Shown here one piece after another: positions 1 to 64,000 of a DNA stretch of 64,000 nucleotides. The position numbers and the translations under genes are program-made. Under the pieces are notes generated by a model. The model saw only the letters and a list, made by a program, of their open reading frames with translations, was not told where the DNA came from and made no database searches. Each line of letters starts with the position of its first letter. The first letter of the stretch is position 1. The stretch spans positions 450,000 through 513,999 of the forward strand of contig CP061210.1 in the NCBI GenBank assembly GCA_026016225.1. The letters run 5' to 3'. The stretch comes from Candidatus Nealsonbacteria bacterium. Its GTDB lineage: Bacteria; Patescibacteriota; Minisyncoccia; Minisyncoccales; JANBVM01.

Positions 1-108
1 GGTAAATTAATTGCAATAAAAATTCGATGCGGCATAATATTTTACTATAGCATGGCTTAAAATTTAGTAAAAATTGATGATTTTGCTTAAATGTTTTAAG
101 ATTAAAGA

Positions 109-1302
109 GTGATATTAAATTTTTCAAAAAAAGAACCAAGAGAATCTTTGGTGGGAATAAGTGAGATGGGAGTTGTAATTCCCGAATTTTTTATTGGAGC
201 TGAAAAAATGGCTGAAGAACAACAGCTTTCTTTAGAATATGTAAATGGAGGATTAGGATTAATGCAAGCCAGAATACCCTATAATGTTTCCCTTCAAGAC
301 CTCATAATTAAAGCTGTTCAGAAAATAAAGTATCAAGACGCAGAGAGGTTTATTATTGCCACTGAGTCAGATTACGATTTATCAAAAGCCGTAATGGCAA
401 TAAAATCAATTAATAAGGGTTTAAAACTTACAATACTTCCCTTTCAATTAAAATTTGCCTGTTTAGCTGGAGTTCAAGCTCTACTGCTGGCTTCAGAGTA
501 TGCCATATCTCATAATAAACCTGCTATTGTCATAGTGGCAGACCGTTCCATTTACGGAGATAGGAAAGCAGAAGTAACTCAGGGAACTGGAGTAATAGCA
601 TTAAGAATAGAAAAAAATCCTGAGTTATTAGCTTTGGATTTTAGAAATTATGGTCAATACGTAGAAGATATAGATGATTTTAAAATTCCGGTAAATACAG
701 CACCCTTCCCTGAAGTTGACGGTCCCTTAACAAAACCAGCTTATATAAAATGCGTCATTAAGGCATATGAGGATTACAAAAAAAAGAATCTTCAATTTAA
801 AACACCATTAGAAAAAATTAATTATATTGTAATGCATACTCCTTTTCCCAAAATGGTTGTTTGGACTTCAGCTGTCCTTTGGCGTTATGAAAAATACAGA
901 GAAAAAGAATTTATCAAGTTATTGGAAGAATCTGTAGCTAATCCGAGTTTATTTAAAAAGTTTAAAAAACTACTTGATGAAATAAGAACTCTTCCAGAAT
1001 TTCAAAAATTCTTTCAGCAAAAGGTTAAGCCCGGTTTAAAATACAATTCTTATATTGGAAATTGCTACAATGCTTCTATTTTTATTTCCTTACTACCAGT
1101 CTTGGAACAAATCAAGGAGAACCAACAGGTCTTTATTATGGGTTATGGTTCAGGTTCGGGTTCTCTTACAATAATGGCAAAGGCAATAAAACAGGGATTT
1201 CAAAGCGACTTAAAAGAGCAAATAAAAAAAGGTAAAGAGCTTACCGTTGCTCAATACCGAGAGTGGAGAAATAATGTAATAAGAGAAATTAGAAGCCCTT
1301 AA
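109..1302 (+). CDS. HMG-CoA synthase-like condensing enzyme (thiolase fold)
   Basis: 397-aa ORF with GTG start. N-terminal VGI...P motif, Cys in LKFACLAGVQAL, His in MHTPFPKM and GNCYNASIF resemble the HMG-CoA synthase family. Ends 8 nt before the next gene. Confidence 0.65.
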   Translation: MILNFSKKEPRESLVGISEMGVVIPEFFIGAEKMAEEQQLSLEYVNGGLGLMQARIPYNVSLQDLIIKAVQKIKYQDAERFIIATESDYDLSKAVMAIKSINKGLKLTILPFQLKFACLAGVQALLLASEYAISHNKPAIVIVADRSIYGDRKAEVTQGTGVIALRIEKNPELLALDFRNYGQYVEDIDDFKIPVNTAPFPEVDGPLTKPAYIKCVIKAYEDYKKKNLQFKTPLEKINYIVMHTPFPKMVVWTSAVLWRYEKYREKEFIKLLEESVANPSLFKKFKKLLDEIRTLPEFQKFFQQKVKPGLKYNSYIGNCYNASIFISLLPVLEQIKENQQVFIMGYGSGSGSLTIMAKAIKQGFQSDLKEQIKKGKELTVAQYREWRNNVIREIRSP

Positions 1303-1310
1303 TTTAAGCT

Positions 1311-2327
1311 ATGAAAGAAGCTTATCTTTACAAAAAATTAGATAACAAAAGAGTGCAATGTAAGAATTGCGCCCATTATTGTGTTATTGAACCCGGAAAA
1401 AGAGGAATTTGCGGTGTCAGAGAAAATATTGATGGAAAATTATATGCCTTAAATTATAAAAAAGCAATAGCAGTAAATATTGATCCGATTGAGAAAAAAC
1501 CTTTTTTCCATTTTTTGCCAGGCAGTCATTCCTTATCCATTGCAACGGTTGGATGCAATTTGAGGTGTTTGAGTTGTCAGAATTGGGATATTTCCCAGGG
1601 TTTTAAAGAAAAAAAAGAAATTCCGGGTCAAAATTTAACTCCAAAAGATATTGTTAAATTGGCAATCAAAAATAATTTACCAAACATCTCTTATACTTAT
1701 ACTGAACCCACCATATTTTTAGAATATGCTTTAGACACTATGAAATTGGCAAAAAAAGAGGGAATAAAAAATACCTGGGTGAGCAATGGGTTTATGACAG
1801 AAGAATCAGCAAAATTAGTTATCCCCCATCTTGATGCCAACAATATTGATATTAAAAGTTTTTCTGATGAATTTTATAAGAAATACTGCGGAGCTAAACT
1901 CAAACCTGTTTTAGAAACAGCAAAACTAATGAAAAAATCTGGAGTTTGGGTAGAAATTACAACATTGGTTATTCCTACCTTGAGCGACTCTGAGCAAATG
2001 TTTAAAGAAATTGCCAAATTCATTAAAACCGAGTTAGGACCTGAAACACCCTGGCATATAACTCAATTCTCAGGAGCTATTTCCTGGAAACTTCAACATC
2101 TGCCCGAAACCCCTGTTAAAACCTTAGAGAAAGCTTATAATATCGGTAAAGAAGCAGGTTTAAGATACGTTTATACCGGAAATATCCCGGGTTTGCCGTC
2201 TGAAGATACAATTTGTCCCAAATGCAAAGCTTTAGCTATTGATAGAAGAGGTTATATTATTAAACGATACGATAAAAATGGTAAATGCCCTGAGTGCGGA
2301 GAAGATTTAAATTTAATTTTAAAATAA
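1311..2327 (+). CDS. amrS: AmmeMemoRadiSam system radical SAM enzyme
   Basis: GCNLRCLSCQNW (CxxxCxxC radical SAM cluster) and C-terminal CPKC...CPEC pair. Clustered with Memo/LigB-like and AMMECR1 genes. Confidence 0.8.
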   Translation: MKEAYLYKKLDNKRVQCKNCAHYCVIEPGKRGICGVRENIDGKLYALNYKKAIAVNIDPIEKKPFFHFLPGSHSLSIATVGCNLRCLSCQNWDISQGFKEKKEIPGQNLTPKDIVKLAIKNNLPNISYTYTEPTIFLEYALDTMKLAKKEGIKNTWVSNGFMTEESAKLVIPHLDANNIDIKSFSDEFYKKYCGAKLKPVLETAKLMKKSGVWVEITTLVIPTLSDSEQMFKEIAKFIKTELGPETPWHITQFSGAISWKLQHLPETPVKTLEKAYNIGKEAGLRYVYTGNIPGLPSEDTICPKCKALAIDRRGYIIKRYDKNGKCPECGEDLNLILK

Positions 2328-2328
2328 A

Positions 2329-2943
2329 ATGTCTAAAATAGTTTTTGCAACTTTTGCTCCTCATCCTCCAATACTTCTTCCTTCTGTTGGTTCTGAACAA
2401 GACCGCCTTAAGCTTAAAAAAACTATTCAAAGTTTGGAAACCTTAGGAGAAAAGCTGAAAGAAAAGGCGCCTGATGTAATTTTAATTTCTTCTCCTCATC
2501 CTGATTGGGGATTTAACGTTCCTTTGTTTTTTTTAGCTAAAAATTTCAGGGGTAAAATAAAAACCTATTTAATGGGAGTAAGAGAACCTGAGTTTTATTT
2601 TAAAGAAGGGAAAAAAGTCTACCAAAGTCTTGAAAAAGGTAAAAAATATGCTTTAATTGCTTCAGGTGACCTCTCCCATTGTTTAAAAGAAGAAGGACCT
2701 TACGGTTTTAATCCACAAGGTCCCAAATTTGATAAAGCCTTAATTGAATATTTGAAAAAAAAGGATATTGATAATTTTTTAAAACTAAATGAATATTTTC
2801 CCGAAGCCGGAGAGTGCGGTCTTCGTTCTTTTTGTTTCTTGTTGGGAATTTTAGAGGCTTCAAGCATCAATTGGAAACCAGAAATCTTATCCTATGAAGG
2901 ACCTTTTGGTGTAGGTTATTTAGTAGCCAATTTTAATCTATGA
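2329..2943 (+). CDS. Memo/LigB-superfamily (class III extradiol dioxygenase-like) protein, probable protein-B equivalent of the AmmeMemoRadiSam system
   Basis: FAPHPPILLP near the N-terminus, SSPHPD and ASGDLSHCL motifs. Starts 2 nt after the amrS stop and overlaps the next ORF by 4 nt. Confidence 0.55.
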   Translation: MSKIVFATFAPHPPILLPSVGSEQDRLKLKKTIQSLETLGEKLKEKAPDVILISSPHPDWGFNVPLFFLAKNFRGKIKTYLMGVREPEFYFKEGKKVYQSLEKGKKYALIASGDLSHCLKEEGPYGFNPQGPKFDKALIEYLKKKDIDNFLKLNEYFPEAGECGLRSFCFLLGILEASSINWKPEILSYEGPFGVGYLVANFNL

Positions 2944-4307
2944 AAAACTTAAATTTTAAAACAGAAACTGATGTTTTAAGTTTTCTTAAAAAGAATGAAA
3001 ATAATATTCGATTTGTTAGGATAATCTTCCCTGATGTTTTAGGAAGAGAAATGAGCTTTTGCATTCCCTCAGAAAAAATGAAATCTGCTTTTTTGCAAGG
3101 AGTAGGATTTGATGGAAGTTCAGTAGAAGGCTTTGCCAGGGTTGAAGAGTCAGATTTGATTATTGTACCTGCCCCTGAAACCTTCAGGGTTTTGCCCTGG
3201 GGTTATGAGTTTCAAGATGTGGGGTGGAAGGAGGCTGTTGTTTTTGGTGATATTTTTACATCAAAAGGAAATCGCTTTCAAGGAGATTCTAGGTATGTTT
3301 TAAAGAAAAGCTTAGAAAAAACAAAAAAATTTGGCAACCTTTACGTAGGTCCTGAACTTGAATTTTTTATTTTTGAAAATGAAAAACAACCAAAATTATT
3401 AGACCATGGAGGTTATTTTTATGGGGGGAAATTGGGAGAAATTAGAAAAATTGTTCAAATTTATCTTCAAGAAATGGGAATTAAAGCTGAGTGCGACCAT
3501 CATGAAGTAGCTCCAAGTCAGCACGAAATAAATTTAAGATATAGTGATGCTCTAAGTGTGGCTGACTCAATAGTTTTAGCCAAATATGTAATAAAAAGAG
3601 TGGCTCGAAATTTTGGCTTTTTCGCCTCTTTTATGCCAAAACCAATCGCCAGAATTAATGGTTCCGGGATGCATCTCCATTTATCTTTGTGGGAAAAAGA
3701 CAAAAATTTATTCTTTAAAGACAAAAAAGAACCCTTATCTAATTTAGCTAAAAAATATCTAACAGGATTAATCAAGTATGGCAGAGAAACTCAATTAGTT
3801 TTGAATCAATGGGTTAATTCTTACAAAAGATTAATTCCAGGTTATGAAGCTCCTGTATATTTGGCTTGGGGAAGAAAAAATAGGTCAGCCTATATTAGAG
3901 TTCCTGAGACTCACCTGGCAAAAGCAAACACTTCCACCAGAATTGAAGTTAGGTCTCCTGACCCTGCCTGTAATATCTATTTAGCTTTAGCTATTATCCA
4001 GGCAGCGGGGGTTCAAGGAGTTAAAGAAGATTTGAAGCTTTTACCTCCCCAAGAAAAGGACATTTTTGAAATGAAAGAAAGCGAGATGAAGAAAAGAAAG
4101 ATTAAAATTTTAGCTAAAAATTTAAACGAAGCTTTAAGGCATTTTAAGAATAGTAAATTAGTTAGAGAGACCCTTGGCGAGCATTTATTTAAGAAAATAA
4201 TCCAAAACAAGAAAATCGAATGGGAAAGATACAAAAAAGCAGCTGGTAAAAAATTTGAAAAGTCAGTTAGTCCGTATGAAATAAAAGAGTATTTACCGGT
4301 ACTTTAA
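2940..4307 (+). CDS. Glutamine synthetase family protein (ATP-dependent amide ligase)
   Basis: 455 aa. FDGSSVEGF, GPELEFF, HHEVAPSQHEIN and NGSGMHLHLSLW are classic glutamine synthetase motifs. ATGA overlap gives translational coupling with the upstream gene. Confidence 0.8.
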   Translation: MKNLNFKTETDVLSFLKKNENNIRFVRIIFPDVLGREMSFCIPSEKMKSAFLQGVGFDGSSVEGFARVEESDLIIVPAPETFRVLPWGYEFQDVGWKEAVVFGDIFTSKGNRFQGDSRYVLKKSLEKTKKFGNLYVGPELEFFIFENEKQPKLLDHGGYFYGGKLGEIRKIVQIYLQEMGIKAECDHHEVAPSQHEINLRYSDALSVADSIVLAKYVIKRVARNFGFFASFMPKPIARINGSGMHLHLSLWEKDKNLFFKDKKEPLSNLAKKYLTGLIKYGRETQLVLNQWVNSYKRLIPGYEAPVYLAWGRKNRSAYIRVPETHLAKANTSTRIEVRSPDPACNIYLALAIIQAAGVQGVKEDLKLLPPQEKDIFEMKESEMKKRKIKILAKNLNEALRHFKNSKLVRETLGEHLFKKIIQNKKIEWERYKKAAGKKFEKSVSPYEIKEYLPVL

Positions 4308-4317
4308 TTAATTCTTT

Positions 4318-4626
4318 ATGAAGTTTACGGTAAAAAATAAGAAAAAACATAATATTACAACTTTAATCAGAGCGATTGGTTATCGTTATTTAGGTGAAGA
4401 TGAAGATAGAAAAGAAATAAAACTTGTCAGACCTTTAGAAATAGGCGGCTATCCAAGATTTCATCTTTTTTTGAAGACAGAACCTAAAAATCAAGAGTTT
4501 CTTTTTAATCTGCACTTAGATCAAAGGAAGCCGGTTTATAAAGGCGCTCCGGCTCATGCGGCTGACTATGAAGGAGAAGCTGTAGAAAGAGAGGCAGAAA
4601 GAATTAAACAAATTTTAGAAAAGTAA
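4318..4626 (+). CDS. Hypothetical protein (102 aa) inside the AmmeMemoRadiSam operon
   Basis: ORF only. Co-oriented with 10-20 nt gaps to its neighbours. No recognisable motif. Confidence 0.45.
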   Translation: MKFTVKNKKKHNITTLIRAIGYRYLGEDEDRKEIKLVRPLEIGGYPRFHLFLKTEPKNQEFLFNLHLDQRKPVYKGAPAHAADYEGEAVEREAERIKQILEK

Positions 4627-4646
4627 TGTGCTAAAAATTAAAATAA

Positions 4647-5324
4647 ATGTTTAAAGATTATAAGTGGCTTTCACCAAAATTTAAAAGAACGCAGGCAATA
4701 ATAAAACCAATGCTGAAAATGCTTCAGGAAGAAGGAAACAATCTGAAGGTTCTAGATATAGGATGTGGGAATGGCGTGGTTTCAGAATTGATAGTTAAAA
4801 TGGGAAATGAAGTTTGGGGAATTGATGAAAATGAAGAAGCACTTAAAGAAGCTAAAAAGAGAGAAGTGAGAGTTTTTAAAGGAAACTTGGAGAAAAATCT
4901 TCCTTTTGAGAATAAATCTTTTGATGTGCTTTGGTGTTTGCGGGTCTTAGAACATATTTTTCACACAGAGCACTTTCTAAAAGAATGCCACCGTATTTTA
5001 AAACCTAAAGGCGTATTGGTTATTACCGCTGACAACATAGTTTCTCTACCTAATCGAATAAGGGTATTTTTCGGCCTTTATCCCCTTAGGGTTGCTCCCA
5101 GTGAAAATTATCCACGGTTTACCGACCACGTAAGATGTTTTACAAAATCCACTTTTAAAAACATTTTAAAAAATTCAGGTTTTAAATTAGAAAAAATCAC
5201 ATCAGACTTTGTTTGTTTTAATTTTGGTCAATATAGTTTTCCCCCTCGTTCAGAATTTTTGGGGAAAATACTTCCATCATTAGGCTCGACATTAATTGCC
5301 AAAGCGAGAAAAACTGAGATATGA
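4647..5324 (+). CDS. Class I SAM-dependent methyltransferase
   Basis: VLDIGCGNG (motif I), FDVLWCLRVLEHI and LKPKGVLVI motifs. Confidence 0.8.
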   Translation: MFKDYKWLSPKFKRTQAIIKPMLKMLQEEGNNLKVLDIGCGNGVVSELIVKMGNEVWGIDENEEALKEAKKREVRVFKGNLEKNLPFENKSFDVLWCLRVLEHIFHTEHFLKECHRILKPKGVLVITADNIVSLPNRIRVFFGLYPLRVAPSENYPRFTDHVRCFTKSTFKNILKNSGFKLEKITSDFVCFNFGQYSFPPRSEFLGKILPSLGSTLIAKARKTEI

Positions 5325-5884
5325 ATGATTACATTTCACTTGCAAAAACAGCAGTTGAAAACTATATAAAAGAGAAAAAAGTAATTTCACCCCCCGAAGA
5401 TTTACCAAGGGAATTTTTTGAGATAAAATCTGGCGTTTTTGTAACTATTGAGAAAGACGGAAAATTAAGGGGTTGTATTGGAACTTATTTAGCGACCAAA
5501 GAGAATATTGCCAGAGAGATTATTTCAAATGCTATTGCTGCTGCCATCGAGGATTATAGGTTTGGTTCCACTCGGGAAGAAGAACTTCCCTATCTTTCTT
5601 ACACTGTTTATATTCTAAACGAACCTGAACAAGTTAAAGATATTAAAGAATTAGATACTAAAAAATATGGTATAATTGTAAAAACCATTCCTATTGTAGA
5701 TGTAGATAAAACAGATGTAGTCTTTAATGGCCATTTACCTCATAAAACAGGACTTTTACTTCCTGATTTGGAAGGAGTAAACACCATAGAAAAACAAATT
5801 TCAATTGCCTGCCAAAAAGCAGGAATTAATCCTCAAAAAGAAAAAATAATCATCTACCGATTTATTGTAAAAAAGTATCAATAG
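5321..5884 (+). CDS. amrA: AMMECR1 domain protein (AmmeMemoRadiSam system protein A)
   Basis: LRGCIGTY motif diagnostic of AMMECR1. Overlaps the methyltransferase gene by 4 nt. Confidence 0.8.
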   Translation: MNDYISLAKTAVENYIKEKKVISPPEDLPREFFEIKSGVFVTIEKDGKLRGCIGTYLATKENIAREIISNAIAAAIEDYRFGSTREEELPYLSYTVYILNEPEQVKDIKELDTKKYGIIVKTIPIVDVDKTDVVFNGHLPHKTGLLLPDLEGVNTIEKQISIACQKAGINPQKEKIIIYRFIVKKYQ

Positions 5885-5893
5885 TTTGGAATT

Positions 5894-5934
5894 AAAAAAA
5901 GCGGCTTCAGACCTCTCAAAAAAGCCGCTTTTTT
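5894..5934. terminator. Bidirectional rho-independent terminator
   Basis: aaaaaagcggctt...aagccgctttttt: GC stem flanked by an A-run and a T-run, between convergent genes. Confidence 0.7.
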
Positions 5935-5950
5935 CTCAATTTTCTTTACT

Positions 5951-6250
5951 TTACAATTTTTCCAATAATTCTTGAGAAAAACTTTTCATCTTTTCAAGTT
6001 CTCTTATTCCTTTTTTTGTTGTGCTAAAAGCAGGTTTTCCCTTAAACCTTTCTTTTTTAATGTATCCCTGAGTTCTGAGAAGATATAATACTCTTTTTGT
6101 TAATAACTTGCCAGGCAAAAAGCCAAATTTTTCAAAAATCAAACTTCTAATTTCTTCATTTGTAATTTCTTTTTCTTTTCCCAGGGTTAGAATATAAATC
6201 CAGAGATTATTTTCAGTATTTGATTTTTTAAATCTCTCAAATGGTAACAT
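5951..6250 (-). CDS. PadR-like winged-helix transcriptional regulator
   Basis: 99 aa. NLWIYILTL...YLLRTQGYIKK pattern. Paralogue of 7416..7718, with which it shares MLPxERxxKSNTxxNLW. Confidence 0.6.
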   Translation of the reverse strand: MLPFERFKKSNTENNLWIYILTLGKEKEITNEEIRSLIFEKFGFLPGKLLTKRVLYLLRTQGYIKKERFKGKPAFSTTKKGIRELEKMKSFSQELLEKL

Positions 6251-6256
6251 AAATTT

Positions 6257-7360
6257 CTATTTTTCTCTTTTTCCTAAAATGAAATCTTCAACCATTTCTC
6301 TTGCTTTTTCGTCTGTAAATTGAATCGGTGGTGATTTCATAAAATAAGCTGAAGCTGAAATTAAAGAACCTCCTATATTTCTATCTAAGGCAATCCTTAA
6401 TAATCTAATAGCATCAATCACGCACCCTCCAGAGTTTGGAGAATCTTCAACAGAAAGTCTTAATTCAACTTCAACCGGCATATTACCGAACTTTCTTCCT
6501 TCAATTCTGATAAAACAAACTTTATTATCTTTTAACCAGGGAACATAATCTGAAGGACCCACATGTAAGTTGTCATAACTTAATCTTTTTGAAAGCTGAG
6601 ATTCAACACTTTCTGTTTTTGAGATTTTTTTTGATTTAAGGCGTGAGCGAGAAAGCATATTTAAAAAGTCAGTATTTCCTCCTACGTTTAGCTGATAAGA
6701 TTTATCTATTTTGACTCCCCTTTCGGAAAAAAGATGGCTCAATATCCGATGAATAATAGTAGCTCCTACCTGAGACTTAATATCATCTCCGATACAAGGT
6801 AGATTTTTCTTTTTGAACTTTTCTGCCCAACTTTTATTTGAAACTATGAAAACCGGCATACAGTTTAAGAAAGCGCACCCGGTTTTTAAAGCTGCTTTGG
6901 CATAAAATTCTGTTGCTTTTTGAGAGCCAACAGGACAATAATTTATTAAGATTTCAGCTCCTGACTTTTTTAATTCTTTTACAACGTCTACAGGTTTTTC
7001 TTTTGATACGGCAAACCTTTTTTCTTCAGGATAATTTTTTAAGTGTTTAGCTACTCCGTCTAAAACAGGACCCATTTTTACTTTTGCCTTCAAATTTGGT
7101 ATCTTAGAATTAAAGACTTTTGTACAATTAGGTTTGGCAAAGATTGCTTTTGAAATATCTTTTCCAACCTTTCTCTTATCAATATCAAAAGCAATTACAG
7201 GTTTTATATCAGACACTCTGTATTTGTTAATAAGATTGTGCATTAAACCGGGTATTAATTCATCGTCAGTTTTTACGTTTTTATAGTAAAAAATACCCTG
7301 GATTAGAGATGAGGCACAATTCCCCAGTCCTACAATAGCAATTTTGATTCCTTTTTTCAT
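6257..7360 (-). CDS. myo-Inositol-1-phosphate synthase
   Basis: 367 aa. N-terminal Rossmann motif IAIVGLGNCASSLIQG plus GDDIKSQVGATI and SPNSGG motifs typical of archaeal/bacterial MIPS. Confidence 0.75.
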   Translation of the reverse strand: MKKGIKIAIVGLGNCASSLIQGIFYYKNVKTDDELIPGLMHNLINKYRVSDIKPVIAFDIDKRKVGKDISKAIFAKPNCTKVFNSKIPNLKAKVKMGPVLDGVAKHLKNYPEEKRFAVSKEKPVDVVKELKKSGAEILINYCPVGSQKATEFYAKAALKTGCAFLNCMPVFIVSNKSWAEKFKKKNLPCIGDDIKSQVGATIIHRILSHLFSERGVKIDKSYQLNVGGNTDFLNMLSRSRLKSKKISKTESVESQLSKRLSYDNLHVGPSDYVPWLKDNKVCFIRIEGRKFGNMPVEVELRLSVEDSPNSGGCVIDAIRLLRIALDRNIGGSLISASAYFMKSPPIQFTDEKAREMVEDFILGKREK

Positions 7361-7415
7361 TTTATTATATTATTAATACTATTTTACGCTGGTAAAATAG
7401 TCTGTCAAGAGCAAG

Positions 7416-7718
7416 ATGTTGCCAATGGAACGACTTCAAAAATCAAATACCAAGGAGAATTTATGGCTCTATATTCTTTCTCTGCTTAAAAAGAGGAAGA
7501 TTTACGGTTGGGAAATCCCCACTCTCATTAAAAAAAACTTTAATTTTAAACCAGGTAGAATTACTCCCTACAGAGTACTCTATAGATTAGAAAAAGAAGG
7601 TTTGGTTAAAAGCAAAATGGAAGAAAGAAGAAGAATTTATCAAATTACAAAAAAGGGGGAAGAAGAATTGAAACGAGCTAAAGGATTTTACAAAGAAGTT
7701 TTGAAAAAATTAAAATGA
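7416..7718 (+). CDS. PadR-like winged-helix transcriptional regulator
   Basis: 100 aa. Paralogue of 5951..6250, divergently placed from the MIPS gene. Confidence 0.6.
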   Translation: MLPMERLQKSNTKENLWLYILSLLKKRKIYGWEIPTLIKKNFNFKPGRITPYRVLYRLEKEGLVKSKMEERRRIYQITKKGEEELKRAKGFYKEVLKKLK

Positions 7719-8383
7719 TTAATAAAAAAGTAGCTCAAATATTATACGAGATAGGAGAATTATTAGATATTCAGGGAATAGCTTATAAACCTAAAGCCTA
7801 TCGAAAAGCTGCCAAGGCTTTAGAGAACCTGAAAGAAAATATTTCTCAAATTTATAAGAAAGAAGGAATTAAAGGGATTAAAGAGGTTCCGGGTATTGGG
7901 AAAAGTATTGCCGAAAAAATTGAAGAATATTCAAAAAATAAAAAAATTAAATATTATGAAGAGCTAAAGGAGAAATCAGTCATTCGACAAATTATTACTC
8001 ATTATTTTAAAACGAAGGGATTGAGTTTAGTAGAACTTAAAAAAGACGCTAAAAAAAGAAAAATAGTTTACTCCCGCTTCACTAAACCAGCTAAGCAACT
8101 TTTAGTATTAGCGGGATCTGTAGAAAAGGCAAAAAAAGCCATTGACAAAGTAGCTAAATGGGCGAAGTCAAGAGATTTAGATTATGCCATTGAAACAGTT
8201 TTTAAGAAATGGTTAGAATTAGACAGGTTAAAGCCAAAAGAAATTATAAAAAAACCCTATTATAGAGGAGATCCAATGATTTGGTCAGAAACAAAAAGAA
8301 AATGGTATGTTATAGATGAAACAGGCAGGTGGTTAGAATTTGTCGGCAAAGAATCAGAAATGGAATGGAGAATTATAAAATAA
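7715..8383 (+). CDS. Helix-hairpin-helix protein related to the N-terminal (8-kDa/HhH) region of family X DNA polymerases; no polymerase domain
   Basis: VAQILYEIGELLDIQGIAYKPKAYRKAAKALENL and VPGIGKSIAEKIEEY resemble the Pol X N-terminus. The C-terminal 120 aa are unrecognised. Confidence 0.45.
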   Translation: MINKKVAQILYEIGELLDIQGIAYKPKAYRKAAKALENLKENISQIYKKEGIKGIKEVPGIGKSIAEKIEEYSKNKKIKYYEELKEKSVIRQIITHYFKTKGLSLVELKKDAKKRKIVYSRFTKPAKQLLVLAGSVEKAKKAIDKVAKWAKSRDLDYAIETVFKKWLELDRLKPKEIIKKPYYRGDPMIWSETKRKWYVIDETGRWLEFVGKESEMEWRIIK

Positions 8384-8415
8384 GCATTAATAATTGAATA
8401 TTGAATACTAATACT

Positions 8416-8979
8416 ATGGTTTCTTATTCTGAACTAAAAAAAGGCGTAAAAATTATTTTAGAAAAAGAACCCTATGAAATAATTGACTCAGCTCCCATGT
8501 TTAAAGCAAGGGGGCATTCTGTTTTGCAAACGAGGTTAAGGAACTTAAAAACAGGAAATGTTATTTCCCGTACTTTACATCCTTCTGATTCCTTTGAAGA
8601 AGCAGATATTTTAAAAAAGAAAGCTAAATTCCTCTATTTCCATAGAGAAAAGTATGTCTTCTGTGATAAAGACAATCCTTCAAATAGATTTGAATTAAAA
8701 GCTGAACAAATTGAAGGAAAAAAAGGATTTTTAAAACCAAATCAGATTGTAGAAGCTTTAATTTTTGGGGATGAAATAATTAATATTTCTTTGCCCATTA
8801 AGATTAATTTGAAAGTAACAGAGGCTCCGCCCGGTCTCAAAGGTGAAAGGGCTCAATCAGGAACAAAAACAGTTAGTTTGGAAACAGGAGTTAAAATAAA
8901 TGTTCCCCTCTTTGTTAAGAGAGGAGACATAATTGAGGTTAATACTGAAACAGGAGAATATGTAAGAAGGATTGAATAA
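8416..8979 (+). CDS. efp: Elongation factor P
   Basis: SYSELKKGVKI...EPYEIIDS...LQTRLRNLKTGN pattern and three-domain length. ATG at 8416 preferred over the TTG at 8401. Confidence 0.85.
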   Translation: MVSYSELKKGVKIILEKEPYEIIDSAPMFKARGHSVLQTRLRNLKTGNVISRTLHPSDSFEEADILKKKAKFLYFHREKYVFCDKDNPSNRFELKAEQIEGKKGFLKPNQIVEALIFGDEIINISLPIKINLKVTEAPPGLKGERAQSGTKTVSLETGVKINVPLFVKRGDIIEVNTETGEYVRRIE

Positions 8980-8989
8980 TAATTAATCC

Positions 8990-9343
8990 CTATTTTTTTC
9001 CTGGGTGGTTACTGGAATTTGTAGAATAACCGCCAAACCTTTTAATTCGAACATGCTTAAAATTTTCTAAACCGTCAGGCAATTCCTGGTCATATCCTAA
9101 CGCAATTATATCAGGCTTTATCATTTCTACAATTTTTGTTTTATTTTTAGGGTCCCCTATTAAAATTCTATCAGCTATATTTAAAGACTTTAATATTTTT
9201 TTTCTTTCTTTAGCTGAAATAGCATAAGGTTTTTTATTATTTTTATCATTGGTTAAAACGACGATTAACTCACCACCGAGCTTCTTCGCCTCTTTTAAAA
9301 AGTATATATGTCCTGGATGGATTAGGTTGAAGCATCCACCCAC
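8990..9343 (-). CDS. Cytidylyltransferase-like nucleotidyltransferase (archaeal PPAT/RibL-like)
   Basis: GGCFNLIHPGHIYFLKEAKKLG is an (H/T)xGH nucleotidyltransferase motif. GTG start. Lies next to coaB, which suggests phosphopantetheine adenylyltransferase. Confidence 0.55.
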   Translation of the reverse strand: MGGCFNLIHPGHIYFLKEAKKLGGELIVVLTNDKNNKKPYAISAKERKKILKSLNIADRILIGDPKNKTKIVEMIKPDIIALGYDQELPDGLENFKHVRIKRFGGYSTNSSNHPGKK

Positions 9344-9414
9344 TAATATTTTTTTCTTGGATTTTGTTTTGATATTAAAATTTTCCTTTAAAAATTTTCT
9401 AAATCACTATTGGA

Positions 9415-10098
9415 TTATCTTTCTTCTTTAATTTTACTGTAAATTACATCCCAAACTCCTGCCGCTATTTTTTGCTTCGTATTAATAGCAAAGTGAACAA
9501 TCTTTTTAGTTGAGTTGATAATATAAACTTCATTGGTATCGACTCCGAAACCACAGCCTTCTTTTCCTATATCATTAGAAACCATCAAATCTAATTCTAC
9601 TTCTTTGAGTCTGTTGTATGCCTTTTCAATTAACATCTTTTTAGATACATTAACTTCTGCCTTAAAAGCACAAATAAAGACACGGGGAGCCACTTTTCTT
9701 GCCCGTTCAATTACTTTTGGTGTTGGTTTTAAAGGAATAACGAGGCCTTTTTGTTTGGATGGAATTTTACTTCCTTTTTTTTTAACAGGAGTGTAGTCAG
9801 CCGCTGCTGCAGTTGCAACAAAAACATCATAATTTTCCTCTTTTAATTCTTTGACCACGGCTCTGCACATTTCTTTCGTTGTTTCAACATTAATTACTTT
9901 AGCATTCTTGGGCAGTTTTGCTGTTCCCTTTCCCCAGACAATGGTTACCTTAGCTTTTCTATCTAAGGCTTCTTGGGCCATTGCTACCCCCATCTTTCCG
10001 GAAGAGGCATTGCTTATAAAGCGAATGGGGTCAATATATTCCCTGGTGGCACCGGCTGTTATTAATACTTTTAAATTTCTCAAAGCTGAACTTTTCAT
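9415..10098 (-). CDS. coaB: Phosphopantothenate--cysteine ligase (CoaB domain only)
   Basis: ITAGATREYIDPIRFISNASSGKMG signature. No CoaC domain is fused. Confidence 0.85.
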   Translation of the reverse strand: MKSSALRNLKVLITAGATREYIDPIRFISNASSGKMGVAMAQEALDRKAKVTIVWGKGTAKLPKNAKVINVETTKEMCRAVVKELKEENYDVFVATAAAADYTPVKKKGSKIPSKQKGLVIPLKPTPKVIERARKVAPRVFICAFKAEVNVSKKMLIEKAYNRLKEVELDLMVSNDIGKEGCGFGVDTNEVYIINSTKKIVHFAINTKQKIAAGVWDVIYSKIKEER

Positions 10099-10162
10099 CA
10101 GATGTTTTATTTCTTATTGACTTAAGATAACAGGTCTGTTTGATGGCTAATTAAACCCGTTT

Positions 10163-11611
10163 TTATTCCCCACTTAACTTCTTCTCTAAATGTGCCCGGG
10201 TTGAAGATCCGACAAAACCAGTGCCTTTTATCAATCTTATGGGTGCTAAAATTTCTGAAGCGTATTTTTCTTGATATCTAATCACTGCTGCCTTAGTAAT
10301 CAGCCCGAAATATCCCGTAGCTCCAATACCTGGTCTTTCCCATACTCCTTCTTCTATTAATATCCTTTGTAAAGCTTTAACATCATCACCCTTCATTCCT
10401 AAAGTTAAATTTAGATTAAAAGTTAATTCTTTTTGTTCAACCGATAAAGATAATTTTTTTAAATAGTCTTTAGTTTTTGAGCCGAAATATCCTGTTCCAG
10501 ATTTCAGATTAAGTGGTTCTAAAATATCTTGACTGTATTTCTCTTGAAATTTTGCCAGAGTGGTTTTGGTAATTGGTCCAAAATAACCAGTAGCCCCGAC
10601 CTCAGCATCCCATAAACCTTCATTTATCAATATTTGCTGTATAGTTCTTACTTCTTCTCCCTTACTTCCTAATGTTAAACTTTTATCCCAAAGAGAAGAG
10701 GGAAATAGCATTAAATCTCTTTTTAAATCATTTAGTTTGGCATAAATAGAGGCTTTCCTTACTTGAACTTCTTCTTCAAACAAATCTGCTACTTCTTGGG
10801 AAATTTCTTCTAATTCTTTTTTAGTTAATTCCACAGGATATCCATAATTACTAAACCAATAACGTCCGTAGTAACTATAAGGGACATTGGTGAATTTAAC
10901 TTCTTTTTTGGTAATAAGAAATAGATTAATCTCAGCTCTACTTTCACTAATTTCCGAAATTCCGCTGATGAGAATTGGATAATAAAGAAAGTCATTTTCA
11001 AAACTATAAATTAAGGGTTTTATACTTTCTTTTTCCTGACCCGCTTCAATAACATCAAAAACAAAGTATTTTATATCTTTCTTCAAATAATTAGCTACCC
11101 CATCTTTGAATTCAGAAGAAATTTCTTTTTGCTGAAATCCTTTATTTTTAGCAAAATCTCTCACCCAATCTAAGAAATAATCTAAATCATTTACTTTAAC
11201 CACCGTTATGTCATGGGCTCCAATTCTTTTTTGAAAAGTAATTTCTATCCCAATAGCTGGCACCTGAGCTTCTTTGTCCCCTAATCCCGGATATTGCTTT
11301 CTGGCTGCTTCTATTTTCTCGTTCATAATCTCTATTAGCCTTTCAAAAGATTCAAAAGTTCCTTCTTTGATTTCCGAAGGATTAGAGGGCAAGGGTATAA
11401 TCCTTAAAGCAGTGGTATTAGCAGAACTTTCTATATTAATGGAAAGAATAATTATTTCCTCATCGCCATTCCAGGCCACTATTGCATTCTGAGCAGATTG
11501 ATCTAAATGAACATCAGGAGGCCAGGGAATCATTCCCCCATCAGCAAAAACCAAAACAGGAAAGATTAGAATCAAAAAACTTATTAAAAGGTAAAAATAT
11601 ATTTTTTTCAT
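10163..11611 (-). CDS. Secreted protein with two C-terminal peptidoglycan-binding (PG_binding_1-like) domains
   Basis: N-terminal signal/TM segment. Two copies of LTLGxKGxxVxxxQxILIxEGxW...ATGYFGxITKxAxxxxQEKY. Confidence 0.6.
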   Translation of the reverse strand: MKKIYFYLLISFLILIFPVLVFADGGMIPWPPDVHLDQSAQNAIVAWNGDEEIIILSINIESSANTTALRIIPLPSNPSEIKEGTFESFERLIEIMNEKIEAARKQYPGLGDKEAQVPAIGIEITFQKRIGAHDITVVKVNDLDYFLDWVRDFAKNKGFQQKEISSEFKDGVANYLKKDIKYFVFDVIEAGQEKESIKPLIYSFENDFLYYPILISGISEISESRAEINLFLITKKEVKFTNVPYSYYGRYWFSNYGYPVELTKKELEEISQEVADLFEEEVQVRKASIYAKLNDLKRDLMLFPSSLWDKSLTLGSKGEEVRTIQQILINEGLWDAEVGATGYFGPITKTTLAKFQEKYSQDILEPLNLKSGTGYFGSKTKDYLKKLSLSVEQKELTFNLNLTLGMKGDDVKALQRILIEEGVWERPGIGATGYFGLITKAAVIRYQEKYASEILAPIRLIKGTGFVGSSTRAHLEKKLSGE

Positions 11612-11697
11612 GTTTTTATTTTTTACTTAATTGTTTAATTGTTAACCTTTATATCATTCTATCACAACAAAAACCCAAGAAAAACTCTCGGGCAGCG

Positions 11698-12273
11698 CTA
11701 TTGTTCTTCAAACTTTACTTCTTCCGGGAATAACAATTGAAATGGATAACCTACATAATTCCTTTTTATCTTTCCACAACCAAGGTTTTTAAGAAAATCT
11801 ATCATTTCTTCTGTAATTTTTTTGGGATTTGGGTTTTTATCGGGACCAACATATTCAATTTCCACGAAATATCCAAGTCCTTTTACTGAATCTAAGGAAA
11901 TTTCGTAATCTTTGTATCTCCAAACTCTCCTTTTTTTATCCACTTTAACGATGGATTTAAAATTAAGAACATCTAATATCTTTTTTAATTGAGTTAAATC
12001 TTCTAGATTGGTCTGGTATTCATTACAATAATGGCTTTCCCCACTTTCATCAAAGTGCCAATTTTTATAGTTTATAGAGTGTTTACCATCTGAATTTCTT
12101 AATCTTAGCCACTCCTTTACAGGACGAACTTCAATAAAATTGCGATGAGTTGGAGAAAAGTACTCATCTATTTGATGTTTTTCTGATTTAAATTCAGCAT
12201 TTCTTTCTAAAAAATCTATTAAAGGCTTACTTTCTTCAATATTGACTTGAATTTCAATTTCAATATCTTTCAT
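11698..12273 (-). CDS. CYTH-domain protein (class IV adenylate cyclase / triphosphate tunnel metalloenzyme)
   Basis: N-terminal IEIEIQV (ExExK-like) strand and ~190 aa length. The leaderless-type promoter module sits directly upstream. Confidence 0.65.
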   Translation of the reverse strand: MKDIEIEIQVNIEESKPLIDFLERNAEFKSEKHQIDEYFSPTHRNFIEVRPVKEWLRLRNSDGKHSINYKNWHFDESGESHYCNEYQTNLEDLTQLKKILDVLNFKSIVKVDKKRRVWRYKDYEISLDSVKGLGYFVEIEYVGPDKNPNPKKITEEMIDFLKNLGCGKIKRNYVGYPFQLLFPEEVKFEEQ

Positions 12274-12279
12274 ATTTGT

Positions 12280-12288
12280 ATTCTATCA
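12280..12288 (-). promoter_or_regulatory. Extended -10 box TGATAGAAT, 6 nt from the ATG (leaderless-type)
   Basis: Minus strand reads TTTTTTGATAGAATacaaatATG, directly after a terminator T-run. Confidence 0.5.
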
Positions 12289-12354
12289 AAAAATCGCCTA
12301 AAAGGCGATTTTCTGAAGCTAACTCCCACTATTGGACGCGTTCAGAACCGTTGA
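12288..12354 (-). repeat. S-type intergenic repeat (tRNA-Gln 3'-end-like core plus terminator hairpin)
   Basis: Minus strand: AACGGTTCTGAACGCGTCCAATAGTGGGAG...AAATCGCCTTTTAGGCGATTTTTT. Confidence 0.6.
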
Positions 12355-12411
12355 TTGGGGAAAGATTAGAGAAAATCTTCAAGATTTGAAGACTCTTTTG
12401 GTTAAAGTTTA

Positions 12412-12446
12412 AATAAAAAAATGGTTTATCTGTTTAAACAAACCAT
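12412..12446 (-). terminator. Rho-independent terminator of 12459..12836
   Basis: Minus strand: ATGGTTTGTTTAAACAGATAAACCAT followed by TTTTTTT. Confidence 0.65.
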
Positions 12447-12458
12447 TTAAAATGTTTT

Positions 12459-12836
12459 TTAACCATCTATCGTTTCTGTGTAAACCCCAGCCTCTTCCGC
12501 TGCCACCATTAGTTTTCCATCGGGAACTTCATTACGAGAACGCATAACATCAATTCCTTCCTCATCAGTTCTCTTAACTAAAGCTTTCGTTTCAAGCTGT
12601 TTTTCATTTTCAACTCCATCAAGCCAAGTAACACTTGGATAAAGACTCCAAGAGCCATCTTTATTCTGTATTTCTACTTTTCTTAGAAGCATTACTCTGT
12701 TTCCATCTTTTTTCGGAAGAGCTGGGTCATAATTACAATGACACGATAATTCAATTAAATTTTCTTCATCAAAACGAAGAGCAATTTCTTTATAGGTGCC
12801 TCTTAAATAATCCTTCGTCTCTACTATTCTTTCCAT
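12459..12836 (-). CDS. Hypothetical protein (125 aa)
   Basis: ORF with SD-like AAGGAAGAGAGGTG upstream. No recognisable motif. Confidence 0.5.
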   Translation of the reverse strand: MERIVETKDYLRGTYKEIALRFDEENLIELSCHCNYDPALPKKDGNRVMLLRKVEIQNKDGSWSLYPSVTWLDGVENEKQLETKALVKRTDEEGIDVMRSRNEVPDGKLMVAAEEAGVYTETIDG

Positions 12837-12887
12837 TGTTAAAGAATCACCTCTCTTCCTTATTTAGCAAACTCTACAATAAAAGTC

Positions 12888-12948
12888 AAGACCGAGCCAA
12901 AGGCTCGGGCTTCAATAACTCCAAGAGACGGACAAGGTTAGAACCTCT
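12888..12948 (-). repeat. S-type intergenic repeat
   Basis: Minus strand: AGAGGTTCTAACCTTGTCCGTCTCTTGGAGTTATTGAAGCCCGAGCCTTTGGCTCGGT. Shares an exact ~31-nt block with 13674..13738. Confidence 0.7.
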
Positions 12949-12966
12949 TTAATGAAGGTTTTGGAA

Positions 12967-12992
12967 TAAAAAAAAGAGGTTAGTAGCCTCTT
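12967..12992 (-). terminator. Rho-independent terminator of 12992..13576
   Basis: Minus strand: AAGAGGCTACTAACCTCTT followed by TTTTTTT. Overlaps the stop codon. Confidence 0.6.
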
Positions 12993-13576
12993 TAAGAAGT
13001 TTCTATAGACAAAACAGGGGTTGTTGCCAATTCAAGTCCAGAATCATCAAGGCGTTCAAGCACCATCTCGTCACCGATAATAAGCTTTGTTATCTTGCAA
13101 CGACTGAAATCAAGTGGTTTTCTATCACGAGAAACGTTCCGCTCCCCTTCCTCGTCCTTGCCAAAACGATATACAGAGTTCCTGGTTTTAACTATAAATG
13201 ATCCATTGGGAATTTCTTGCTCTTTCCTTAGCTTCAAGCCTAAAACCCTTTTATAGATGTCTGAAAACATTTCTTGAGTTTTACTAAACCCAACAATTTC
13301 ATGATGTCTGCCTCCTATGTCGGGATGTTGGTATTCTGGGTCTCTGTTGTAACGTTTTTTTAAGGAATCCAGATATTCTTTATGTTGTTCTAATAAATCC
13401 AACACTTCTTTGATTTTTTCTTCGTCTTGGTCGGTTGCGTGCATTAAGACATTAATAACATCGAATAACAGGCCTTCCCCATAACTATCTAAAATCTCTT
13501 CTACTCTTTTATACAAAGAGCCAAGTTTATCTTTTAGAAGTTTTTTTGCAGCTTCAACATTAAACCTTTCTACCAT
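12992..13576 (-). CDS. Hypothetical protein (194 aa)
   Basis: ORF only. Looks less AT-rich than its surroundings. Confidence 0.5.
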   Translation of the reverse strand: MVERFNVEAAKKLLKDKLGSLYKRVEEILDSYGEGLLFDVINVLMHATDQDEEKIKEVLDLLEQHKEYLDSLKKRYNRDPEYQHPDIGGRHHEIVGFSKTQEMFSDIYKRVLGLKLRKEQEIPNGSFIVKTRNSVYRFGKDEEGERNVSRDRKPLDFSRCKITKLIIGDEMVLERLDDSGLELATTPVLSIETS

Positions 13577-13673
13577 TTATATCATCTCTTTTATATTCCT
13601 TTTCATACTAAAGATTATTCAATTTTACATATTCCACTGATGAGTCTTCCATAAATTTAGAGATTAGTCAAAT

Positions 13674-13738
13674 AAAAACCCGAGCCAAAGGCTCGGGCTT
13701 CAATAACTCCCCGCAATAGACGATGTTAGAACCTGTTA
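13674..13738 (-). repeat. S-type intergenic repeat
   Basis: Minus strand: TAACAGGTTCTAACATCGTCTATTGCGGGGAGTTATTGAAGCCCGAGCCTTTGGCTCGGGTTTTT. Confidence 0.75.
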
Positions 13739-13760
13739 TCTTTGCTGTTTGTTTTTGCGG

Positions 13761-14261
13761 TTATTCTACACCGTCTTCGATTACTATATGCTCTTCGTCA
13801 TCGTCTAGTGGCTCAAAACGTTTTTTGAAAGTTTTAATTGCCGCTTCGTTTATATAAAAAGCGTCTTTTGGTGAATCATCGCTACGTTTTAAAGTTCGTT
13901 GCTTCATCAATTCATCGGAGCATTTAATGTGATAGAGCTGAAAATTTGCCCCTGCTTTTGTGATGCGATCTCTCATTTCATCTCGTCGAGACCTACTCCA
14001 AAAACCATCGTCCAGAATGATATCAACACCAGCTTTTAGACATTTAAAAGCGGTATCTAACAAAAGCTTGGTCGTTCGTTCATGGTACTCGGCAAACTTT
14101 TCAGCGGGTGGATTGCTACCGTATAGAGAAATCATCCACTCATCGTTTGTAAATCGCAAAGCACCTGTTTTCTTTTCAAGCTTTTTAGCAAATGTAGTTT
14201 TACCAGCACCGACGAACCCATAAAGCATATGAGCAACGGGCTTTTTATTAGACTTTTTCAT
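13761..14261 (-). CDS. P-loop kinase / AAA_33-like ATP-binding protein (zeta-toxin-like fold)
   Basis: Walker A GFVGAGKTTFAKKL and Walker B-like IILDDGFW. 166 aa. Confidence 0.65.
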   Translation of the reverse strand: MKKSNKKPVAHMLYGFVGAGKTTFAKKLEKKTGALRFTNDEWMISLYGSNPPAEKFAEYHERTTKLLLDTAFKCLKAGVDIILDDGFWSRSRRDEMRDRITKAGANFQLYHIKCSDELMKQRTLKRSDDSPKDAFYINEAAIKTFKKRFEPLDDDEEHIVIEDGVE

Positions 14262-14535
14262 AAAAAACGTTTTGAGTTGTAATCGATTATATCACCAAGC
14301 GGAGCAAAAACAAATGGCAGATAACTCGTTTTTATACGAAGTCTATTCATAATTTATAATAAAAATGTATATTATACGAAATCATGATCAAATTACATAA
14401 TCCTTCCTTAGATTAACTCTATTAAGAGGGGTGTCAAGAAGAAAATATGGCTATCGTCTTCTTAGTTTTCCCTTTTTATAAGCAAGGTTTTCTACCTTCA
14501 AAATAACTCTATTTTCCGAAAAATTCAAGGAAACT

Positions 14536-14716
14536 AAAACCCGAGTTTCTAGCTCGGGTTGAGTGGTCACGTAAAATGACTGCGTCGTCACGTGGCCGCG
14601 TGATGAATTCTGTAAAGAATTCATTTTACGCGGCTCCGGCGGCAGGATTCGAACCGAGGCCTCTCGGTCCTCGAACTACGCACAGCGATGCTGGCATCCT
14701 CGGTCTAGAACTTGAA
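14536..14716 (-). repeat. T-type composite repeat (tRNA-like GGTTCGAATCC...CCGCCGGAG fragment plus unique long hairpins)
   Basis: Minus strand: AGTTCTAGACCGAGGATGCCAGCATCGCTGTGCGTAGTTCGAGGACCGAGAGGCCTCGGTTCGAATCCTGCCGCCGGAG..., ending in CCCGAGCTAGAAACTCGGGTTTT. Confidence 0.7.
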
Positions 14717-14796
14717 TTTCAAAAAAAATAGGAGAAAGAAATTTCTTATTTCATCTCCCTTAATATCTCATTATCTGAATAAATTGATTAAATTAC

Positions 14797-15099
14797 TTAG
14801 TTCTTTAGTGCTTGTTTAAGTTCTCTAGCAGATTTTTCAAGTTTATTTATAACTTCTTCTCTCCAAACTTCCTCTTTTTCTTTTTTTTCCTTTGGCCACA
14901 CTATCTCTCCCAAAAGGACACAAAAAACATAGTAATTGATTTCGGGTTCATCCCACTTACCTTCGTTGTAATTCCACTCTTCTAGCAGAACTCCATTTTC
15001 TTCTGCTATTCTTTCAGCTATCCTCCTCTCCCACTTTTCAAGTACAATCGCTTTTCCCAATTTTATACCTGATTCACCATAATCATAATAATATGACAT
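14797..15099 (-). CDS. Hypothetical protein (100 aa)
   Basis: ORF with SD AAAGGAGTGA upstream. No motif. Confidence 0.5.
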   Translation of the reverse strand: MSYYYDYGESGIKLGKAIVLEKWERRIAERIAEENGVLLEEWNYNEGKWDEPEINYYVFCVLLGEIVWPKEKKEKEEVWREEVINKLEKSARELKQALKN

Positions 15100-15200
15100 C
15101 CAATCACTCCTTTTTTTATTTTTAAAATATCTTTTATATTATTTAAAGTTACAATAATTTATTAAAAAAAGCAAGTTCATTACAGCTTGAAAAAAATTAA

Positions 15201-15276
15201 CTCCGGCGGCAGGATTCGAACCCCTCTCGGTCGTCCTAGGAGGATAGGCGTCTCGGTCTCTTGAACCAAGCACAAG
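15201..15276 (-). repeat. T-type repeat (tRNA 3'-half-like fragment)
   Basis: Minus strand: GCTTGGTTCAAGAGACCGAGACGCCTATCCTCCTAGGACGACCGAGAGGGGTTCGAATCCTGCCGCCGGAG. T-loop plus acceptor-like strand but no 5' half. Confidence 0.7.
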
Positions 15277-15345
15277 TATTATTCTTCATTCTAATAGTAA
15301 GCAAAATGTAAGTTGGAGGATTGGAATTTCTATACTTGCTCCTGA

Positions 15346-16539
15346 TTATTTCTTTCGAATTATTGATGGTATAAATGTATTTTCGCCCGTCCATCTGCCT
15401 GCGGCAGTAATATTCTCTCCAGATTGAAAATCTTTTAATTCTACCTTGCCTCCATCTTTGTTCAAAAGTGTCGTTTTCTCGGTAATTGCCAAACTTATTT
15501 CCTTCCCTTGCTCATCTCGTATTGTGATGACTTTGGCACTTAATGCTATATCTGTAATTGTTCCTATTATAGTTTCGAGAAGGTATTTTTCTATGTTCTC
15601 TTTGTGTTCCTCGTAGGTTTTGGCAAGGTGAATTTGCCCCTCGCTGTCGTGTAAGTAGTAAAGGTAATCGCTGGGCTGGTCGTAGACTACTGCTTCAATT
15701 GCTGCTAATCCCGGATTGCAGATTGGGGCTGGCGGTTTACCTTCGTGCAGGTAAGTATTATATGGCGATTCTATTTTGTATTCTTCTGGCGTTACTGGTC
15801 TCCACCACCTGCCTTGTTCTCCGACAACGTATTGGATGGTTGCGTCAATTTCTAACGGCATTGGTTTAAGCAATCTGTTCCAAATAATTCCCGCTATCAA
15901 CGGCATCTCTTCTTCATTGGCTGCTTCTCTTTGAATGATAGAGGCAAGAATGATTGCGGTATCATTACGGATGTTTTGCTCTGCGAATTCTTTAAATATT
16001 TCTTGACACTTCTCATTAAAATTACTTTCCATTCTTTTAGCCGCTTGTTCTGCCATATTTTCAAAATTAAGCACTTGAAGTAAATAAGTGTCGGGGAACA
16101 AATATCCTTCTTTGGCGTAATCTAAGAATTCCTCTTTTCTGTTGTCTAACCAATAAAGTTCTTCTTGTAATATCTCGGCAATTTCTTCCTTCCGCAGTCC
16201 TTCTGGTATTACTACCCAATTCTGGTATCGAAATCTAATAAAAGTATCTACTAAAGTCCAGACATTCATATTTTTTGAAATTTTGTATCCACCTGGCTCT
16301 ATCTTTCCTTCCCATCCTTTTGTTTTTAATACAAACCTAAATGCCCACTCGCTTCTTATATAACCCTGTTCTTTTAGTTTATATATTAGTTCTTCTTCGG
16401 TTGTACCGAGATTAATAACGATTCTCTCCATTTCTAATCCTTTTTCTGGAGCTGAAAATAAACATTGGTATATTCCAATAGGAATCCCTATCACCAAAAT
16501 TATCCCGCTTATAATTCCAATTTTTTTATTTCTAGTCAT
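15346..16539 (-). CDS. mltG: Endolytic murein transglycosylase MltG (YceG-like) with C-terminal extension
   Basis: N-terminal TM segment. KEGYLFPDTY and LASIIQREA motifs of the YceG family. Confidence 0.8.
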   Translation of the reverse strand: MTRNKKIGIISGIILVIGIPIGIYQCLFSAPEKGLEMERIVINLGTTEEELIYKLKEQGYIRSEWAFRFVLKTKGWEGKIEPGGYKISKNMNVWTLVDTFIRFRYQNWVVIPEGLRKEEIAEILQEELYWLDNRKEEFLDYAKEGYLFPDTYLLQVLNFENMAEQAAKRMESNFNEKCQEIFKEFAEQNIRNDTAIILASIIQREAANEEEMPLIAGIIWNRLLKPMPLEIDATIQYVVGEQGRWWRPVTPEEYKIESPYNTYLHEGKPPAPICNPGLAAIEAVVYDQPSDYLYYLHDSEGQIHLAKTYEEHKENIEKYLLETIIGTITDIALSAKVITIRDEQGKEISLAITEKTTLLNKDGGKVELKDFQSGENITAAGRWTGENTFIPSIIRKK

Positions 16540-17276
16540 AGTTTTTCACCTTCTTTTATCTCTTTAAGATTTTGATAGATGAGATAGTTGTAGATTACAG
16601 AAAATGGAGTAAAGAGAATCATAAAAGCAAACTGACCAAGATAAGGAATAAATTGGGCGCCCATAGAAAGAGGAATGGTAATAATTATTATGGCATAAAC
16701 TCGCTTGGCTGTCGGCCACCAGTATCCTTTAACTAATTGTTTGCTTCTTGAAAGGGCTTTAAATCCTCTTTTGTCTTCGCAGATAACTATATAATAAGAA
16801 AAAACAAACCAGATAGCAAAAATAATACCAGGGATTATAAAAAGCAGAAATCCCAGCCCAATAGCCAGTCCAGTTAATAGAGAAACCAAAAAGAAAGGCC
16901 AATATTTAGACCAGCCGTTTTTAATGGCATCTTTAATTCTCCATTCTTTGGGAACTTCTTTAACGGCAGAAATAAGAGAAGTGGCCCCCAAAATACTTAC
17001 GAGAGATGTGGCTAAAATAATGGACAAGAATAAATACCAAGGCAGAGTTAAAAGCGGTTCGGCTTTGGCGGGCATAAAAATAGGAGTAGGTGAAGGTTGG
17101 ACTCTCGCTTCAGGGAGTTTGGGAATTTCCAAACCGATAAAATTCATTATTAAACCCGTGATTCCAAAAAAGATAACCGCAATCACTAAAAACTTCTTGA
17201 AATCCTTTTTATAGATATTCCAAGAACTTCGGAATAGATCCTTTATGCCTATCAGTTTTTGTGTTTCATTTGTCAT
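16536..17276 (-). CDS. Polytopic membrane protein
   Basis: 246 aa with several hydrophobic helices. 4-nt overlaps with both neighbours indicate an operon. Confidence 0.5.
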   Translation of the reverse strand: MTNETQKLIGIKDLFRSSWNIYKKDFKKFLVIAVIFFGITGLIMNFIGLEIPKLPEARVQPSPTPIFMPAKAEPLLTLPWYLFLSIILATSLVSILGATSLISAVKEVPKEWRIKDAIKNGWSKYWPFFLVSLLTGLAIGLGFLLFIIPGIIFAIWFVFSYYIVICEDKRGFKALSRSKQLVKGYWWPTAKRVYAIIIITIPLSMGAQFIPYLGQFAFMILFTPFSVIYNYLIYQNLKEIKEGEKL

Positions 17277-17521
17277 CTTTGCTTTTTTTCTATTCTCTTA
17301 TTTAGATAACCCTGGAGAAAGAAATAAACAACAAAAAACACTAAAGCACCAATTAATGATTCAATTAAATCAAATTGTCCGTGCCGAAGGTATTTTACTA
17401 GTGAAAAAGCAATAAAAAACGAAACTGTTGTGATGATCGCAATCGGCAAAGGATTCTTTTTTTGTTTTAGATTACTTCTTAACATATTTCCTTGATTTAT
17501 TACTGTAATAAAATAAGGCAA
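17273..17521 (-). CDS. Small membrane protein
   Basis: 82 aa, two hydrophobic segments. Start uncertain because it overlaps the upstream ORF. Confidence 0.35.
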   Translation of the reverse strand: MPYFITVINQGNMLRSNLKQKKNPLPIAIITTVSFFIAFSLVKYLRHGQFDLIESLIGALVFFVVYFFLQGYLNKRIEKKQR

Positions 17522-17876
17522 TACTGAATACCAATAAGATAAGGAATATCAGAATTACTAAAGGTGGTGGTATTTCAGAATCCTTTATATAAGCGTGGAT
17601 TCCAAAAACGAGCATTAACAAGCAGGTAAAAGCATAGAGAGAAGCAAACATATATCCCACAGGTATTACATCAGAAAGGGCCTCCTCTTCGCTTCTTTTA
17701 TAAAATCTTTTGATGAACAAAGCTATAATTACTCCGATTATTAAATAAGCAAATAATCTAATACCATAATTTGCTGGTAAATGTTCTAAAATAAGATATA
17801 AAACAGCGGGAACAAAAACTATGATTATTAATGATAACCTGAATATAAATTTTAATGTTTTTCTTGGGTCTTTCAT
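17472..17876 (-). CDS. Membrane protein
   Basis: Four hydrophobic segments. The ATG at 17876 is preferred because the upstream ATG lies inside the TGGTAGAAT -10 box. Confidence 0.45.
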   Translation of the reverse strand: MKDPRKTLKFIFRLSLIIIVFVPAVLYLILEHLPANYGIRLFAYLIIGVIIALFIKRFYKRSEEEALSDVIPVGYMFASLYAFTCLLMLVFGIHAYIKDSEIPPPLVILIFLILLVFSIALFYYSNKSRKYVKK

Positions 17877-17883
17877 CACTCCC

Positions 17884-17892
17884 ATTCTACCA
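17884..17892 (-). promoter_or_regulatory. Extended -10 box TGGTAGAAT, 7 nt from the ATG (leaderless-type)
   Basis: Minus strand: GGCGGTTTTTTGGTAGAATgggagtgATG. Confidence 0.5.
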
Positions 17893-18049
17893 AAAAACCG
17901 CCCGAGAGGCGACTTTTTGTTTATACTTAAAATTCGATTTCCTAGACGGATATGGCGATTTTTTCTCGAACTGCTTTTAAAATATGAGGACTTTCGGTCG
18001 CTCGAAAGGTCTCACTAGTCTGCTCTACTACTGAGATTAGAACCTGTCT
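17888..18049 (-). repeat. Composite S/T-type repeat
   Basis: Minus strand: AGACAGGTTCTAATCTCAGTAGTAGAGCAGACTAGTGAGACCTTTCGAGCGACCGAAAGTCC...GTCGCCTCTCGGGCGGTTTTTT. Starts ~10 nt after the pyrD stop. Confidence 0.7.
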
Positions 18050-18058
18050 AATGGGTAT

Positions 18059-19696
18059 TTAAATCTGGTGAGACTTTAAAAAATTACCATCAACGCAACT
18101 CCTATATCCTTTTGAAGTTGCACAACTCCCACATAAACCAATTCCACATTTTGTTAAAAACTCTATTGCAGAATATATTTTCTCCGGATTTATATATTTA
18201 CTTTCCTTCCGGATAGCAGCTTTTACCATAGGCTTTGGACCACAGTTTATACAATACTCTGGTTGGGTATTTTTTATAATTTCTTCTAACACATCGGTTG
18301 CTAATCCTTTGTAACCTATTCCACCGTTTTCTGTAACAAAATAAACTTCATCAAACACTTTCTTAAACTTTTTTAAATCAGGCAAATGATTTTTATCCTT
18401 TGCTCCTAATAATGCAATCATATTTTTGTTTCTTTTGCCAAAAAGATATAAAGCAGCAATACCCGTTCCTCCTCCAACCAAAAGAGTCTCCCCTTTTATT
18501 TTTGGAGAAGTTCCGTAAGGACCACGTGTGTAAATAACATCATCTTTTTTCAAATTTAATAACTCATTTGTAAAATATCCTCTTTTCTTAACAAGTAGAG
18601 TTAAAGGTTCATCATCAAACACAGAAAACGGTTTCTCTCCCTTCTCCGGTAGCCAGACAAAAATAAATTGCCCTGGCTCTACGTTTATACCTCTGTCTAA
18701 CTTTAAAATAAATAAATCCTCAGCTATCTGTTTATTCTCTTTCACCCTGTATCTTTTATATTCCATTTTAGTATCTTTTAAAAAGCCTTCTGCGTTGTTT
18801 GTTCCGTTTTCTAAATCCAATAGCAATTCGTAGAAATATCTTTTTATCTCTTCTGTATTCATTCCGACCAATGCAGAGCCTATTCCAAAAAAGTTGGCAC
18901 CTGCTTCCTTATATCTTTTTATATCTTTTATTGTTGAAATGCCGCCGCATGAAATTATTGGCAAATTTGTAATTTTTCTTAGCTCTCTTACACATTTTAA
19001 ACCAATCTCTAAAATTGCCTTTCCAGAAATACCTCCAACTTTATTTGAAAGAATTGAATAGCTGTCATGTAAGCACGTTTCCGGTCCCTTTGTATTTATT
19101 GCTGTTATTCCAGAAGCACCTCCTCTAATTGCATATTTTACAGTTTCTTTTACATCTAAATTGGGAGAGATTTTTACGAAAACAGGTTTTCCTAAAGAAG
19201 CAATACTTTTTGTTAATCTCTCTACCAATTCCTTATCTCTACCCACAACCTGACCGTATTCTTCAGAATGAGGACAAGATATATTTAGCTCAAATCCATC
19301 ACTATAATTATATAGAATTTTGGATATTTCTTTTAATTCCTTTTCACAATTTCCAAATACTGAAGTCAATAAGAATTTATCATTTGGAATACTTATTTTT
19401 GATAATCTTTCTGCGAATTCTTTTGCTCCGGGGTTAGTGAGACCAACAGCATTAATAAAAGATAAAGGAGCATATTGGGCAATAATAGGTTCTTTATTTC
19501 CTTCACAGGATTTTATACCAATACTTTTTGTAGTTATTATTCCCAATTCCGGGATTTCATTAGCAAACTTTTCAATAACTGATACCTCTGTAGTAACTAT
19601 ACCTGAGGGTATTGTAAAAGGCGCACTAATTGTTTTGTGAAAAAAATTATACATAGGCGTAACGGTCAGCATATAATTGTAGGGTATGGCGAGCAT
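18059..19696 (-). CDS. pyrD: Dihydroorotate dehydrogenase (class 1B-like catalytic domain) fused to a PyrK-like FAD/NAD(P)-binding and 2Fe-2S electron-transfer domain
   Basis: N-terminal TIM-barrel motifs (GLTNPG, NISCPH, AINTKGP, GGISG, SCGGIST). C-terminal LLVGGGTGIA and CGIGLCGSC. The start may be an internal Met. Confidence 0.75.
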   Translation of the reverse strand: MLAIPYNYMLTVTPMYNFFHKTISAPFTIPSGIVTTEVSVIEKFANEIPELGIITTKSIGIKSCEGNKEPIIAQYAPLSFINAVGLTNPGAKEFAERLSKISIPNDKFLLTSVFGNCEKELKEISKILYNYSDGFELNISCPHSEEYGQVVGRDKELVERLTKSIASLGKPVFVKISPNLDVKETVKYAIRGGASGITAINTKGPETCLHDSYSILSNKVGGISGKAILEIGLKCVRELRKITNLPIISCGGISTIKDIKRYKEAGANFFGIGSALVGMNTEEIKRYFYELLLDLENGTNNAEGFLKDTKMEYKRYRVKENKQIAEDLFILKLDRGINVEPGQFIFVWLPEKGEKPFSVFDDEPLTLLVKKRGYFTNELLNLKKDDVIYTRGPYGTSPKIKGETLLVGGGTGIAALYLFGKRNKNMIALLGAKDKNHLPDLKKFKKVFDEVYFVTENGGIGYKGLATDVLEEIIKNTQPEYCINCGPKPMVKAAIRKESKYINPEKIYSAIEFLTKCGIGLCGSCATSKGYRSCVDGNFLKSHQI

Positions 19697-20579
19697 TAGG
19701 CTCTATTGGAAGATCACGGAGTGCAATTTGTGCCGGTATCCAAATATAATCTTCTGCCTCTTCGTTTAATCTAACATGCTTACTTTTCACATTAACTACG
19801 TTATCAACAAAAATATGTTGTATCCCTGACAAGTAATAACCAGAATTCTTTATTTGATCAAAAGTGCAAAGATGCTCTCCAACTTTCCCCTCTAAACCTG
19901 TTTCTTCTTTAACTTCTCTAAGTAAAGCATTTTCAAGGCGTTCATTTCTACGAACTTTGCCACCTACAATTGAATAACGCCCCTTCCACTTATGAGTTTT
20001 TACAAGAAGAATTTCTTTTTCTTTTTTTCCAGAATCATATTCAATAATTCCTCCTGCAGCCACAACAGAACCAGGAACCATTAAGTCTTCCCAGAGTTTA
20101 TGAATTGTTTGTTGGTCCTGCGTTATTTTAGGTTCTGGAAGTTGCCCGTATTCTTGAATAAATCCAGCAAGATCTCGGGCTTTCCAGATGGAATTTTTAT
20201 GCACATATACAGGATGATCCCGTGGGCTCTCTGAAAAAAAACATCTTACATTTGTAACTTGAGCGATACCGAGCTCATAAGATGCACTTTTACCTATGTA
20301 TCCTTCTGGATCTATAAAGTAACTGAAACCGTTTTCTCCTAATCTCTTCAGATTATGCAAATATAATAATTCAATTATCCGAGGATCTTTATTTTCCTCT
20401 CCTTCTAAAAACGCAAAACCCTCTACAGAAGAAGTGATTTCTGCTTCACGTGGCGCTAAAACTTCAATGCCAGCTTCAGTAAAAATACGGTGAGTATTTT
20501 TAATTAAACCCCAATATTTGCGGAAACTGCCGTGCAACACACACCGAAAAGCTGTTTTTTTATTATTAGCTAATTCCAT
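19647..20579 (-). CDS. Nucleoside 2-deoxyribosyltransferase-like domain fused to a NUDIX hydrolase domain
   Basis: N-terminal half has GKSASYELGIA (NDT/DNPH1-like catalytic Glu context). C-terminal NUDIX box GGKVRRNERLENALLREVKEETGL. Confidence 0.65.
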   Translation of the reverse strand: MELANNKKTAFRCVLHGSFRKYWGLIKNTHRIFTEAGIEVLAPREAEITSSVEGFAFLEGEENKDPRIIELLYLHNLKRLGENGFSYFIDPEGYIGKSASYELGIAQVTNVRCFFSESPRDHPVYVHKNSIWKARDLAGFIQEYGQLPEPKITQDQQTIHKLWEDLMVPGSVVAAGGIIEYDSGKKEKEILLVKTHKWKGRYSIVGGKVRRNERLENALLREVKEETGLEGKVGEHLCTFDQIKNSGYYLSGIQHIFVDNVVNVKSKHVRLNEEAEDYIWIPAQIALRDLPIEPNARHTLQLYADRYAYV

Positions 20580-20613
20580 ACTTTTCCCGTCTTCATATTT
20601 ACCCGATATGATG

Positions 20614-20709
20614 AAAAAATCAAGCTTAAAATGAGCTTGATTTTACTATCTTGGCTCTTGGACGCTTGCCCTTCCGAAGCTAAAGCTGAGGAAGGATGTT
20701 AGAACCTGA
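20614..20709 (-). repeat. S-type intergenic repeat with internal hairpin insertion
   Basis: Minus strand: (TAG stop)TCAGGTTCTAACATCCTTCCTCAGCTTTAGCTTCGGAAGGGCAAGCGTCCAAGAGCC...ATCAAGCTCATTTTAAGCTTGATTTTTT. Confidence 0.7.
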
Positions 20710-21237
20710 CTAAGCTATCCCATCTCTTAAACTTTTATCTGATGTATTATTATATTTACCTTTCCAAGTATCTTTCTTACCTTTCTTTAGAATCTTATCA
20801 ACCAGTTCAATTTCTTCTCTAAGACCAGGAACGAATTTGTATTTATCTAACTCAACTGCTGTAATCCAGGCATAATCTACTGATTCTTCTGAAAGTTTAA
20901 CCTCTCCTGAACCATAGTCACAATAAAGACTAATAATTATAGTTGGAATATCATCTGCTCTAATGAAAGAAAGACTTAAAAGGTAACGAATGTTTTTAAC
21001 CTTTAATCCGACTTCTTCTTCAATTTCTCTTTCTAAAAGATTTTCCAGGACATTATACCAGTGGTCAGCTGTGTCTTTGGGCAGGCTTGAGTAATCACTC
21101 TGTTTAAGTTTTCCTCCAGGAACCGTCCAAAGTCCTGGAAATGCTTTTTCTTTTGGACTTCTTTTTGTAATCAAATATTTACCATCTTTAACAATAATTC
21201 CAGTAACTACTACATAGTGAAGTTTTTTGTCTATCAT
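20710..21237 (-). CDS. NUDIX hydrolase
   Basis: NUDIX box GGKLKQSD...LLEREIEEEVGL. 175 aa. Confidence 0.8.
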   Translation of the reverse strand: MIDKKLHYVVVTGIIVKDGKYLITKRSPKEKAFPGLWTVPGGKLKQSDYSSLPKDTADHWYNVLENLLEREIEEEVGLKVKNIRYLLSLSFIRADDIPTIIISLYCDYGSGEVKLSEESVDYAWITAVELDKYKFVPGLREEIELVDKILKKGKKDTWKGKYNNTSDKSLRDGIA

Positions 21238-21243
21238 ATCTTG

Positions 21244-21252
21244 ATTCTACCA
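21244..21252 (-). promoter_or_regulatory. Extended -10 box TGGTAGAAT, 6 nt from the ATG (leaderless-type)
   Basis: Minus strand: TTAGATTGGTAGAATcaagatATG. Confidence 0.5.
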
Positions 21253-21286
21253 ATCTAAAATAGGATTTTTACAATGTTTATTTTTT

Positions 21287-21514
21287 CTACTTTAATACCT
21301 CCTCCATCCTTTCCTTTATTTTTGCAATTTCTTCATCTAGTTCATCTTCCCGAGATTCTAATGCCTTCTTTTTTCCCTCTCCTAATTCATCAGGGTGTAT
21401 AAGTTTTGTCTCGATATCAGCTTTCTCCTCCATTAATTTTTTCAATTTCTCTGCTAATTCCTGCGCTTCGGGAGTCGGTTCTCTTGACTCTCCTCTTGGT
21501 TCTCCTATTGGCAT
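21287..21514 (-). CDS. Small acidic coiled-coil protein (75 aa)
   Basis: ORF only. E/K-rich. Confidence 0.35.
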   Translation of the reverse strand: MPIGEPRGESREPTPEAQELAEKLKKLMEEKADIETKLIHPDELGEGKKKALESREDELDEEIAKIKERMEEVLK

Positions 21515-21581
21515 ATTTATAAAAAATAAATTAAATATTAATAAAATCGACCTTTTATTTTATCCCACTTCCTTACAAGAT

Positions 21582-21653
21582 AAAACCCGAAACAACAACT
21601 CTCGGGCAAAAAATCGTAACTCCCGCCGACTGGACGCTGTTAGAACCTGTTTG
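21582..21653 (-). repeat. S-type intergenic repeat
   Basis: Minus strand: CAAACAGGTTCTAACAGCGTCCAGTCGGCGGGAGTTACGATTTTTTGCCCGAGAGTTGTTGTTTCGGGTTTT. Confidence 0.75.
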
Positions 21654-21663
21654 GTTGGATTAA

Positions 21664-22872
21664 TTACTCTGAGAAGCCAAAAGTAAAAAGGATTTGGCTG
21701 TAGAGCGTTTTATTATCTTCGTTGTCTACATCTAACATACTAATCTTAAAAAGTTTATCATTCTTTATGAAGTAAGTATCTTCTTGAGAATAAGCCATAG
21801 GTGATTTGGGGGTATAGACTCTGATAGCTGGTATTCCGTCTACTTCCATATTTATCTCATCGGGAATATCTTCGTAATAAGGAAAGTTTTCTTTAACCCA
21901 TTGAACAAGGTCTGTGCCAACAGGAGGACTATAATAATCAACATAAATAGAATGGAAAACAACGAATGAAGCACCGGTTAAATCAGATTTTGTGCCGGTA
22001 AATGTTCCGAGAGACACGCTGTCTGGATCTTCGCCATTTAAGTAACACAGGCATTCTCGAGGTCTTTCTTCTGGTGGTTTTAGTTTACAATAACCGGGCA
22101 AAGGACCATAAAGACAGTCTGTGGGATACTTAAAAGAGTAGCCATATTTTTCACTCGTATAAACCTGCCAGTCCTCGGTTGCATATTCCATCTCGGTTTT
22201 CTCTAACTTGCCGCATTTGACAGTTATATCCCACTCCCACTTATCAGCTTCAGGCATAATCATCGGACCTTCTGCCTCTTTATATCCAGTAAGACCTCCT
22301 GCAACCGCACAAACATCTTTATCTTTCTTGTATCCTGTTGATTCCGAAATAGTGCCAGCTGCTATATTGTAAAGATCTACCTCAAAGCCATTATCTTTTA
22401 AAAACTGTTCAATACTATCATATTGTTCACTTGATATTCTATTAGCTTCAAATCCTTTTCCAACCACAATCTCCTCTGTTATTTCTGGGTCTACCTTAAC
22501 AATCCACTTAAATTCAACTTCTTCTGCTTCTGAAAAATCTATAACTGTCTCTTGCTTAAGATTTTCAAGAAGAGCTAAAACCTCATCTGAAGATACACAC
22601 TCACTTCCGTTAAAGCATTTGTCGGGTCCGCAATCACAAATTTTTACTTGATGACTGTTTTCTGGCGAACAGCCACAAGGACCAATAAGGCACAGGTTAG
22701 GAAAATCACCGGTTGCTTTGCAGCACAATGAAGTTGATACCTCTCCTCCAGAATCTATACAAGCTTGTTCTTTTTCGGTTAGTTCTTCAGGCGTTGTCAT
22801 TAATTGGTAAATCCAGTAACCCATTCCTGCAACAATTATTATAATAATGATTGCAATTATTGTTTTTGACAT
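21664..22872 (-). CDS. Membrane-anchored, Cys-rich extracytoplasmic protein (402 aa)
   Basis: N-terminal TM helix, then a Cys-dense segment (CIDSGG...CCKATG...CLIGPCGCSPEN...CDCGPDKC). Confidence 0.5.
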   Translation of the reverse strand: MSKTIIAIIIIIIVAGMGYWIYQLMTTPEELTEKEQACIDSGGEVSTSLCCKATGDFPNLCLIGPCGCSPENSHQVKICDCGPDKCFNGSECVSSDEVLALLENLKQETVIDFSEAEEVEFKWIVKVDPEITEEIVVGKGFEANRISSEQYDSIEQFLKDNGFEVDLYNIAAGTISESTGYKKDKDVCAVAGGLTGYKEAEGPMIMPEADKWEWDITVKCGKLEKTEMEYATEDWQVYTSEKYGYSFKYPTDCLYGPLPGYCKLKPPEERPRECLCYLNGEDPDSVSLGTFTGTKSDLTGASFVVFHSIYVDYYSPPVGTDLVQWVKENFPYYEDIPDEINMEVDGIPAIRVYTPKSPMAYSQEDTYFIKNDKLFKISMLDVDNEDNKTLYSQILFTFGFSE

Positions 22873-22927
22873 ATTATTTTATCATTAAGCTTATATTTTG
22901 ACCTTTCGTTTCTATTCTACCACAAAC

Positions 22928-22990
22928 AAAACCCGATAAAAATTCTCGGGCGTGCCATGTTGCGGATATTGGATGATATTACCTGTTCAG
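22928..22990 (-). repeat. S-type intergenic repeat (divergent core)
   Basis: Minus strand: GAACAGGTAATATCATCCAATATCCGCAACATGGCACGCCCGAGAATTTTTATCGGGTTTTG. Confidence 0.6.
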
Positions 22991-23000
22991 TAGGAAATTA

Positions 23001-23498
23001 TTAACCTTTTTCTCTTTTAAAAATCCCCAACTTAATTAAATAAAATAATATTCCAACCAAAAAGGATAAAGCACAAAAAAGATAAATTTGTTGGGATGAA
23101 AACAAGCCAAAAAATGGATTGTTTTCAAAGGGGTAAAATGGATTCATCTCTTTATAGAGGAATGAATCTAAAAGAAGATGGAAATAAACGCCAAAAAATG
23201 ATGTCCAGAGGATTTTTTTAAATGAGGAATCTTGAGGTATTTTGAAAATAGCCATTATTTTTTTAATCTTACCTTTTAAAAGATATAAGATTATGGCAGC
23301 TAACACTGCTAATATTGAGCCACCCAAAAAGCTATGAAAGAATCCATGAAGCGGATAATTTAAGTTTAGAAAAAGAACACAAAAGGGCTCAATATCAACT
23401 ATGACACTGGCTATAAGAAGCGTAGGGAAATCAAGAATCTTAAATAGAAGTAATCCTATCCAAGAACTTGGTCCCCAATGAAAAGGTGTAAGTGGCAT
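23001..23498 (-). CDS. Polytopic membrane protein, possibly a metal-dependent hydrolase (His-rich motifs)
   Basis: MPLTPFHWGP..., HGFFHSFLGG and YFHLLLDS motifs. 165 aa. Confidence 0.35.
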   Translation of the reverse strand: MPLTPFHWGPSSWIGLLLFKILDFPTLLIASVIVDIEPFCVLFLNLNYPLHGFFHSFLGGSILAVLAAIILYLLKGKIKKIMAIFKIPQDSSFKKILWTSFFGVYFHLLLDSFLYKEMNPFYPFENNPFFGLFSSQQIYLFCALSFLVGILFYLIKLGIFKREKG

Positions 23499-23516
23499 TT
23501 TTAAAATTTTAGTTCT

Positions 23517-24383
23517 TTAGGACTCAACTTCTATCAAACTTTTCTCATAAGCCCACCTTAGCTTTTTATCTCCCTCATATTTTTTCCTTATTTCCCAAGC
23601 TTTCTTTGAGTCATTGCCAGCTAAACTCATAAGAACTTCAGCAGGAGTAACATCTTCGAGTTCATTTCTTAACTCCCAGGATTTTTCTGAATCAAGGCCA
23701 GTAGTACTTCTTACCACATCACCTGGTAAATATAATCCCCATAATTTTTTTCCTAATCCTGTATTAAAAGCCTCTTTTAATCTAAAAAACCTTTCTGATT
23801 TATGAAGACCAATAGATTTTTGAATCCTTGCCCATACTCCTCCTCTAATTCTGTTTACTTTTGAATCGAATTTAAGGTGGTCTCTTATTTTCCAGGCTTC
23901 TTCCGAATCATCGCCCATCAGCCCCCGGCTTATTCCCCACCATAATTTTAGAGTTTCTTTATGTTCATCTAACCATTCTCGGGATTTTTCAGATGCTACA
24001 CCAGCTAAACTTATACATACGTCTGTTGCATCTTTACTCTCTCTTTCTTTCCAGGCTTCTTCTGAATCATCCCCCATTAGATCCTTAAGCGTTTCCGGGA
24101 CTCTTTCTCCCATTACTTCTTTTATTGTCTCTAAATTTTTTTCTTTTCCTTCAGACTTTTTCTCTTCTGATTTTTCTTTCTCTATTTTTTTAAATGTTTC
24201 TTCTAACTCTTCTTGTGTTCTTTCTATCTTTTCTTCTTCCTCTTTTTGCATTTTTTCTAACTCTGCCTGGTTGAATTCTTTTTCTATTTCCTTTTTTTCT
24301 TTGATTTCTTCTTCCACCCTCTTTTCTTCTTCAGGCTTTTTTTCTGTCTCCTTTTCTTTAAATTTTGGTTCTTTTTCGAACAT
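23517..24383 (-). CDS. Acidic repeat protein with (S/G)L(A/M)G-x-DS-x-x-(A/S)W-x-x-R repeats
   Basis: E/K-rich N-terminal half. At least 5 repeat copies (LMGDDSEEAWKER, SLAGVASEKSREW, LMGDDSEEAWKIR, TGLDSEKSWELR, SLAGNDSKKAWEIR). Confidence 0.5.
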   Translation of the reverse strand: MFEKEPKFKEKETEKKPEEEKRVEEEIKEKKEIEKEFNQAELEKMQKEEEEKIERTQEELEETFKKIEKEKSEEKKSEGKEKNLETIKEVMGERVPETLKDLMGDDSEEAWKERESKDATDVCISLAGVASEKSREWLDEHKETLKLWWGISRGLMGDDSEEAWKIRDHLKFDSKVNRIRGGVWARIQKSIGLHKSERFFRLKEAFNTGLGKKLWGLYLPGDVVRSTTGLDSEKSWELRNELEDVTPAEVLMSLAGNDSKKAWEIRKKYEGDKKLRWAYEKSLIEVES

Positions 24384-24415
24384 ATATTGATTAAACTAGA
24401 AGTTAAATAAAGCCT

Positions 24416-24937
24416 TTATAAGCCCTGTTTCGTACCCTTAACTTTCTTAATCAACTCTTCCCTTAATTGCTCTGCTATTTGAACATCAAGTCCAGGAAGC
24501 TTACCTTCAGTTCTTCCTATTTCATAACGCCCATATCCTCCTGAATAGCCAGCGGTTTGAATCTGGAGGTTACTTAGTCCAAGAAGTCTTGCGAAAACTC
24601 CTCTATAAATATCAACATTTTGAACTCTTTCATAGGGAATTGAAATATATTTTTTCCAGATTACTCCTTTTTCTATTTTTATCGCGTCTTCGGTTAATTC
24701 ATAACGCCAGAAACGATAAGTTAATTTAGCCCAAATGTAACAGAAAATAATATATAAAAGAAAGAATAAAATTAACCATTCCCTTGGAAGAGCAAACACT
24801 TCTTGGCTAATTGCTTTCTGAATCGTTATAAGAAAGGGCACAATGAAAAAGATGGCCAAAAGGAATCCGAAAATACCGAAGGCGAAAAAAAACTGGAAGA
24901 AAAATAACCAAACTGCTTTAGGGTGTAATTTTTCCAT
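24416..24937 (-). CDS. Membrane protein with bacterial PH domain (bPH_2 / YdbS-like)
   Basis: Two N-terminal TM helices, then YRFWRYELTEDAIKIEKGVIWKKYISIPYERVQNVDI. Confidence 0.7.
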   Translation of the reverse strand: MEKLHPKAVWLFFFQFFFAFGIFGFLLAIFFIVPFLITIQKAISQEVFALPREWLILFFLLYIIFCYIWAKLTYRFWRYELTEDAIKIEKGVIWKKYISIPYERVQNVDIYRGVFARLLGLSNLQIQTAGYSGGYGRYEIGRTEGKLPGLDVQIAEQLREELIKKVKGTKQGL

Positions 24938-24997
24938 ATTTAAACTTTATTTTAACTATAATAACCGACCTTTCTTTTTATTATATCATTATATCAT

Positions 24998-25063
24998 AAA
25001 AACCCGAGAAAAGAAAAACTCTCGAGCCGGGCCATGCTGCAGGTCTTGGACGAGAAAGTTTAA
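24998..25063 (-). repeat. S-type intergenic repeat (5'-truncated core)
   Basis: Minus strand: AAACTTTCTCGTCCAAGACCTGCAGCATGGCCCGGCTCGAGAGTTTTTCTTTTCTCGGGTTTTT. Confidence 0.6.
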
Positions 25064-25113
25064 ATAAAAAAGAGCGGCTCTATATTACCGCATCTCTATT
25101 TTATTAGATAGAA

Positions 25114-25413
25114 CTACTTAATTTTAAGAATACTGAATTTTGCTTTTTTTATACTAATGTCAAATACCCAGTCATCAGGGACAGTGTTACCATTTACCTC
25201 TAAGAGATACCAATAGTCATCAAAAAAAACACTAAAATTGTGAAAGCTATTCTTTGCTGAAACAAAGAGAATTTCTTTTAATTTTTGTATTGCTTCTTCA
25301 AAAGAATCTGCTTCTATTTCTTCTTTTCTTTTTCTGGCATCCTTATATTGTGGCCGTATCATGCTTCCAGAACACTCTTCCGTAAACTTAAAAACAAACT
25401 TTTTACTTAACAA
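25114..25413 (-). CDS. Hypothetical protein (99 aa)
   Basis: ORF only, non-ATG start. Confidence 0.35.
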   Translation of the reverse strand: MLSKKFVFKFTEECSGSMIRPQYKDARKRKEEIEADSFEEAIQKLKEILFVSAKNSFHNFSVFFDDYWYLLEVNGNTVPDDWVFDISIKKAKFSILKIK

Positions 25414-25480
25414 CCTAACATCACATTTTATTTTTTATACTTTTTAAAATTGGAGCTATACCAAGTTTATCAAAATCTAT

Positions 25481-25554
25481 AAAAAAATCAAGTTCAGAAC
25501 GAGCTTGATTTTACTCACTGGGGGCCTTGGACGATGTTAGAACCTGTTTTATGA
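25481..25554 (-). repeat. S-type intergenic repeat
   Basis: Minus strand: TCATAAAACAGGTTCTAACATCGTCCAAGGCCCCCAGTGAGTAAAATCAAGCTCGTTCTGAACTTGATTTTTTT. A separate terminator precedes it. Confidence 0.8.
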
Positions 25555-25563
25555 TGGTTTGAA

Positions 25564-25597
25564 TAAAAAAAATAGCCTTGTTGTATTACCAAGGCTT
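25564..25597 (-). terminator. Rho-independent terminator of the dUTPase-deaminase gene
   Basis: Minus strand: AGCCTTGGTAATACAACAAGGCT followed by ATTTTTTTT. Confidence 0.7.
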
Positions 25598-25610
25598 GCA
25601 TGTTTAATGA

Positions 25611-26462
25611 TTATAAATTTACATAACGAACACTAATTCCCGCTTCTTTTAACACACTTATTCCATCAGTAGTAGAGACTTCTTCTAATAAAATTACATT
25701 TTCTATTCCACTTTGGACAATCAATTTTGAACAAATATCACACGGTGCAGCATTAAGATACATATCAGCGCCTCTTGAAGAGGTGCCACCAGTAGCTACT
25801 AAATTACTCAAAGCTTGCATTTCAGCACAAATTATGCCTTTATTCCCCATGGAAATTATGTTAGAATTTTTAACTATTAAACAACCTGCTCCTTCAGGAG
25901 AATGTTCAGCTACTAATTGAACAATCGTCATATAAAACTTATCTTTTTCTTTAATCTGTTTTTGATACTCTGTAGTTCCCTCTTTAATTTCAAATAGACC
26001 GGTAGAACCAAAACCTCCTGCCCCCCTAAGGGTTTCTGGAAGATCTTCAGATTCTTCTAATACAGGAATTTTAACTTCAGAGAAAATTAGCTGAGCAACT
26101 CTCATACTTTCTTCTACTATAAAAGGTTTCTTACCCCGGTTCCTTAAGAGAACCCCTGCCTCTCCCCTGAAATCTGGATCAATGGTCCCAGGAGAATTAG
26201 ATAATTCAATATCATATTTGCATGCCAAACCACTACGGGGCCGCACTTGAGCTTCATATGTCCAAGGTATTGCAAATTGGACCCCTATTCCAATTAAAGC
26301 GCTTTCTCCAGGTTTTATTGTTATTGGGAGTTTTCCAGTTATCTCTTTGGTAATTTTATTTAACACTATTGAAGCATAAGCATCGAAACCTACTGCATTA
26401 TACGTGGCCCTTTCCGGTATACGAGCATTTTTTCTAATCTTTCTTACTTTAACATTATTCAT
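25611..26462 (-). CDS. dUTPase fused to a dCMP/cytidine deaminase-like zinc domain
   Basis: dUTPase motifs VGFDAYA, RPRSGL, GTIDPDFRGE and RGAGGFGSTG. C-terminal CAEMQAL...PCDICSKLIVQSGI deaminase motifs. Confidence 0.75.
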   Translation of the reverse strand: MNNVKVRKIRKNARIPERATYNAVGFDAYASIVLNKITKEITGKLPITIKPGESALIGIGVQFAIPWTYEAQVRPRSGLACKYDIELSNSPGTIDPDFRGEAGVLLRNRGKKPFIVEESMRVAQLIFSEVKIPVLEESEDLPETLRGAGGFGSTGLFEIKEGTTEYQKQIKEKDKFYMTIVQLVAEHSPEGAGCLIVKNSNIISMGNKGIICAEMQALSNLVATGGTSSRGADMYLNAAPCDICSKLIVQSGIENVILLEEVSTTDGISVLKEAGISVRYVNL

Positions 26463-26532
26463 TTCTTTTTCATCACTTCCGACTTTTAAAGAGCTTTTTC
26501 TTTTTAATAAGTCATATTATTAAATAATTATT

Positions 26533-26604
26533 AAAAAATCAAGTTCACTCTGAGCTTGATCTTAGCATCTGCGGGTCTTGGACGATTTTAGAATTTGTTC
26601 GATG
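26533..26604 (-). repeat. S-type intergenic repeat
   Basis: Minus strand: CGAACAAATTCTAAAATCGTCCAAGACCCGCAGATGCTAAGATCAAGCTCAGAGTGAACTTGATTTTTT. Confidence 0.75.
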
Positions 26605-26617
26605 AATACAAATTATT

Positions 26618-27145
26618 CTACTTCAGCTTTTTTAATATCTTTTGAATAAAAGCTGATTTGCGGGTCGTATATGTATCACGGTCATATTTATATTTCTGTG
26701 CTAATTTCTTTTTTAACTCCGTATATTTTTTAGCAATCTTTTTGTTTTTACGAAGATAATCTCTAAAAAGTATATGATTTTTCCAAAGTTCTCCGCTTAA
26801 CTTCTCTATATGGACATAATGAGTTCTATTAACCTCGCTTCCCTTTGCAAAGAAATGTCTTCCTCTTATGCCCGCATCTCCTTTATATTCATATCCTAAT
26901 TTTTTAAGAAGCTTAATACATTCTTCTCCAACTTTTAGAGATTTTACGCCAATAGCTATATCAATTATGGGTTTAGCTTTAACTCCAGGAATTGAAGTAG
27001 CACCAACATGTTGAATATCTAAAACATATTTTCCAATCGTAGAAAGAAGTAGTTTTTCTTCTTTTTTATATAATTTTTTCCATTCTGGTTTGTAAGTGGA
27101 TAATTTAACTTTACCTCTTTGGAGACCTATAATTTTTGATTTCAT
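26618..27145 (-). CDS. GrpB family protein
   Basis: HVGATSIPGVKAKPIIDIAIGV motif. Start moved to Met45 (27145) because the 5' extension of the tracked ORF runs through a repeat/terminator and a -10 box. Confidence 0.7.
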   Translation of the reverse strand: MKSKIIGLQRGKVKLSTYKPEWKKLYKKEEKLLLSTIGKYVLDIQHVGATSIPGVKAKPIIDIAIGVKSLKVGEECIKLLKKLGYEYKGDAGIRGRHFFAKGSEVNRTHYVHIEKLSGELWKNHILFRDYLRKNKKIAKKYTELKKKLAQKYKYDRDTYTTRKSAFIQKILKKLK

Positions 27146-27152
27146 ATACTTT

Positions 27153-27161
27153 ATTTTATCA
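27153..27161 (-). promoter_or_regulatory. Extended -10 box TGATAAAAT, 7 nt from the ATG (leaderless-type)
   Basis: Minus strand: CGCGTTTTGTGATAAAATaaagtatATG. Confidence 0.45.
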
Positions 27162-27162
27162 C

Positions 27163-27262
27163 AAAACGCGAGAGAAAAACTCTCGGGAGCTAGTGGATCC
27201 GGGGATGGTACAATATACAAACCGCTACGCTGTAATTCCTTCGGAATTAAGAGAACTTGGTT
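27163..27262 (-). repeat. S-type intergenic repeat (divergent)
   Basis: Minus strand: AACCAAGTTCTCTTAATTCCGAAGGAATTACAGCG...CTAGCTCCCGAGAGTTTTTCTCTCGCGTTTT. Confidence 0.5.
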
Positions 27263-27361
27263 TGTAAGCTTGTCCAATTAGAGCCTTGACAGAAATTAAG
27301 AGATAGGTTAAAAGTAAGGTAGAAAATTAAATTATTAATAAAAGATAACTTGTGATAAAAA

Positions 27362-27682
27362 TTGGAAATATATACTCCAGGGTTTAATAAGATTAGAAGG
27401 CTTTTATATCCTATCATTTTAGACTTTTTAGGAAAATACGGGGAAGCTAGTGGAACGGAAATTATGGGATTCATTAAAAAGATGAAGGGAAAGGAGGAGA
27501 AAAAGTTTAAGTTAATAGATTTTGTATATAGATCTTTAGCAGATTATAGCGACCAGATTCAGGAAGTTCTTGTAGATATGATAAGACTTTGTTTAGTTGA
27601 CCAAACAAGATTTGGATATAAATTATCATTATTAGGAAAAGATTCTATTGGTAAAGATTTTGATGAAATAATATTAGGATAA
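27362..27682 (+). CDS. Hypothetical small protein, possibly winged-helix
   Basis: 106 aa. The only plus-strand ORF in the 12-42 kb array. A plus-strand terminator follows it. Confidence 0.35.
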   Translation: MEIYTPGFNKIRRLLYPIILDFLGKYGEASGTEIMGFIKKMKGKEEKKFKLIDFVYRSLADYSDQIQEVLVDMIRLCLVDQTRFGYKLSLLGKDSIGKDFDEIILG

Positions 27683-27722
27683 AATATAGAAAACAAAGGA
27701 AGATTAATTTATTCGATAATTT

Positions 27723-27748
27723 GGTGCAATAGCACCTATTTTTTTTAT
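27723..27748 (+). terminator. Rho-independent terminator
   Basis: ggtgcaatagcacc followed by tatttttttt. Confidence 0.6.
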
Positions 27749-27756
27749 TTCTAAAC

Positions 27757-27897
27757 CTTAAAATCCGAGACAATCCGCCAGCTGGCAGAACCCGGGTTTT
27801 AAAAGCCCCCTTAGTCGGTCTCGAACATAGTTTTTAAGGGGAAACTAAGGGCTTTTTGAAGGTGTCCCACAATGCCCCTCGGTCGGAGCTGTTTTAA
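27757..27897 (-). repeat. L-type long intergenic repeat
   Basis: Minus strand: AAACAGCTCCGACCGAGGGGCATTGTGGGACACCTTCAAAAAGCCCTTAGTTTCCCCTTAAAAACTATGTTCGAGACCGACTAAGGGGGCTTTTAAAACCCGGGTTCTGCC... Confidence 0.7.
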
Positions 27898-27909
27898 ATA
27901 AGGAAAATT

Positions 27910-28938
27910 TTAGTCTAAAATTTCTGTGAACCATCTTTTGATCACTTCTTTTGTTTTTGGGTTCTGTTCAATAAAAAATCCTGGAAGATCTACTTCGAGA
28001 AAATAAAATCTAAAAGCAAAAAATCCAACAACCTTGTCCTTTCCCTTTTCAAGCACTATTTCATAGGCTCTGGCAATCTCTTCTTCATTCCAAGGTCCGC
28101 CCATCAACACTCCAAATTCAGTAATTATGACACCCTTGCAGCCATCCCTCTCTGCTTTGGCGAGCATGAAATCTAAAGCTCCTTCAACACTTTCTGAATA
28201 CTCTTCTAACGTCTGCTCAGACATTAACATACTGCCAAACCCTATATAATCATATCCTGCGAAATCGCCCGGGGGCTGTTCAGGTGTTTTGGATATCGAT
28301 TCTTTATCAGGAAAGCCAGGCATAGCCCCATTCCAAGCAACCTCGCCATTGTAAACCTCTTTTATCTTTAGGAGAATCTCCTGTCTCCACACTCCAATAT
28401 TTTTCTTAAAAATCTTCTCCGGTTCATTTAAAGGAGTAAAAAGTTCAACATCATACTCTTCTGCCAGTTTAGCCACCTCAATGATTCTGGAATTAAGAGC
28501 TTCTAAATCTACGTTTTCTGGCACAGGAGGATCCCCTACAGTTAATGCAACCTTCAAACCATTTCTGTGAACAGTTTGGATGTTATTAATTATAAGCTCT
28601 TTTTCAACAGGAAGGATCTCTTTAAGCTTTTCAAGCAGCTCAGGAGAAAAAACTTCTCTAATTCTTTCAAAATCAGGCTCGGCAAGAGGAGAAAGGGCCG
28701 CAATGAAAATCGTATTGATCCCAAGATCTTTCAGCTTCTGTATATTGGAAGCCAGGTAATTCGGATCCTGAAGCAATAACGTGGGCATCCAAGCTCCTTT
28801 ATAAATATAAACTTCTTCCTCTGCTTTTTCTTCCTTTGTTTTTTCCGTATCAGCAACAAAAATATTTTTATAGACAAAAAATCCTCCTATACCTAAACCA
28901 ATCAAAATTATTAAAATGATTAAAGTTTTTGTTTTCAT
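27910..28938 (-). CDS. Secreted/anchored TIM-barrel glycoside hydrolase-like protein (GH5-like)
   Basis: N-terminal TM helix. FTPLNEPE (acid/base NEP) and VIITEFGV (nucleophile-like) motifs. Confidence 0.5.
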   Translation of the reverse strand: MKTKTLIILIILIGLGIGGFFVYKNIFVADTEKTKEEKAEEEVYIYKGAWMPTLLLQDPNYLASNIQKLKDLGINTIFIAALSPLAEPDFERIREVFSPELLEKLKEILPVEKELIINNIQTVHRNGLKVALTVGDPPVPENVDLEALNSRIIEVAKLAEEYDVELFTPLNEPEKIFKKNIGVWRQEILLKIKEVYNGEVAWNGAMPGFPDKESISKTPEQPPGDFAGYDYIGFGSMLMSEQTLEEYSESVEGALDFMLAKAERDGCKGVIITEFGVLMGGPWNEEEIARAYEIVLEKGKDKVVGFFAFRFYFLEVDLPGFFIEQNPKTKEVIKRWFTEILD

Positions 28939-28946
28939 GTTTCTTT

Positions 28947-28955
28947 ATTCTACCA
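28947..28955 (-). promoter_or_regulatory. Extended -10 box TGGTAGAAT, 8 nt from the ATG (leaderless-type)
   Basis: Minus strand: GCGGTTTTTTGGTAGAATaaagaaacATG. Confidence 0.5.
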
Positions 28956-28973
28956 AAAAACCGCTTGCAACCA

Positions 28974-29288
28974 CTATTTCCATCTATTCTTATCTCTCTT
29001 CTCATACTTTTCCAATACCTTATTAAAAGCATCTTCCAAGTCTATTTCCATTGAATTAGCCATACACACCAAAATATAGAGAATATCAGCTATTTCGGAA
29101 CTAATTTCTTTTTCTTTTTCATTTGCCTTCTTAGTCTTCTCTCCGTATCTATGATTTATTTCCCTTGCTAATTCTCCAACCTCTTCGGTTAGTCTCGCCA
29201 TCATGCTTAACGGCTTCCAATAGGTCTGAGTGCGAGTGTTCTTCTTTATCCAATCATCTACTTTTTTTTGCATCTCTTGTATCTGCAT
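28974..29288 (-). CDS. MazG-like nucleotide pyrophosphohydrolase
   Basis: LTEEVGELAREI and EIADILYILVCMAN (EExxE/ExxD-type helices). 104 aa. Confidence 0.75.
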   Translation of the reverse strand: MQIQEMQKKVDDWIKKNTRTQTYWKPLSMMARLTEEVGELAREINHRYGEKTKKANEKEKEISSEIADILYILVCMANSMEIDLEDAFNKVLEKYEKRDKNRWK

Positions 29289-29327
29289 AGTTTTATTGTT
29301 TTTAAATTTATCATCTTATATTATAAC

Positions 29328-29398
29328 AAAAACCCGATAAATAATCTCGGGCTAAACAGAGCTCCGGGGGCTGGACGATGTTCAAACCTATTTTATGA
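29328..29398 (-). repeat. S-type intergenic repeat
   Basis: Minus strand: TCATAAAATAGGTTTGAACATCGTCCAGCCCCCGGAGCTCTGTTTAGCCCGAGATTATTTATCGGGTTTTT. Confidence 0.75.
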
Positions 29399-29539
29399 AT
29401 AATAAAGAGGTTTTTGAGATGCCAGTTTTGGCTGATCTTTGATCTTACCCCACCCTGCTACTCACTATTTTAAAATATAGCTCAAAAAAAACAACCCACC
29501 GAGAAAATCCCGATAGGCTGTCTTTTATTTAAGACTGGA

Positions 29540-30403
29540 TTAAAATTCTATCTTTATATTTCCGTTGTCCAATCCTGTCCTTGCAGTTCCTACACAATCA
29601 CTTTCATCTGTAAAGTCACCATCATGAGTATCGTATATTGCACCTCCTTGAGGGTTAAAAATCTGTACCCGTGCCGTATCATAAATTCTTGGTTCGCCGG
29701 AATCTCCAGCCCTGAAAATCATCTTATAGCCAGGCTCATGATTCAATTCTCCCATTGCAGTAAAGTTCATGGCAGAGCAAGTTGTGCCCGTAAAGAAATT
29801 CAAGTCCGTTATATTGGTCATATGAAATTTGGACTTATTAAATTCTTCTGTATTAACATTGTGGAAATTAACTTGCCACTCACCAATTAATCCATAACTA
29901 CCTACATTAGCAACAGCTCCTCCAAAGCTAATATCTAGCTAGTCCTTACGTTTACCTTCAACCTCTTCTAGTAAATGCCCTCCACCACTTATATAATCAT
30001 CATTGATAATCCAGAACCAGCGTGTAAGGCGAACATCTATAGCACCTGCATCTTCTCGAGGATTTAATATAAAGCAATACTTTCCAGAAGTCCAGGTGGA
30101 TACATCGGCAGTTGCACTGAATAAGCTTCCATCCCATAAATATGGGTCATTGTAACCATCGACATTTCCTAAAACAGTATTAGTGCCAGCAGCACAAGTA
30201 CCTTCTCTAACCGCCCAAGAAACAGGATCCCAATCTTTATTCTCATCAATATAGATGGCTTTTAGATTTATAGTTCCAAAAACAAATTCACCTTCGTCTG
30301 AAGAGGTAATTGTACTGTTACTTAAAGCAAGTCCAGGTAATGTTAAAATCATACTACTTGAAAGAGTGACTGTGGTTATAATTGCAATAATAAGTTTTTT
30401 CAT
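29540..30403 (-). pseudogene. Secreted protein gene interrupted by a single in-frame TAG (29939..29941): pseudogene or read-through candidate
   Basis: ORFs 29939..30403 and 29540..29821 are in the same frame. Manual translation of 29822..29938 shows no other stop (..GKRKD*LDISFGGAVANVGSYGLIGEWQVNFHNVNTEEFNKSKFHMTNIT..). Confidence 0.6.
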
Positions 30404-30506
30404 TTTTTATATGGCCGATTTAATTTTTATTTCTCGACCTTTGCTCCTCCTTTTCGCTTTCACACTAAAGCTCATTTATTGAAAAGTCAAGCCCGAAATG
30501 GACTTT

Positions 30507-30586
30507 CTACCAAAAAACCGCCCTCTTGAGAAAACGATTGAAGTTGGCTGTGGGTCATGGACGACATTAGAACCTGTTTTATGACT
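30507..30586 (-). repeat. S-type intergenic repeat
   Basis: Minus strand: TCATAAAACAGGTTCTAATGTCGTCCATGACCCACAGCCAACTTCAATCGTTTTCTCAAGAGGGCGGTTTTTTGG. Confidence 0.75.
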
Positions 30587-30671
30587 ACAGAAAGGTTTGT
30601 TGTTATACCGAATTATACATAAAAAACTCCCCTCTTTAAGTCTGTCCAGAGAGTTCATAAATAAAGAGGTG

Positions 30672-31649
30672 CTATTTTTCTTGTTCTAATTTTGGTTCTT
30701 TATCTAAATCTACTTCTACTTCTCCGACTTTTAATTTCTTTTTATTTATCCAAACAAAACCTTTGTCTGGAGTGATTACGGCAACATCAACAAGACCTCC
30801 AACTCCAGGTATACCCCCTGGGTCAGCTGCAATACCATCAGAGAAGCGCTGAATAGCAGAAGTGGTTTGAATCATCAAAACACAAAAGTCAATTGCATCT
30901 TGAAGGGTCATTGTTCCCCACTGAATAACGTATTCTAAATTTCTGAGTTGCTTATGTACTTCTTCCTGCCCATATTTATCAGCCGCTTCATTAACAAACT
31001 TTATGTTCCTAATCCGACCGTCCCAGCCCAAAACAATCCTTGAAACTACATCAATCTGTCCAATCCAAGAAGCCCCGTATTCTTTGCCTTTTTCTTTACC
31101 ATCTCTTTTCTTTTGGATCTCGCCAGGAATATAGCACGTATAAACCTCATGTGAACCATCTTTGTTATAACCTGCTATAATGAAATTTATCACATCGACC
31201 CCACCTACGCCATTTTTCAAATTACCTTTAGCATCTTTAAAACGGAACTTAACAGCGTATTGCTCTTTTTTAATCTCTATAACTTCGCAACCCTGTTTCT
31301 GAAGGTCATTTTTAATCTTTTCTGGTAATTTATCTAATTGTTCCTGCCAGTTATATTTCTTATTAAATAAATAATGTAATTTTTCAGCTGCCTCCTTAAC
31401 ATCTAATTTTTCTATATCTATTTCTCGCTTAAATTGCTCGATAAATTTACTAATATTTTTCATTATTCCATCCTCTGGTAAAAAAGCTAGACCGGTTACT
31501 GCTACACCAATTCTTTTATTCAACTGAAAAAGCTTAGAAGCATTATCGCTTCCAATCCGTGCCATTCCTTTCCTGTTACGATAGGACTGCCGACTATCAG
31601 CAGCTAAAATGATTCCTTCTGGAGTTGTAGTGTTAATTGCTAAGGACAT
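30672..31649 (-). CDS. Proteasome beta-subunit/HslV-type Ntn hydrolase homologue with large insertion
   Basis: MSLAINTTTPEGIILAADSRQS (Thr nucleophile context), NASKLFQL, GVAVTGLA and IIAGYNKDGSHEVY. 325 aa. Confidence 0.65.
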   Translation of the reverse strand: MSLAINTTTPEGIILAADSRQSYRNRKGMARIGSDNASKLFQLNKRIGVAVTGLAFLPEDGIMKNISKFIEQFKREIDIEKLDVKEAAEKLHYLFNKKYNWQEQLDKLPEKIKNDLQKQGCEVIEIKKEQYAVKFRFKDAKGNLKNGVGGVDVINFIIAGYNKDGSHEVYTCYIPGEIQKKRDGKEKGKEYGASWIGQIDVVSRIVLGWDGRIRNIKFVNEAADKYGQEEVHKQLRNLEYVIQWGTMTLQDAIDFCVLMIQTTSAIQRFSDGIAADPGGIPGVGGLVDVAVITPDKGFVWINKKKLKVGEVEVDLDKEPKLEQEK

Positions 31650-31651
31650 AC

Positions 31652-32278
31652 TTAAAGATCGTTTTGAAAGATAAATTTAAGGAGAGGTTGGTATAAGGTT
31701 AAGACCCTATTGTTCCAAGTTGTGTCGAAAGCGGTGAACCCTACCTGGTTATTTTTGCCACACCACTTACTTCTAATGTTTACGTATTCTGAAGAAGAAG
31801 AATCCACACTGTTGCAGTCCATCGTCAGCATTTCATATTGCTGGCTAGAAATAACATAGTATCCTTCGTTCCGAAGAGCTTTCGTTAGATTAGTGTTATC
31901 ACTCACTCGGATAAAATTTTGGGGGTACTCAAAAAGTGAAAAATGCTGACCTTCTATGCCATAGGAGGTAGCAAGATTATCAAGACGAGAAGGATATGAA
32001 GAACGCCAGGCCGATGATTCAGGATAATCTACCGTAAAATGGTCCTCCCAAAAAGCATCGCTTGAAAGTTCTGTAAAACTACAAGAACAGAATATTCCAG
32101 AGGCAAACCCCAAGACCATCGCATTTTTCTCTTCTGAGGGCAAAAAGCAATCTTCCTTTTTGTGGGTTCCAAAAATATAAGCAGAGCCAGCACTATCACC
32201 CTCAAAAACAAACTTTACTCTACCCCCATGGTAGCGTTCAATAACTTCTTTCTGACTATAAAATAAATCTTTTTTCAT
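31652..32278 (-). CDS. Hypothetical protein (208 aa), operon partner of the proteasome-like gene
   Basis: Its stop lies 2 nt before the start of 30672..31649. No recognisable motif. Confidence 0.5.
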   Translation of the reverse strand: MKKDLFYSQKEVIERYHGGRVKFVFEGDSAGSAYIFGTHKKEDCFLPSEEKNAMVLGFASGIFCSCSFTELSSDAFWEDHFTVDYPESSAWRSSYPSRLDNLATSYGIEGQHFSLFEYPQNFIRVSDNTNLTKALRNEGYYVISSQQYEMLTMDCNSVDSSSSEYVNIRSKWCGKNNQVGFTAFDTTWNNRVLTLYQPLLKFIFQNDL

Positions 32279-32394
32279 ATTTCTTATTATTCTTATTATC
32301 TATGAATATTTAAGAAATGTCAAACTGGGCGGAACTCTTATTCCTAGCTAGAAATCGACTTCTTAGTATGGAGTATAAACTAACTTTCTATTAC

Positions 32395-32450
32395 TACGAA
32401 TCGAACCCCTCTCGGTCTCTCGAAAGTCTCACAGCTTAGCTCCCCCTAAT
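32395..32450 (-). repeat. T-type repeat fragment
   Basis: Minus strand: GGGGAGCTAAGCTGTGAGACTTTCGAGAGACCGAGAGGGGTTCGATTCG. Confidence 0.6.
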
Positions 32451-32715
32451 ATATGACTCGGCTATGGAAATAACTATGGGAACACCAAATATGAGAACCC
32501 AAAACCACCAAAATGGCTTTATAAAAGTTATCCAAAATGTTCTTATTAGTTTCGTATAATCAATGTGGATCATTCTTTATTGATTTTAACACAAAATAAG
32601 ACAAATGAGAGAGTATAAAAAGGTTCGACATGATTTTAATATTATTAAAAAATCAGAGTTGACACGATTTTTAGTTCACAAAATTTTGATTTTTGACAAA
32701 TAGTTATTTCTCTTA

Positions 32716-34641
32716 TTACAAATCCGCTTTTTGAGTGCATTGAGAATCAATATAAATTTCGCTATCAATGGAATTGAAAAAATATCCTGGGTAATAAATA
32801 GACTTAGGACACCAGGACACTACTCTTTGGGTGCAATTACTATCCCAGTACTCGTTATACCCATCATAGTAAGTATCGGAATAATTGGGAGAGGGCCTAC
32901 AGAAGATTGCCCTCTGGATGCACCAAGAATCAGAATAATAATCAACACCGTTATAAAAGTATCCTGGATAATTTGTTGATTTAGAACATCCCTTTACTAC
33001 TTTTTGAGTGCAATTACTATTCCAGTAAAATTCTTCTCTATTAACATCCCAATAGAAATCAGGGTTATCTGGATAACGAAGACAGGTGGTTAAATTTCGA
33101 CATTGGTTGTCTGAATAATAATTACTACCGTCATAATAATAACCAGGAAAGTCTGGTGAAGCGTAGCAGGGTTTTATATATCGCGGGTACACAGTAATTG
33201 ATTCATTGGAAGGAATTTTAACTATTGAGGCAGAGACATTACGATATTCGGGTGGTAAATCTCCAATACTAAACTCTTCGCCAGTTGTTTCAAAGTAGTA
33301 GTAATTTCTACCATTACTTAATGGATAATAATAGCCGCTAGGGTTGTTAGAAAATGGTACCGCTACGGCCATGTGGCCTGGTAATTCAACTAAGACAACA
33401 TCAATAGGCATGGCAATAATAACTGCTGCAGCTAAATAACTAGTATCTTCGCAATCTCCATTTTGTTCTGCAATTGTTTCCAATGGATATTTAGGATAGT
33501 CGTTATAACCTATAACATCATCGCCAACATACCCTAGTGATTGGATAAACGATATGGCAAAATCAGATTTTGTGTAGCCATTATCATCAGCAGTTTTTTT
33601 AAGCATTTCTGCTATTTGTTTAATATATTTATCATCGTAGGTAACATAAGTTGCTCCATGCGATTCACGTTTTTTATTTTTATAATAATCATACCAATCC
33701 GATGGGAAAGAATAATCCCATTTCCAAGATTCACCGCCATAGTCCCATTCAAAATGCTGAGCTATTAACCTCCCTCCCCCAGCTGGATGAGAATCTAGGC
33801 TGTCGATAATCCCATCGCTATCGGAATCGGGGTTTAAATCTGATGTCCCAGCAACTAATTCTTGAGCGTAAGTTAAGCCGTCGCCATCATTATCGGCATT
33901 CATTCTTTTTTCTTCAGCTTCTTTTTCTGACAATTTCTGTTCGGCGATTTTCCTCTCTAATTCTTCTTGAGCTCTTTTAGCTTCTTCTTTGGCTCTTTTG
34001 ACAGCTTCTTCCTTTGCTTTTTGTTCAGCTTCCTCTCTGGCTATTTTTTCTCCAGTAAGCTCTCCTTCAACTATTTTCCTTTTTGCCTCTTCTATTTTAG
34101 TTTGAGCTTTTTGATAATAAAAAGACTGTTCAGGAAGCTCTGACAATAAATCTACGGCTTCTTGATAATTACCCTTACCGAACTCATCTAATCCTTGATT
34201 ATATTTTGATAAATCTTTGATTAGCTTCTCGGTCTCTTCTTGTTTATTAGTAATTTCTTGCTTTTTAATACCTAAATTTTTAACAAACCAACTAATCTGA
34301 GCGAGATTTAATTTTTCGCTCGCCTCATTATATTTTTCTTCCGTTGTTAACCGTTCGGCCTCTTTTACCAATTTAGAAATTTTATTATATTCAATCGCTC
34401 CATAAGCAATTCCTGTAGTTACTAAAATAGAGACTACAATTCCTGCCAACAGCGGAATCTTAATAAGGTCTTTATTTTTCTTTATCGTTTTCTTATATCT
34501 TCCGAGATTCTTTCTTAAATCATCAGAAAGCGCTTTAAAAGCTCTATTTAAGACTTCAGGTTTTGCTTTATAAATATATCTCAGTTTTGTCTTTTTATTT
34601 TTTCGTCTCCCTCTTTTATTTTCCTTAATTTTTTCTTTCAT
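32716..34641 (-). CDS. Large membrane-anchored protein: coiled coil, Ca-binding Asp-rich (thrombospondin type-3-like) repeats, transglutaminase-like Cys protease core, C-terminal Cys/Tyr-rich repeats
   Basis: TM helix near residue 65. DNDGDGLTY...NPDSDSDGIIDSLD. NGDCEDTSYL...PGHMAVAV (Cys/His core). Four or more copies of a PGY(F/Y)YxGxxYYSDxxC-like repeat. Confidence 0.6.
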   Translation of the reverse strand: MKEKIKENKRGRRKNKKTKLRYIYKAKPEVLNRAFKALSDDLRKNLGRYKKTIKKNKDLIKIPLLAGIVVSILVTTGIAYGAIEYNKISKLVKEAERLTTEEKYNEASEKLNLAQISWFVKNLGIKKQEITNKQEETEKLIKDLSKYNQGLDEFGKGNYQEAVDLLSELPEQSFYYQKAQTKIEEAKRKIVEGELTGEKIAREEAEQKAKEEAVKRAKEEAKRAQEELERKIAEQKLSEKEAEEKRMNADNDGDGLTYAQELVAGTSDLNPDSDSDGIIDSLDSHPAGGGRLIAQHFEWDYGGESWKWDYSFPSDWYDYYKNKKRESHGATYVTYDDKYIKQIAEMLKKTADDNGYTKSDFAISFIQSLGYVGDDVIGYNDYPKYPLETIAEQNGDCEDTSYLAAAVIIAMPIDVVLVELPGHMAVAVPFSNNPSGYYYPLSNGRNYYYFETTGEEFSIGDLPPEYRNVSASIVKIPSNESITVYPRYIKPCYASPDFPGYYYDGSNYYSDNQCRNLTTCLRYPDNPDFYWDVNREEFYWNSNCTQKVVKGCSKSTNYPGYFYNGVDYYSDSWCIQRAIFCRPSPNYSDTYYDGYNEYWDSNCTQRVVSWCPKSIYYPGYFFNSIDSEIYIDSQCTQKADL

Positions 34642-34647
34642 AGATTA

Positions 34648-35049
34648 TTAAACTCCTCTAATTTTGCGATATTTAGAGATTAAATTATTTATACTTTCTG
34701 AAGATAAATATCCTGTTTGTTCTTCTATTTTTAAAATAAATTCAATAAACCCTAATAGATCTTTGGGATTTGCTTTTAAAATTTCTCCTTCTGTTTTAGA
34801 ATCATACATTCTTGCTTTTGAAATACGCTGAAAAATATCTTTATCAGCAAGATATTGCATATTCGATTTATAACAAAAATAACCATCTACTACTGTTATT
34901 ACCGTAGCCTCTGGTAAGCCCATTAATACAAAAGTTGGTAAGTTTCTACCAGTAATCTTCCTAATAAGATTAGCTAACGGTTCTCCCCAAAGTGGCTTTA
35001 ATGATTGTTTAGGTTGCTTACCAAATAGAATTCTTTTAATTTTTTTCAT
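34648..35049 (-). CDS. Hypothetical protein (133 aa)
   Basis: ORF preceded by a leaderless-type promoter module. Confidence 0.45.
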   Translation of the reverse strand: MKKIKRILFGKQPKQSLKPLWGEPLANLIRKITGRNLPTFVLMGLPEATVITVVDGYFCYKSNMQYLADKDIFQRISKARMYDSKTEGEILKANPKDLLGFIEFILKIEEQTGYLSSESINNLISKYRKIRGV

Positions 35050-35055
35050 ATTTCT

Positions 35056-35064
35056 ATTCTACCA
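35056..35064 (-). promoter_or_regulatory. Extended -10 box TGGTAGAAT, 6 nt from the ATG (leaderless-type)
   Basis: Minus strand: GGTTTTTTGGTAGAATagaaatATG. Confidence 0.5.
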
Positions 35065-35210
35065 AAAAACCATCCACCTCGTCGAGCGAAGCGAGACAGG
35101 CCTTCCTACCCACAATGTTTCATATGTAAAAAGAAAAGTTATTTTATATATAACACTTATTTTGTCAAACTAAACTAAGAACAAATCCAGAATAGACCCA
35201 AAAATTTTAA

Positions 35211-35249
35211 CTCAGCCCCCCCTGGTGCCACAATTTTAGAATCTGTTCT
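35211..35249 (-). repeat. S-type core (divergent, no adjacent hairpin)
   Basis: Minus strand: GAACAGATTCTAAAATTGTGGCACCAGGGGGGGCTGAG. Confidence 0.5.
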
Positions 35250-35286
35250 TATATATTTGTCCTTAAAAATTACCTTATAAATTTGC

Positions 35287-36276
35287 TTAAGATGCTAACT
35301 GACCACAAGCAGCTTTAATATCTTGACCAAAACGATAACGCTGGGTAACCTGAACACCCCCTTTTTCCAAAATTTCTTTGAACTTTTTCATACGCCAAGA
35401 TGAGGATGGTTTAAAAACTCCTGTTGGATTGTAGGAAATTAGGTTTACAAAATAAAGAGGTTTTTTCATTAACTTGCTTAATTTTTGGGCGTAGACGTCA
35501 GAATCATTTAAGTCTTTCATCATCAGATATTCAAACATAACTTTACGTTTGGTTTTTCCAATATAATCATCAACTACCTCAAGCACATCAGCAATAGGAT
35601 ATTTTTTATTTATTGGCATTATTTTTGAACGCAAATCATCATCAGGAGCATGAAGAGAGATAGCTAAATTTACCTGAAGTTTTTCTTCAGCTAATTTCTT
35701 AATGCCTTCTAAAATCCCAACGGTTGAGATAGAAATATGTCTGGCTCCCAAATTAAACCCTTCTTTGTCATTTAAAACCCTTATAGCGCTAATAACATTC
35801 TCATAATTCAGAAAAGGTTCTCCCATTCCCATAAAAACAATATTGGTAACTTTTTCTCCTTTTTTCTTTAGGTGACGGGCAAAAAATAGAACTTGTTCCA
35901 CAATCTCAGAAATTTCAAGGTTTCTTTTGAAACCAGTTTGTCCGGTAGCGCAAAATGAACAACTCAAGGCACAACCCACCTGTGAAGAAATACAAACAGT
36001 ATTCCGACCATCTTTATGTTTCATTAAAACAGACTCAATCTTTAGTCCATCTTTTAATATAATGAGAGTTTTTGCAGTCTTTTTGTCTTTAGAAAAAAGA
36101 GTTTGAGCATTAATTTTAATGGGACATATTTTGTTCAGATTCTCTCGCAACAACAAAGGCAAAATATTCGCTTCTCTCCAGTCTTCAATCAAATCAACAA
36201 ATAAGGCTTTTTTGGCTTGTTTTAGACGATAGGGATGTTCCTTATTAAGAAGGTTTTCAAGTTGAGTTAAATCCAT
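35287..36276 (-). CDS. rlmN: 23S rRNA/tRNA (adenine-C2)-methyltransferase RlmN (radical SAM)
   Basis: GCALSCSFCATG cluster motif, MGMGEPFLNY, and C-terminal GQDIKAACGQL. Confidence 0.85.
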   Translation of the reverse strand: MDLTQLENLLNKEHPYRLKQAKKALFVDLIEDWREANILPLLLRENLNKICPIKINAQTLFSKDKKTAKTLIILKDGLKIESVLMKHKDGRNTVCISSQVGCALSCSFCATGQTGFKRNLEISEIVEQVLFFARHLKKKGEKVTNIVFMGMGEPFLNYENVISAIRVLNDKEGFNLGARHISISTVGILEGIKKLAEEKLQVNLAISLHAPDDDLRSKIMPINKKYPIADVLEVVDDYIGKTKRKVMFEYLMMKDLNDSDVYAQKLSKLMKKPLYFVNLISYNPTGVFKPSSSWRMKKFKEILEKGGVQVTQRYRFGQDIKAACGQLAS

Positions 36277-36284
36277 ATTGACTT

Positions 36285-36293
36285 ATTATATCA
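36285..36293 (-). promoter_or_regulatory. Extended -10 box TGATATAAT, 8 nt from the rlmN ATG (leaderless-type)
   Basis: Minus strand: GGGTTTTTGATATAATaagtcaatATG. Confidence 0.5.
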
Positions 36294-36385
36294 AAAACCC
36301 GAGCTAAATGCTCGGGCTTTAAAAACTTGCACTGAGCTTGCCGAAGTGCTCCCCGCAATAGACGATGTTAGAACCTGTTTTATGA
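36293..36385 (-). repeat. S-type intergenic repeat (long spacer)
   Basis: Minus strand: TCATAAAACAGGTTCTAACATCGTCTATTGCGGGGAGCACTTCGGCAAGCTCAGTGCAAG...GCCCGAGCATTTAGCTCGGGTTTTT. Confidence 0.8.
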
Positions 36386-36525
36386 CTTTTTCTTGGGTAT
36401 GAAACAAAAAACCATACCAACCAAAGAATCCAAAGAGCTTCTAAATAATCTCCATTTATAATTCCTATTATTCCTTTTATTCCAAAAAATCCCAGAAATC
36501 CAAATACCCATCTTTTACGCATCAT
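36319..36525 (-). CDS. Possible small membrane protein whose predicted C-terminus is encoded by the S-type repeat
   Basis: The N-terminal ~45 aa are hydrophobic. The tail ...SHKTGSNIVYCGEHF... is the translation of the repeat core. Confidence 0.3.
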   Translation of the reverse strand: MMRKRWVFGFLGFFGIKGIIGIINGDYLEALWILWLVWFFVSYPRKSHKTGSNIVYCGEHFGKLSASF

Positions 36526-36650
36526 AAACTAATTGTTTAGTTATCAATTAAAACCCTTACTATATTTTATCAAAAAACCACCTAACTGATTATGAAAAAA
36601 AAGCCCAAGAATGGGCTTGATTTCATTTATTTGATTTACTGAATTAATTC

Positions 36651-36848
36651 TTAAAGGCGGGTTACGTTTGTTGCGTTAGGGCCCTTTGGAGAATCAGCTT
36701 TTTCGAAAGACACTCTATCACCTACTTTTAACTCTTCGTAGGTTACGCCCTTAAGTTCGTTGCTGTGAAAGAATAAATCTTTCTCTTCACCATCAACGGT
36801 AATAAATCCAAATCCTTTATCTGTAAGGTTTTTAATTGTTCCTTCCAT
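36651..36848 (-). CDS. Cold-shock protein (CspA family)
   Basis: KGFGFI (RNP1) and DLFFH (RNP2-like) motifs. 65 aa. Confidence 0.9.
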   Translation of the reverse strand: MEGTIKNLTDKGFGFITVDGEEKDLFFHSNELKGVTYEELKVGDRVSFEKADSPKGPNATNVTRL

Positions 36849-36951
36849 GATTGTGATATAAATTAATTAATATTTTAAGGTTTTATCCTAAAGTTTAGTT
36901 TCCTGAAAAAACTCAACTAAATTTTCATTAGGCAACTATCTTATGTAAATA

Positions 36952-36980
36952 ATATTAACATCTAAAAAATAATTGGTCAA
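36952..36980 (-). promoter_or_regulatory. Sigma70-type promoter of the csp gene (TTGACC-17 nt-TAATAT), giving a ~100-nt 5'UTR
   Basis: Minus strand: TTGACCaattattttttagatgtTAATAT. Confidence 0.5.
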
Positions 36981-37110
36981 CCAAAAAACCACCTAACTGA
37001 TAAGGTGGAAAATGCGAGCTCCCATACTCGGTCTAGAACCTTTGTTTTAAGGGGAAATTCAGCAGTTTTTGGAGCCTTTGAATAACGCGTCTCGGTCAGG
37101 GTATTTTAAG
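36981..37110 (-). repeat. L-type long intergenic repeat
   Basis: Minus strand: CCCTGACCGAGACGCGTTATTCAAAGGCTCCAAAAACTGCTGAATTTCCCCTTAAAACAAAGGTTCTAGACCGAGTATGGGAGCTCGC...CCACCTTATCAGTTAGGTGGTTTTTTGG. Confidence 0.7.
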
Positions 37111-37141
37111 CTAAAATGAGACAAATGAAACAGTAAATAGG

Positions 37142-37939
37142 CTAAAGAATATATTTTTCTTCAACTAAGAATCCTGGATGTTTAAAGATAGCTATAGCGA
37201 ACTTGTTATCTGGGGAGGTAACAATATAATTGTGTTTATCTTTATCTAATGGCACGGGCTCATATTTTTTCACGCTTGAGCCCTCAGGGATATATTGAAG
37301 ATCAAAAACAGGAGAAATAAAATAGCAATTAGCGTTTACCTTAAAGAACTCGTCTAAATCTTCGCTTTTGTAATTCAAAAAGTCCCTTTGATAAACCAAA
37401 ACAATCTCTTCGTAATTTTTTACTATCATTTGAAGTTTTTCAACATCTATGGGTCGGAAGGGAGATAAGGAATCACCTACTAAATTTTCATAATCAACAT
37501 ACTCTTTAACTTGGAAAAGATAAGGTAAATGTTCCGCAGGCAATCTGAGCTGTTTATCGTCCAATTTATCAATCTTTACTCCGGGTTCAACAATCATCAC
37601 CGCAGTATCGCACGAGGATTCTTTTTTTGGCAAAACAACAAAAATTAAACTACCGGAAGGGAACTTACTTTCCAAATATCTGAGGAATACTGTTGTAATA
37701 AATAACTCTTTTACCTTCTGTCCGTCTATTTGTTTACTGGCTACTGTAAGTTGGTCTTGTGCATTTAATTTGAAAATAGAATCGGTTAATATTTGGGCAT
37801 CAACAGGAATTACACTACCAGGCGGAAGATTCTTGAATTTATATGCTAAAGCAGCTCTAAAAATCTCTTCATAAACTCCCTGACAATTTACTCCCTCCTC
37901 ACGGCGATAGCCAAAAATTATTTTCCATGGTGTTTGCAT
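37142..37939 (-). CDS. Hypothetical protein (265 aa), third gene of a three-gene operon
   Basis: ORF only. Starts 6 nt after the upstream gene. Confidence 0.5.
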   Translation of the reverse strand: MQTPWKIIFGYRREEGVNCQGVYEEIFRAALAYKFKNLPPGSVIPVDAQILTDSIFKLNAQDQLTVASKQIDGQKVKELFITTVFLRYLESKFPSGSLIFVVLPKKESSCDTAVMIVEPGVKIDKLDDKQLRLPAEHLPYLFQVKEYVDYENLVGDSLSPFRPIDVEKLQMIVKNYEEIVLVYQRDFLNYKSEDLDEFFKVNANCYFISPVFDLQYIPEGSSVKKYEPVPLDKDKHNYIVTSPDNKFAIAIFKHPGFLVEEKYIL

Positions 37940-37945
37940 TATAAC

Positions 37946-38203
37946 TTACTTCAGGTCAATATTTTTTATTCTATCTAAAATTTTTTGATACCATTGAATT
38001 TGTTTTATTGTATCTTCAAAATCGTAATATGTTAATTTCCTATGTATTCTATTCCAAATAGCTGATCTTGTTATCGTTCCATTTTTGAAGAAAATATACA
38101 TCTTGGATTCAACAGAAGCGCCACCGTACACAAGCGGATATGTTCTAACAGTTTCGCCCCTCTCTTTTGCTTCTTCTTTTATTAGTTTTGTTAGCTCTGT
38201 CAT
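37946..38203 (-). CDS. Hypothetical protein (85 aa)
   Basis: 4-nt ATGA overlap with the upstream ORF. Confidence 0.45.
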   Translation of the reverse strand: MTELTKLIKEEAKERGETVRTYPLVYGGASVESKMYIFFKNGTITRSAIWNRIHRKLTYYDFEDTIKQIQWYQKILDRIKNIDLK

Positions 38204-38754
38204 ATTTTCAAAATTTTAATTTTCTTAATTTTTTCTTTCATAAGAACTTTAATTAATTTATCCCAGTCTCCAGTTATATGCAATTCTCCTCTTTCAATCG
38301 CCCTCTCAAGGTTGGTCTTTCTTTCTAATAATAAGAAAGAAAAGTCTCCTAATTTTTGTTCATCTGGATAGTATTTGTAGTTGGTGTTTTCAGAAACAGT
38401 CAGGTAAATACACTTTATTTCTTTATTGACTCTTTTTATAGAGCCAAATACCTTTTTTATATTTTCAACTCCCTCTTTTGAATAAATCCCTCTGAATTTT
38501 ATTTCCAAAACTGCAATAACTTGCTTAGGTTTATAAAGTAAATTTTCTTGAGCTTTTTCTCCTTCTTTTAGCACTATCAAATCTAATTCATAAGGAATGC
38601 CTTTGATAAAAACATCTCTATTACTTACATTGAGTCCCTTTTTAATGAACTCTTTTCTTAAAAGCTCGATAGTTAATGCACCAATGAATTTGGTAGCTCT
38701 CATTTCGTTCCTAAATTTCATTATTGTGTTTAGTAGTTTGAGTTCCTTTTTCAT
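38200..38754 (-). CDS. PD-(D/E)xK nuclease-fold candidate (184 aa)
   Basis: YELDLIVLK ... VIAVLEIKF spacing fits a D...ExK catalytic core, with a preceding helix Glu (LTIELL). Confidence 0.4.
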   Translation of the reverse strand: MKKELKLLNTIMKFRNEMRATKFIGALTIELLRKEFIKKGLNVSNRDVFIKGIPYELDLIVLKEGEKAQENLLYKPKQVIAVLEIKFRGIYSKEGVENIKKVFGSIKRVNKEIKCIYLTVSENTNYKYYPDEQKLGDFSFLLLERKTNLERAIERGELHITGDWDKLIKVLMKEKIKKIKILKI

Positions 38755-38836
38755 CTATTTTATGATTTCTAAAAATCAGTTTCTCTGCTTTTAAAATAAC
38801 CTCATTTCTTTGAAATTTCAAGCCGAAATAAAAATT

Positions 38837-38850
38837 GCCCAGCGATGGGC
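38837..38850. terminator. Hairpin GCCCAGCGATGGGC with flanking A/T runs (copy 1 of 3 identical)
   Basis: aaaaattGCCCAGCGATGGGCtttttaaat. Identical 14-mers at 61905 and 63214. Confidence 0.6.
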
Positions 38851-38894
38851 TTTTTAAATCAAATTAAGAAAAAACTAATTTATCCATCAAAAAT

Positions 38895-39674
38895 TTAAAC
38901 ATCCATTTTTTCTTCAGCAACTTGTTTAATCTTCTGTTGAATTTTCTCTTTAAATTCCTTACCAACTGAATCAAATAGTGTTAAAAGCTGTTCGAAGGTA
39001 TCTTCGCCACCGAGAAAATTCCAATATTCTTCACCAATTAAAAATTCTTTTCCTCTTTCTAAAACTCCTTGTTCTGTAAATCTTTCGTATGGCTTTGGAT
39101 GATAGGGATTATAGGGGAAAGATAGGAAAACTTTTACTGGTTTTCTGCGCCGTGCTATCCATTCTAATAATTTTGTCTTTGATTTTGTAAAAACATCGAT
39201 ATTAGGTTTTACGGTTTTAATTTCAAAATAATGTTCTACGCCCCCTTTAAGTATATAAAGGTCAGCTATTCTACCTTCTTTCTGAGCCTTACCATCTCTT
39301 GGAGAAGCACTTAAAACTTCTTTCATTTCTCTTTCACTATTTACCCTTCTTTCCTTATTCCTTAATTCGCGGACTATATTACCTATAATGGACTTTTGCT
39401 CTTTTGAAAGTACGCCACCAATATCATATTTAGTAAAACATTCTTTGGCAGAATCAGAAGCAATAATTTTTGAAACGTCTTCATAAATAGACATTCCTAA
39501 CGTCGTAGCTAAAGAATGAATAAAGGAATAAGCAGCAACTTTTTCGCTGTCTTGAATAAGACGAGTAAGAAATGGCATTGAGGTAGTTTCTCGGCTATAT
39601 CTTTTTAACTTACTCTCAATTTTTTGCTGTAATAATCCTTTAATCTGTTGTTTTTGATTGCTTGATAATGGCAT
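38895..39674 (-). CDS. Probable type II restriction endonuclease (TdeIII-like by recollection)
   Basis: Starts 5 nt after the methyltransferase gene. FIHSLATTLGMSIYE and YFEIKTVKPN (ExK-like) motifs. The family assignment needs an HMM check. Confidence 0.45.
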   Translation of the reverse strand: MPLSSNQKQQIKGLLQQKIESKLKRYSRETTSMPFLTRLIQDSEKVAAYSFIHSLATTLGMSIYEDVSKIIASDSAKECFTKYDIGGVLSKEQKSIIGNIVRELRNKERRVNSEREMKEVLSASPRDGKAQKEGRIADLYILKGGVEHYFEIKTVKPNIDVFTKSKTKLLEWIARRRKPVKVFLSFPYNPYHPKPYERFTEQGVLERGKEFLIGEEYWNFLGGEDTFEQLLTLFDSVGKEFKEKIQQKIKQVAEEKMDV

Positions 39675-39679
39675 AGGAT

Positions 39680-40855
39680 CTAGTGATTTTTAATAAAATA
39701 ATAAATGCTTTCGCTAAACCTTATGTTGTCACGCTCTGTTCTCATAAGAACAGGGCGGTGATATATTTTTTCAATACTGTAATTACAAAGTTTAGCGATG
39801 TCCGGATAGAGATTATCTCTGTCATTAACAACGACAAATATTTTTGCTTTTGGTTTCAACCACTGATTAATATTTTTAAAAACTTCAATAATATCCCTTT
39901 TATACTCTTCTTTGGCTTCCTGACTTTTGCCTTTTGATGCAGGGCCAATTTCTTTTACACAATTATTATCAAACCCAAAAAGCTCATAAGCATAACGGTG
40001 TTGGTCGTGATAATCGATTAAGCCAATATAGGGAGGAGAGGTAAAAATGCCGTCAAATTTACCACCCTTATAATCCGGAAGCTCATTTAGTTTTATTTCC
40101 CTTGAGTCTCCTTGAATAATTTTCATTTTAGCGTTAGTTCTTAACTCATCAAATTCTTTAATACGCCTTATAGTACCTAAACTGTAACGATTTATGAATT
40201 TTAGAGCTTCATCAACTGGCCGACATGTCCTCTTGTGTTTTATACACCAATAGGGCTTTTTTATTGGCTTTTTAGGTCTTGCCAAATCATAATGAGGTAT
40301 TTGACGAGCACTCCGAGCCGAACGACTTAATATTATTTTTAGGATATCTTGGTTTTTATAATTTTTAATTTGTTCTCGATAAAACAAAATCTCCTGCAAT
40401 GCTCTTTTAGAGAACCATGTATTGAAATAATTATTATCTATCGTAAACTCTTTGTATCCCTTTTTAAACAAGGCAGGTTGTTTTGAATGTCGATACCAAT
40501 TACTAAAATCTTTTGTTTTAGATAGAATATCCTTAATCTCAGCTTCTACTTCTGGAATGTTATATTTTTTTGTTTTAATTTCAGAAATTAAACAATTAAA
40601 AAGGGAAATCTCTATACCTGCTGAATTCATACCAAGGATGTTAGATTCAATAAGAGCAGTTCCTGACCCCAAAAAGGGATCTAATATCCAATCTCCTTTT
40701 TTGAAGTAATGTTTTAAAAATGCCTCTACGAGTTGCGGTATAAATTTACCTAAATAAGGATGTAAACGATGGACATGTTTTGTTCTTTTATATTCTTGCA
40801 CATTGGCAAAAGATAAATCTATCCCGTTTAATGATGTTAGAGATTTGTTTGACAT
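39680..40855 (-). CDS. DNA methyltransferase (N6-adenine/N4-cytosine type)
   Basis: DPFLGSGT (SAM motif I) in the N-terminal part and FTSPPY (catalytic motif IV) in the C-terminal part. Confidence 0.75.
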   Translation of the reverse strand: MSNKSLTSLNGIDLSFANVQEYKRTKHVHRLHPYLGKFIPQLVEAFLKHYFKKGDWILDPFLGSGTALIESNILGMNSAGIEISLFNCLISEIKTKKYNIPEVEAEIKDILSKTKDFSNWYRHSKQPALFKKGYKEFTIDNNYFNTWFSKRALQEILFYREQIKNYKNQDILKIILSRSARSARQIPHYDLARPKKPIKKPYWCIKHKRTCRPVDEALKFINRYSLGTIRRIKEFDELRTNAKMKIIQGDSREIKLNELPDYKGGKFDGIFTSPPYIGLIDYHDQHRYAYELFGFDNNCVKEIGPASKGKSQEAKEEYKRDIIEVFKNINQWLKPKAKIFVVVNDRDNLYPDIAKLCNYSIEKIYHRPVLMRTERDNIRFSESIYYFIKNH

Positions 40856-40902
40856 ATCTATTCCTTAATTTACCTTACACTTATTTTTGTTTTTTATCAA
40901 AT

Positions 40903-40938
40903 GATTTTTGACAATTTTTGACGACTTTTGACAAAAAA
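40903..40938 (-). promoter_or_regulatory. Three helically phased direct repeats GTCAAAA (10-nt period) upstream of the methyltransferase gene
   Basis: Minus strand: TTGTCAAAAGTCGTCAAAAATTGTCAAAAATC. Lies ~50-80 nt upstream of the ATG. Confidence 0.45.
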
Positions 40939-40960
40939 CGAAGCCTTATGGTTTCGCTAG
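40936..40960 (-). terminator. Rho-independent terminator of 41051..41704
   Basis: Minus strand: CGAAACCATAAGGCTTCG followed by TTTTTTG. Confidence 0.5.
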
Positions 40961-40978
40961 GATAATTTTTTTATATAG

Positions 40979-41105
40979 ATTTTGGCTGCTTGCATTGAGC
41001 TTGCCGAACTGCTAGCATTCTCGGTCCAGAACAGAAATTTTAAGAGGAAATTAAGGGCTTTTTGGGGGTGTTTCAGAACGCGTCTCGGTCGGTTCGTCTT
41101 TGGTG
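40979..41105 (-). repeat. L-type long intergenic repeat (overlaps the 3' end of the upstream ORF)
   Basis: Minus strand: GACCGAGACGCGTTCTGAAACACCCCCAAAAAGCCCTTAATTTCCTCTTAAAATTTCTGTTCTGGACCGAGAATGCTAGCAGTTCGGCAAGCTCAATGCAAGCAGCC. Confidence 0.7.
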
Positions 41106-41704
41106 GGTTGCGGCGGCTGGGTTGCGGCGGACGGCTTTTTCTTCTTATAGACCCAGGAATATATCCATTCTATGGGCATCGGCTTCACTTGTTTTTTTGA
41201 TATTTTTTCAATTTCTTGATTTAGATAAAAAAGCATTATACTTGCAATCGTTAAAAAATCACCTCTAGCTCCCTCTGGATAAATACTTCTTGCCTCTTGT
41301 AAATTTCTTACAATATCGGAAGAGTAAATTAAAGTAGTTAATAGGTCTTTTACAACACCACTTTCTAGATTTGAGCCATATACATTATGAGCAAAATCAT
41401 TTCTTATTTTTCTTATTATATGAAGATCATGCGCAAGTTTTTGACTAATTAAACCTAAACGATGTGCAAATTGTACTTTCGAATTGAAATTTGACAGGGG
41501 AGCTGTAGGACCATCAAATAATTCATCATCCTTGGTGCTTACCTGAACAAGATAATTTTTTAATAAAGTAGTTAGTGTGTTCTCAATTAGAGAGGCGGTT
41601 AAAATCATGGCCGCACGATCTGTTTCTTTAGAAAACTCCTCTAAAAGAAAATCTGCCCAATATTCTGGCAAACTTTTTTTTATTTTTTTTTCATTATCTG
41701 GCAT
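41051..41704 (-). CDS. DUF4145-like protein (domain common in R-M/abortive-infection contexts)
   Basis: IRKIRNDFAHN motif. Start moved to MPDNEKK because the upstream 25 codons lie in the tRNA-like repeat. The Pro/Thr-rich C-terminal tail is encoded by the L-type repeat. Confidence 0.5.
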   Translation of the reverse strand: MPDNEKKIKKSLPEYWADFLLEEFSKETDRAAMILTASLIENTLTTLLKNYLVQVSTKDDELFDGPTAPLSNFNSKVQFAHRLGLISQKLAHDLHIIRKIRNDFAHNVYGSNLESGVVKDLLTTLIYSSDIVRNLQEARSIYPEGARGDFLTIASIMLFYLNQEIEKISKKQVKPMPIEWIYSWVYKKKKPSAATQPPQPTKDEPTETRSETPPKSP

Positions 41705-41759
41705 AAATTTATATATATTTTTCGTTAATCTCGAAACTATATCTACATCCGCTGACGTC

Positions 41760-41869
41760 CTCTCGGTCGCAAAAACCAAGCACTAACCTGCTCCGGCGTT
41801 AGGATTCGAACCCCTCTCGGTCGCCCTAACGCCATAAGCGTCTCGGTCCTCGAACTGCGCTCAACGATG
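41760..41869 (-). repeat. T-type tRNA-like repeats directly abutting the 3' end of tRNA-Gln
   Basis: Minus strand after the tRNA: GCATCGTTGAGCGCAGTTCGAGGACCGAGACGCTTATGGCGTTAGGGCGACCGAGAGGGGTTCGAATCCTAACGCCGGAGCAGGTTAGTGCTTGGTTTTTGCGACCGAGAG. It contains a 9-bp stem, GGCGTTAGG/CCTAACGCC. Confidence 0.75.
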
Positions 41870-41940
41870 CTGCGGGGCTAGGATTCGAACCTAGATTGAG
41901 TTCTTCAAAGGAACCTGTGCTACCATTACACCACCCCGCA
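41870..41940 (-). tRNA. tRNA-Gln (anticodon UUG)
   Basis: Minus strand: TGCGGGGTGGTGTAATGGTAGCACAGGTTCCTTTGAAGAACTCAATCTAGGTTCGAATCCTAGCCCCGCAG. Manual cloverleaf has a 7-bp acceptor (U1-A72), anticodon loop CTTTGAA and T-loop TTCGAAT. No encoded CCA. Confidence 0.85.
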
Positions 41941-41951
41941 TTAATAAGTGA

Positions 41952-43076
41952 TTAAGCCAGTGATTCAGTAATTTCAACTATTGCCAGTTCTAAAGGTAGT
42001 TGTGGAATTGAGGAGTATTTCATTTTGTTTTGGGCCTGCAAAAATATATCTACAATTTTTCTCAAATCTTCTTGTTTAAATTTCTCTGTTTGTCTCTTAA
42101 GTGTTCTAATTTCTTCTTTTGTCAAACCTGATAAATATCCATACGAAGAAGCAGGATTTTCACCCTCCCCCATTATCTTAAGAATTAATGCTTTTCTTAG
42201 ATAACCAACCAGGGTTTTAGCAAACTCGTCTAAATCTAAACCCTTTCCACTAATTTCATTTAAATATTCTATTGTTTTAAAGGTTTTTTTATCCGAGAGA
42301 AAATCAGTGAATTTGCTGACTAACTCTATCTCTACCAAGCCTAATAAATCTTTAATGTCTTCAGCTTTTATCTCTTTTTCAGAATCTTTATAAAAAGTAG
42401 AAACCTGGTCTAATAAGCTTTCTGCATCTCTGATTGAACCTCCGGCATTTAGAGCTATTAATTCTAAGGCTGGTTTTTCGATTTTAATATTTTCCTTTTT
42501 AATGATAATTGTCAACTTTTTTATAATTTCTGACAAGGTGAACTTTCTAAAATCAAATCTCTGACATCTGGAGATGATTGTTGGAATCATTTTATGGATT
42601 TCTGTTGTAGCTAAAACGAAAATAGCATGGGCTGGCGGTTCCTCTAAAGTTTTCAAAAGGGCGTTAGCAGCATCTTTTGAAAGTTGATGAGCTTCATCCA
42701 GAATAAAGACTTTATATTTTGATTTTGTTGGAGAAAATCTAATTCCATTTTTCAGTTCTCTGATATCATCAATTCCCCTGTGGGAAGCAGCATCAATTTC
42801 AATTAAATCTATTGCTCTTCCTCCCATAATTTCAACACATGAAGAACACTTATCACAGGGTTCAAATTCCCCTTCTTTTCTATTTTGACAATTAACAGCT
42901 TTAGCTATTAGCCGGGCCATAGTTGTCTTCCCCGTTCCCTTAGGTCCTGAAAATAAATAAGCATGGGAAATCATTCCCTTTGAAATTGCATTGGTTAAGG
43001 TTTTGGCAATGTGTTCTTGACCAATAAATTCAGCGAAAGTTTGGGGACGATATTTTCGATATAGAACTAAAGACAT
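41952..43076 (-). CDS. dnaX: DNA polymerase III subunit gamma/tau (short form)
   Basis: GPKGTGKTTMARLIAKAVNC Walker A, zinc module CxxC, and SRCQRFDF sensor motif. Confidence 0.9.
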   Translation of the reverse strand: MSLVLYRKYRPQTFAEFIGQEHIAKTLTNAISKGMISHAYLFSGPKGTGKTTMARLIAKAVNCQNRKEGEFEPCDKCSSCVEIMGGRAIDLIEIDAASHRGIDDIRELKNGIRFSPTKSKYKVFILDEAHQLSKDAANALLKTLEEPPAHAIFVLATTEIHKMIPTIISRCQRFDFRKFTLSEIIKKLTIIIKKENIKIEKPALELIALNAGGSIRDAESLLDQVSTFYKDSEKEIKAEDIKDLLGLVEIELVSKFTDFLSDKKTFKTIEYLNEISGKGLDLDEFAKTLVGYLRKALILKIMGEGENPASSYGYLSGLTKEEIRTLKRQTEKFKQEDLRKIVDIFLQAQNKMKYSSIPQLPLELAIVEITESLA

Positions 43077-43077
43077 A

Positions 43078-43674
43078 TTATTTCTTAAATACTATGAATT
43101 TATAGCCTAAAAAATTCCAGACAAAACCAATAAAAACAGCAGTCATATTTCCAATACTTGCCCACATCCGCTCACTTACTCCGAATCTTACACCAATAAT
43201 ATTTATTACAATATAAATAATTATGGTATGGATTAAAAGTCCTCCAGACGTTACAAGGAAAAACTGCACTGCCTCTTTAACTTTATTTTGGGTATCCTTT
43301 TTTTGAAAGGTCCAGAACTTATTCCAAAAATATGAATTTACTGCTCCACAGGCAAAAGATACAATTTTAAACAGAACAGGCAGCCAGCCAGAAGCAACGG
43401 AAAAAAACCATGTTAAGCAATCAAACACTCCCATATCAATGGAACTATTTAATATTCCAACCAAAAACGATTTTCCAAATTGTACAAGAGTGGAAGTTTT
43501 TTTAAAAACAGTTTCTAAAATCCAGACGCCCAGTAAAGACAAAACAGGTAGAAGTACTGGGAAATATTTTAATACCTGCTCGGGAAAAACTCCTGCAAAA
43601 AGGACGACACGGGGTAAGATAAATCCGCATGCTAAACCAATAATTAAAGAAGCTAAAATATCTCCTTTTTTCAT
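43078..43674 (-). CDS. GtrA-like membrane protein
   Basis: FLVGILNSSIDMGVFD and FWNFLGYKFIVF motifs. Its stop lies 2 nt... upstream gene dnaX follows with a 1-nt gap. Confidence 0.6.
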   Translation of the reverse strand: MKKGDILASLIIGLACGFILPRVVLFAGVFPEQVLKYFPVLLPVLSLLGVWILETVFKKTSTLVQFGKSFLVGILNSSIDMGVFDCLTWFFSVASGWLPVLFKIVSFACGAVNSYFWNKFWTFQKKDTQNKVKEAVQFFLVTSGGLLIHTIIIYIVINIIGVRFGVSERMWASIGNMTAVFIGFVWNFLGYKFIVFKK

Positions 43675-43777
43675 TGAATTATTTTATCACGAATTAGCTA
43701 AAAATCAAACCGCTAACACTCTTTTTAAAGAAATATTTAAATGCAGACTTGTTCATTTAAATAAAAAAAAGAGCTGA

Positions 43778-44662
43778 TTATTCGCTCTTTAATGCTTCTA
43801 AAATTTTTTTAAATTCTTTATATCGGGTTCTTAATGTTACTTCAGTTACGTTAGCGGCCTTAGCTAATTCCCGTTGTGTTATCTTTTCACCATATTGTTT
43901 GCAAGCGAGATATAGGGCAGCAGCTACTAATCCAGTAGGTTTTTTTCCCAGGGCGAGACCACCTTCTTCAGCCGTTTTTAAGAGCTGGCCAGCCAGAATT
44001 TGACTTCTTCCAGAAATAGCAAGCTTTTCAGAAATTCCTGGAATATATTTTAGTGGATCTAACGGTGCAATTTTTATATCAAGCACATTGAGTAAAAGTT
44101 TACAATAGCGATTAATAGTTTTTTTGCTGATAGAAGTTATCTCTGAAATTTCTTCAATAGTTTTTGGAATTTCCTTTACTCTATAGGCAATATAAATAAC
44201 AGCAGCAGCTAAATGTTCAAAACTTCTACCTTGAGTAGGAAGTTTTTTTAAAGCTTTATATAAAATCACTGCTGATTCTAATTTAACGGGCCATTCAACA
44301 TTGAGCTGGCTTAATAAAGAATGAAGTCTATCCATTGCTACATTAATTCTGTGTTTTTCTGGACCAAGGAGGCAACTGTGCCATTTTCTCATTCGATTTA
44401 TTACAGGTTGTGTATGTGAGGGAATTTTGTTTCCTCTAAAATCAAGATTTTTATGATCTATATAGCCTCCTGGGATTCCGTAATAAGTTATCGCTCCTAC
44501 AGGATATTTCGGCTCTCCATATTTTCGTTTTACACCTCCTGTCTGGTCTAATTCTTTATCCCTGATTATAAGTCCGCATTCACAACACCATTCACCTCTT
44601 GTCAGGTCGTAACTGAAATTACTATTTCCACATTCCGGGCATACTTCAACCTCTTCTTTCAT
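43778..44662 (-). CDS. Transcription factor IIB / archaeal TFB homologue
   Basis: N-terminal zinc ribbon CPECG...CCECG. Two cyclin-like repeats (GRSFEHLAAAVIYIAYR...TINRYCKLL and GKKPTGLVAAALYLACK...TLRTRYKEF). Confidence 0.8.
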   Translation of the reverse strand: MKEEVEVCPECGNSNFSYDLTRGEWCCECGLIIRDKELDQTGGVKRKYGEPKYPVGAITYYGIPGGYIDHKNLDFRGNKIPSHTQPVINRMRKWHSCLLGPEKHRINVAMDRLHSLLSQLNVEWPVKLESAVILYKALKKLPTQGRSFEHLAAAVIYIAYRVKEIPKTIEEISEITSISKKTINRYCKLLLNVLDIKIAPLDPLKYIPGISEKLAISGRSQILAGQLLKTAEEGGLALGKKPTGLVAAALYLACKQYGEKITQRELAKAANVTEVTLRTRYKEFKKILEALKSE

Positions 44663-44796
44663 TCAATCACCTATTCTTTTTTAAATGAGCAAACATATTA
44701 TTTTAATGTTGAATTATAACAGAGTTTCTAATTTTGTCAAAATAGTAAAGAAATTATAATTTGGTATAATAAAATTGATAATAATTTATTTAGTCT

Positions 44797-46155
44797 ATGT
44801 TGAAACTATACAATACTTTAACTCGGAAAAAAGAAATTTTTAAGCCAATTAAAAAGGGCCGCGTTGGGATGTATACCTGCGGTCCCACGGTCTATGGTCC
44901 GGGTCATTTAGGTCATGGTCGAAGCTATGTGAACTTTGATATCTTAAAGAGAGTATTTCTTTATAGTAGATACAAGGTAAAACACATTCTTAATATCACC
45001 GATGTCCATGATGATATGATTAAAAAAGCCAAGGAAATAGGAATCACTATCCGCCAGTTAGCTAACCTCTACACCCCCCTCTTTCTAAAAGATTTGAAAG
45101 ATTTGAATGTTATTCCGGCCGATGAGTATCCTACAGTTACAGGGCATATACCAGAAATTATTAAGATGGTTAAAATTTTGGTTGATAAAGGCTTTGGTTA
45201 TGTAGAAAAAGATGGATCTGTTTATTATGATGTTTCGAAATTTAAAGACTATGGTAAGCTTTCTGGTATTAAGTTAGATAAATCAAAGACTGGAACTAGA
45301 GTAGAGACTGATAAATACGAAAAGGGAGATGTGGCTGATTTTGCGCTTTGGAAAGGATGGAAGAAAGGAGAGCCTTATTGGAAAAGCCCCTGGGGAAAGG
45401 GCAGGCCAGGATGGCATATTGAGTGTTCGGTGATGGCTAATAAGTATTTAGGAAAGACGATTGATATTCATGGGGGCGCGATGGACTTAAAGTTTCCTCA
45501 TCATGAGAATGAAATTGCCCAATCTGAGGCAGCCAATGGAACAAAATTTGTTAACTATTGGTTTCACGCAGGGCTTTTAGAGATTGAAGGACAGAAGATG
45601 AGCAAATCTCTAGGGAACTATATTGAAATTCATGAAGTAAAAGATAAGGGTTTTGACCCTCTAGTCTTGCGCTACCTATTTTTAACAGCTCATTATCGCT
45701 CGAAAATGAATTTTACCTGGAAAAGTTTAGAAGCGGCAGAGAAAGCATTAGATAATCTTCATGAGAGGATAAGAGAAATGAAATCAAATATCAAGAAGCA
45801 AGAAGCAAGAAGCAAAAAAATAAAATATTATCAGAAAAAATTCTTGGGGTTTATTAATGATGATTTAAATACTCCTAAAGCTTTAGCTTTAATGTGGAAG
45901 GTGGTTAAAGATGAAAAAATATCTAATAAAGGAAAATACACTCTTTTATTAGACTTTGACAAGGTTTTTGGTTTAAATTTAACAAAGGTTAAAAAAATAA
46001 AAATTCCTCAAAAAGTAAGGAAGTTAGTTAAAGAAAGAGAAGACTATCGAAAGAAAAAAGAATGGAAGAGGGCTGATAAAATTAGAAAGGAGATAAAAAA
46101 ATTAGGTTATTTGATTGAAGATACAAAGGAGAAACCTAAGATTAAAAAAGCCTAA
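44797..46155 (+). CDS. cysS: Cysteine--tRNA ligase
   Basis: CGPTVYGPGHLGHGRSY (HIGH), WHIECS and QKMSKSLGN (KMSKS). Confidence 0.95.
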   Translation: MLKLYNTLTRKKEIFKPIKKGRVGMYTCGPTVYGPGHLGHGRSYVNFDILKRVFLYSRYKVKHILNITDVHDDMIKKAKEIGITIRQLANLYTPLFLKDLKDLNVIPADEYPTVTGHIPEIIKMVKILVDKGFGYVEKDGSVYYDVSKFKDYGKLSGIKLDKSKTGTRVETDKYEKGDVADFALWKGWKKGEPYWKSPWGKGRPGWHIECSVMANKYLGKTIDIHGGAMDLKFPHHENEIAQSEAANGTKFVNYWFHAGLLEIEGQKMSKSLGNYIEIHEVKDKGFDPLVLRYLFLTAHYRSKMNFTWKSLEAAEKALDNLHERIREMKSNIKKQEARSKKIKYYQKKFLGFINDDLNTPKALALMWKVVKDEKISNKGKYTLLLDFDKVFGLNLTKVKKIKIPQKVRKLVKEREDYRKKKEWKRADKIRKEIKKLGYLIEDTKEKPKIKKA

Positions 46156-46164
46156 ATTTATTTT

Positions 46165-47316
46165 TTATTCTAAAAGAGAAATTTTAATTTTTCTCTTTTT
46201 TAATTTGTTCTTGTGACAAAGTTCATAGAAATTTAAAACCCTATCGACAACCTTGTCCCAGGAGTATTCTTTCGCTTCTTTAATCCCCTGTTCTGCTGTC
46301 TCTTTTCTTAATTTTGGATTTTTAATTAAGACTTCGATTTTTTTAGCTAAGCCCTTGTAATCTTTTGGCTTTGCCAAAAATCTTTCACCTGATTTTCCTT
46401 TCAAAAAACCTGCATAACCTTTATTGGCAAAAGCTACAACAGGTGTTCCACAAGCCATAGCTTCTAAAAGCACCAACCCAAAACTTTCTCCAAAAATAGC
46501 CGGACTGACAAAAATATCTGCTGTTCTGTAATAAAAGGCAACTTCTTTTGTTTTCTCGCCTTCAAAAATAACATTCTTTAATTCTTGCTCTTTAACATAT
46601 TCTTTACACTCTTTTTTTAAAGGACCCTTGCCGACAATAATTAATCTTAGGTTTGAAAATTTTTCTTGTAAGATTTCAAACGCTTTAATCAAGTAAATTA
46701 ATCCTTTTCTTTCTTCGATTCTACCAACAAACAAGATATTAGTTTTGCCATCGCAAAATTTCTTAATTTTGGGTACTTTGGTATTAAATTTATCAAGGTC
46801 AATTCCATTTGGTATAACTGTTTTCAGACCCTTAAAATCTTTAAAATAATCTAAAGCTAAAGGAGCTACTCCTATTACTCCATCTATTTTCCATCGGCAG
46901 GTTTTATTTAAAATATATAAAAGAGTAGGAGACTTTTTTAAGAGCTTACTCCTGCTGTGGAAAGTTAAGATATTTAAGGTGTTTGAAGTAGAAGGACTGA
47001 GTAATATTTGTAGTGTTGAAGGAAGTCCACAATTATGGAAGTGTAAAACATCAAATTTTTCTTTTCTGAGAGTTCTCTCAATAGATATAGGATTAAAATG
47101 GATATCAAAATCTGATTGACTTCCATCAACAACCATTGGAAAAGAGGTTCCCAACAAAATTACATTTCTGCCATAGTTCTCTGAGCTTTTCCTTCTTGGG
47201 ACAATAATTTTGGTCTCAATCCCCTTTTTCTTAAATTCTTTAAACAATCCTAAGATATGCCTTTTTACTCCGCCCGGGTTAGAAAAAGAATGGAAAGAGA
47301 TTAAACCAACTTTCAT
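46165..47316 (-). CDS. Glycosyltransferase family 4 (GT-B)
   Basis: GRIEERKGLIYLIKAF and ESFGLVLLEAMACGTPVVA motifs. Confidence 0.85.
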   Translation of the reverse strand: MKVGLISFHSFSNPGGVKRHILGLFKEFKKKGIETKIIVPRRKSSENYGRNVILLGTSFPMVVDGSQSDFDIHFNPISIERTLRKEKFDVLHFHNCGLPSTLQILLSPSTSNTLNILTFHSRSKLLKKSPTLLYILNKTCRWKIDGVIGVAPLALDYFKDFKGLKTVIPNGIDLDKFNTKVPKIKKFCDGKTNILFVGRIEERKGLIYLIKAFEILQEKFSNLRLIIVGKGPLKKECKEYVKEQELKNVIFEGEKTKEVAFYYRTADIFVSPAIFGESFGLVLLEAMACGTPVVAFANKGYAGFLKGKSGERFLAKPKDYKGLAKKIEVLIKNPKLRKETAEQGIKEAKEYSWDKVVDRVLNFYELCHKNKLKKRKIKISLLE

Positions 47317-47369
47317 AGTGTAAATCTAAGACTTGCCAAACTTGGAAGTCTTTTGCTATATTATACTTG

Positions 47370-48743
47370 ATGGTTAATAATTCTTCAATCTCTAACTTAC
47401 CTGAGAAATTACCTCCTCAGTCAATCGAAGCTGAGCAAGGTGTACTTGGTTGTTTAATGCTCGATAAATTAGCTATTATAAAGGTGGCTGACTTTTTGTC
47501 ACCCGAAGACTTTTATCGTAAAACTCATCAGCAAATTTATAGAACATGCATGGAGCTTTTTGAAAAAAATGAACCGATTGATTTTTTATCAGTTTCAAAC
47601 AGATTAAAAGAAAAAAATTTATTAGAACAAATAGGAGAAAACAGTTATTTGACAGAATTAATAAATCTTGTTCCTACCCCCTACCATGTTTTAAATTATG
47701 CAAAGATTATTTATAATAAGAGAGTTTTAAGAGACTTAATCGGTGCTTCTCAGGAAATAGCCCATTTGGGATACAATGAGGCCGAAGACATAAATAGTCT
47801 TTTAGATAAAGCTGAAAGAAGAATTTTTAGTATTGCCCAAAAAGGTCTTTGCCAGGAATTTATACTTATAAAAGATACCTTAGAGGAAGCTTTTGAGAGA
47901 ATTGATAACTTATCCAAACATAAATCAGGTCTTAGAGGAGTGAGTACCGGTTTTGATGATTTAGATAATATATTAGCTGGTTTCCAAAAATCTGACTTAA
48001 TAATTTTAGCTGCACGTCCTTCTCTTGGAAAGAGTGCTTTAGCTCTTAACTTTGCAGCCAATTTAGCCATTAATCAAAAGATGCCTGTGGGGATATTTTC
48101 TTTAGAGATGTCAAAAGACCAGGTAGTTGACAGATTAATAGCCAGTCTTTCGGGAGTTGATTTGTGGAGATTAAGAACGGGCAGGCTTTCTGGTGAAGGT
48201 CAAAACAATGATTTTACAAGAATCCAACAAGCTTTAGCAATTTTATCTGAAGCTCCTATCTATGTTGATGATGTTTTTTCTTCCACTGTTTTACAAATGA
48301 AGGCAATGTCCCGGAGATTGCAGGCAGAGAAAGACCTGGGAATGATTATTGTAGATTATCTGCAGTTAATGGAGCCCTTAAATCCAAATGCCAGCCCTGT
48401 CCAGCAGGTATCTGAAAATTCAAGAGCTTTGAAAGGTTTAGCTAGAGAACTTAAGGTACCGGTACTGGTAGTATCTCAATTATCTCGAGCTGTTGAACAT
48501 CGGTCTCCGCAAATTCCAAGATTAGCAGATTTAAGACAGTCAGGAACCATTGAACAAGATGCAGATGTTGTTATGTTTATTTATCGAGAGAACCGTTATC
48601 AGGAGGAAACCTCAAAAAAGAATATTGCTGATTTAATTATTGCTAAACACCGTAACGGTCCGGTTGGAAGAGTTAAGCTTTATTTTGACGAAAGAAGGGT
48701 AACTTTTAGGAGTTTAGAAAAATCCATTGAAAATCAACAATAA
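47370..48743 (+). CDS. dnaB: Replicative DNA helicase DnaB
   Basis: PPQSIEAEQGVLGCLM, Walker A ARPSLGKSALALN, DYLQLM and SQLSRAVE motifs. Confidence 0.95.
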   Translation: MVNNSSISNLPEKLPPQSIEAEQGVLGCLMLDKLAIIKVADFLSPEDFYRKTHQQIYRTCMELFEKNEPIDFLSVSNRLKEKNLLEQIGENSYLTELINLVPTPYHVLNYAKIIYNKRVLRDLIGASQEIAHLGYNEAEDINSLLDKAERRIFSIAQKGLCQEFILIKDTLEEAFERIDNLSKHKSGLRGVSTGFDDLDNILAGFQKSDLIILAARPSLGKSALALNFAANLAINQKMPVGIFSLEMSKDQVVDRLIASLSGVDLWRLRTGRLSGEGQNNDFTRIQQALAILSEAPIYVDDVFSSTVLQMKAMSRRLQAEKDLGMIIVDYLQLMEPLNPNASPVQQVSENSRALKGLARELKVPVLVVSQLSRAVEHRSPQIPRLADLRQSGTIEQDADVVMFIYRENRYQEETSKKNIADLIIAKHRNGPVGRVKLYFDERRVTFRSLEKSIENQQ

Positions 48744-48754
48744 ACTCAATTCGA

Positions 48755-49387
48755 ATGAACTATCCACCTACTATTGAAAAATTAATTAAACTTTTCTCCA
48801 AATTCCCAACGGTCGGGCCAAAAACAGCTGCCCGTTTTGTTTTTTATCTTTTAAAATCCAAAAAAGAAGATATTGATGAACTTATCGATACTATATTCCG
48901 TCTTAAAAAAAACGTAAAAGCTTGTAATTTGTGCTTTAATTCTTTTGAGCCCTCCTACGCTGAAGCTACGAAGGGCAAGTCATCCGAAGCGAAACTATGT
49001 GATATTTGTTCTAATCCTACCAGAGATAAAAGTTTACTTTGTATTATTGAGAAAGAAACTGATTTATTAGCTATTGAAAAGACAAAAAAATATAAGGGAC
49101 TTTATTTTATTCTGGGAGGAATAATTTCAACTCTAAGAAAAAAAGATATTGAAAAAATAAGAAGTGAAGAGCTAAAAGAAAGAATAGAAAAAGACCTCGT
49201 AATTAAAGAAATTATTATTGCCACAAATCCAACCTCAGAAGGGGAAGCTACAGCTTTATATTTAGAAAGATTATTAAATCCTTTTAATAAAAAAATCACC
49301 CGTTTAGCCCGAGGATTACCAGTAGGAGGAGAGTTAGAATATGCTGACGAGGAAACCCTAAAAAGTGCATTGGAAGGAAGGAAATAA
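48755..49387 (+). CDS. recR: Recombination protein RecR
   Basis: PTVGPKTAARFVFYLL HhH, a C4 zinc finger (with an insertion) and a Toprim segment. Confidence 0.85.
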   Translation: MNYPPTIEKLIKLFSKFPTVGPKTAARFVFYLLKSKKEDIDELIDTIFRLKKNVKACNLCFNSFEPSYAEATKGKSSEAKLCDICSNPTRDKSLLCIIEKETDLLAIEKTKKYKGLYFILGGIISTLRKKDIEKIRSEELKERIEKDLVIKEIIIATNPTSEGEATALYLERLLNPFNKKITRLARGLPVGGELEYADEETLKSALEGRK

Positions 49388-49399
49388 TTTGGACATTAC

Positions 49400-49423
49400 A
49401 AAAACAGCCAAAAGGCTGTTTTA
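49400..49423. terminator. Bidirectional rho-independent terminator
   Basis: aaaaacagccaaaaggctgtttt, between convergent recR and rplU. Confidence 0.7.
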
Positions 49424-49445
49424 AAATCTCTATGTTTATTAATAC

Positions 49446-49760
49446 TTACTCTTTTTCAATTTTAGTTATTTCTACCTCTGTAAAGCGTTGTCTGTGACCC
49501 TTTTTAACCTTATACCTCTTACTCGCCTTATATTTAAACACAATCACTTTTTTGGATTTGCCCTGTTTGATAATCGTTGCCTCAACCTTTGCCTTCTTAA
49601 CCAAAGGAGTTCCAATTTCCAGTGTTTTGCCTTTTTGTAACAACAAAACCTCATTGAAAGTTGTTTTTTCACCTTCTTCCTTGTTTATCTTTTCTATTTT
49701 TATTTTGTCTCCCGGGGAAACAATATATTGTTTCCCGCCTGTTCTAATTATTGCAAACAT
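49446..49760 (-). CDS. rplU: 50S ribosomal protein bL21
   Basis: MFAIIRTGGKQYIVSPGDKI N-terminus and KKGHRQRFT motif. Confidence 0.9.
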   Translation of the reverse strand: MFAIIRTGGKQYIVSPGDKIKIEKINKEEGEKTTFNEVLLLQKGKTLEIGTPLVKKAKVEATIIKQGKSKKVIVFKYKASKRYKVKKGHRQRFTEVEITKIEKE

Positions 49761-49765
49761 AGTGA

Positions 49766-50764
49766 TTAATTCGGTCCTTCTAACTTTTTATTTTCTTTTA
49801 TTTCTAATAATTTTTCTACTCTGCCTGAAAATAAAGTAAGACGTTTTTCTGAATTATCGTAGGCAGAAATAGCATGTTTTAAATGGCTGCCGAGCTTTTT
49901 AAAGCTTCCTTCTAATTTTTCTGCGTCTTGATTAATTCTATTCAATCGTTTTAGAATTTGCTGGGTTTGCCTTGAGATTTGAGTATCTTTAAACCAGTGT
50001 TCAATTGTTCTTAAGGTCAAATAAATTGTATTAGGAGAGGTTAAAACAATTTTTTTTGCCCAGGCATAATTAGTAGCATCTTCTTTTCTTAAATCAAACA
50101 TTATTTGATAATAAATAGCTTCAGCCGGAATATACATTAAAGCAAAATCGACCGTTCCTTCTGAAGGAAGAACATATTTGGAAGAAATTTCATCTATTCT
50201 TTTTTTTAAATCTCGAAGAAATCTTTGTTGGTAAAGATTTTTTTTCTCTTCTGAAACAGAGCTTATCATTCTTTCAAAATTATCTGAAGAGAATTTGGAA
50301 TCAATTGGCAAAATTTTGCCGTTTGGAAGTTTTAAGACCGCATCCACTTTTTCTCCCGAAGAGAAAATATATTGTTTTTTCCAAAGTTCTTGAGGAAAGT
50401 GCTGGGTTAAGATGTGTTCTAATGAAGCCTCTCCCCACTGTCCCTTTAATTTTGGGGATTTAAAAATCTCCTGGAAGGTAGAAACGTCTTTAACTCTTTT
50501 CTGAATTTGCTTTAAATCCTCTCGAATCTGAGTTGTTCCTTCAGTAAATGCTCTTATTTGCTCATTAAGGACTCTTGAAGCGCCATTTTGAGTATCTCTA
50601 ATTTCTTTCATTTGATTTATCATTAAATCTGTCAAACGTCTTTCCAAATCTCTAATAGATTCACTTTGGGTTTCATCAATTTTTGATTTTTTTCTGAAAA
50701 AAATAAAAAATACAGCCCCGATTAAAACAAAAACACCTATGAGAATAAAAAAAACCTCGTTCAT
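49766..50764 (-). CDS. rmuC: DNA recombination protein RmuC
   Basis: N-terminal TM helix, coiled coil, DAVLKLPNGKILPIDSKF nuclease-core motif. Confidence 0.8.
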   Translation of the reverse strand: MNEVFFILIGVFVLIGAVFFIFFRKKSKIDETQSESIRDLERRLTDLMINQMKEIRDTQNGASRVLNEQIRAFTEGTTQIREDLKQIQKRVKDVSTFQEIFKSPKLKGQWGEASLEHILTQHFPQELWKKQYIFSSGEKVDAVLKLPNGKILPIDSKFSSDNFERMISSVSEEKKNLYQQRFLRDLKKRIDEISSKYVLPSEGTVDFALMYIPAEAIYYQIMFDLRKEDATNYAWAKKIVLTSPNTIYLTLRTIEHWFKDTQISRQTQQILKRLNRINQDAEKLEGSFKKLGSHLKHAISAYDNSEKRLTLFSGRVEKLLEIKENKKLEGPN

Positions 50765-50801
50765 TGCTCTATCTTAATTTATGAGGGGCTTTTAGTCAAC
50801 T

Positions 50802-51758
50802 TTATTTAAGAAAAATTTCTGTGGCAACAAAAAAGATATAAATTCCAAGCAAAAATATAGCCTCTCTTTTGGTAATTCTACGGTCAGTTCTGGCAAAAAT
50901 GACAAAAAACAAACAAGTGGCTACCGTGAAGATAATCCCCCTCAGATAGGGTGAAAAATCAGAAACATCAAAAGGGGAAATTAAAGCTGTCAAACCTAAT
51001 ACTAAAGTAGAGTTAATTATTACAGAGCCCATTACATTTCCAAGAATCATTTCTTTGTGACCCATAGTAATTGACCTTATTCCAAAAGCTATCTCTGGAA
51101 GAGAAGTTCCTAAAGCTACAAAAATAGTACCGATAATTACCAGAGGTAAATTAAGAGAAGCAGCTAATTTCATTGCTGAGAAAACAACCCCTTCAGCACT
51201 TATTAAGAGTAGACCGGACCCTATCCAAAACATCGCCAGGTTCTTTAAGAATAATTTAAAGTAAGGCCAGTCTTCTTTAAAATGATTTGAAAAAATTTTA
51301 GTAAATCTTTCTTCTTCAGATAAAAGCTGATCGAAATAAAAACTCAAGGCTAAAAGCAAAACTATTCCATCTACTCTGGAAACTCTACCATCCAACATTA
51401 AAAGAAGAGGGAAAAGTCCATAAATCCCAGCATAGACACTTGATTTTTGTAGGATTTTTCCTTTAAACTTTAGTCCCCCTGCTAATATTACCCCAATAGT
51501 TATTACTAAGGTAAGAACAATAATGTTAGAACCAATAATGTTTCCAAATGAGAGTTCAGGTTTTTGATGAAGGGCTGAGGTAATTCCAATAAAAATCTCT
51601 GGAAATGAAGTTGAAAAGGCTATCAAAACAGAAGCTACTATAAATTCCTTCCATTTCAAAAATTGAGCTATTTTAGTTAGACTTTTTACTACCCAGACTC
51701 CTGAGCGGATTAAAACCAGACAAGAGATAATAAAAATTAGAATATAAAGCCAGACCAT
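50802..51758 (-). CDS. Ca2+/cation antiporter (CaCA family, YrbG-like)
   Basis: Two alpha-repeats, GNIIGSNI and GNVMGSVI. ~10 TM helices. Confidence 0.8.
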   Translation of the reverse strand: MVWLYILIFIISCLVLIRSGVWVVKSLTKIAQFLKWKEFIVASVLIAFSTSFPEIFIGITSALHQKPELSFGNIIGSNIIVLTLVITIGVILAGGLKFKGKILQKSSVYAGIYGLFPLLLMLDGRVSRVDGIVLLLALSFYFDQLLSEEERFTKIFSNHFKEDWPYFKLFLKNLAMFWIGSGLLLISAEGVVFSAMKLAASLNLPLVIIGTIFVALGTSLPEIAFGIRSITMGHKEMILGNVMGSVIINSTLVLGLTALISPFDVSDFSPYLRGIIFTVATCLFFVIFARTDRRITKREAIFLLGIYIFFVATEIFLK

Positions 51759-51759
51759 T

Positions 51760-52914
51760 TCACTGTTTTAAGAAGTAAATTATTTGTAAAATGAAACCTG
51801 CAACAAAAATTAAAATTAAGGGCAGGGTTAAAAGCCATGTTTTTTTACCCTTACTTCCTTCGGTTTTTCTCAGAACAAGTTTTTGGTACATTAATAAAAT
51901 TAAAATTCCTTCAACACCGAGCATAACTCCCCCAGCTATACTTATTACCGTAATAAAACTTTTAAGACCGAGCAGAAAGAGAATTAAGGGAGGAAAACAA
52001 GTAAGTGCCCAGGCTAAATTCTTTCCTATCTTTAAATCATACCAAAAAACGCGTTTTAAAGTAAGTCCCAAGGTAATAAAAGAAGTAAAAGTTGTTAAAA
52101 GACCAAATAAAAGAGTTAAATTAACCAATCTTCCACCCAGGTAATTAGACAATCCTGTTAATGCAGATTCTGTTGTTTCCGGCCCTGTAATCCCTAAAAC
52201 TAAATAAATAAAGAATATGTAGATTATTATCGGTATAAAGGTAGCAACAGGAATTATTTTTTGAAGTAAATTCTTATCTTTTCCTAACATTTCTTCCACT
52301 TCCGGAATTAAGACCGCTCCCCAAAGTGAAAAAAGAACTGCTCCATAGGGCAAGAAAAAAGTTAAAATATCAAGATTAGCCGGGGGTAGAAAAAACTGTT
52401 CTATTCTAATAATAGGATAGGCACGAATAAAAATAATGATTAAAACAGCAAAAAAGAGAATTAGTCCCCAAACCTCTATTTGAGCTATAATTTTAATTCC
52501 AAGGAAGATAAGAATAGCTCCTGTAATAAAATAAAGCAGAGTATAAAAAACATTTCCTTCAATATTGAGGATTGGAGAAAGTAAACTTTCTAAAAAACTA
52601 CCGCCTACGATTAAATAAGCTAAAATTGCACCAAATGCTCCTAAAACCGCACAAATAAAAGCTATTCTTTCACCCCACTTACCTAAATGGAATTTTGCAA
52701 AACCGGGCAGTCTCTTAAAATCAGGAGTGGCAATAGCCAGTTTTCCAAAGAGTGAATGAATTATGGTAACTATTATTCCCAGAACTAAAAAATAGCCAAG
52801 CATTACCCAAAAGCCAACTTTTGAAGCTATATAAGGTAAAGAAAAAAGACCTACTCCTATGGTGGTACCAGAAAGAGTAGCTATTGAATAAATAATTTTT
52901 TTCAGTTTGGACAT
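51760..52914 (-). CDS. Amino-acid-transporter-like polytopic membrane protein
   Basis: 384 aa, ~11 TM helices. The N-terminal GTTIGVGLFSLPY motif resembles the aromatic/hydroxy amino acid permease family. Confidence 0.5.
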   Translation of the reverse strand: MSKLKKIIYSIATLSGTTIGVGLFSLPYIASKVGFWVMLGYFLVLGIIVTIIHSLFGKLAIATPDFKRLPGFAKFHLGKWGERIAFICAVLGAFGAILAYLIVGGSFLESLLSPILNIEGNVFYTLLYFITGAILIFLGIKIIAQIEVWGLILFFAVLIIIFIRAYPIIRIEQFFLPPANLDILTFFLPYGAVLFSLWGAVLIPEVEEMLGKDKNLLQKIIPVATFIPIIIYIFFIYLVLGITGPETTESALTGLSNYLGGRLVNLTLLFGLLTTFTSFITLGLTLKRVFWYDLKIGKNLAWALTCFPPLILFLLGLKSFITVISIAGGVMLGVEGILILLMYQKLVLRKTEGSKGKKTWLLTLPLILIFVAGFILQIIYFLKQ

Positions 52915-52920
52915 AATACT

Positions 52921-55566
52921 TCAGAGCTCTGTTTGATGCCTAACAATAAAATACCATTTGGTAGCTTCAATTAAAGTTATTTCAATCAACCCTAAGGATA
53001 TTATGATTGTCCAATCTTGAAGATTAAGAGGAACGGTTTTTAAAAGCGTTTGAAATAAAGGGAGGTAGATAGCCATGACAAGCACTAAAACTCCAATTAT
53101 TAAAGCTGCAATCAAAAGTTTATTTGAAAAGGGATTAATATGCCATAGATTGCGCCTTAGACTCTTGCAGGAAAAAACATAAAAAAGAGAATCAATAGAT
53201 AAGCAAGCGAAAATCATTGTTCTAATATGAACAATATTATGGTCTTTATGGAAAAGCCAAAAGAATAATCCCAAAAGTATTAAATCTGTAATCAGTCCGA
53301 TGATAAAAATTATTACCTTCATTTCTTGGGTCAGAAGATGAATCTTATGGGCTGCAGGCTTCATTTTCATTAAATCCTTTTCTTTCGGTTCAAAAGCTAA
53401 GGCAATATCTGGTAATCCGTCTTCAATTAAATTTACCCATAAAATTTGGATAGCTGTAATTGGTAAAGGAAATCCAGCTAAAATACTTACACTGATTAAG
53501 ATTACTTCTGTAAAGCTATCTGAAAGTAAATAAGTTATAACCTTTCTGATGTTGTCCAAGATTGCTCTACCTTCTTCAACTGCTTTAACAATTATTGAAA
53601 AGCTATCATTTAATAAAATTAAGTCAGAAGTTTCTTTAGCTACCTCGGTTCCAGAACCTAAAGCCACCCCAATATCAGCTTTTTTTAAAGCCGGAGCGTC
53701 GTTTATTCCATCGCCTGTCATAGCTACCACCTCTCCTCTTTTTTGCCAGGCTTCAATAATTCTTGTTTTGTGTTTTGGTTCAACCCTGGCATAGATTTTG
53801 ATTTTTTCTAATATCTTTTCAAAATCTTTATCGGAAAGTTTATCTAATTCTTTTCCCTCTAAAATATTTTCTTTTGCTATTTTAAAACCAATTTCTTTAG
53901 CCACAGATTCTGCTGTTAATTTATGGTCACCAGTAGCAATAATTGTTCTCATCCCTGCCTGGCGGCAGATTCTTATGGCTTCCTTGACTTCTTTTCTTAT
54001 AGGGTCTTTTAGGGTGATAAAACCTGCAAATAATAGATTGTTAATTTGGTCTTCTAATTTTTGAGTTGTTAGTTTTGAACCTTGAACTTTTTTGTATCCT
54101 GTTCCGACCACTCTCAATCCGGCTCTTGCTAATTTTCTTAGTTCTGATTGGAACATTTTCAGAGTTTCAGGACTAAGAGGAAGAATATCATCTTTTAATT
54201 GGTAAAAATTACAACGTTCTAAGATTCGTTCTGGAGCTCCGCAAACATAGAGAAAATGTTTTTCATTTTCTTCAAATACCGTCGCAATAAATTTATTTAT
54301 TGGATTGAAAGGAAGTTCAGCAATTTTTTTCTTTTCAAATTCCTTTTTCTGATTAAACCCTGCTTCAATTCCAGCTTCCAAGAGAGCTTTATCTGTAGGT
54401 CTTCCTCTTAAAATCCATTCTTCTCTGGGAGATTCTGGATTTTCAATAAAAGCCTCTGAAGTTAAGGCAGCAATTTTAAGAGTCAAGAACTCTGCTTTTT
54501 CATTAGGTTTTTTTTCCAAAATTTGACCGGGAGTTATTATCCTGTTTACTTTCATTTTTCCCTCGGTTAAGGTGGCTGTCTTATCCGTACAAATTATAGA
54601 GGTACTTCCAAGGGTCTCTGCCGAAGATAATTTTCTAACCAATCCACCTTTTTTCAAAATCCTCTGCATTCCAAGAGCTAAAATTACAGTCATTGCTACA
54701 GGTAGTCCTTCGGGAATGGCAGCTACAGCTACAGCTACTGCAATAATAAACATTTCTATAAATTCTCCCCCTGTTATTATTCCCTCAATAAAAATTCCAA
54801 AACATACTATTCCAATTATTATTCCGATAGCTCCTGAAAATCTTGCTATTTTTTTTTGATAAGGGGTTTTTTCCTCCGGAGTCTCCTTAATCATTGTGGC
54901 TATTTTTCCAATTTCGGTTTGAACTCCAGTTTCAACAACTACTGCTTTTCCTTTTCCATCTTCAACAATTGTTCCCATATAAACCATATTATCTCTGTCA
55001 GCCAGGGGCGTTTCTTTTGTTAAAACATCTGCTTTTTTTTCTGCCGATAACCATTCTCCCGTTAAAGTCATTTCATTTGTCTTAAGATTATGACTTTCTA
55101 TTATTCTCCCGTCAGCAGGGACCTTGTCTCCTGGATTTAAGATAATAATATCGCCGGGAACTAATTCGCTTGAATCAATAATTTTTAAATTTCCTTCCCT
55201 TAAAACTTCGGCTGTATATTTTACTAGCTTTTTTAGTTCTTTTAGGGTTTTGGATGCTTTATTTTCTTGAATATATCCTACAACAGTATTTAAAAAAACA
55301 GCGCCAAAAATCACAATGGCGTCTGTAAATTCTTTTAGAACTAAAGTAATAATTCCTGCAATCAACAAAATATAAATTAAAGGGCTTTTAAATTGTTCTA
55401 AAAATATCCTTAATCTTGAAAGAGGTTTTTCTTTGGGAAGTTCATTTTTACCAAATTCTTTGAGAGACAGTTTTACTTCTTTTTCACTTAAACCTTTTTC
55501 AATATTGGTTCTTAAAATTCTTTCTACTTCCTCTATTTCCAAATTGTGCCAAAAAAACTTAGCCAT
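52921..55566 (-). CDS. P-type ATPase, type IIA/IIB Ca2+-transporting-like
   Basis: TGEW (TGES-like), ICTDKTATLT (phosphorylation motif with Gly to Ala), TGDHKLTA, MTGDGINDAPALKKADIG. 881 aa. Confidence 0.9.
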   Translation of the reverse strand: MAKFFWHNLEIEEVERILRTNIEKGLSEKEVKLSLKEFGKNELPKEKPLSRLRIFLEQFKSPLIYILLIAGIITLVLKEFTDAIVIFGAVFLNTVVGYIQENKASKTLKELKKLVKYTAEVLREGNLKIIDSSELVPGDIIILNPGDKVPADGRIIESHNLKTNEMTLTGEWLSAEKKADVLTKETPLADRDNMVYMGTIVEDGKGKAVVVETGVQTEIGKIATMIKETPEEKTPYQKKIARFSGAIGIIIGIVCFGIFIEGIITGGEFIEMFIIAVAVAVAAIPEGLPVAMTVILALGMQRILKKGGLVRKLSSAETLGSTSIICTDKTATLTEGKMKVNRIITPGQILEKKPNEKAEFLTLKIAALTSEAFIENPESPREEWILRGRPTDKALLEAGIEAGFNQKKEFEKKKIAELPFNPINKFIATVFEENEKHFLYVCGAPERILERCNFYQLKDDILPLSPETLKMFQSELRKLARAGLRVVGTGYKKVQGSKLTTQKLEDQINNLLFAGFITLKDPIRKEVKEAIRICRQAGMRTIIATGDHKLTAESVAKEIGFKIAKENILEGKELDKLSDKDFEKILEKIKIYARVEPKHKTRIIEAWQKRGEVVAMTGDGINDAPALKKADIGVALGSGTEVAKETSDLILLNDSFSIIVKAVEEGRAILDNIRKVITYLLSDSFTEVILISVSILAGFPLPITAIQILWVNLIEDGLPDIALAFEPKEKDLMKMKPAAHKIHLLTQEMKVIIFIIGLITDLILLGLFFWLFHKDHNIVHIRTMIFACLSIDSLFYVFSCKSLRRNLWHINPFSNKLLIAALIIGVLVLVMAIYLPLFQTLLKTVPLNLQDWTIIISLGLIEITLIEATKWYFIVRHQTEL

Positions 55567-55589
55567 TATATTATTTTATCTCAAAACAG

Positions 55590-55616
55590 AAATAAAAAGA
55601 AGAGACATGTCTCTCT
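55590..55616 (-). terminator. Candidate terminator upstream of the ATPase gene
   Basis: Minus strand: AGAGACATGTCTCT palindrome followed by TCTTTTTATTT. Confidence 0.4.
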
Positions 55617-55775
55617 TTAAACGAACTTTTTCAAAACAAAAAAAGGAGATAAAAGTTTAAAGAAAAAAAATGAATTTAATTATTATTTATAAATAAGGGA
55701 GGAAAGGTTCTTGTTCTACTTCTTACCTCTTTGAGGGAGACATAATTACCCTTTTAAGGAGCGTACACTCCAACC

Positions 55776-55994
55776 TTACCTTAGTTTTTTTCTCAGAGAG
55801 CTAATCTCTTCTCCGCATACTTCTGTTATTAGAATCTTTGCGAACTCCGAAAGTTCAGTTAGAGGAATGCCAGTTTCTTGACTGATATTGCCCAAATCTC
55901 TCTTAATATTACTTATCTCACCAATATGCATCCGTTTTTTGACATCCCTTTTAGTTAACTCCCAGGCTATTTCTCCTTTTCTCTTCTCGTCCAT
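55776..55994 (-). CDS. Hypothetical small protein (72 aa)
   Basis: Strong SD, AAAGGAGGTGA, 7 nt upstream of the ATG. Confidence 0.5.
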   Translation of the reverse strand: MDEKRKGEIAWELTKRDVKKRMHIGEISNIKRDLGNISQETGIPLTELSEFAKILITEVCGEEISSLRKKLR

Positions 55995-56136
55995 TTTTTT
56001 TCACCTCCTTTTTATTATTTTTATATATTATAAAAGATCTTAATAAGAGCAAAACTCTTACGCTTTTATAATACAAAATTTATTAGCTTTTGTCAAGTTA
56101 ATATATTAAAAAATTAGTCTTTCAGCTAATCTTCTG

Positions 56137-56209
56137 TGGCCCCAAGGGGAGTCGAACCCCTGTTACCGGGATGAGAACCCGACGTCCTAAACCATTAGAC
56201 GATGGGGCC
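56137..56209 (-). tRNA. tRNA-Glu (anticodon CUC)
   Basis: Minus strand: GGCCCCATCGTCTAATGGTTTAGGACGTCGGGTTCTCATCCCGGTAACAGGGGTTCGACTCCCCTTGGGGCCA. Manual cloverleaf has anticodon loop TTCTCAT. Confidence 0.85.
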
Positions 56210-56294
56210 AGTGGCAGTACGAATTAAACTAAATTTTATATTTTTAATATTATACTCAAAAAATTAAAAAAAAGCAACCTATCATTCCCAACAA

Positions 56295-57953
56295 CTATTC
56301 CTCATAATCAGGTGGAATTTGATACTGATGAATAATATATTCTGCTAATTCTTTGAATATCGGTACAGTTGAATATTCAGCTGTTTTTGTTTCGGGGTTA
56401 TCTAATTTTACTAAAATTAGAAACTGAGGATCAAAAGCTGGAGCGAAACCAATGAAGGTTTGAATGGTTTTTTCAGAGTAACCTTCTTTCTCAATTCCTA
56501 AAGCACCGAAAGAAACCTGGGCTGTTCCCGTTTTACCGGCAATGAAATAACCCGGAACCTGAGCTTGTTTTGCAAAACCATTTTCAACAACGCTTACCAG
56601 CATAGCGGTTAATTGATAAGCTATCCTGGAGGAAATAATTTTTTCTTCTTCAGTTTCTATATCACTTTTTAAATTATAGTCTTTTACAATGTCATCTGGA
56701 TTTGTGATTTTTTCTACTAAATAGGGCTTTATTAATTTACCCCCATTGGCAATAACACAATAAGCCCTGACTAATTGGATTGGAGTCATTTGAATTCCTT
56801 GACCAAAGGAAGCTGTAGCAAAATTTATTTCTCTGCCCTTTTTTAATTCTTCATTTAATGAATAGGTTTCCTGGACATCAATTCCGGTGGGCTCAAAAAA
56901 ACCGAACTTTTCTGCATATTTTAAAAAAAGATTTTGTCCCAGTTCTTTTTGAACAAAAACAGCCCCGGTATTAATTGATTTTTCCAAAACATTGGTCATT
57001 GTTTGTTCTCCATGAACTTTCTGACCGTAATTATAAATAGGAGTCGGATAACCATCAATTTTTACAGACCCTTCGTCAATGTAAGTTGTTTGAGGGGAAA
57101 TTTTATTTTCTTCCAAGGCAGCGGCCATTGTTATTGCTTTAAAAACAGAACCTGGTTCAAACAGGTCTTGAGTAGCCCTATTCTTAAAAATTTCCAGATT
57201 GCCTTCTTTAGCATATTTTTCATAATGATTGGGATTAAAATTAAATAAATCTGCCATTGCCAATATTTTTCCAGAATCAGGTTCAATAACAATAATTTGT
57301 CCACCTTCAATATTAAAATTCTCTTTTGCTTTTTGTAATATTTTCTCTGCCTGGAATTGAACGTTATAATTAATGGTTAATGTTAAATCAGAACCTTTTT
57401 CTTCATCTATCAGGCTTTTTTTAGCTTCCAAAACATTATTATACGACTGTTCCAAACCGTATTGTCCTTTTCCTTCAGCTCCTAAGAAACCAGTTATCTG
57501 GGAAGCCAAAAGCTCTTTCGGATAATATCTTCCTATTTCTTTTTTCAGATAAATACCTTTTAGATTTAAATTTTTTAAACTTTCAAACTCTTCCTCATTT
57601 AGCTTTCTTTTTAATAAAGAATAAGAATTATCTTTGTCTAATTTTTCTAAAATAAAGTTTTCTTCGAGATTAAGAATTTGACTTAAAATTTGAGCGGTTT
57701 CTTCAGTATTTTCAATTTCTTTAGGGTGGGCAAAAACTAACGGCCAATCTATATTAATAGCCAAAGATTCTCCTCCTTCTAAAAAAATCTTTCCTCTATC
57801 TCCCTGGTTTTCATTAAAAGAACTATGGAGTCCTTGTGAAAGAGCCCGATAGAAACCACCTTGAAGGATTTGAATAAAAACTAAGCGACCTATGATAGTC
57901 GCTGAGATAATAAGAAAAGCAAGAAAAACAATATTAATCCTCCAGTTTTTCAT
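56295..57953 (-). CDS. ftsI: Penicillin-binding protein 2 / FtsI-type transpeptidase
   Basis: N-terminal TM helix. SVFK (SxxK), SIN (SxN) and KTGTA motifs. Confidence 0.85.
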   Translation of the reverse strand: MKNWRINIVFLAFLIISATIIGRLVFIQILQGGFYRALSQGLHSSFNENQGDRGKIFLEGGESLAINIDWPLVFAHPKEIENTEETAQILSQILNLEENFILEKLDKDNSYSLLKRKLNEEEFESLKNLNLKGIYLKKEIGRYYPKELLASQITGFLGAEGKGQYGLEQSYNNVLEAKKSLIDEEKGSDLTLTINYNVQFQAEKILQKAKENFNIEGGQIIVIEPDSGKILAMADLFNFNPNHYEKYAKEGNLEIFKNRATQDLFEPGSVFKAITMAAALEENKISPQTTYIDEGSVKIDGYPTPIYNYGQKVHGEQTMTNVLEKSINTGAVFVQKELGQNLFLKYAEKFGFFEPTGIDVQETYSLNEELKKGREINFATASFGQGIQMTPIQLVRAYCVIANGGKLIKPYLVEKITNPDDIVKDYNLKSDIETEEEKIISSRIAYQLTAMLVSVVENGFAKQAQVPGYFIAGKTGTAQVSFGALGIEKEGYSEKTIQTFIGFAPAFDPQFLILVKLDNPETKTAEYSTVPIFKELAEYIIHQYQIPPDYEE

Positions 57954-57967
57954 ATAGTGGTATTTAG

Positions 57968-58276
57968 TTATTTAGTTACAACTGAACCTTCTAAAATTTG
58001 AATATATTTTACCTGACTCTGAGTGGGTTTTACAAAATCTCTATTGGCAAGATAATTTTCAATATTCGATAAAGAACTCATTTTTGAAAAATTAATATCT
58101 AAACTTTTGTTATTTTCTAAAAGAGTTGCTAATTTTATTTTGTAATCTTCAACTAAATATATATCTTGGCTTAAGCCTCCCACTTGAAAAAGATAATAAA
58201 TCATAACAAACAGACCCGAGATTATAGTTAGAATAAAGAGAAGATTTATATTTAATAGTTTAGTTGTACTAGACAT
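57968..58276 (-). CDS. FtsL-like small bitopic cell-division protein
   Basis: 102 aa, single TM helix followed by coiled coil. Lies between mraZ and ftsI. Confidence 0.45.
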   Translation of the reverse strand: MSSTTKLLNINLLFILTIISGLFVMIYYLFQVGGLSQDIYLVEDYKIKLATLLENNKSLDINFSKMSSLSNIENYLANRDFVKPTQSQVKYIQILEGSVVTK

Positions 58277-58313
58277 AATTTTACTGAACCTTTTTTACTT
58301 TTAATAACTTAGG

Positions 58314-58745
58314 TTAAATACCAAGTTCTTCTAAACGACCTGCCATGTCTCCAATTTCTTTTTCGGTTTTTTGTCTGTAATCCTTCCAAGTTTTCTCATC
58401 CCAGATTTCTATTTTATTAGAAAGACCTATGATAACAACATCTTTTTTTAAGCCAGCATATTTTTTTAAATAATCAGGGATTAAAATTCTTCCCAGTTTA
58501 TCGAGGTTTACATCTACTGCTCCAGACAGTATTATTCTTGAAAATCCCCTGGCATCTATTTTACTGCTGGGTAGATTTTCTAATTTTTCACTTACTTTTT
58601 GCCATTCATTAATTGGATAGACAACTAAACAATTATCTAATCCTCTAGTAATAACCGCCTTTTTCCCAAGACTTTTGCGAAACTTCGAAGGTATAGATAA
58701 TCTTTTTTTATGGTCAATTATATATGAGTATTCACCAATAAACAT
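58314..58745 (-). CDS. mraZ: Transcriptional regulator MraZ
   Basis: MFIGEY...DHKKRLSIPSKFR and a second GRILIPDYL SpoVT/AbrB repeat. Confidence 0.9.
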   Translation of the reverse strand: MFIGEYSYIIDHKKRLSIPSKFRKSLGKKAVITRGLDNCLVVYPINEWQKVSEKLENLPSSKIDARGFSRIILSGAVDVNLDKLGRILIPDYLKKYAGLKKDVVIIGLSNKIEIWDEKTWKDYRQKTEKEIGDMAGRLEELGI

Positions 58746-58755
58746 ATTAATTTAA

Positions 58756-58806
58756 TTATCCACAGTTTTAGTCTCTTATTAACATATTTATCCACAATTC
58801 CCCACC
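58756..58806 (-). promoter_or_regulatory. Candidate MraZ operator: GTGGGG / GTGGAT / GTGGAT direct repeats upstream of mraZ
   Basis: Minus strand: GGTGGGGAATTGTGGATAAATATGTTAATAAGAGACTAAAACTGTGGATAA. The first two boxes are 10 nt apart and the third is 32 nt further. A fourth TGTGGAT lies at 58898..58906. Confidence 0.45.
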
Positions 58807-58913
58807 TACATTCACTTTATCTCACTTTATATATTATAGTCAACCTATAATAAAAATATACTCAAATTGAATATAAAAATACAACTTTATACACAGGAAA
58901 TCCACAGTATATC

Positions 58914-58986
58914 AAAAAACCCAAGAGAAAAACTCTCGGGATAGTGATTTATCCTGAGCTTTCGGAATTAGAACTTTAGACTGGAG
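58914..58986 (-). repeat. S-type intergenic repeat (divergent)
   Basis: Minus strand: AAAGTTCTAATTCCGAAAGCTCAGGATAAATCACTATCCCGAGAGTTTTTCTCTTGGGTTTTTT. Confidence 0.55.
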
Positions 58987-59001
58987 AAATGCTTAATTAT
59001 T

Positions 59002-59030
59002 AAAAGAGGCGCCAATATTTGGCGCCTCTT
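59002..59030. terminator. GC-rich hairpin terminator
   Basis: aagaggcgccaatatttggcgcctctt. Confidence 0.6.
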
Positions 59031-59043
59031 ACATATTCTTCTT

Positions 59044-59157
59044 TTACCACTCCTCTCCTTCCTCTTCTTCCTCTTTTTCTGATTCTTCCTTTTCTTCTTC
59101 CTTTTCCTCTTCTTCTGGGTCGTAATCTTCTTGTAGTTTGAATTTTCTCAGAAGCAT
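59044..59157 (-). CDS. Possible 37-aa highly acidic micro-protein
   Basis: Manual translation: MLLRKFKLQEDYDPEEEEKEEEKEESEKEEEEEGEEW*. The hairpin at 59002..59030 follows immediately. Below the ORF-track length cutoff. Confidence 0.25.
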   Translation of the reverse strand: MLLRKFKLQEDYDPEEEEKEEEKEESEKEEEEEGEEW

Positions 59158-59356
59158 TATTTTCAGGAACTTCTTAATGCTTTTAAGAAAATCTAAAGAT
59201 TTTCTGTTATTGCATTATTGAAGCTTATATTTTGCGAAAGTTCAACGGGAGACCAACCCCGTAAAAACCATTCTAAGAAAATTGTATGCTAACCAGAATC
59301 CTTGTCAATTGTGAATAACTTATAAGTATTTATCTAACTTCTCTTGTAGAAAAATA

Positions 59357-59665
59357 TTAAAACCTTCTTTTATCAAATCCTTTGCGATTACCAGAGAATT
59401 TTCTGAAAGGTTTCTCTTCCCTCGGCTTGGCTTCATTCACTATGATGTTCCTTCCGTCTAATTCTTTTCCATTAAACATTTCTATCGCTTTTTTTGCTTC
59501 TTTTTCTGAAGACATCTCCACGAATGCAAATCCCTTTGATCTGCCAGAGAATTTATCCATCACAATAGAAACAGAATCTACTGTTCCAGCCTTGGAAAAC
59601 AAATCTTTTAAAGTGTCTTCAGTTGTGTTAAAAGAAAGACTTCCTACGTAAACTTTATTTGTCAT
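59357..59665 (-). CDS. RRM-type RNA-binding protein
   Basis: VYVGSLSF (RNP2) and KGFAFVEM (RNP1). Gly/Arg-rich tail. Confidence 0.9.
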   Translation of the reverse strand: MTNKVYVGSLSFNTTEDTLKDLFSKAGTVDSVSIVMDKFSGRSKGFAFVEMSSEKEAKKAIEMFNGKELDGRNIIVNEAKPREEKPFRKFSGNRKGFDKRRF

Positions 59666-59782
59666 CTTTTTTTAGAAATTTATTAAACTTACCGACCTAC
59701 TTCTAAGCTCTCACAGATAAAAAATTTAACGTAAGATTTAGATAGTACGACATTTCTCTTTGTAAAAAGGAAAGTAATTTTA

Positions 59783-59810
59783 AGTATACATTTAACATTT
59801 ATTTTGTCAA
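59783..59810 (-). promoter_or_regulatory. Sigma70-type promoter of the RRM gene (TTGACA-16 nt-TATACT), giving a ~110-nt 5'UTR
   Basis: Minus strand: TTGACAaaataaatgttaaatgTATACT. Confidence 0.5.
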
Positions 59811-59825
59811 ATTAAATAATCAACT

Positions 59826-59860
59826 TCTCCGAGGAAGGGACTATGTTAGAATCTATTTGG
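59826..59860 (-). repeat. S-type core abutting the stop of 59862..60083
   Basis: Minus strand: CCAAATAGATTCTAACATAGTCCCTTCCTCGGAGAAG. Confidence 0.55.
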
Positions 59861-59861
59861 T

Positions 59862-60083
59862 TTAAAGTTCTTCTTTTTGAAATTTCTCTTCCTGGGTTTT
59901 ATCTAACTTTCTAATGAGTTTTATTAACTCAGCAACATGTTCTTTTTCGTCATCTCTAATATGACCTAAAACCTTTTTCACTTCTTCATTGTCAATTTCG
60001 TCTATATGTTCTTGATATTGATTGATAGCCCCTAATTCTCCTATTAAATCTTCTCTTAAATTTTTTAAATCTTTGTTATCCAT
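59862..60083 (-). CDS. Small ferritin-like four-helix protein (encapsulated-ferritin/rubrerythrin-like)
   Basis: ELGAINQYQEH...DDEKEHVAELIKLI (ExxH-type di-iron ligand pattern). 73 aa. Confidence 0.45.
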   Translation of the reverse strand: MDNKDLKNLREDLIGELGAINQYQEHIDEIDNEEVKKVLGHIRDDEKEHVAELIKLIRKLDKTQEEKFQKEEL

Positions 60084-60107
60084 AACCTTTAATATTATTT
60101 ACTTAAG

Positions 60108-60794
60108 TTAAGATTTAAAATCAGTTATATTCTTGAAACTGCATGTACACGGTGCGTTTTTACACACATGACAATTATTAGAGAACATTACAGAAAGCTC
60201 TTTTGCCATACTCATTCCTAATGAGTTGAAAGCACTCATTATACAAGAGAAAAAATCAGCAGCTTCTAATTCAAGAGTTTTAAAATCTTCATCTGTATGT
60301 TCTCCACGATAAGTTAATAATGCTTCTGAAAACTCACCTGCTTCCTCCGCCAAATGAATACCTGCATGCTCTATGGTTCGTCTTTCAGCTGGATATATCT
60401 TATTAAACATATCTTGAAATTCTTCAAGCGTTCTTGGTCGCTTACTTTCATCTACAGAGACATTTTGTCTTTTCTCTATCTTTTTTTCCTTACAGAAACA
60501 TGGACACGAACCACAATAAGAGCACAGATAGGGAAATCTCTTCCATATTTGACTTTCTATATCAATATGAAGCTGATTCATTATAGACATAAACCAGCTA
60601 AAAGCTATTAATAAATTAATTTTTGTCTTTTCTTTATTGTTTTTTCTAATACCTTTAAGTCCCCTCATCATAAAACGCTCCATATTACTAATCATATCCC
60701 ACAAACTAAAATATCTATCATTAGATAAGCCATATACCTTTTTTACGAAACTCTGATATTCTTTTATTGTTGTATTTTGTTTAACTGAAGCCAT
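60108..60794 (-). CDS. MazG-like NTP pyrophosphohydrolase domain protein with two Cys clusters
   Basis: HLAEEAGEFSEAL and LELEAADFFSCIMSAF helices. CSYCGSCPCFC and CHVCKNAPCTC clusters. Confidence 0.5.
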   Translation of the reverse strand: MASVKQNTTIKEYQSFVKKVYGLSNDRYFSLWDMISNMERFMMRGLKGIRKNNKEKTKINLLIAFSWFMSIMNQLHIDIESQIWKRFPYLCSYCGSCPCFCKEKKIEKRQNVSVDESKRPRTLEEFQDMFNKIYPAERRTIEHAGIHLAEEAGEFSEALLTYRGEHTDEDFKTLELEAADFFSCIMSAFNSLGMSMAKELSVMFSNNCHVCKNAPCTCSFKNITDFKS

Positions 60795-60802
60795 ATTATC
60801 CC

Positions 60803-60811
60803 ATTATACCA
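60803..60811 (-). promoter_or_regulatory. Extended -10 box TGGTATAAT, 8 nt from the ATG (leaderless-type)
   Basis: Minus strand: CTCGGTTTTTTGGTATAATgggataatATG. Confidence 0.5.
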
Positions 60812-60873
60812 AAAAACCGAGCTAAATGCTCGGGCTACAAAAATTCCGAGGGGCGGACGATGTTAGAACCTGT
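60811..60873 (-). repeat. S-type intergenic repeat starting immediately after a stop codon
   Basis: Minus strand: (TAA)ACAGGTTCTAACATCGTCCGCCCCTCGGAATTTTTGTAGCCCGAGCATTTAGCTCGGTTTTTT. Confidence 0.8.
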
Positions 60874-61716
60874 TTACTTGAATTTTGCAGCGTGTCCTAA
60901 CCCGAAATAAATAGTTACAGGAATCTTATATTCCTTTGATAACTGCCTAATCTTGCCTTGGGCTTTATTGTAGAACTCATAAAATTTCTTTTTATTAAAA
61001 AGCGTTTCTTGTATTTCGGATAAGAGTTTTGGATAATTTTTTTTGAGCACTTTTTCTACACCAGTCCAGTTTCCTCCAACAGTATTAAAACTTTCTGTAA
61101 AGATATACTTTACCCTCACCCTTTTAAACTCTTTAAATAGGGCTTCGGGGTTTGTGAAAACTGGCCAGTATGGACCCATCATCACCAAAACAGTTATTCC
61201 TTCCTTAGTTAGCTTTTTCACTGCTTTTAAGCGTTGTCTTATTGTTGAGGAATTTGGTTCGATGAGCTTTTTCCATTTCTCATCAAGCGTAGTAACTGTA
61301 AAGTTAACATCAACATCTTTCATTTTTTTCAACAAAGCAATATCGCGGAGCACCAAATCAGATTTTGTAAGAATACTTACTGGGTTCTTATAATCTATTA
61401 AAACTTGTAATATGCCCCTTGTAAGCTTATATTCCTTTTCAATCGGCTGATATGGGTCAGTAACGGTTCCTATAAAAATTCGTTCACCTTTATATTTAGG
61501 TGACTTTAATTGTTTTTTAAGGACATCAGCAATGTTTATGCGTGCATCTACAAAGGTTCCCCATTCTTCAGTATGGCCTGTAAATCTTTTGATAAAACGG
61601 GCATAGCAATATACGCAACTATGGCCACAACCAACATAAGGATTTATTGCTAATCCGCCTCCGGGAAAACCACACTTTCCAATCGCTGATTTGCATTGTA
61701 TTTCTCTGACTTTCAT
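60874..61716 (-). CDS. Radical SAM protein of the SplB / DNA-repair-photolyase-like family
   Basis: NPYVGCGHSCVYCYARF cluster motif. 280 aa. Confidence 0.7.
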   Translation of the reverse strand: MKVREIQCKSAIGKCGFPGGGLAINPYVGCGHSCVYCYARFIKRFTGHTEEWGTFVDARINIADVLKKQLKSPKYKGERIFIGTVTDPYQPIEKEYKLTRGILQVLIDYKNPVSILTKSDLVLRDIALLKKMKDVDVNFTVTTLDEKWKKLIEPNSSTIRQRLKAVKKLTKEGITVLVMMGPYWPVFTNPEALFKEFKRVRVKYIFTESFNTVGGNWTGVEKVLKKNYPKLLSEIQETLFNKKKFYEFYNKAQGKIRQLSKEYKIPVTIYFGLGHAAKFK

Positions 61717-61731
61717 TCTTTTATTTTACAT

Positions 61732-61826
61732 AAAAACCGCCTTCTTGGCGATTTTTTATGCCTCTCGGTCGCTCGAACCGAGCACTATTCTGCTCCGGGG
61801 AGCAGACGACGTTCGAACCTATTGGC
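61732..61826 (-). repeat. Composite S/T-type repeat
   Basis: Minus strand: CAATAGGTTCGAACGTCGTCTGCTCCCCGGAGCAGAATAGTGCTCGGTTCGAGCGACCGAGAGGCATAAAAAATCGCCAAGAAGGCGGTTTTT. Confidence 0.75.
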
Positions 61827-61904
61827 TTAATACCAAAGAATATTTTGAAATACCGGTTTTGGCTATTCCTTAATCTGCTCATTCGCTACTCGCTATTTCT
61901 TGAT

Positions 61905-61918
61905 GCCCAGCGATGGGC
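61905..61918. terminator. Hairpin GCCCAGCGATGGGC (copy 2 of 3 identical)
   Basis: gatGCCCAGCGATGGGCtttttgttgg. Confidence 0.5.
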
Positions 61919-61952
61919 TTTTTGTTGGCTTCATTAGTACAAAGTTAAGAAA

Positions 61953-63134
61953 CTATTTTGAGTAAACAGGTTGAAAGGCTTCTTCTGTGTAAACATTTGA
62001 TGAGCTCCACAGCATAAAACCCCTAAAATTGTCTTTGGTGGCATCGTAAACCGCTTTAATCTCAGACCTTACCATTTCAGCATCATAAATGGCTCCTAAA
62101 CTAAAATCCTGAAGCCAGGGACGTAATTGAACGTTTCTTTTTTTTATTTGGTTATAGGCTGATAATCTCCTTAAAGCACTCTCCATCGAATATTTTACCA
62201 CTTCATAAGGATAATCGGCTGGGTTTTGATAGCCTAAAAATCCCTCGGCGTAGTGAGAAGGATAAATCATTGGACATACATAATCAAAATATTCAAAAGC
62301 ATCTTCAATTATTTGACCTACCCCCAAATCATTATAACTAACGGTAGATAATCCAAAAAAGTCAATCGATAACTTAACATCAGGAAGCTCTTGTCGAAGC
62401 TGTTTAAAAAACTCCTTGATGATTAAATGTTTTGAAATACTTTCATTCCAAAAAGAAAAACTCATATCTTTTAAATCGCCGTCCGAAGGAAATCTAACAT
62501 AATCAAAATTTATTTCATCAAATCCTTGTTTTAGAGTATCTTTGGCAATAGCAATATTGTAATCCCAACTTTCTTTTGCGGCAGGATCAATCCAGGCTAA
62601 TCCCGATTTATCAAGCCAGAGAGAAGATAGAGAAAGAGGTGCAAAAGCTAATTTAGATTTACTATGAACTGCTAAATCCGGCCTAGCTTCAGCTAATCTT
62701 GGGTCTTGAAAGATAGTGATTCTGGCAATTACATAAATTCCTTCTTCATGAAGTCTTTGGATAAGAGAACCAATATCTTTAATTCTGATACTTTTTGCAT
62801 TATATTTCTCCACCTTTGGCACTTTTGTATCATAGTCCACATATCCAGACCAATCCTTAATGTCAATTACGACGCTGTTAATTTCTGTATTCTTTGCAAT
62901 ATCAATTACATGATTAATGTAATCTTCTTTGGTTGCTGACCAACTTGTTACATAGATGGCTTTTACTACTTCCGGTGGCTGAAAAGGTGGTTTTGGAGTT
63001 TCAGAAATAACACTGGTGTCCTGACCTAGTTTTACTGCTGATTTTTGAAAGAGAATAAAAAATATCCCGATTATTGTCAGGGTTACCACAATTAAAAGAA
63101 TTATTATGTAAGGCTTGGCTAATTTCATAATCAA
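61953..63134 (-). CDS. Membrane-anchored putative glycoside hydrolase (DUF4015-like TIM barrel)
   Basis: N-terminal TM helix. VKAIYVTSWSA...INSVVIDIKDWSGYV and DEINFDYVRFP motifs. Confidence 0.6.
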   Translation of the reverse strand: MIMKLAKPYIIILLIVVTLTIIGIFFILFQKSAVKLGQDTSVISETPKPPFQPPEVVKAIYVTSWSATKEDYINHVIDIAKNTEINSVVIDIKDWSGYVDYDTKVPKVEKYNAKSIRIKDIGSLIQRLHEEGIYVIARITIFQDPRLAEARPDLAVHSKSKLAFAPLSLSSLWLDKSGLAWIDPAAKESWDYNIAIAKDTLKQGFDEINFDYVRFPSDGDLKDMSFSFWNESISKHLIIKEFFKQLRQELPDVKLSIDFFGLSTVSYNDLGVGQIIEDAFEYFDYVCPMIYPSHYAEGFLGYQNPADYPYEVVKYSMESALRRLSAYNQIKKRNVQLRPWLQDFSLGAIYDAEMVRSEIKAVYDATKDNFRGFMLWSSSNVYTEEAFQPVYSK

Positions 63135-63213
63135 AAATAGCTACCTATAACTGGTCTCAACAGAAAAAAGTTAATTACTTTATTATACATTTTAAACAGA
63201 AAATAAAAAAATT

Positions 63214-63227
63214 GCCCAGCGATGGGC
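63214..63227. terminator. Hairpin GCCCAGCGATGGGC (copy 3 of 3 identical)
   Basis: aaaaaaattGCCCAGCGATGGGCttttttgtttg. Confidence 0.6.
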
Positions 63228-63249
63228 TTTTTTGTTTGTTTAAATAAAA

Positions 63250-63370
63250 TAAAACAGGGTTAAAAACCCTGTTTTCGCTGCTGAGGTCCGGCGGTAGGAC
63301 TCGAACCCGTCTCGGTCTCTCGAACCGAGCACTAGCCTGCTCCCCAATAGGACTCGAACCCCTACGGGTT
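63250..63370 (-). repeat. T-type repeat with two tandem T-loop-like units
   Basis: Minus strand: GTAGGGGTTCGAGTCCTATTGGGGAGCAGGCTAGTGCTCGGTTCGAGAGACCGAGACGGGTTCGAGTCCTACCGCCGGACCTCAGCAGCGAAAACAGGGTTTTTAACCCTGTTTT. Confidence 0.75.
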
Positions 63371-63601
63371 GATTCTTAGTTAAAAATCAAAGTTGACACC
63401 ATTTTTTGCAATTAATTCTTCGACTTTTTGTTTTCAATAGAATTTTAAAAAAATCAGAAATGTTTTTAATCAACCTCGGGTGTTGAGTAATTTTTGGAGA
63501 GTTTTCTTATTTATTTTTTCTAAAGAGGGGCTGAAAAACCGCTGCCGGAATTTTAGTTTTCTAATTTTATTTTACCTAATTGGCCTTTAGATAGATTGTT
63601 T

Positions 63602-63916
63602 TCATCTTGCTAACTTATTTAATTCTACCTGAAATATTATCATAGCCACTGGAGGTAGAAAAAAATACAGCAAGAACCACAATATTCCTTTATTGTCTTT
63701 TTTAACATAGGTGGAGAATCCATCAGCATATTTATACCAGAAGTAAAAATTAGCTATAGGTATGATGAGTAAAAATGCGGTTGGTATATCCGCTCCTAAT
63801 CTATTTATTTCGTTTTTTGTCTTCACGGCCCAATAAATGGCATATAGGCCAAATGTAATAATGCTAAATATTATCACGAATGCAGGATTTCTTTTTTTTA
63901 TCTTTATACCATTCAT
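63602..63916 (-). CDS. DUF4234-like small membrane protein
   Basis: RNPAFVIIFSIITFGLYAIYWAVKTKNEINRLG pattern. 104 aa. Confidence 0.65.
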   Translation of the reverse strand: MNGIKIKKRNPAFVIIFSIITFGLYAIYWAVKTKNEINRLGADIPTAFLLIIPIANFYFWYKYADGFSTYVKKDNKGILWFLLYFFLPPVAMIIFQVELNKLAR

Positions 63917-64000
63917 AATTTTGCTATCTCTTTTTTAATATTTAATTTTCGACCTTTGCTCCTACTTTTAATTTTAACACTAAAGTTTTGTTAATATAAA

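What the first reader, a model, noticed from the sequence alone, without database searches (positions are those of the whole stretch)
109..5884. Expanded AmmeMemoRadiSam operon with embedded glutamine-synthetase-like ligase, SAM methyltransferase, a 102-aa orphan and an HMG-CoA-synthase-like enzyme
Seen: seven co-oriented genes with 2-20-nt gaps or 4-nt overlaps, in the order condensing enzyme, radical SAM (CNLRCLSCQNW), Memo/LigB-like, GS-like, 102-aa ORF, methyltransferase, AMMECR1 (LRGCIGTY). They are closed by a bidirectional terminator. Established: the AMMECR1/Memo/radical-SAM trio is a conserved system whose substrate is unknown. Inference: the extra ATP-dependent amide ligase, methyltransferase and small protein may be further steps, or the small protein may be the substrate, so this locus could give clues to the system's chemistry.
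Basis: partly seen in the sequence, partly recalled or inferred. Interest (0 to 1): 0.55.

Follow-up and report, generated by a model that had tools for sequence, protein, structure and literature searches.

The report
AMMECR1 gene cluster with passenger genes
Seven tightly packed genes in a tiny-genome (Patescibacteria) bacterium hold a known but still unexplained three-enzyme system, with ordinary housekeeping genes strung between its parts; the supposed 'orphan' small protein belongs to a large uncharacterised family that is kept even in relatives where the three-enzyme system is missing from this site.

Summary
Window 109-5884 carries seven co-oriented, tightly spaced genes closed by a bidirectional terminator.

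The reading as one 'expanded system' is only partly supported.
- **Known system:** only the radical SAM enzyme (TIGR04337), the AMMECR1 protein (TIGR04335) and a 204-aa LigB-type protein form it. The third component is LigB-type, not Memo-type.
- **102-aa ORF ('SM'):** it is not an orphan. It defines an unannotated Patescibacterial family (at least 219 species, 524 clusters at 50% identity) with invariant His, Asp, Gln, Tyr, Glu and Arg residues. SM lies between LigB and AMMECR1 in about half of related loci.
- **Synteny control:** unrelated genes (LigT, an HHH_8 protein, a Mur ligase, EF-P) are conserved around SM just as often.
- **Independence:** the trio is missing from the locus in at least 8 separate lineages while SM stays with all its invariant residues. 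Trios without SM are also common (20 of 36).
- **Glutamine synthetase:** a complete GS I enzyme, present in 3 of 36 related trios and differing between near-identical loci.
- **Methyltransferase:** found only in the closest relatives, apart from one weak match (L118).
- **HMG-CoA synthase:** belongs to a family that sits in full mevalonate operons elsewhere.

Verdict: a known system inside a conserved syntenic block, with passenger genes. The small-protein family is the only new element.

The parts
109..1302 (+). HMG-CoA synthase (mvaS-type) from a distinct Patescibacterial subfamily. The true start may be the GTG at 151.
   Evidence: PF08540 scores 75.6 bits; TIGR01835 scores 153 against a cutoff of 360. 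In the printed alignment to S. aureus MvaS 1tvz the motifs line up: ATES, FACLAG, MHTPF and GNCYNAS; I read these as the Glu/Cys/His/Asn catalytic positions from my knowledge of MvaS. The family has 94 clusters. Members at 48-50% identity sit in mevalonate or thiolase operons (L169, L172, L173).
1311..2327 (+). AmmeMemoRadiSam-system radical SAM enzyme (AmrS), related to PflA-type activases, with a C-terminal Cys-rich ribbon.
   Evidence: TIGR04337 scores 337 bits against a cutoff of 220; PF04055 scores 80.8 bits; the CNLRCLSC motif is present.
2329..2943 (+). Short (204-aa) LigB-type class III extradiol-dioxygenase-like protein that takes the place of the Memo-type component.
   Evidence: PF02900 scores 92.3 bits. 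Memo scores 21.4 against a cutoff of 27 and TIGR04336 scores 16.1 against 26. The best solved relative is TK2203, 5hee. APHPP, SPHPDW and SGDLSH His motifs are present. It follows rSAM in 39 of 77 rSAM-anchored loci.
2940..4307 (+). Glutamine synthetase type I with complete catalytic motifs; a lineage-specific passenger in this gene string.
   Evidence: Gln-synt_C scores 342 bits and TIGR00653 scores 420 against a cutoff of 429. It scores 395 bits to solved GS 8ufj, 8s59 and 8tfb, with the motifs GPELEFF, HHEVAPSQHEI, NGSGMH, NSYKRL and RIE.R.PD. It is present in 3 of 36 rSAM..AMMECR1 spans. The near-identical loci L095 and L096 differ by its presence.
4318..4626 (+). SM: member of a new, conserved Patescibacterial small-protein family (about 100 aa, beta-alpha-beta4-alpha). 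Invariant residues are P46 R47 F48 H49, H66 D68 Q69, Y74, H80, Y84, E92, R95 and I96.
   Evidence: No Pfam or NCBIfam hit. 116 homologous clusters, 219 GTDB species and 524 clusters at 50% identity, with the 150 best listed all 91-167 aa and no added domain seen in the ten longer ones read. Alignment A1. AF2 model with pLDDT 85. The best PDB fold match has E = 2e-3 and TM about 0.5.
4647..5324 (+). Class I SAM-dependent methyltransferase with no specific family; a passenger found mainly in the closest relatives.
   Evidence: Methyltransf_11 scores 82.4 bits; the best equivalog, UbiG, scores 76 against a cutoff of 103. Orthologues occur only in L001-L007. It is in 0 of 36 rSAM..AMMECR1 spans. 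One 28%-identity relative follows SM in L118.
5321..5884 (+). AmmeMemoRadiSam-system protein A (AMMECR1 domain) with RGCIG and DYRF motifs.
   Evidence: TIGR04335 scores 111.8 bits against a cutoff of 99; PF01871 scores 136 bits. Solved relatives are PH0010 (1vaj) and MM0484 (1zq7). The motifs are as defined in PMC2034487.
5895..5934 (.). Bidirectional intrinsic terminator between the AMMECR1 gene and the convergent 99-aa gene.
   Evidence: Sequence. Folds at -16.4 kcal/mol, z = -3.5.

Best explanation
The seven genes are very probably one transcription unit in a streamlined Nealsonbacteria-type (Patescibacteria) genome of about 0.65 Mb. They are not one pathway.

**The known system.** Three genes (radical SAM AmrS, the LigB-type protein and AMMECR1) form the known AMMECR1 / ring-opening-dioxygenase-like / radical-SAM system, in its LigB-type form. 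Its chemistry is inferred, not shown:
- AmrS cleaves SAM to a 5'-deoxyadenosyl radical that activates a still unknown substrate.
- The LigB-type His/His/carboxylate metal site and the AMMECR1 cysteine (RGCIG) carry out further steps.
- The published predictions are an RNA or nucleotide base modification or an isoprenoid modification.

**The chromosomal slot.** The system sits in a conserved slot (Mur ligase <- LigT <- | ... | -> HHH_8 -> Fmt -> EF-P, or INO1/PadR). This slot accumulates co-directional genes.

**SM.** SM is an older, independently selected resident of that slot. It is most likely a small metal- or ligand-binding protein, given three invariant His plus Asp, Gln, Tyr, Glu and Arg on a two-layer alpha+beta fold. 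Its function does not require the trio.

**Passengers.** The GS I, the mevalonate-pathway HMG-CoA synthase and the class I methyltransferase are housekeeping or lineage-specific passengers. They are co-transcribed because of genome compaction.
For: **Family calls.**

**Source and strain variation.** Two nearly identical loci lie in complete genomes of 654 and 695 kb, CP179892.1 and CP179891.1. Even close strains differ: L001 has a GNAT inserted before AMMECR1, and L004 has SM + MT in another context.

**Synteny baseline.** Around SM, the counts out of 72 are: LigT 44, HHH_8 44, Mur ligase 36, EF-P 34, AMMECR1 35, rSAM 32, LigB 31.

**All four states occupy the same slot.** These are trio+SM, trio only (L087, L091, L092, L099, L100, L120, L156, L164), SM only (L011, L015, L051, L060, L073, L082, L084) and HMGS+SM (L008, L009, L012, L031, L166-L168, L170, L171).

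**Independent events.** There are at least 8 independent trio gain or loss events with SM retained. L008 and L009 (HMGS-SM, no trio) are sister to the window lineage.

**SM conservation.** Invariant residues are equally conserved in 64 trio-linked and 19 trio-free loci.

**Tight spacing is not diagnostic.** 4-nt overlaps link SM to whatever gene is adjacent, including the HHH_8 protein.

**Heterogeneous inserted genes.** By Pfam: RlmN-type radical SAM, PPP-type and YfcE-type phosphoesterases, HD, CYTH, TIM barrel, GATase-like. By eye from the sequences: threonine synthase and shikimate kinase.

**Passenger enzymes.** GS is complete and patchy (3 of 36; L095 against L096). The HMGS family sits in full mevalonate operons. 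MT is absent from 36 of 36 related trio spans.
Against: - SM lies between LigB and AMMECR1, inside the system and not beside it. This holds in about half of SM loci (19 and 21 of 72) and in 16 of 36 related trios, over SM divergence down to about 45% identity.
- Mirror-tree partial correlations of SM with rSAM (0.33) and AMMECR1 (0.38) are above zero, although LigB gives 0.01.
- I could not scan whole genomes. 'Trio-free' means absent within 4-10 kb of SM, not proven absent from the genome.
- Whether this GS is the only GS in the genome is unknown.
- No expression data exist, so the single-operon statement rests on spacing, one terminator and no convincing internal signals.
Confidence: 0.6

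Rival explanations
1. SM is a genuine fourth, lineage-specific component of the LigB-type AMMECR1 system. It could be a metal-delivering or substrate-presenting subunit of the LigB-type protein, analogous in role (not in fold) to the small alpha subunit of LigAB dioxygenases. In lineages that lost the trio it has a second function.
For: - SM directly follows LigB in 19 of 72 loci, 9 of 18 in the first clustering with a 4-nt overlap. It directly precedes AMMECR1 in 21 of 72.
- 16 of 36 related trios carry SM between LigB and AMMECR1.
- The LigB-type protein is short, 204 aa against a 269-position profile.
- SM has three invariant His and one invariant Asp.
- Mirror-tree partial r is 0.33 with rSAM and 0.38 with AMMECR1.
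Against: - 20 of 36 trios lack SM, several in the identical slot with LigB abutting AMMECR1 (L087, L111, L159, L164).
- SM persists with an unchanged invariant set where the trio is absent.
- Partial r with LigB itself is 0.01.
- Unrelated genes sit at the same junctions, and equally tight overlaps link SM to the HHH_8 protein.
Confidence: 0.2
2. SM works with isoprenoid or lipid metabolism, not with the trio. It would be a mini helix-grip protein that binds or processes a hydrophobic intermediate and is partnered with the HMG-CoA synthase.
For: - HMGS-SM direct adjacency occurs in at least 10 lineages without the trio between them (L008, L009, L012, L031, L068, L166, L167, L168, L170, L171).
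- INO1 and CDP-alcohol phosphatidyltransferase lie nearby.
- The weak fold matches are helix-grip, START or Bet v 1-like, BamC-N and polyketide cyclases.
- Longer family members end in a W/F-rich amphipathic tail suggestive of membrane association.
Against: - HMGS is near SM in only 7 of 72 SM-anchored loci, all from one subclade.
- Mevalonate operons holding the same HMGS family lack SM (L169, L172, L173).
- Fold matches are weak (TM 0.3-0.5, E >= 2e-3).
- The adjacency is again explained by the shared slot next to LigT.
Confidence: 0.1
3. One reading: all seven genes encode steps of one expanded AmmeMemoRadiSam pathway (condensation, radical chemistry, ring chemistry, ATP-dependent amidation, methylation), with SM as carrier or substrate.
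For: - Tight co-orientation and a single terminator.
- GS recurs directly after LigB in several loci (L018, L096, L119 and the window group; in L088 one gene lies between).
- A distant methyltransferase follows SM in L118.
- Published context analyses link the trio to isoprenoid modification (Burroughs et al. 2019, recalled from memory; the paper was not held).
Against: - GS is in 3 of 36 spans, MT in 0 of 36 and HMGS in 1 of 36.
- GS is present or absent between near-identical loci (L095 against L096).
- The window's sister lineage keeps HMGS-SM without the trio.
- GS is a canonical GS I, and the HMGS family sits in canonical mevalonate operons.
- Loop residues of SM are not relaxed in trio-free loci, which argues against SM as a dedicated substrate.
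Confidence: 0.05

Closest known systems
AmmeMemoRadiSam system (NCBIfam TIGR04335 protein A / TIGR04336 protein B / TIGR04337 radical SAM); the AMMECR1 + ring-opening dioxygenase + radical SAM neighbourhood of Balaji & Aravind 2007 (PMC2034487)
   Same: Proteins A and S pass the curated cutoffs. The RGCIG and DxRF motifs and the CX3CX2C motif are present. All three genes are clustered and co-oriented. The function is unknown, as in the literature searched.
   Different: - Component B is a 204-aa LigB/TK2203-like protein that fails the Memo-type models.
- B and A are separated here by three genes (GS, SM, MT), and in relatives by SM and other inserted genes.
Glutamine synthetase type I (GlnA, TIGR00653; solved structures 8ufj, 8s59, 8tfb, 4lnf)
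   Same: Full length, 395 bits to solved GS, all metal, ATP and glutamate motifs present.
   Different: It scores 9 bits under the equivalog cutoff. Its position inside the AMMECR1 cluster is unusual but patchy, in 3 of 36 related clusters.
Bacterial HMG-CoA synthase MvaS (TIGR01835; 1tvz, 1x9e)
   Same: The motifs holding the MvaS Glu/Cys/His/Asn catalytic residues align. Family members lie next to HMG-CoA reductase, GHMP kinases and thiolase.
   Different: It is divergent (about 30% identity or less, below the equivalog cutoffs). In the window's clade it has moved out of the mevalonate operon to the slot next to LigT and SM.
Helix-grip or KA1-like small alpha+beta domains (BamC N-terminal domain 2yh6, Chk1 KA1 5wi2, Flpp3 6pny)
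   Same: A two-layer beta-sheet plus long C-terminal helix of about 100 residues.
   Different: TM is only about 0.5 with 13-17% identity. None of these shares the invariant His/Asp/Gln/Tyr set. SM matches no sequence family.

Membership tests
AmmeMemoRadiSam system | Protein A: AMMECR1 domain reaching the TIGR04335 cutoff (99 bits) | tested here: met
   111.8 bits; PF01871 136 bits.
AmmeMemoRadiSam system | AMMECR1 catalytic motifs RGChG and DxRa (PMC2034487) | tested here: met
   LRGCIGT and EDYRF in the translation; motif definitions.
AmmeMemoRadiSam system | Radical SAM partner reaching the TIGR04337 cutoff (220 bits), with CX3CX2C | tested here: met
   337 bits; CNLRCLSC.
AmmeMemoRadiSam system | Protein B: Memo-family protein reaching TIGR04336 (26 bits) or PF01875 (27 bits) | tested here: not met
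   16.1 and 21.4 bits. The protein is LigB PF02900 at 92.3 bits and its nearest solved relative is TK2203, 5hee. The 2007 description of the neighbourhood names a 'ring-opening dioxygenase', so this is the LigB-type form.
AmmeMemoRadiSam system | The three genes are conserved neighbours across genomes | tested here: met
   rSAM is followed by LigB in 39 of 77 loci, and AMMECR1 lies within 8 kb in 36 of 77, many on truncated contigs.
AmmeMemoRadiSam system (expanded, as proposed) | GS, methyltransferase, HMGS and SM recur with the trio in other genomes | tested here: not met
   In 36 rSAM..AMMECR1 spans: GS 3, MT 0, HMGS 1, SM 16. SM recurs but is also retained without the trio.
Glutamine synthetase type I | TIGR00653 cutoff of 429 bits | tested here: not met
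   420.4 bits, a marginal miss. The catalytic-residue test is listed separately.
Glutamine synthetase type I | Complete metal, ATP and glutamate binding motifs | tested here: met
   Alignment to 8ufj shows GPELEFF, HHEVAPSQHEI, NGSGMHLH, NSYKRLIPGYEAP, NRSAYIRVP and RIEVRSPD.
HMG-CoA synthase | Equivalog cutoffs (TIGR01835 at 360 bits; PF01154 at 25 bits) | tested here: not met
   153 and 20.2 bits. PF08540 passes with 75.6 bits against a cutoff of 25.1.
HMG-CoA synthase | Glu/Cys/His catalytic triad and membership of mevalonate operons | tested here: met
   The ATES, FACLAG and MHTPF motifs align to 1tvz; the catalytic role of these positions is from my knowledge of MvaS. Homologues at 48-50% identity lie beside HMG-CoA reductase, GHMP kinases and thiolase. 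Presence of the rest of the pathway in this genome was not testable.
Class I SAM methyltransferase | Rossmann-type SAM-binding domain (PF08241) | tested here: met
   82.4 bits against a cutoff of 21.2. No equivalog is reached; UbiG scores 76 against 103.
SM small-protein family (new) | Any match to Pfam, NCBIfam or a solved structure | tested here: not met
   No significant hit (best Pfam E = 0.0016, in one member of 49). The best Foldseek PDB match has E = 2e-3 and TM about 0.5.

The most novel reading that the evidence does not exclude
The SM family is a real, lineage-specific partner of the AMMECR1 / LigB / radical-SAM system. It could be an accessory metal-binding subunit. Alternatively it could be the protein whose conserved flexible loop (Y74-G76-H80-Y84) is acted on by the PflA-like radical SAM enzyme. 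Either reading would give the first experimentally tractable handle on a system whose substrate has been unknown for about 20 years.
Probability: 0.15. Interest if true: 0.65.

Novelty: new variant of a known kind. Interest (0 to 1): 0.35.

Why it matters
The AMMECR1 / Memo(LigB) / radical-SAM system is widespread and has a human disease-linked homologue, yet no function for it turned up in the literature I searched. Any reliable extra partner would narrow the search for its substrate.

This analysis shows that most of the apparent 'extra steps' are passengers in a compacted genome. They should not be used to infer chemistry. It also gives a concrete caution: in Patescibacteria, 4-nt overlaps and conserved gene order also hold for plainly unrelated genes.

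The useful positive result is a large, unannotated, strongly conserved small-protein family (invariant PRFH...H.DQ...Y...H...Y...E..RI). About half of its members lie inside this system. It is cheap to test for metal content, binding partners and modification.

Tried and rejected
- **Pfam on SM.** All 49 SM members were scanned at E <= 10. Only scattered single hits appeared (CvfB_2nd, GrpB and others), which I treated as noise.
- **Search for SM fusions.** The exhaustive profile search listed its 150 best hits at 91-167 aa, and the ten longer ones I read carry only a disordered tail; no fusion to LigB, AMMECR1 or other domains was seen among them.
- **LigB homologue search.** It was meant to find LigB-AMMECR1 fusions, but the list was saturated by stand-alone homologues at 71% identity or more, so it was uninformative.
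- **Burroughs et al. 2019 (JBC).** The paper was not held. Its abstract is cited from memory only.
- **Exact-protein look-ups.** Look-ups of two other window genes, intended to annotate the rest of the window, found nothing. Pfam scans of 30 large ORFs were used instead and showed no mevalonate genes in the window.
- **Mirror-tree co-evolution.** SM against the trio, with LigT and HHH_8 as controls, was inconclusive.
- **SM as a PII-like or GS-regulatory protein.** This was prompted by L063 and L081, where another GS subtype lies three genes from SM. I rejected it because the fold differs and GS is near SM in only a handful of loci.
- **SM as a toxin-antitoxin or RiPP precursor.** I rejected this because SM has a fixed syntenic position, no partner antitoxin, a folded domain, and no relaxation of the loop in trio-free loci.
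- **Rfam scan.** Only two tRNAs were found in the window, with no riboswitch or leader near the cluster.

Full report
**1. What is there**

Window 109-5884 holds seven + strand ORFs separated by 1-20 nt or overlapping by 4 nt. The string is closed at about 5895-5934 by an A-tract / 13-bp stem / T-tract hairpin between convergent genes. The hairpin folds at -16.4 kcal/mol with z = -3.5.

The window is about 33% GC. It also encodes EF-P, DnaB, Pol III tau, a PBP and a Mur ligase. Nearly identical copies of the locus lie in two complete 'Candidatus Nealsonbacteria' (Patescibacteria) genomes of 654 and 695 kb, CP179892.1 and CP179891.1.

Profile searches gave the following.

| ORF | Assignment | Key scores |
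|---|---|---|
| ORF1 | HMG-CoA synthase-like | PF08540 75.6 bits; equivalogs not reached |
| ORF2 | AmmeMemoRadiSam radical SAM | TIGR04337 337 against cutoff 220 |
| ORF3 | LigB-type protein | PF02900 92 bits; fails Memo (21 against 27) and TIGR04336 (16 against 26) |
| ORF4 | Glutamine synthetase | Gln-synt_C 342 bits; TIGR00653 420 against 429 |
| ORF5 | No family | none |
| ORF6 | Class I methyltransferase | PF08241 82 bits |
| ORF7 | AmmeMemoRadiSam protein A | TIGR04335 111.8 against 99 |

The third system component is LigB-type, not Memo-type. The 'GS-like' gene is a true GS. The 'orphan' is not an orphan.

**2. The 102-aa protein (SM)**

*Distribution.*
- SM has 116 homologous 90%-identity clusters at 40-98% identity, almost all labelled Nealsonbacteria, Paceibacterota or Patescibacteria.
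- Relatives occur in 219 GTDB species.
- An exhaustive profile search finds 524 clusters at 50% identity. The 150 best listed are 91-167 aa, and the ten longer ones I read show no added domain.

*Conservation.* A 49-sequence alignment shows invariant M1, P46 R47 F48 H49, H66 D68 Q69, Y74, H80, Y84, E92, R95 and I96.

*Structure.*
- AF2 gives a confident beta-alpha-beta4-alpha model with pLDDT 85.
- The only poorly modelled stretch is residues 74-83. That loop nevertheless carries invariant Y74 and H80 and nearly invariant G76.
- Foldseek against PDB finds only weak helix-grip or KA1-like matches, with best E = 2e-3 and TM about 0.5.
- There are no Pfam or NCBIfam hits.
- Longer members add a disordered tail ending in a W/F-rich amphipathic motif.

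SM is thus a new, strongly constrained family. The invariant His/Asp/Gln/Tyr/Glu/Arg set suggests a metal or ligand site. This is inference.

**3. Neighbourhood survey from three anchors**

*(a) Anchored on SM (80 GTDB species loci; SM ORF called in 72).*
- The backbone is Mur ligase <- LigT <- | [HMGS] rSAM LigB SM AMMECR1 | -> HHH_8 -> Fmt -> EF-P, or INO1/PadR.
- SM's upstream neighbour is LigB in 19 loci, LigT (divergent) in 7, a PPP-type phosphatase in 5, HMGS in 5 and RlmN in 4.
- SM's downstream neighbour is AMMECR1 in 21 loci, HHH_8 in 8, INO1 in 3 and MT in 2.
- Within 8 kb of SM the counts are HHH_8 44, LigT 44, Mur ligase 36, AMMECR1 35, EF-P 34, rSAM 32, LigB 31, Fmt 26 and HMGS 7.

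*(b) Anchored on the radical SAM enzyme (80 metagenome loci at 63-81% identity).*
- Of 36 loci spanning rSAM to AMMECR1, 16 contain SM, 3 contain GS, none contains MT and 1 locus has HMGS.
- Trios without SM occupy the same LigT...HHH_8 slot (L087, L091, L092, L099, L100, L120, L156, L164).

*(c) Anchored on HMGS.*
- The family has 94 clusters at 97-41% identity. It then drops to 34% and 26% for the remaining HMG-CoA-synthase-domain hits.
- Five of eight contexts (51-62% identity) are LigT <- | HMGS SM | with no trio.
- The three most distant (48-50%) lie in mevalonate or thiolase operons. L172 holds thiolase, polyprenyl synthase, HMGS, HMG-CoA reductase, three GHMP kinases, UbiA and NUDIX. 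L173 holds HMGS and HMG-CoA reductase with GGR, UbiA and a CarS-like gene. L169 holds acetyl-CoA synthetase, HMGS and thiolase.

**4. Is adjacency evidence of function here?**

Several controls say it is weak evidence.
- Unrelated housekeeping genes are conserved around SM as often as the trio.
- 4-nt overlaps join SM to whichever gene is next, including the HHH_8 protein.
- The junctions LigB|SM|AMMECR1 hold a heterogeneous set of other genes: RlmN, PPP- and YfcE-type phosphoesterases, HD, CYTH, a xylose-isomerase-like TIM barrel, a GATase-like protein and a GNAT (Pfam), plus ORFs I read by eye as threonine synthase and shikimate kinase.
- On an NJ tree of LigT+SM+HHH_8 (47 loci), the 12 trio-free loci are scattered. 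This needs at least 8 gains or losses of the trio with SM retained. L008 and L009 (HMGS-SM, no trio) are sister to the window's lineage.
- SM's invariant residues, including the loop, are equally conserved in 64 trio-linked and 19 trio-free loci.
- A mirror-tree test was inconclusive. SM correlates with rSAM at 0.57, AMMECR1 at 0.59 and LigT at 0.58. Partial correlations are 0.33, 0.38 and, for LigB, 0.01.

**5. The 'extra enzymes'**

*GS.*
- It aligns over its full length to solved GS (395 bits to 8ufj, 8s59 and 8tfb) with every catalytic motif.
- It lies after LigB in the window group and in L018, L088, L096 and L119, directly except in L088, where one gene intervenes.
- It is absent from the nearest outgroups L006 and L007.
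- It differs between the near-identical loci L095 and L096.
- A different GS subtype, with a GAF-ANTAR regulator, sits in the same slot without any trio in L063 and L081.

*HMGS.* The motifs that hold the Glu/Cys/His/Asn catalytic residues of MvaS align to 1tvz. It belongs to a family with canonical mevalonate contexts.

*MT.* It has orthologues only in L001-L007. One 28%-identity relative follows SM in L118.

**6. Comparison with what is known**

- The AMMECR1 + radical SAM + ring-opening-dioxygenase neighbourhood, including fusions of AMMECR1 with the dioxygenase, was described in 2007. It was predicted to perform an RNA base modification through the conserved Cys (PMC2034487; also PMC4075521).
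- A later study (Burroughs et al. 2019, J Biol Chem 294:10211) was not held. From my memory of its abstract, it links the Memo clade to nucleotide-base and aliphatic isoprenoid modification.
- No paper in the held library reports an experimentally determined function.
- The locus is therefore a LigB-type member of a known system. What differs is the embedded SM family and the passenger genes.
- The nearby lipid-related genes (HMGS; INO1 and CDP-alcohol phosphatidyltransferase in relatives) fit the isoprenoid idea only loosely. They lie in separate transcription units or are clade-limited.

**7. Verdict**

- Best explanation (confidence 0.6): a known three-gene system sits in a conserved, insertion-tolerant chromosomal slot of a streamlined genome. 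It is co-transcribed with an independently selected small protein and with housekeeping passengers.
- Rivals: SM as a true fourth component (0.2), SM as a lipid or isoprenoid-related partner of HMGS (0.1), and a single seven-step pathway (0.05).
- Novelty: a new variant of a known kind, because of the SM family.
- Interest: 0.35. The 'expanded operon' clue to AMMECR1 chemistry largely dissolves. The SM family remains a cheap and concrete experimental lead.

Noticed in passing
window 43778-44662 (-): A 294-aa protein with two TFIIB repeats (PF00382, 112 bits) and an N-terminal CPEC...CCEC zinc ribbon, which makes it archaeal TFB-like. The genome is otherwise clearly bacterial.
   Followed up: partly
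L173:1-8305 and L172:262-12684: Patescibacterial mevalonate operons. L173 also carries CarS-like, geranylgeranyl reductase, UbiA and polyprenyl synthase genes, a gene set reminiscent of archaeal ether-lipid synthesis. A 2022 survey reported the mevalonate pathway only in Gracilibacteria among freshwater CPR (PMC9166423).
   Followed up: no
proteins P0175, P0192, P0195-P0197, P0211, P0214, P0229, P0240: Longer SM-family members (148-167 aa) have a low-complexity tail ending in a W/F-rich amphipathic motif (WWKRLFS, FFGKLLSVF, WWKFW). This suggests membrane targeting.
   Followed up: no
L004:2525-4242: A Logan contig carries SM (100% identical to the window's) + MT + a 226-aa polytopic membrane protein directly beside a T2SS-type ATPase, with no GS or trio. 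This is either a recent rearrangement or an assembly chimera. The same membrane protein follows MT or SM in L007 and L069.
   Followed up: partly
L001:11036-11500: In CP179892.1, whose proteins here are 97-100% identical to the window's, a GNAT acetyltransferase is inserted between the methyltransferase and AMMECR1. This shows how readily the string accepts insertions.
   Followed up: yes
L007, L014, L018, L036, L042, L095, L096, L119 (gene directly upstream of SM): A PPP/calcineurin-type metallophosphatase (PF00149, 77 bits) recurs immediately upstream of SM, often with a 4-nt overlap. It occurs in 16 loci in all.
   Followed up: partly
L063:10001-13220 and L081:9971-13407: LigT <- SM, TsaC/Sua5-like, GAF-ANTAR regulator, then a GS of another subtype (33% identical to the window's). 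All lie in the same chromosomal slot, without the trio.
   Followed up: partly
window 5951-6250 (-) and 7416-7718 (+): Two paralogous proteins of about 100 aa flank the inositol-1-phosphate synthase gene (6257-7360, -). One scores as PadR and the other has no Pfam hit. The INO1/PadR unit is a conserved neighbour of the cluster.
   Followed up: no
window 25611-26462 (-); 38895-40855 (-); 35287-36276 (-): A dUTPase-dCMP deaminase fusion, a TdeIII restriction enzyme with an N6/N4 DNA methylase, and a second, unrelated radical SAM protein.
   Followed up: no

Follow-up and report, generated by a model that had tools for sequence, protein, structure and literature searches.

The window, a 64,000-nucleotide stretch of a Ca. 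Nealsonbacteria genome, encodes an RlmN protein that is 100% identical to one from a Ca. Nealsonbacteria MAG (Patescibacteria/CPR, class Paceibacteria), together with proteins of the CYTH, NUDIX, GrpB and radical SAM families, among others. An earlier sequence-only reading had pointed to eight junctions at which a terminator T-run appeared fused to an extended −10 box (TGnTAnAAT) lying 6 to 8 nt before an ATG. All eight strings were found on the minus strand, and the gaps given below are counted from the last T of TAnAAT to the A of the ATG; coordinates refer to the minus strand unless stated otherwise.

The fusion with a terminator was clear at six of the eight junctions, where a hairpin with a T-run was predicted by folding (MFE −8.6 to −17.3 kcal/mol). 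The module at 12271..12313 consists of a hairpin at 12313-12289 (AAAATCGCC-UUU-GGCGAUUUU; −14.4 kcal/mol, z −3.7), the box TGATAGAAT at 12288-12280 and a 6-nt gap to ATG 12273 of a CYTH gene (11698-12273), whose Pfam match begins at residue 4 and profile position 2. At 17874..17917, a hairpin at 17917-17893 (−8.6 kcal/mol, z −2.5) is followed by TGGTAGAAT at 17892-17884 and a 7-nt gap to ATG 17876 of an acyltransferase-like fragment (17472-17876); an alternative in-frame ATG at 17885 overlaps this −10 box. The module at 27143..27185 has a hairpin at 27185-27169 (CGAGAG-UUUUU-CUCUCG) with a T-rich tail, TGATAAAAT at 27161-27153 and a 7-nt gap to ATG 27145 of a GrpB gene (26618-27145). At 35047..35105, a hairpin at 35105-35065 (−16.7 kcal/mol) abuts TGGTAGAAT at 35064-35056, 6 nt from ATG 35049 of a gene of unknown function (34648-35049); a relative (L003) carries two occurrences of the CCTCGACGAGGTGGAYGGTTTYYTGRTAGAAT module found here. 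The rlmN module (36274..36320) combines a hairpin at 36320-36294 (GCCCGAGC-AUUUA-GCUCGGG; −17.3 kcal/mol, z −5.5) with TGATATAAT at 36293-36285 and an 8-nt gap to ATG 36276 (gene 35287-36276), and that at 60792..60833 a hairpin at 60833-60817 (−10.4 kcal/mol) with a T-run, TGGTATAAT at 60811-60803 and an 8-nt gap to ATG 60794 of a gene of unknown function (60108-60794). At 28936..28961 the claimed T-run is present, followed by TGGTAGAAT at 28955-28947 and an 8-nt gap to ATG 28938 (gene 27910-28938, unknown function), but folding gave no convincing stem (MFE −1.4, z +0.7). The remaining module, 21235..21252, has TGGTAGAAT at 21252-21244 and a 6-nt gap to ATG 21237 of a NUDIX gene (20710-21237), with neither a T-run, which had not been claimed there, nor a terminator hairpin on folding (MFE 0); in a 98% identical relative (L085), box and ATG are kept and a T-to-C change lies inside the gap.

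Five more modules of the same kind had been missed. The one at 61714..61760 has a hairpin (AUCGCC-AAGAA-GGCGG; −12.7 kcal/mol, z −3.5), a T-run and TAAAAT at 61728-61723, 6 nt from ATG 61716 of a radical SAM gene (60874-61716). At 43672..43689, TGATAAAAT (43689-43681) stands 6 nt from ATG 43674 of a GtrA-like gene (43078-43674), and no hairpin was found on folding. TAAAAT at 55578-55573 (module 55564..55578) lies 6 nt from ATG 55566 of a P-type ATPase gene (52921-55566), while the module at 50762..50799 has a classical −35 element (TTGACT, 50799-50794), a 17-nt spacer, TAAGAT at 50776-50771 and a 6-nt gap to ATG 50764 of an RmuC gene (49766-50764). On the plus strand, 47354..47372 places TGCTATATT (47354-47362) 7 nt from ATG 47370 of dnaB (47370-48743); it faces a divergent module, TAGATT with a 6-nt gap to ATG 47316, with a palindrome common to both. 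Of 11 window modules, 7 have a predicted hairpin (−8.6 to −17.3 kcal/mol) that runs out into a T-run; the other four are without a convincing one, which counts against the reading favoured below. Identical fusions of hairpin, T-run and extended −10 box also occur upstream of genes with box-to-ATG gaps of 24 to 44 nt. One, at 11656..11693, has a hairpin at 11693-11673 and TGATAGAAT at 11664-11656, 44 nt from ATG 11611; equivalents have boxes at 22922-22914 (ATG 22872), 24996-24980 (ATG 24937), 29328-29320 (ATG 29288) and 36572-36564 (ATG 36525). The fusion is thus not confined to genes of leaderless type and also serves genes with leaders of roughly 17 to 37 nt.

Several counts show that box and spacing exceed chance. 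The window holds 36 occurrences of TGNTANAAT compared to 20.1 ± 4.4 in shuffled sequence, and none of 100 shuffles reached 36; a generic −35/−10 scan of the window showed no enrichment (53 versus 64 in shuffles). TANAAT at a gap of 4 to 9 nt precedes 12 of 76 first-ATG gene starts versus 28 of 1,511 other ATGs (Fisher p = 1.2e-7, window). For a test free of gene calls, we counted, per gap length, boxes followed by an ATG opening at least 80 codons. The sequence-only reading had proposed this distance distribution as a check, and a peak at 6 to 8 nt was indeed seen in every set of this lineage. The counts at gaps 6, 7 and 8 were 6, 3 and 3 in the window (versus ∼0.8 per bin at gaps 10 to 30), 6, 2 and 4 in close relatives (L002, L003 and L085; 63 kb), and 10, 3 and 5 in other CPR loci (Kuenen-, Falkow-, Uhr- and Shapirobacteria; 114 kb). 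In 65 Paceibacteria metagenome loci (505 kb), TAnAAT gave 22, 7 and 15 where 12.3 would be expected over all three bins (p = 2e-12), and TGNTANAAT gave 9, 1 and 8 versus 1.3 expected (p = 9e-15), with rlmN starts themselves making up ∼5 of these 18 cases. Actinobacteria, a known leaderless clade used as positive control, gave 9, 2 and 6 with TANNNT, and Staphylococcus phage K as negative control (GC 31%, 866 TANAAT boxes, SD core at 68% of starts) gave 0 at gaps 2 to 11. The TG extension accompanies 42% of start-proximal hexamers versus 6.9% of all TANAAT, and this 6-fold enrichment argues that the hexamers are promoters and not AT-rich noise.

The arrangement is also conserved. Orthologues of rlmN keep the −10 box 6 to 8 nt from the ATG down to ∼52 to 60% protein identity with unrelated flanking DNA (L085, L002, L003, L092, L096, L093, L089, L087, L094, L164, L121, L135, L124, L126 and L010). 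Many more distant orthologues are without any box because the gene sits inside an operon there; in one orthologue (L004) the box is just 2 nt from the ATG, and both observations count against the favoured reading. The physical merger with a T-run proved real and recurrent, since in relatives a T-run with hairpin accompanies 50% of modules versus 7% of other TGNTANAAT sites, and the stem sequences vary among copies (CCCGAG/CTCGGG, TCGCC/GGCGA, GGACG/CGTCC).

As had been claimed, leaderless-type starts lack a Shine-Dalgarno (SD) sequence, with an SD core in just 1%, and strong SDs exist elsewhere, such as AAAGGAGGTGA (56002..56012), 7 nt upstream of ATG 55994; the starts at 12836, 15099 and 44662 are SD-led too. 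SD motifs in the clade are at background level, the core occurring at 7.6% of window starts versus 13.6% at a control position, and operon-internal genes in the window are also without SD.

Taken together, the motif, its spacing, enrichment and conservation across the clade, the absence of SD and the predicted hairpins are, in our judgment, best and quite probably explained by extended −10 promoters that abut terminators and give rise to mRNAs without a leader. About one-fifth of genes in this Ca. Nealsonbacteria bacterium start 6 to 8 nt past a −10 box, often against the preceding gene's terminator, and their mRNAs probably have no leader; in the window, ∼13 to 15 of the ∼48 genes without tight coupling to a preceding gene belong to this class. 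The modules would act as extended −10 promoters (TGnTAnAAT) for a housekeeping sigma factor of the sigma-70 type, without a usable −35. A normal start point, 7 to 9 nt past the hexamer, would be the A of the ATG or lie within ∼2 nt of it, so that the mRNA would begin with the start codon; at 8-nt gaps, leaders could be 1 to 2 nt instead of strictly zero. Such 5′-AUG mRNAs would presumably be translated in this organism without an SD. In roughly half the modules, the place of a −35 element is taken by what would be an intrinsic terminator, a GC-rich hairpin with a U-tract that would stop transcription arriving from upstream; the T-run continues without a break into the TG of the following promoter. 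The fusion is most plausibly an extreme form of intergenic compaction, one that may also insulate each transcription unit.

The window also contains a dispersed repeat resembling a tRNA 3′ end (AAAC AGGTTCTAACATCGTCC N7 GGAG/CAG; reference copy 13719..13734), with copies starting at 12931, 13719, 20692, 21633, 25530, 26581, 29374, 30560, 36361, 59839, 60856 and 61805. These 12 copies compare with 0.35 expected, all are on the minus strand, and most lie between a stop codon and a hairpin/T-run. Near-identical strains differ in gene content, and the breakpoints fall in repeats. The suggestion that an outward promoter comes with every repeat unit held in part: a promoter follows ∼3 to 5 of the 12 copies, but the remaining copies are without one and the fusions also occur at the leadered genes with 24- to 44-nt gaps. 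In strain comparison, hairpin and promoter accompany rlmN, downstream of them, rather than the repeat on their upstream side. The promoter is no intrinsic part of the repeat.

It is conceivable, though we doubt it, that the fusion is a by-product of REP/MITE-like, tRNA-derived repeats, the hairpin and T-run being the repeat's 3′ end. The promoters and leaderless starts would then be real and the fusion without a function of its own, which is compatible with the main explanation. The stems do form families (CCCGAG...CTCGGG, ATCGCC...GGCGAT and AATCAAGCTC...GAGCTTGATT), units of the form AGGTTCTAAC...GGAG, TTTTTGAA, GCCCGAG hairpin and T-run recur, and strain indel breakpoints are located in repeats. 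Some intergenic regions have two terminators, the second being part of a repeat unit. In several, among them 12274-12458 and 25414-25610, a terminator already follows closely on the stop codon of the preceding gene; the promoter-side hairpin may then be redundant as a terminator, a point against the favoured reading. However, hairpin, T-run and TG also occur in distant Paceibacteria without the GGTTCTAAC repeat and with unrelated stems, and the tie to start-proximal promoters (50% versus 7%) is strong.

We consider it improbable that TAnAAT instead marks translation starts on polycistronic mRNAs made by read-through, as an AT-rich, non-SD signal of the kind seen in SD-poor Bacteroidota, with the hairpins acting as leaky terminators or RNA stabilizers. 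The clade is SD-poor, its SD core being at background, A is enriched at −10 to −2 of all starts, and operon-internal genes have AT-rich upstream regions and no SD; the ribosome can thus initiate internally without SD, and read-through transcripts could be translatable too, which also counts against the favoured reading. Such a signal does not account for the TG placed precisely one base ahead of the hexamer (42% versus 6.9% overall), the identical motif 24 to 44 nt from other starts, the sharp 6- to 8-nt peak as in the Actinobacteria control or the missing box at operon-internal starts. Mis-assigned start codons, with true starts further downstream and ordinary leaders, are very improbable: the GtrA domain begins at residue 70, and genes 27910-28938, 34648-35049 and 60108-60794 lie outside the N-termini checked by homology (RlmN, CYTH, GrpB, NUDIX, ATPase, DnaB and GtrA), but RlmN is conserved from M1 (M1 and L3 invariant, D2 near-invariant across 15 orthologues), the Pfam domains of CYTH, GrpB, NUDIX, ATPase and DnaB begin at residues 4 to 15 from the proposed ATG, and the statistical peak is defined on frame-opening ATGs. 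At a 6-nt gap, a TAG or TAA inside the hexamer is an in-frame stop.

Among known systems, the locus resembles integron attC cassette arrays in its co-oriented small genes, each followed by a related repeat, and in strain-variable gene content with breakpoints in the repeats. Unlike cassettes, the genes here have their own promoters and include the housekeeping genes rlmN, csp and mltG/YceG. An attC identity for the repeat was rejected: it has no inverted partner (R′/R″ pair) and all copies are on one strand, so an attC-like hairpin cannot form, and a Pfam search found no integrase in the window. Neisseria Correia elements, enterobacterial REP/BIME and ERIC are repeats carrying terminators and/or outward promoters, and they share with this locus dispersed, co-oriented intergenic copies with hairpins just 3′ of genes, some followed by a promoter. 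Here, in contrast, the conserved repeat does not include the −10 box, which follows a minority of copies; all copies are on one strand, and they look like the 3′ end of a tRNA (T-loop and acceptor strand), not like a terminal-inverted-repeat element.

Extended −10 (TGn) promoters are known from E. coli galP1 and the common TRTGnTATAAT promoters of Bacillus and Streptococcus. The modules likewise have TG one base upstream of the hexamer and no recognizable −35, whose position falls within the hairpin. Whereas TGn promoters in those bacteria normally drive leadered, SD-containing mRNAs, half of those here lie 6 to 8 nt from an ATG. The architecture is already known, for example from Mycobacterium and as the GeneMarkS-2 "group C" type; the lineage that carries it is new. 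Leaderless genes of group C are recognized by a Pribnow box 6 to 8 nt from the start, and typically 25 to 50% of transcription units in group C genomes are of leaderless type (PMC6028130). The −10 box at 6 to 8 nt and the lack of SD are as in group C (Actinobacteria and Deinococcus-Thermus, with Mycobacterium tuberculosis and Deinococcus deserti). Unlike these, the lineage is Patescibacteria/CPR, without mention in this context in the literature searched; a search on leaderless genes in Patescibacteria, CPR, Parcubacteria or Saccharibacteria returned nothing relevant. In this AT-rich genome the hexamer is a full TAnAAT, often with TG, where high-GC clades have TANNNT; the non-leaderless genes are mainly SD-less instead of SD-led, and the promoters often adjoin terminators.

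We compared the distances between -10-like boxes and start codons in the window and in related loci. The sequence-only reading had quoted eight minus-strand junctions (ATGs 12273, 17876, 21237, 27145, 28938, 35049, 36276 [rlmN] and 60794), and all eight were found in the sequence as written: at each, a spacing of 6, 7 or 8 nt separates a box of the form TG[G/A]TA[G/T/A]AAT from an ATG opening a long reading frame. The 64-kb window has a GC content of ∼33% and the majority of its genes on the minus strand; it contains 36 copies of TGNTANAAT, compared to 20.1 ± 4.4 in shuffles, and 25 of the 36 lie on this gene-rich strand. For 76 ORF-defined starts in the window, the gap (the nucleotides between the last T of the hexamer and the A of the ATG) to the nearest upstream TANAAT peaked at 6 nt (6 genes), with 2 genes at 7 nt and 3 at 8 nt. 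A TANAAT at a gap of 4 to 9 nt preceded 12 of these 76 starts versus 28 of 1511 other ATGs (Fisher P = 1.2e-7). When gene calls were set aside and every TANAAT, gap and ATG opening at least 80 codons was counted, the window gave 6, 3 and 3 cases at gaps of 6, 7 and 8 nt, compared to ∼0.8 per bin at gaps of 10 to 30 nt.

Five further modules of this kind precede ATGs 43674, 61716, 55566, 50764, which carries a TTGACT -35 element, and 47370, which is on the plus strand. In all, module-type genes number ∼13 to 15 of the ∼71 in the window, or ∼30% of the genes not tightly coupled to an upstream gene. The 53-nt intergenic region 47317-47369, from which a glycosyltransferase gene (ATG 47316, minus strand) and dnaB (ATG 47370, plus strand) diverge, contains two leaderless-type promoters back to back; they have a palindrome in common, AGACTTGCCAAACTTGGAAGTCTT, which may be an operator.

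Three comparison sets were used. The first consisted of 21-kb loci centred on orthologues of rlmN (window 35287-36276, minus strand) from closed Nealsonbacteria genomes and other Paceibacteria; the RlmN proteins encoded on the closed genomes CP179891.1 and CP179892.1 are 98% and 96% identical to that of the window, which itself matches a protein of a Candidatus Nealsonbacteria MAG at 100% identity and so places the organism in the Patescibacteria (CPR), class Paceibacteria. The second held a few CPR loci found in a genome collection with peptide patterns from the RlmN alignment, which were too generic: the matches listed were mostly Actinomycetota and Chloroflexota, with at least 6 to 7 CPR loci. 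The third comprised 80 metagenome loci, of which the Paceibacteria part, 505 kb of contigs, was analysed. The actinobacterial loci obtained as a by-product of the pattern search served as a positive control because Actinobacteria are known for leaderless genes. Staphylococcus phage K, which is AT-rich (GC 31%), has 866 TANAAT boxes in 100 kb and uses Shine-Dalgarno (SD) sequences, served as the negative control.

TANAAT counts at gaps of 6, 7 and 8 nt were 6, 2 and 4 in the close relatives, 10, 3 and 5 in other CPR classes, and 22, 7 and 15 in the Paceibacteria contigs, where the total expected over these bins was 12.3 (P = 2e-12). With TGNTANAAT, the same contigs gave 9, 1 and 8 (1.3 expected, P = 9e-15), ∼5 of these 18 TG-extended matches being rlmN starts themselves. 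The actinobacterial control, scanned with TANNNT, gave 9, 2 and 6, and phage K gave 0 at gaps of 2 to 11 nt. The motif-to-ATG distances, which had been proposed as a check, therefore peak at 6 to 8 nt in the window and in every related set; a -10 hexamer at this distance from the start codon is enriched over background, as it is in -10-proximal leaderless genes. As a side observation, gaps of 6 and 8 nt were commoner than 7 nt in the window (6, 3, 3) and the Paceibacteria contigs (22, 7, 15), and the same excess is seen in the other CPR classes (10, 3, 5) and Actinobacteria (9, 2, 6).

The start codons themselves appear to be correctly assigned, as judged from RlmN conservation, Pfam domain starts and upstream in-frame stops, with three genes of unknown function left out. 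M1 and L3 never vary across 15 RlmN orthologues, and D2 is near-invariant; in the CYTH, GrpB, NUDIX, P-type ATPase and DnaB proteins, the Pfam domain starts between residues 4 and 15; and where the gap is 6 nt, the hexamer supplies an in-frame stop through its TAG or TAA. We regard the phylogenetic footprint at rlmN as the strongest single line of evidence. Orthologues 98, 96, 93 and 88% identical keep TTTTTG[A/G]TATAAT followed by 8 nt and the ATG. At 71 to 52% identity (loci L096, L093, L089, L087, L094, L164, L121, L135, L124, L126 and L010), the -10 box still stands 6 to 8 nt from the ATG in unrelated surroundings, and in L093, L094 and L135 a different hairpin and T-run is pressed against it. 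Exceptions are locus L004, with a 2-nt gap, and the many distant orthologues in which rlmN lies inside an operon.

As to the identity of the box, TGnTAnAAT is present in nine window modules, and a TG lies exactly one base 5′ of the hexamer in 42% of start-proximal hexamers versus 6.9% of all TANAAT in the same DNA. The -35 position in the modules is occupied by the hairpin or T-run, an arrangement that would be expected of extended -10 promoters that can dispense with a -35 element. A generic -35/-10 scan of the window showed no enrichment and is uninformative for this promoter type. A pyrimidine is found at -1 in 75% of cases compared to 62% of other genes, a weak difference (P = 0.04), and because T at -1 is general in the clade we do not take this as evidence for the start site. 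It is likely, in our judgement, that the modules are functional promoters yielding leaderless or near-leaderless mRNAs.

We weighed three other readings of these elements. The T-run, which abuts the TG (at least 4 T) in 57% of the leaderless-type TG-extended modules of the relatives, might itself be a promoter element. However, these T-runs nearly always come with hairpins (57% versus 50%), and modules without hairpins are also without T-runs, which indicates that the T-run is part of the terminator and no promoter element. A ribosome-binding signal is a poor fit, because TGnTAnAAT with an abutting hairpin and T-run also stands 24 to 44 nt before other starts (boxes 11664, 14294, 22922, 24988, 29328 and 36572). 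Archaeal-type promoters, considered given a TFIIB homologue encoded at 43778-44662, are ruled out by the position of the box, which spans -12 to -7 instead of lying near -26, and by its bacterial TG extension.

The sequence-only reading had described a terminator T-run fused to the extended -10 box. A GC hairpin ending in a T-run that leads into the TG is predicted at six of the eight quoted junctions (MFE -8.6 to -17.3 kcal/mol); 28938 has a T-run but no convincing stem, and 21237, where no T-run had been claimed, has neither. Intrinsic-terminator features, defined as a GC-rich stem with a 3- to 8-nt loop and, directly 3′ of it, a T-run of 4 to 5 nt or longer, all in the orientation of the upstream gene, were predicted at 7 of the 11 window modules checked, the remainder being those at ATGs 21237, 28938, 43674 and 55566, and also at 5 leadered modules, in which the same fusion lies 24 to 44 nt before the ATG. 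In the relatives, a T-run with a hairpin of -8 kcal/mol or stronger accompanies 50% of leaderless-type TG-extended modules versus 7% of other TGNTANAAT sites. The stem sequences vary among copies and genomes; the architecture is kept.

No SD sequence is present in the gaps of the eight junctions, in agreement with the sequence-only reading, and an SD core was found in 1% of leaderless-type starts. For the clade (the window plus 0.7 Mb of relatives), SD cores occur at 10.4% of starts versus 10.3% at a control position, and strong cores at 7.5% versus 4.4%; for the window, the values are 7.6% versus 13.6%. The same crude method detected an SD core at 68% of starts in phage K. Perfect SDs were confirmed at some other genes (12836, 15099, 44662 and 55994), and operon-internal genes in the window have very short or overlapping junctions without an SD. 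By these frequencies, the lineage would be essentially SD-independent, a few perfect SDs excepted. Taken together, the SD, module and junction data indicate a genome that mixes tightly coupled, leaderless, AT-rich-leader and a few SD-led genes, in which leaderless genes appear to make up ∼10 to 20% of all genes and ∼30% of those that are first in a transcription unit.

Two types of leader were also observed. In leadered transcripts of extended -10 promoters, A(A)AGGTCG often occurs ∼3 to 12 nt after the predicted start (window 24950-24980, 22885-22913, 30404-30485 and 63919-64000; also in loci L085 and L003), and a longer leader, GGAGCAAAGGTCGA..., is common to two small genes that are not related to each other (29939-30403 and a DUF4234 gene at 63602-63916). 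This may be a 5′-UTR element, with partial complementarity to the 16S 3′ tail. The leader of the cold-shock protein gene (CTTTAGGATAAAACCTTAAAATATTAATTAA...; window 36849-36900, minus strand; L003 3290-3346, L004 18080-18135 and L085 9370-9428) is conserved across Paceibacteria over ∼70 to 98% RlmN identity and is probably a 5′-UTR regulatory structure.

The intergenic regions contain dispersed repeats. A tRNA-like repeat, AAAC-AGGTTCTAACATCGTCC-N7-GGAG/CAG, occurs in 12 copies between 12931 and 61820, versus 0.35 expected, and units containing GACCGAGA occur in 13 copies between 14662 and 63317; all copies of both are on the minus strand. A hairpin unit, CTCGG-TTCGAGNGA-CCGAG, is also present. 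The repeats are similar to part of a tRNA, namely its T-loop and 3′ acceptor strand (compare tRNA-Gln at 41869-41940). An Rfam search of the window (gathering cut-off and E ≤ 1) returned only two tRNAs, which places the repeats in no curated RNA family. They are concentrated in the window and in loci L085 (CP179891), L002 (CP179892) and L094, and are sporadic elsewhere. Two Logan contigs, L001 and L086, end at the repeat that lies 102 nt 5′ of rlmN. After many copies of the tRNA-like repeat comes a hairpin with a T-run. The suggestion that each repeat unit carries its own outward promoter held only in part: for 3 to 5 of the 12 copies an abutting -10 box comes next, and it is missing after the rest. 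Moreover, in L002 a 1.1-kb block of hairpin, promoter, rlmN and degenerate repeat sits in an entirely different neighbourhood behind a different repeat copy, so that the promoter has travelled with rlmN and belongs with the downstream gene.

Where the window differs from CP179891, the breakpoints fall in repeats. The crossover of a 4.3-kb indel (window 18037/13736) lies inside ACAGGTTCTAA, where ∼11 nt are identical, a short stretch for recombination that depends on RecA, and an 8.7-kb indel extends from the rlmN stop to the repeat copy at 26593. It is conceivable, although we consider it unlikely, that each module forms the 5′ end of a self-contained cassette with one to a few genes, and that such cassettes are gained, lost and shuffled between Nealsonbacteria strains through recombination at the tRNA-3′-end-like repeats. 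Leaderless, -35-less expression with a built-in upstream terminator would then free each cassette from its context, and the system would be integron-like, with a different recombination site and a putative recombinase of its own. A reading of the GGTTCTAAC repeat as attC itself, whose RYYYAAC is matched by the repeat core TTCTAAC at only 6 of 7 positions, was rejected: 12 of 12 copies are on one strand, with no inverted partner found that could give the hairpin of paired R''/L'' and L'/R' core sites, and a Pfam scan of the ∼70 window proteins revealed neither an integron integrase nor another recombinase.

Two minus-strand ORFs of 68 and 60 aa (36319-36525 and 30476-30658) overlap GGTTCTAAC repeat copies and may be spurious or partly repeat-encoded; CP179891 has a gene call for one of the two. 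In the region 40856-41951 (minus strand), tRNA-Gln is followed by tandem tRNA-like fragments and by a gene for a 217-aa protein of unknown function flanked by GACCGAGA motifs, after which come a TdeIII-type restriction enzyme and an N6/N4 methylase (38895-40855). In CP179892, a HEPN gene follows the same tRNA-Gln end. This region looks like islands integrated at a tRNA.

The 294-aa product of 43778-44662 (minus strand), with two TFIIB cyclin-like repeats (PF00382, E = 1e-32) and a TFIIB zinc ribbon, is by its predicted domains a homologue of archaeal/eukaryotic-type transcription factor B in a bacterium. Its gene lies between gtrA-like and cysS genes and has one of the few strong SDs of the window. 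Only three close homologues were found (100, 79 and 61% identity, the first a Nealsonbacteria MAG protein), followed by archaeal (Bathyarchaeota) TFBs at ∼34%. Since other Nealsonbacteria are reported as Methanothrix epibionts, the gene may be an ancient transfer from archaea, and its product is possibly used against the host. Together with an HMG-CoA synthase-like gene (109-1302, plus strand), a myo-inositol-1-phosphate synthase gene (6257-7360, minus strand) and a weak proteasome-subunit match (30672-31649, minus strand), it gives the gene content an archaeal flavour.

CPR bacteria have reduced ribosomes and cannot be grown alone, and their transcription and translation initiation is known nearly only from sequence. 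Our data suggest no more than a marginal role for SD-led initiation in this Paceibacteria lineage. The calling of start codons is affected in thousands of CPR MAGs, in which SD-based models will misplace them, and the debate over leaderless initiation as an ancestral state gains a deep-branching lineage. The compact promoter-terminator parts, ∼45 nt long, could be tried in CPR genetic tools.

A Pribnow box 6 to 8 nt from the start codon is the recognised mark of bacterial leaderless genes, the "group C" of GeneMarkS-2, which is reported to be common among Actinobacteria and Deinococcus-Thermus but rare among Proteobacteria and Firmicutes; CPR lineages are not mentioned there (PMC6028130). A full-text literature search returned nothing relevant joining leaderless mRNA or SD usage to Patescibacteria, CPR, Parcubacteria or Saccharibacteria. 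The finding is therefore a new lineage for a known architecture. No new mechanism is involved: promoters and terminators of these types have precedents elsewhere, as does the leaderless architecture. The one local peculiarity is a -35-less extended -10 promoter packed directly against the upstream terminator.
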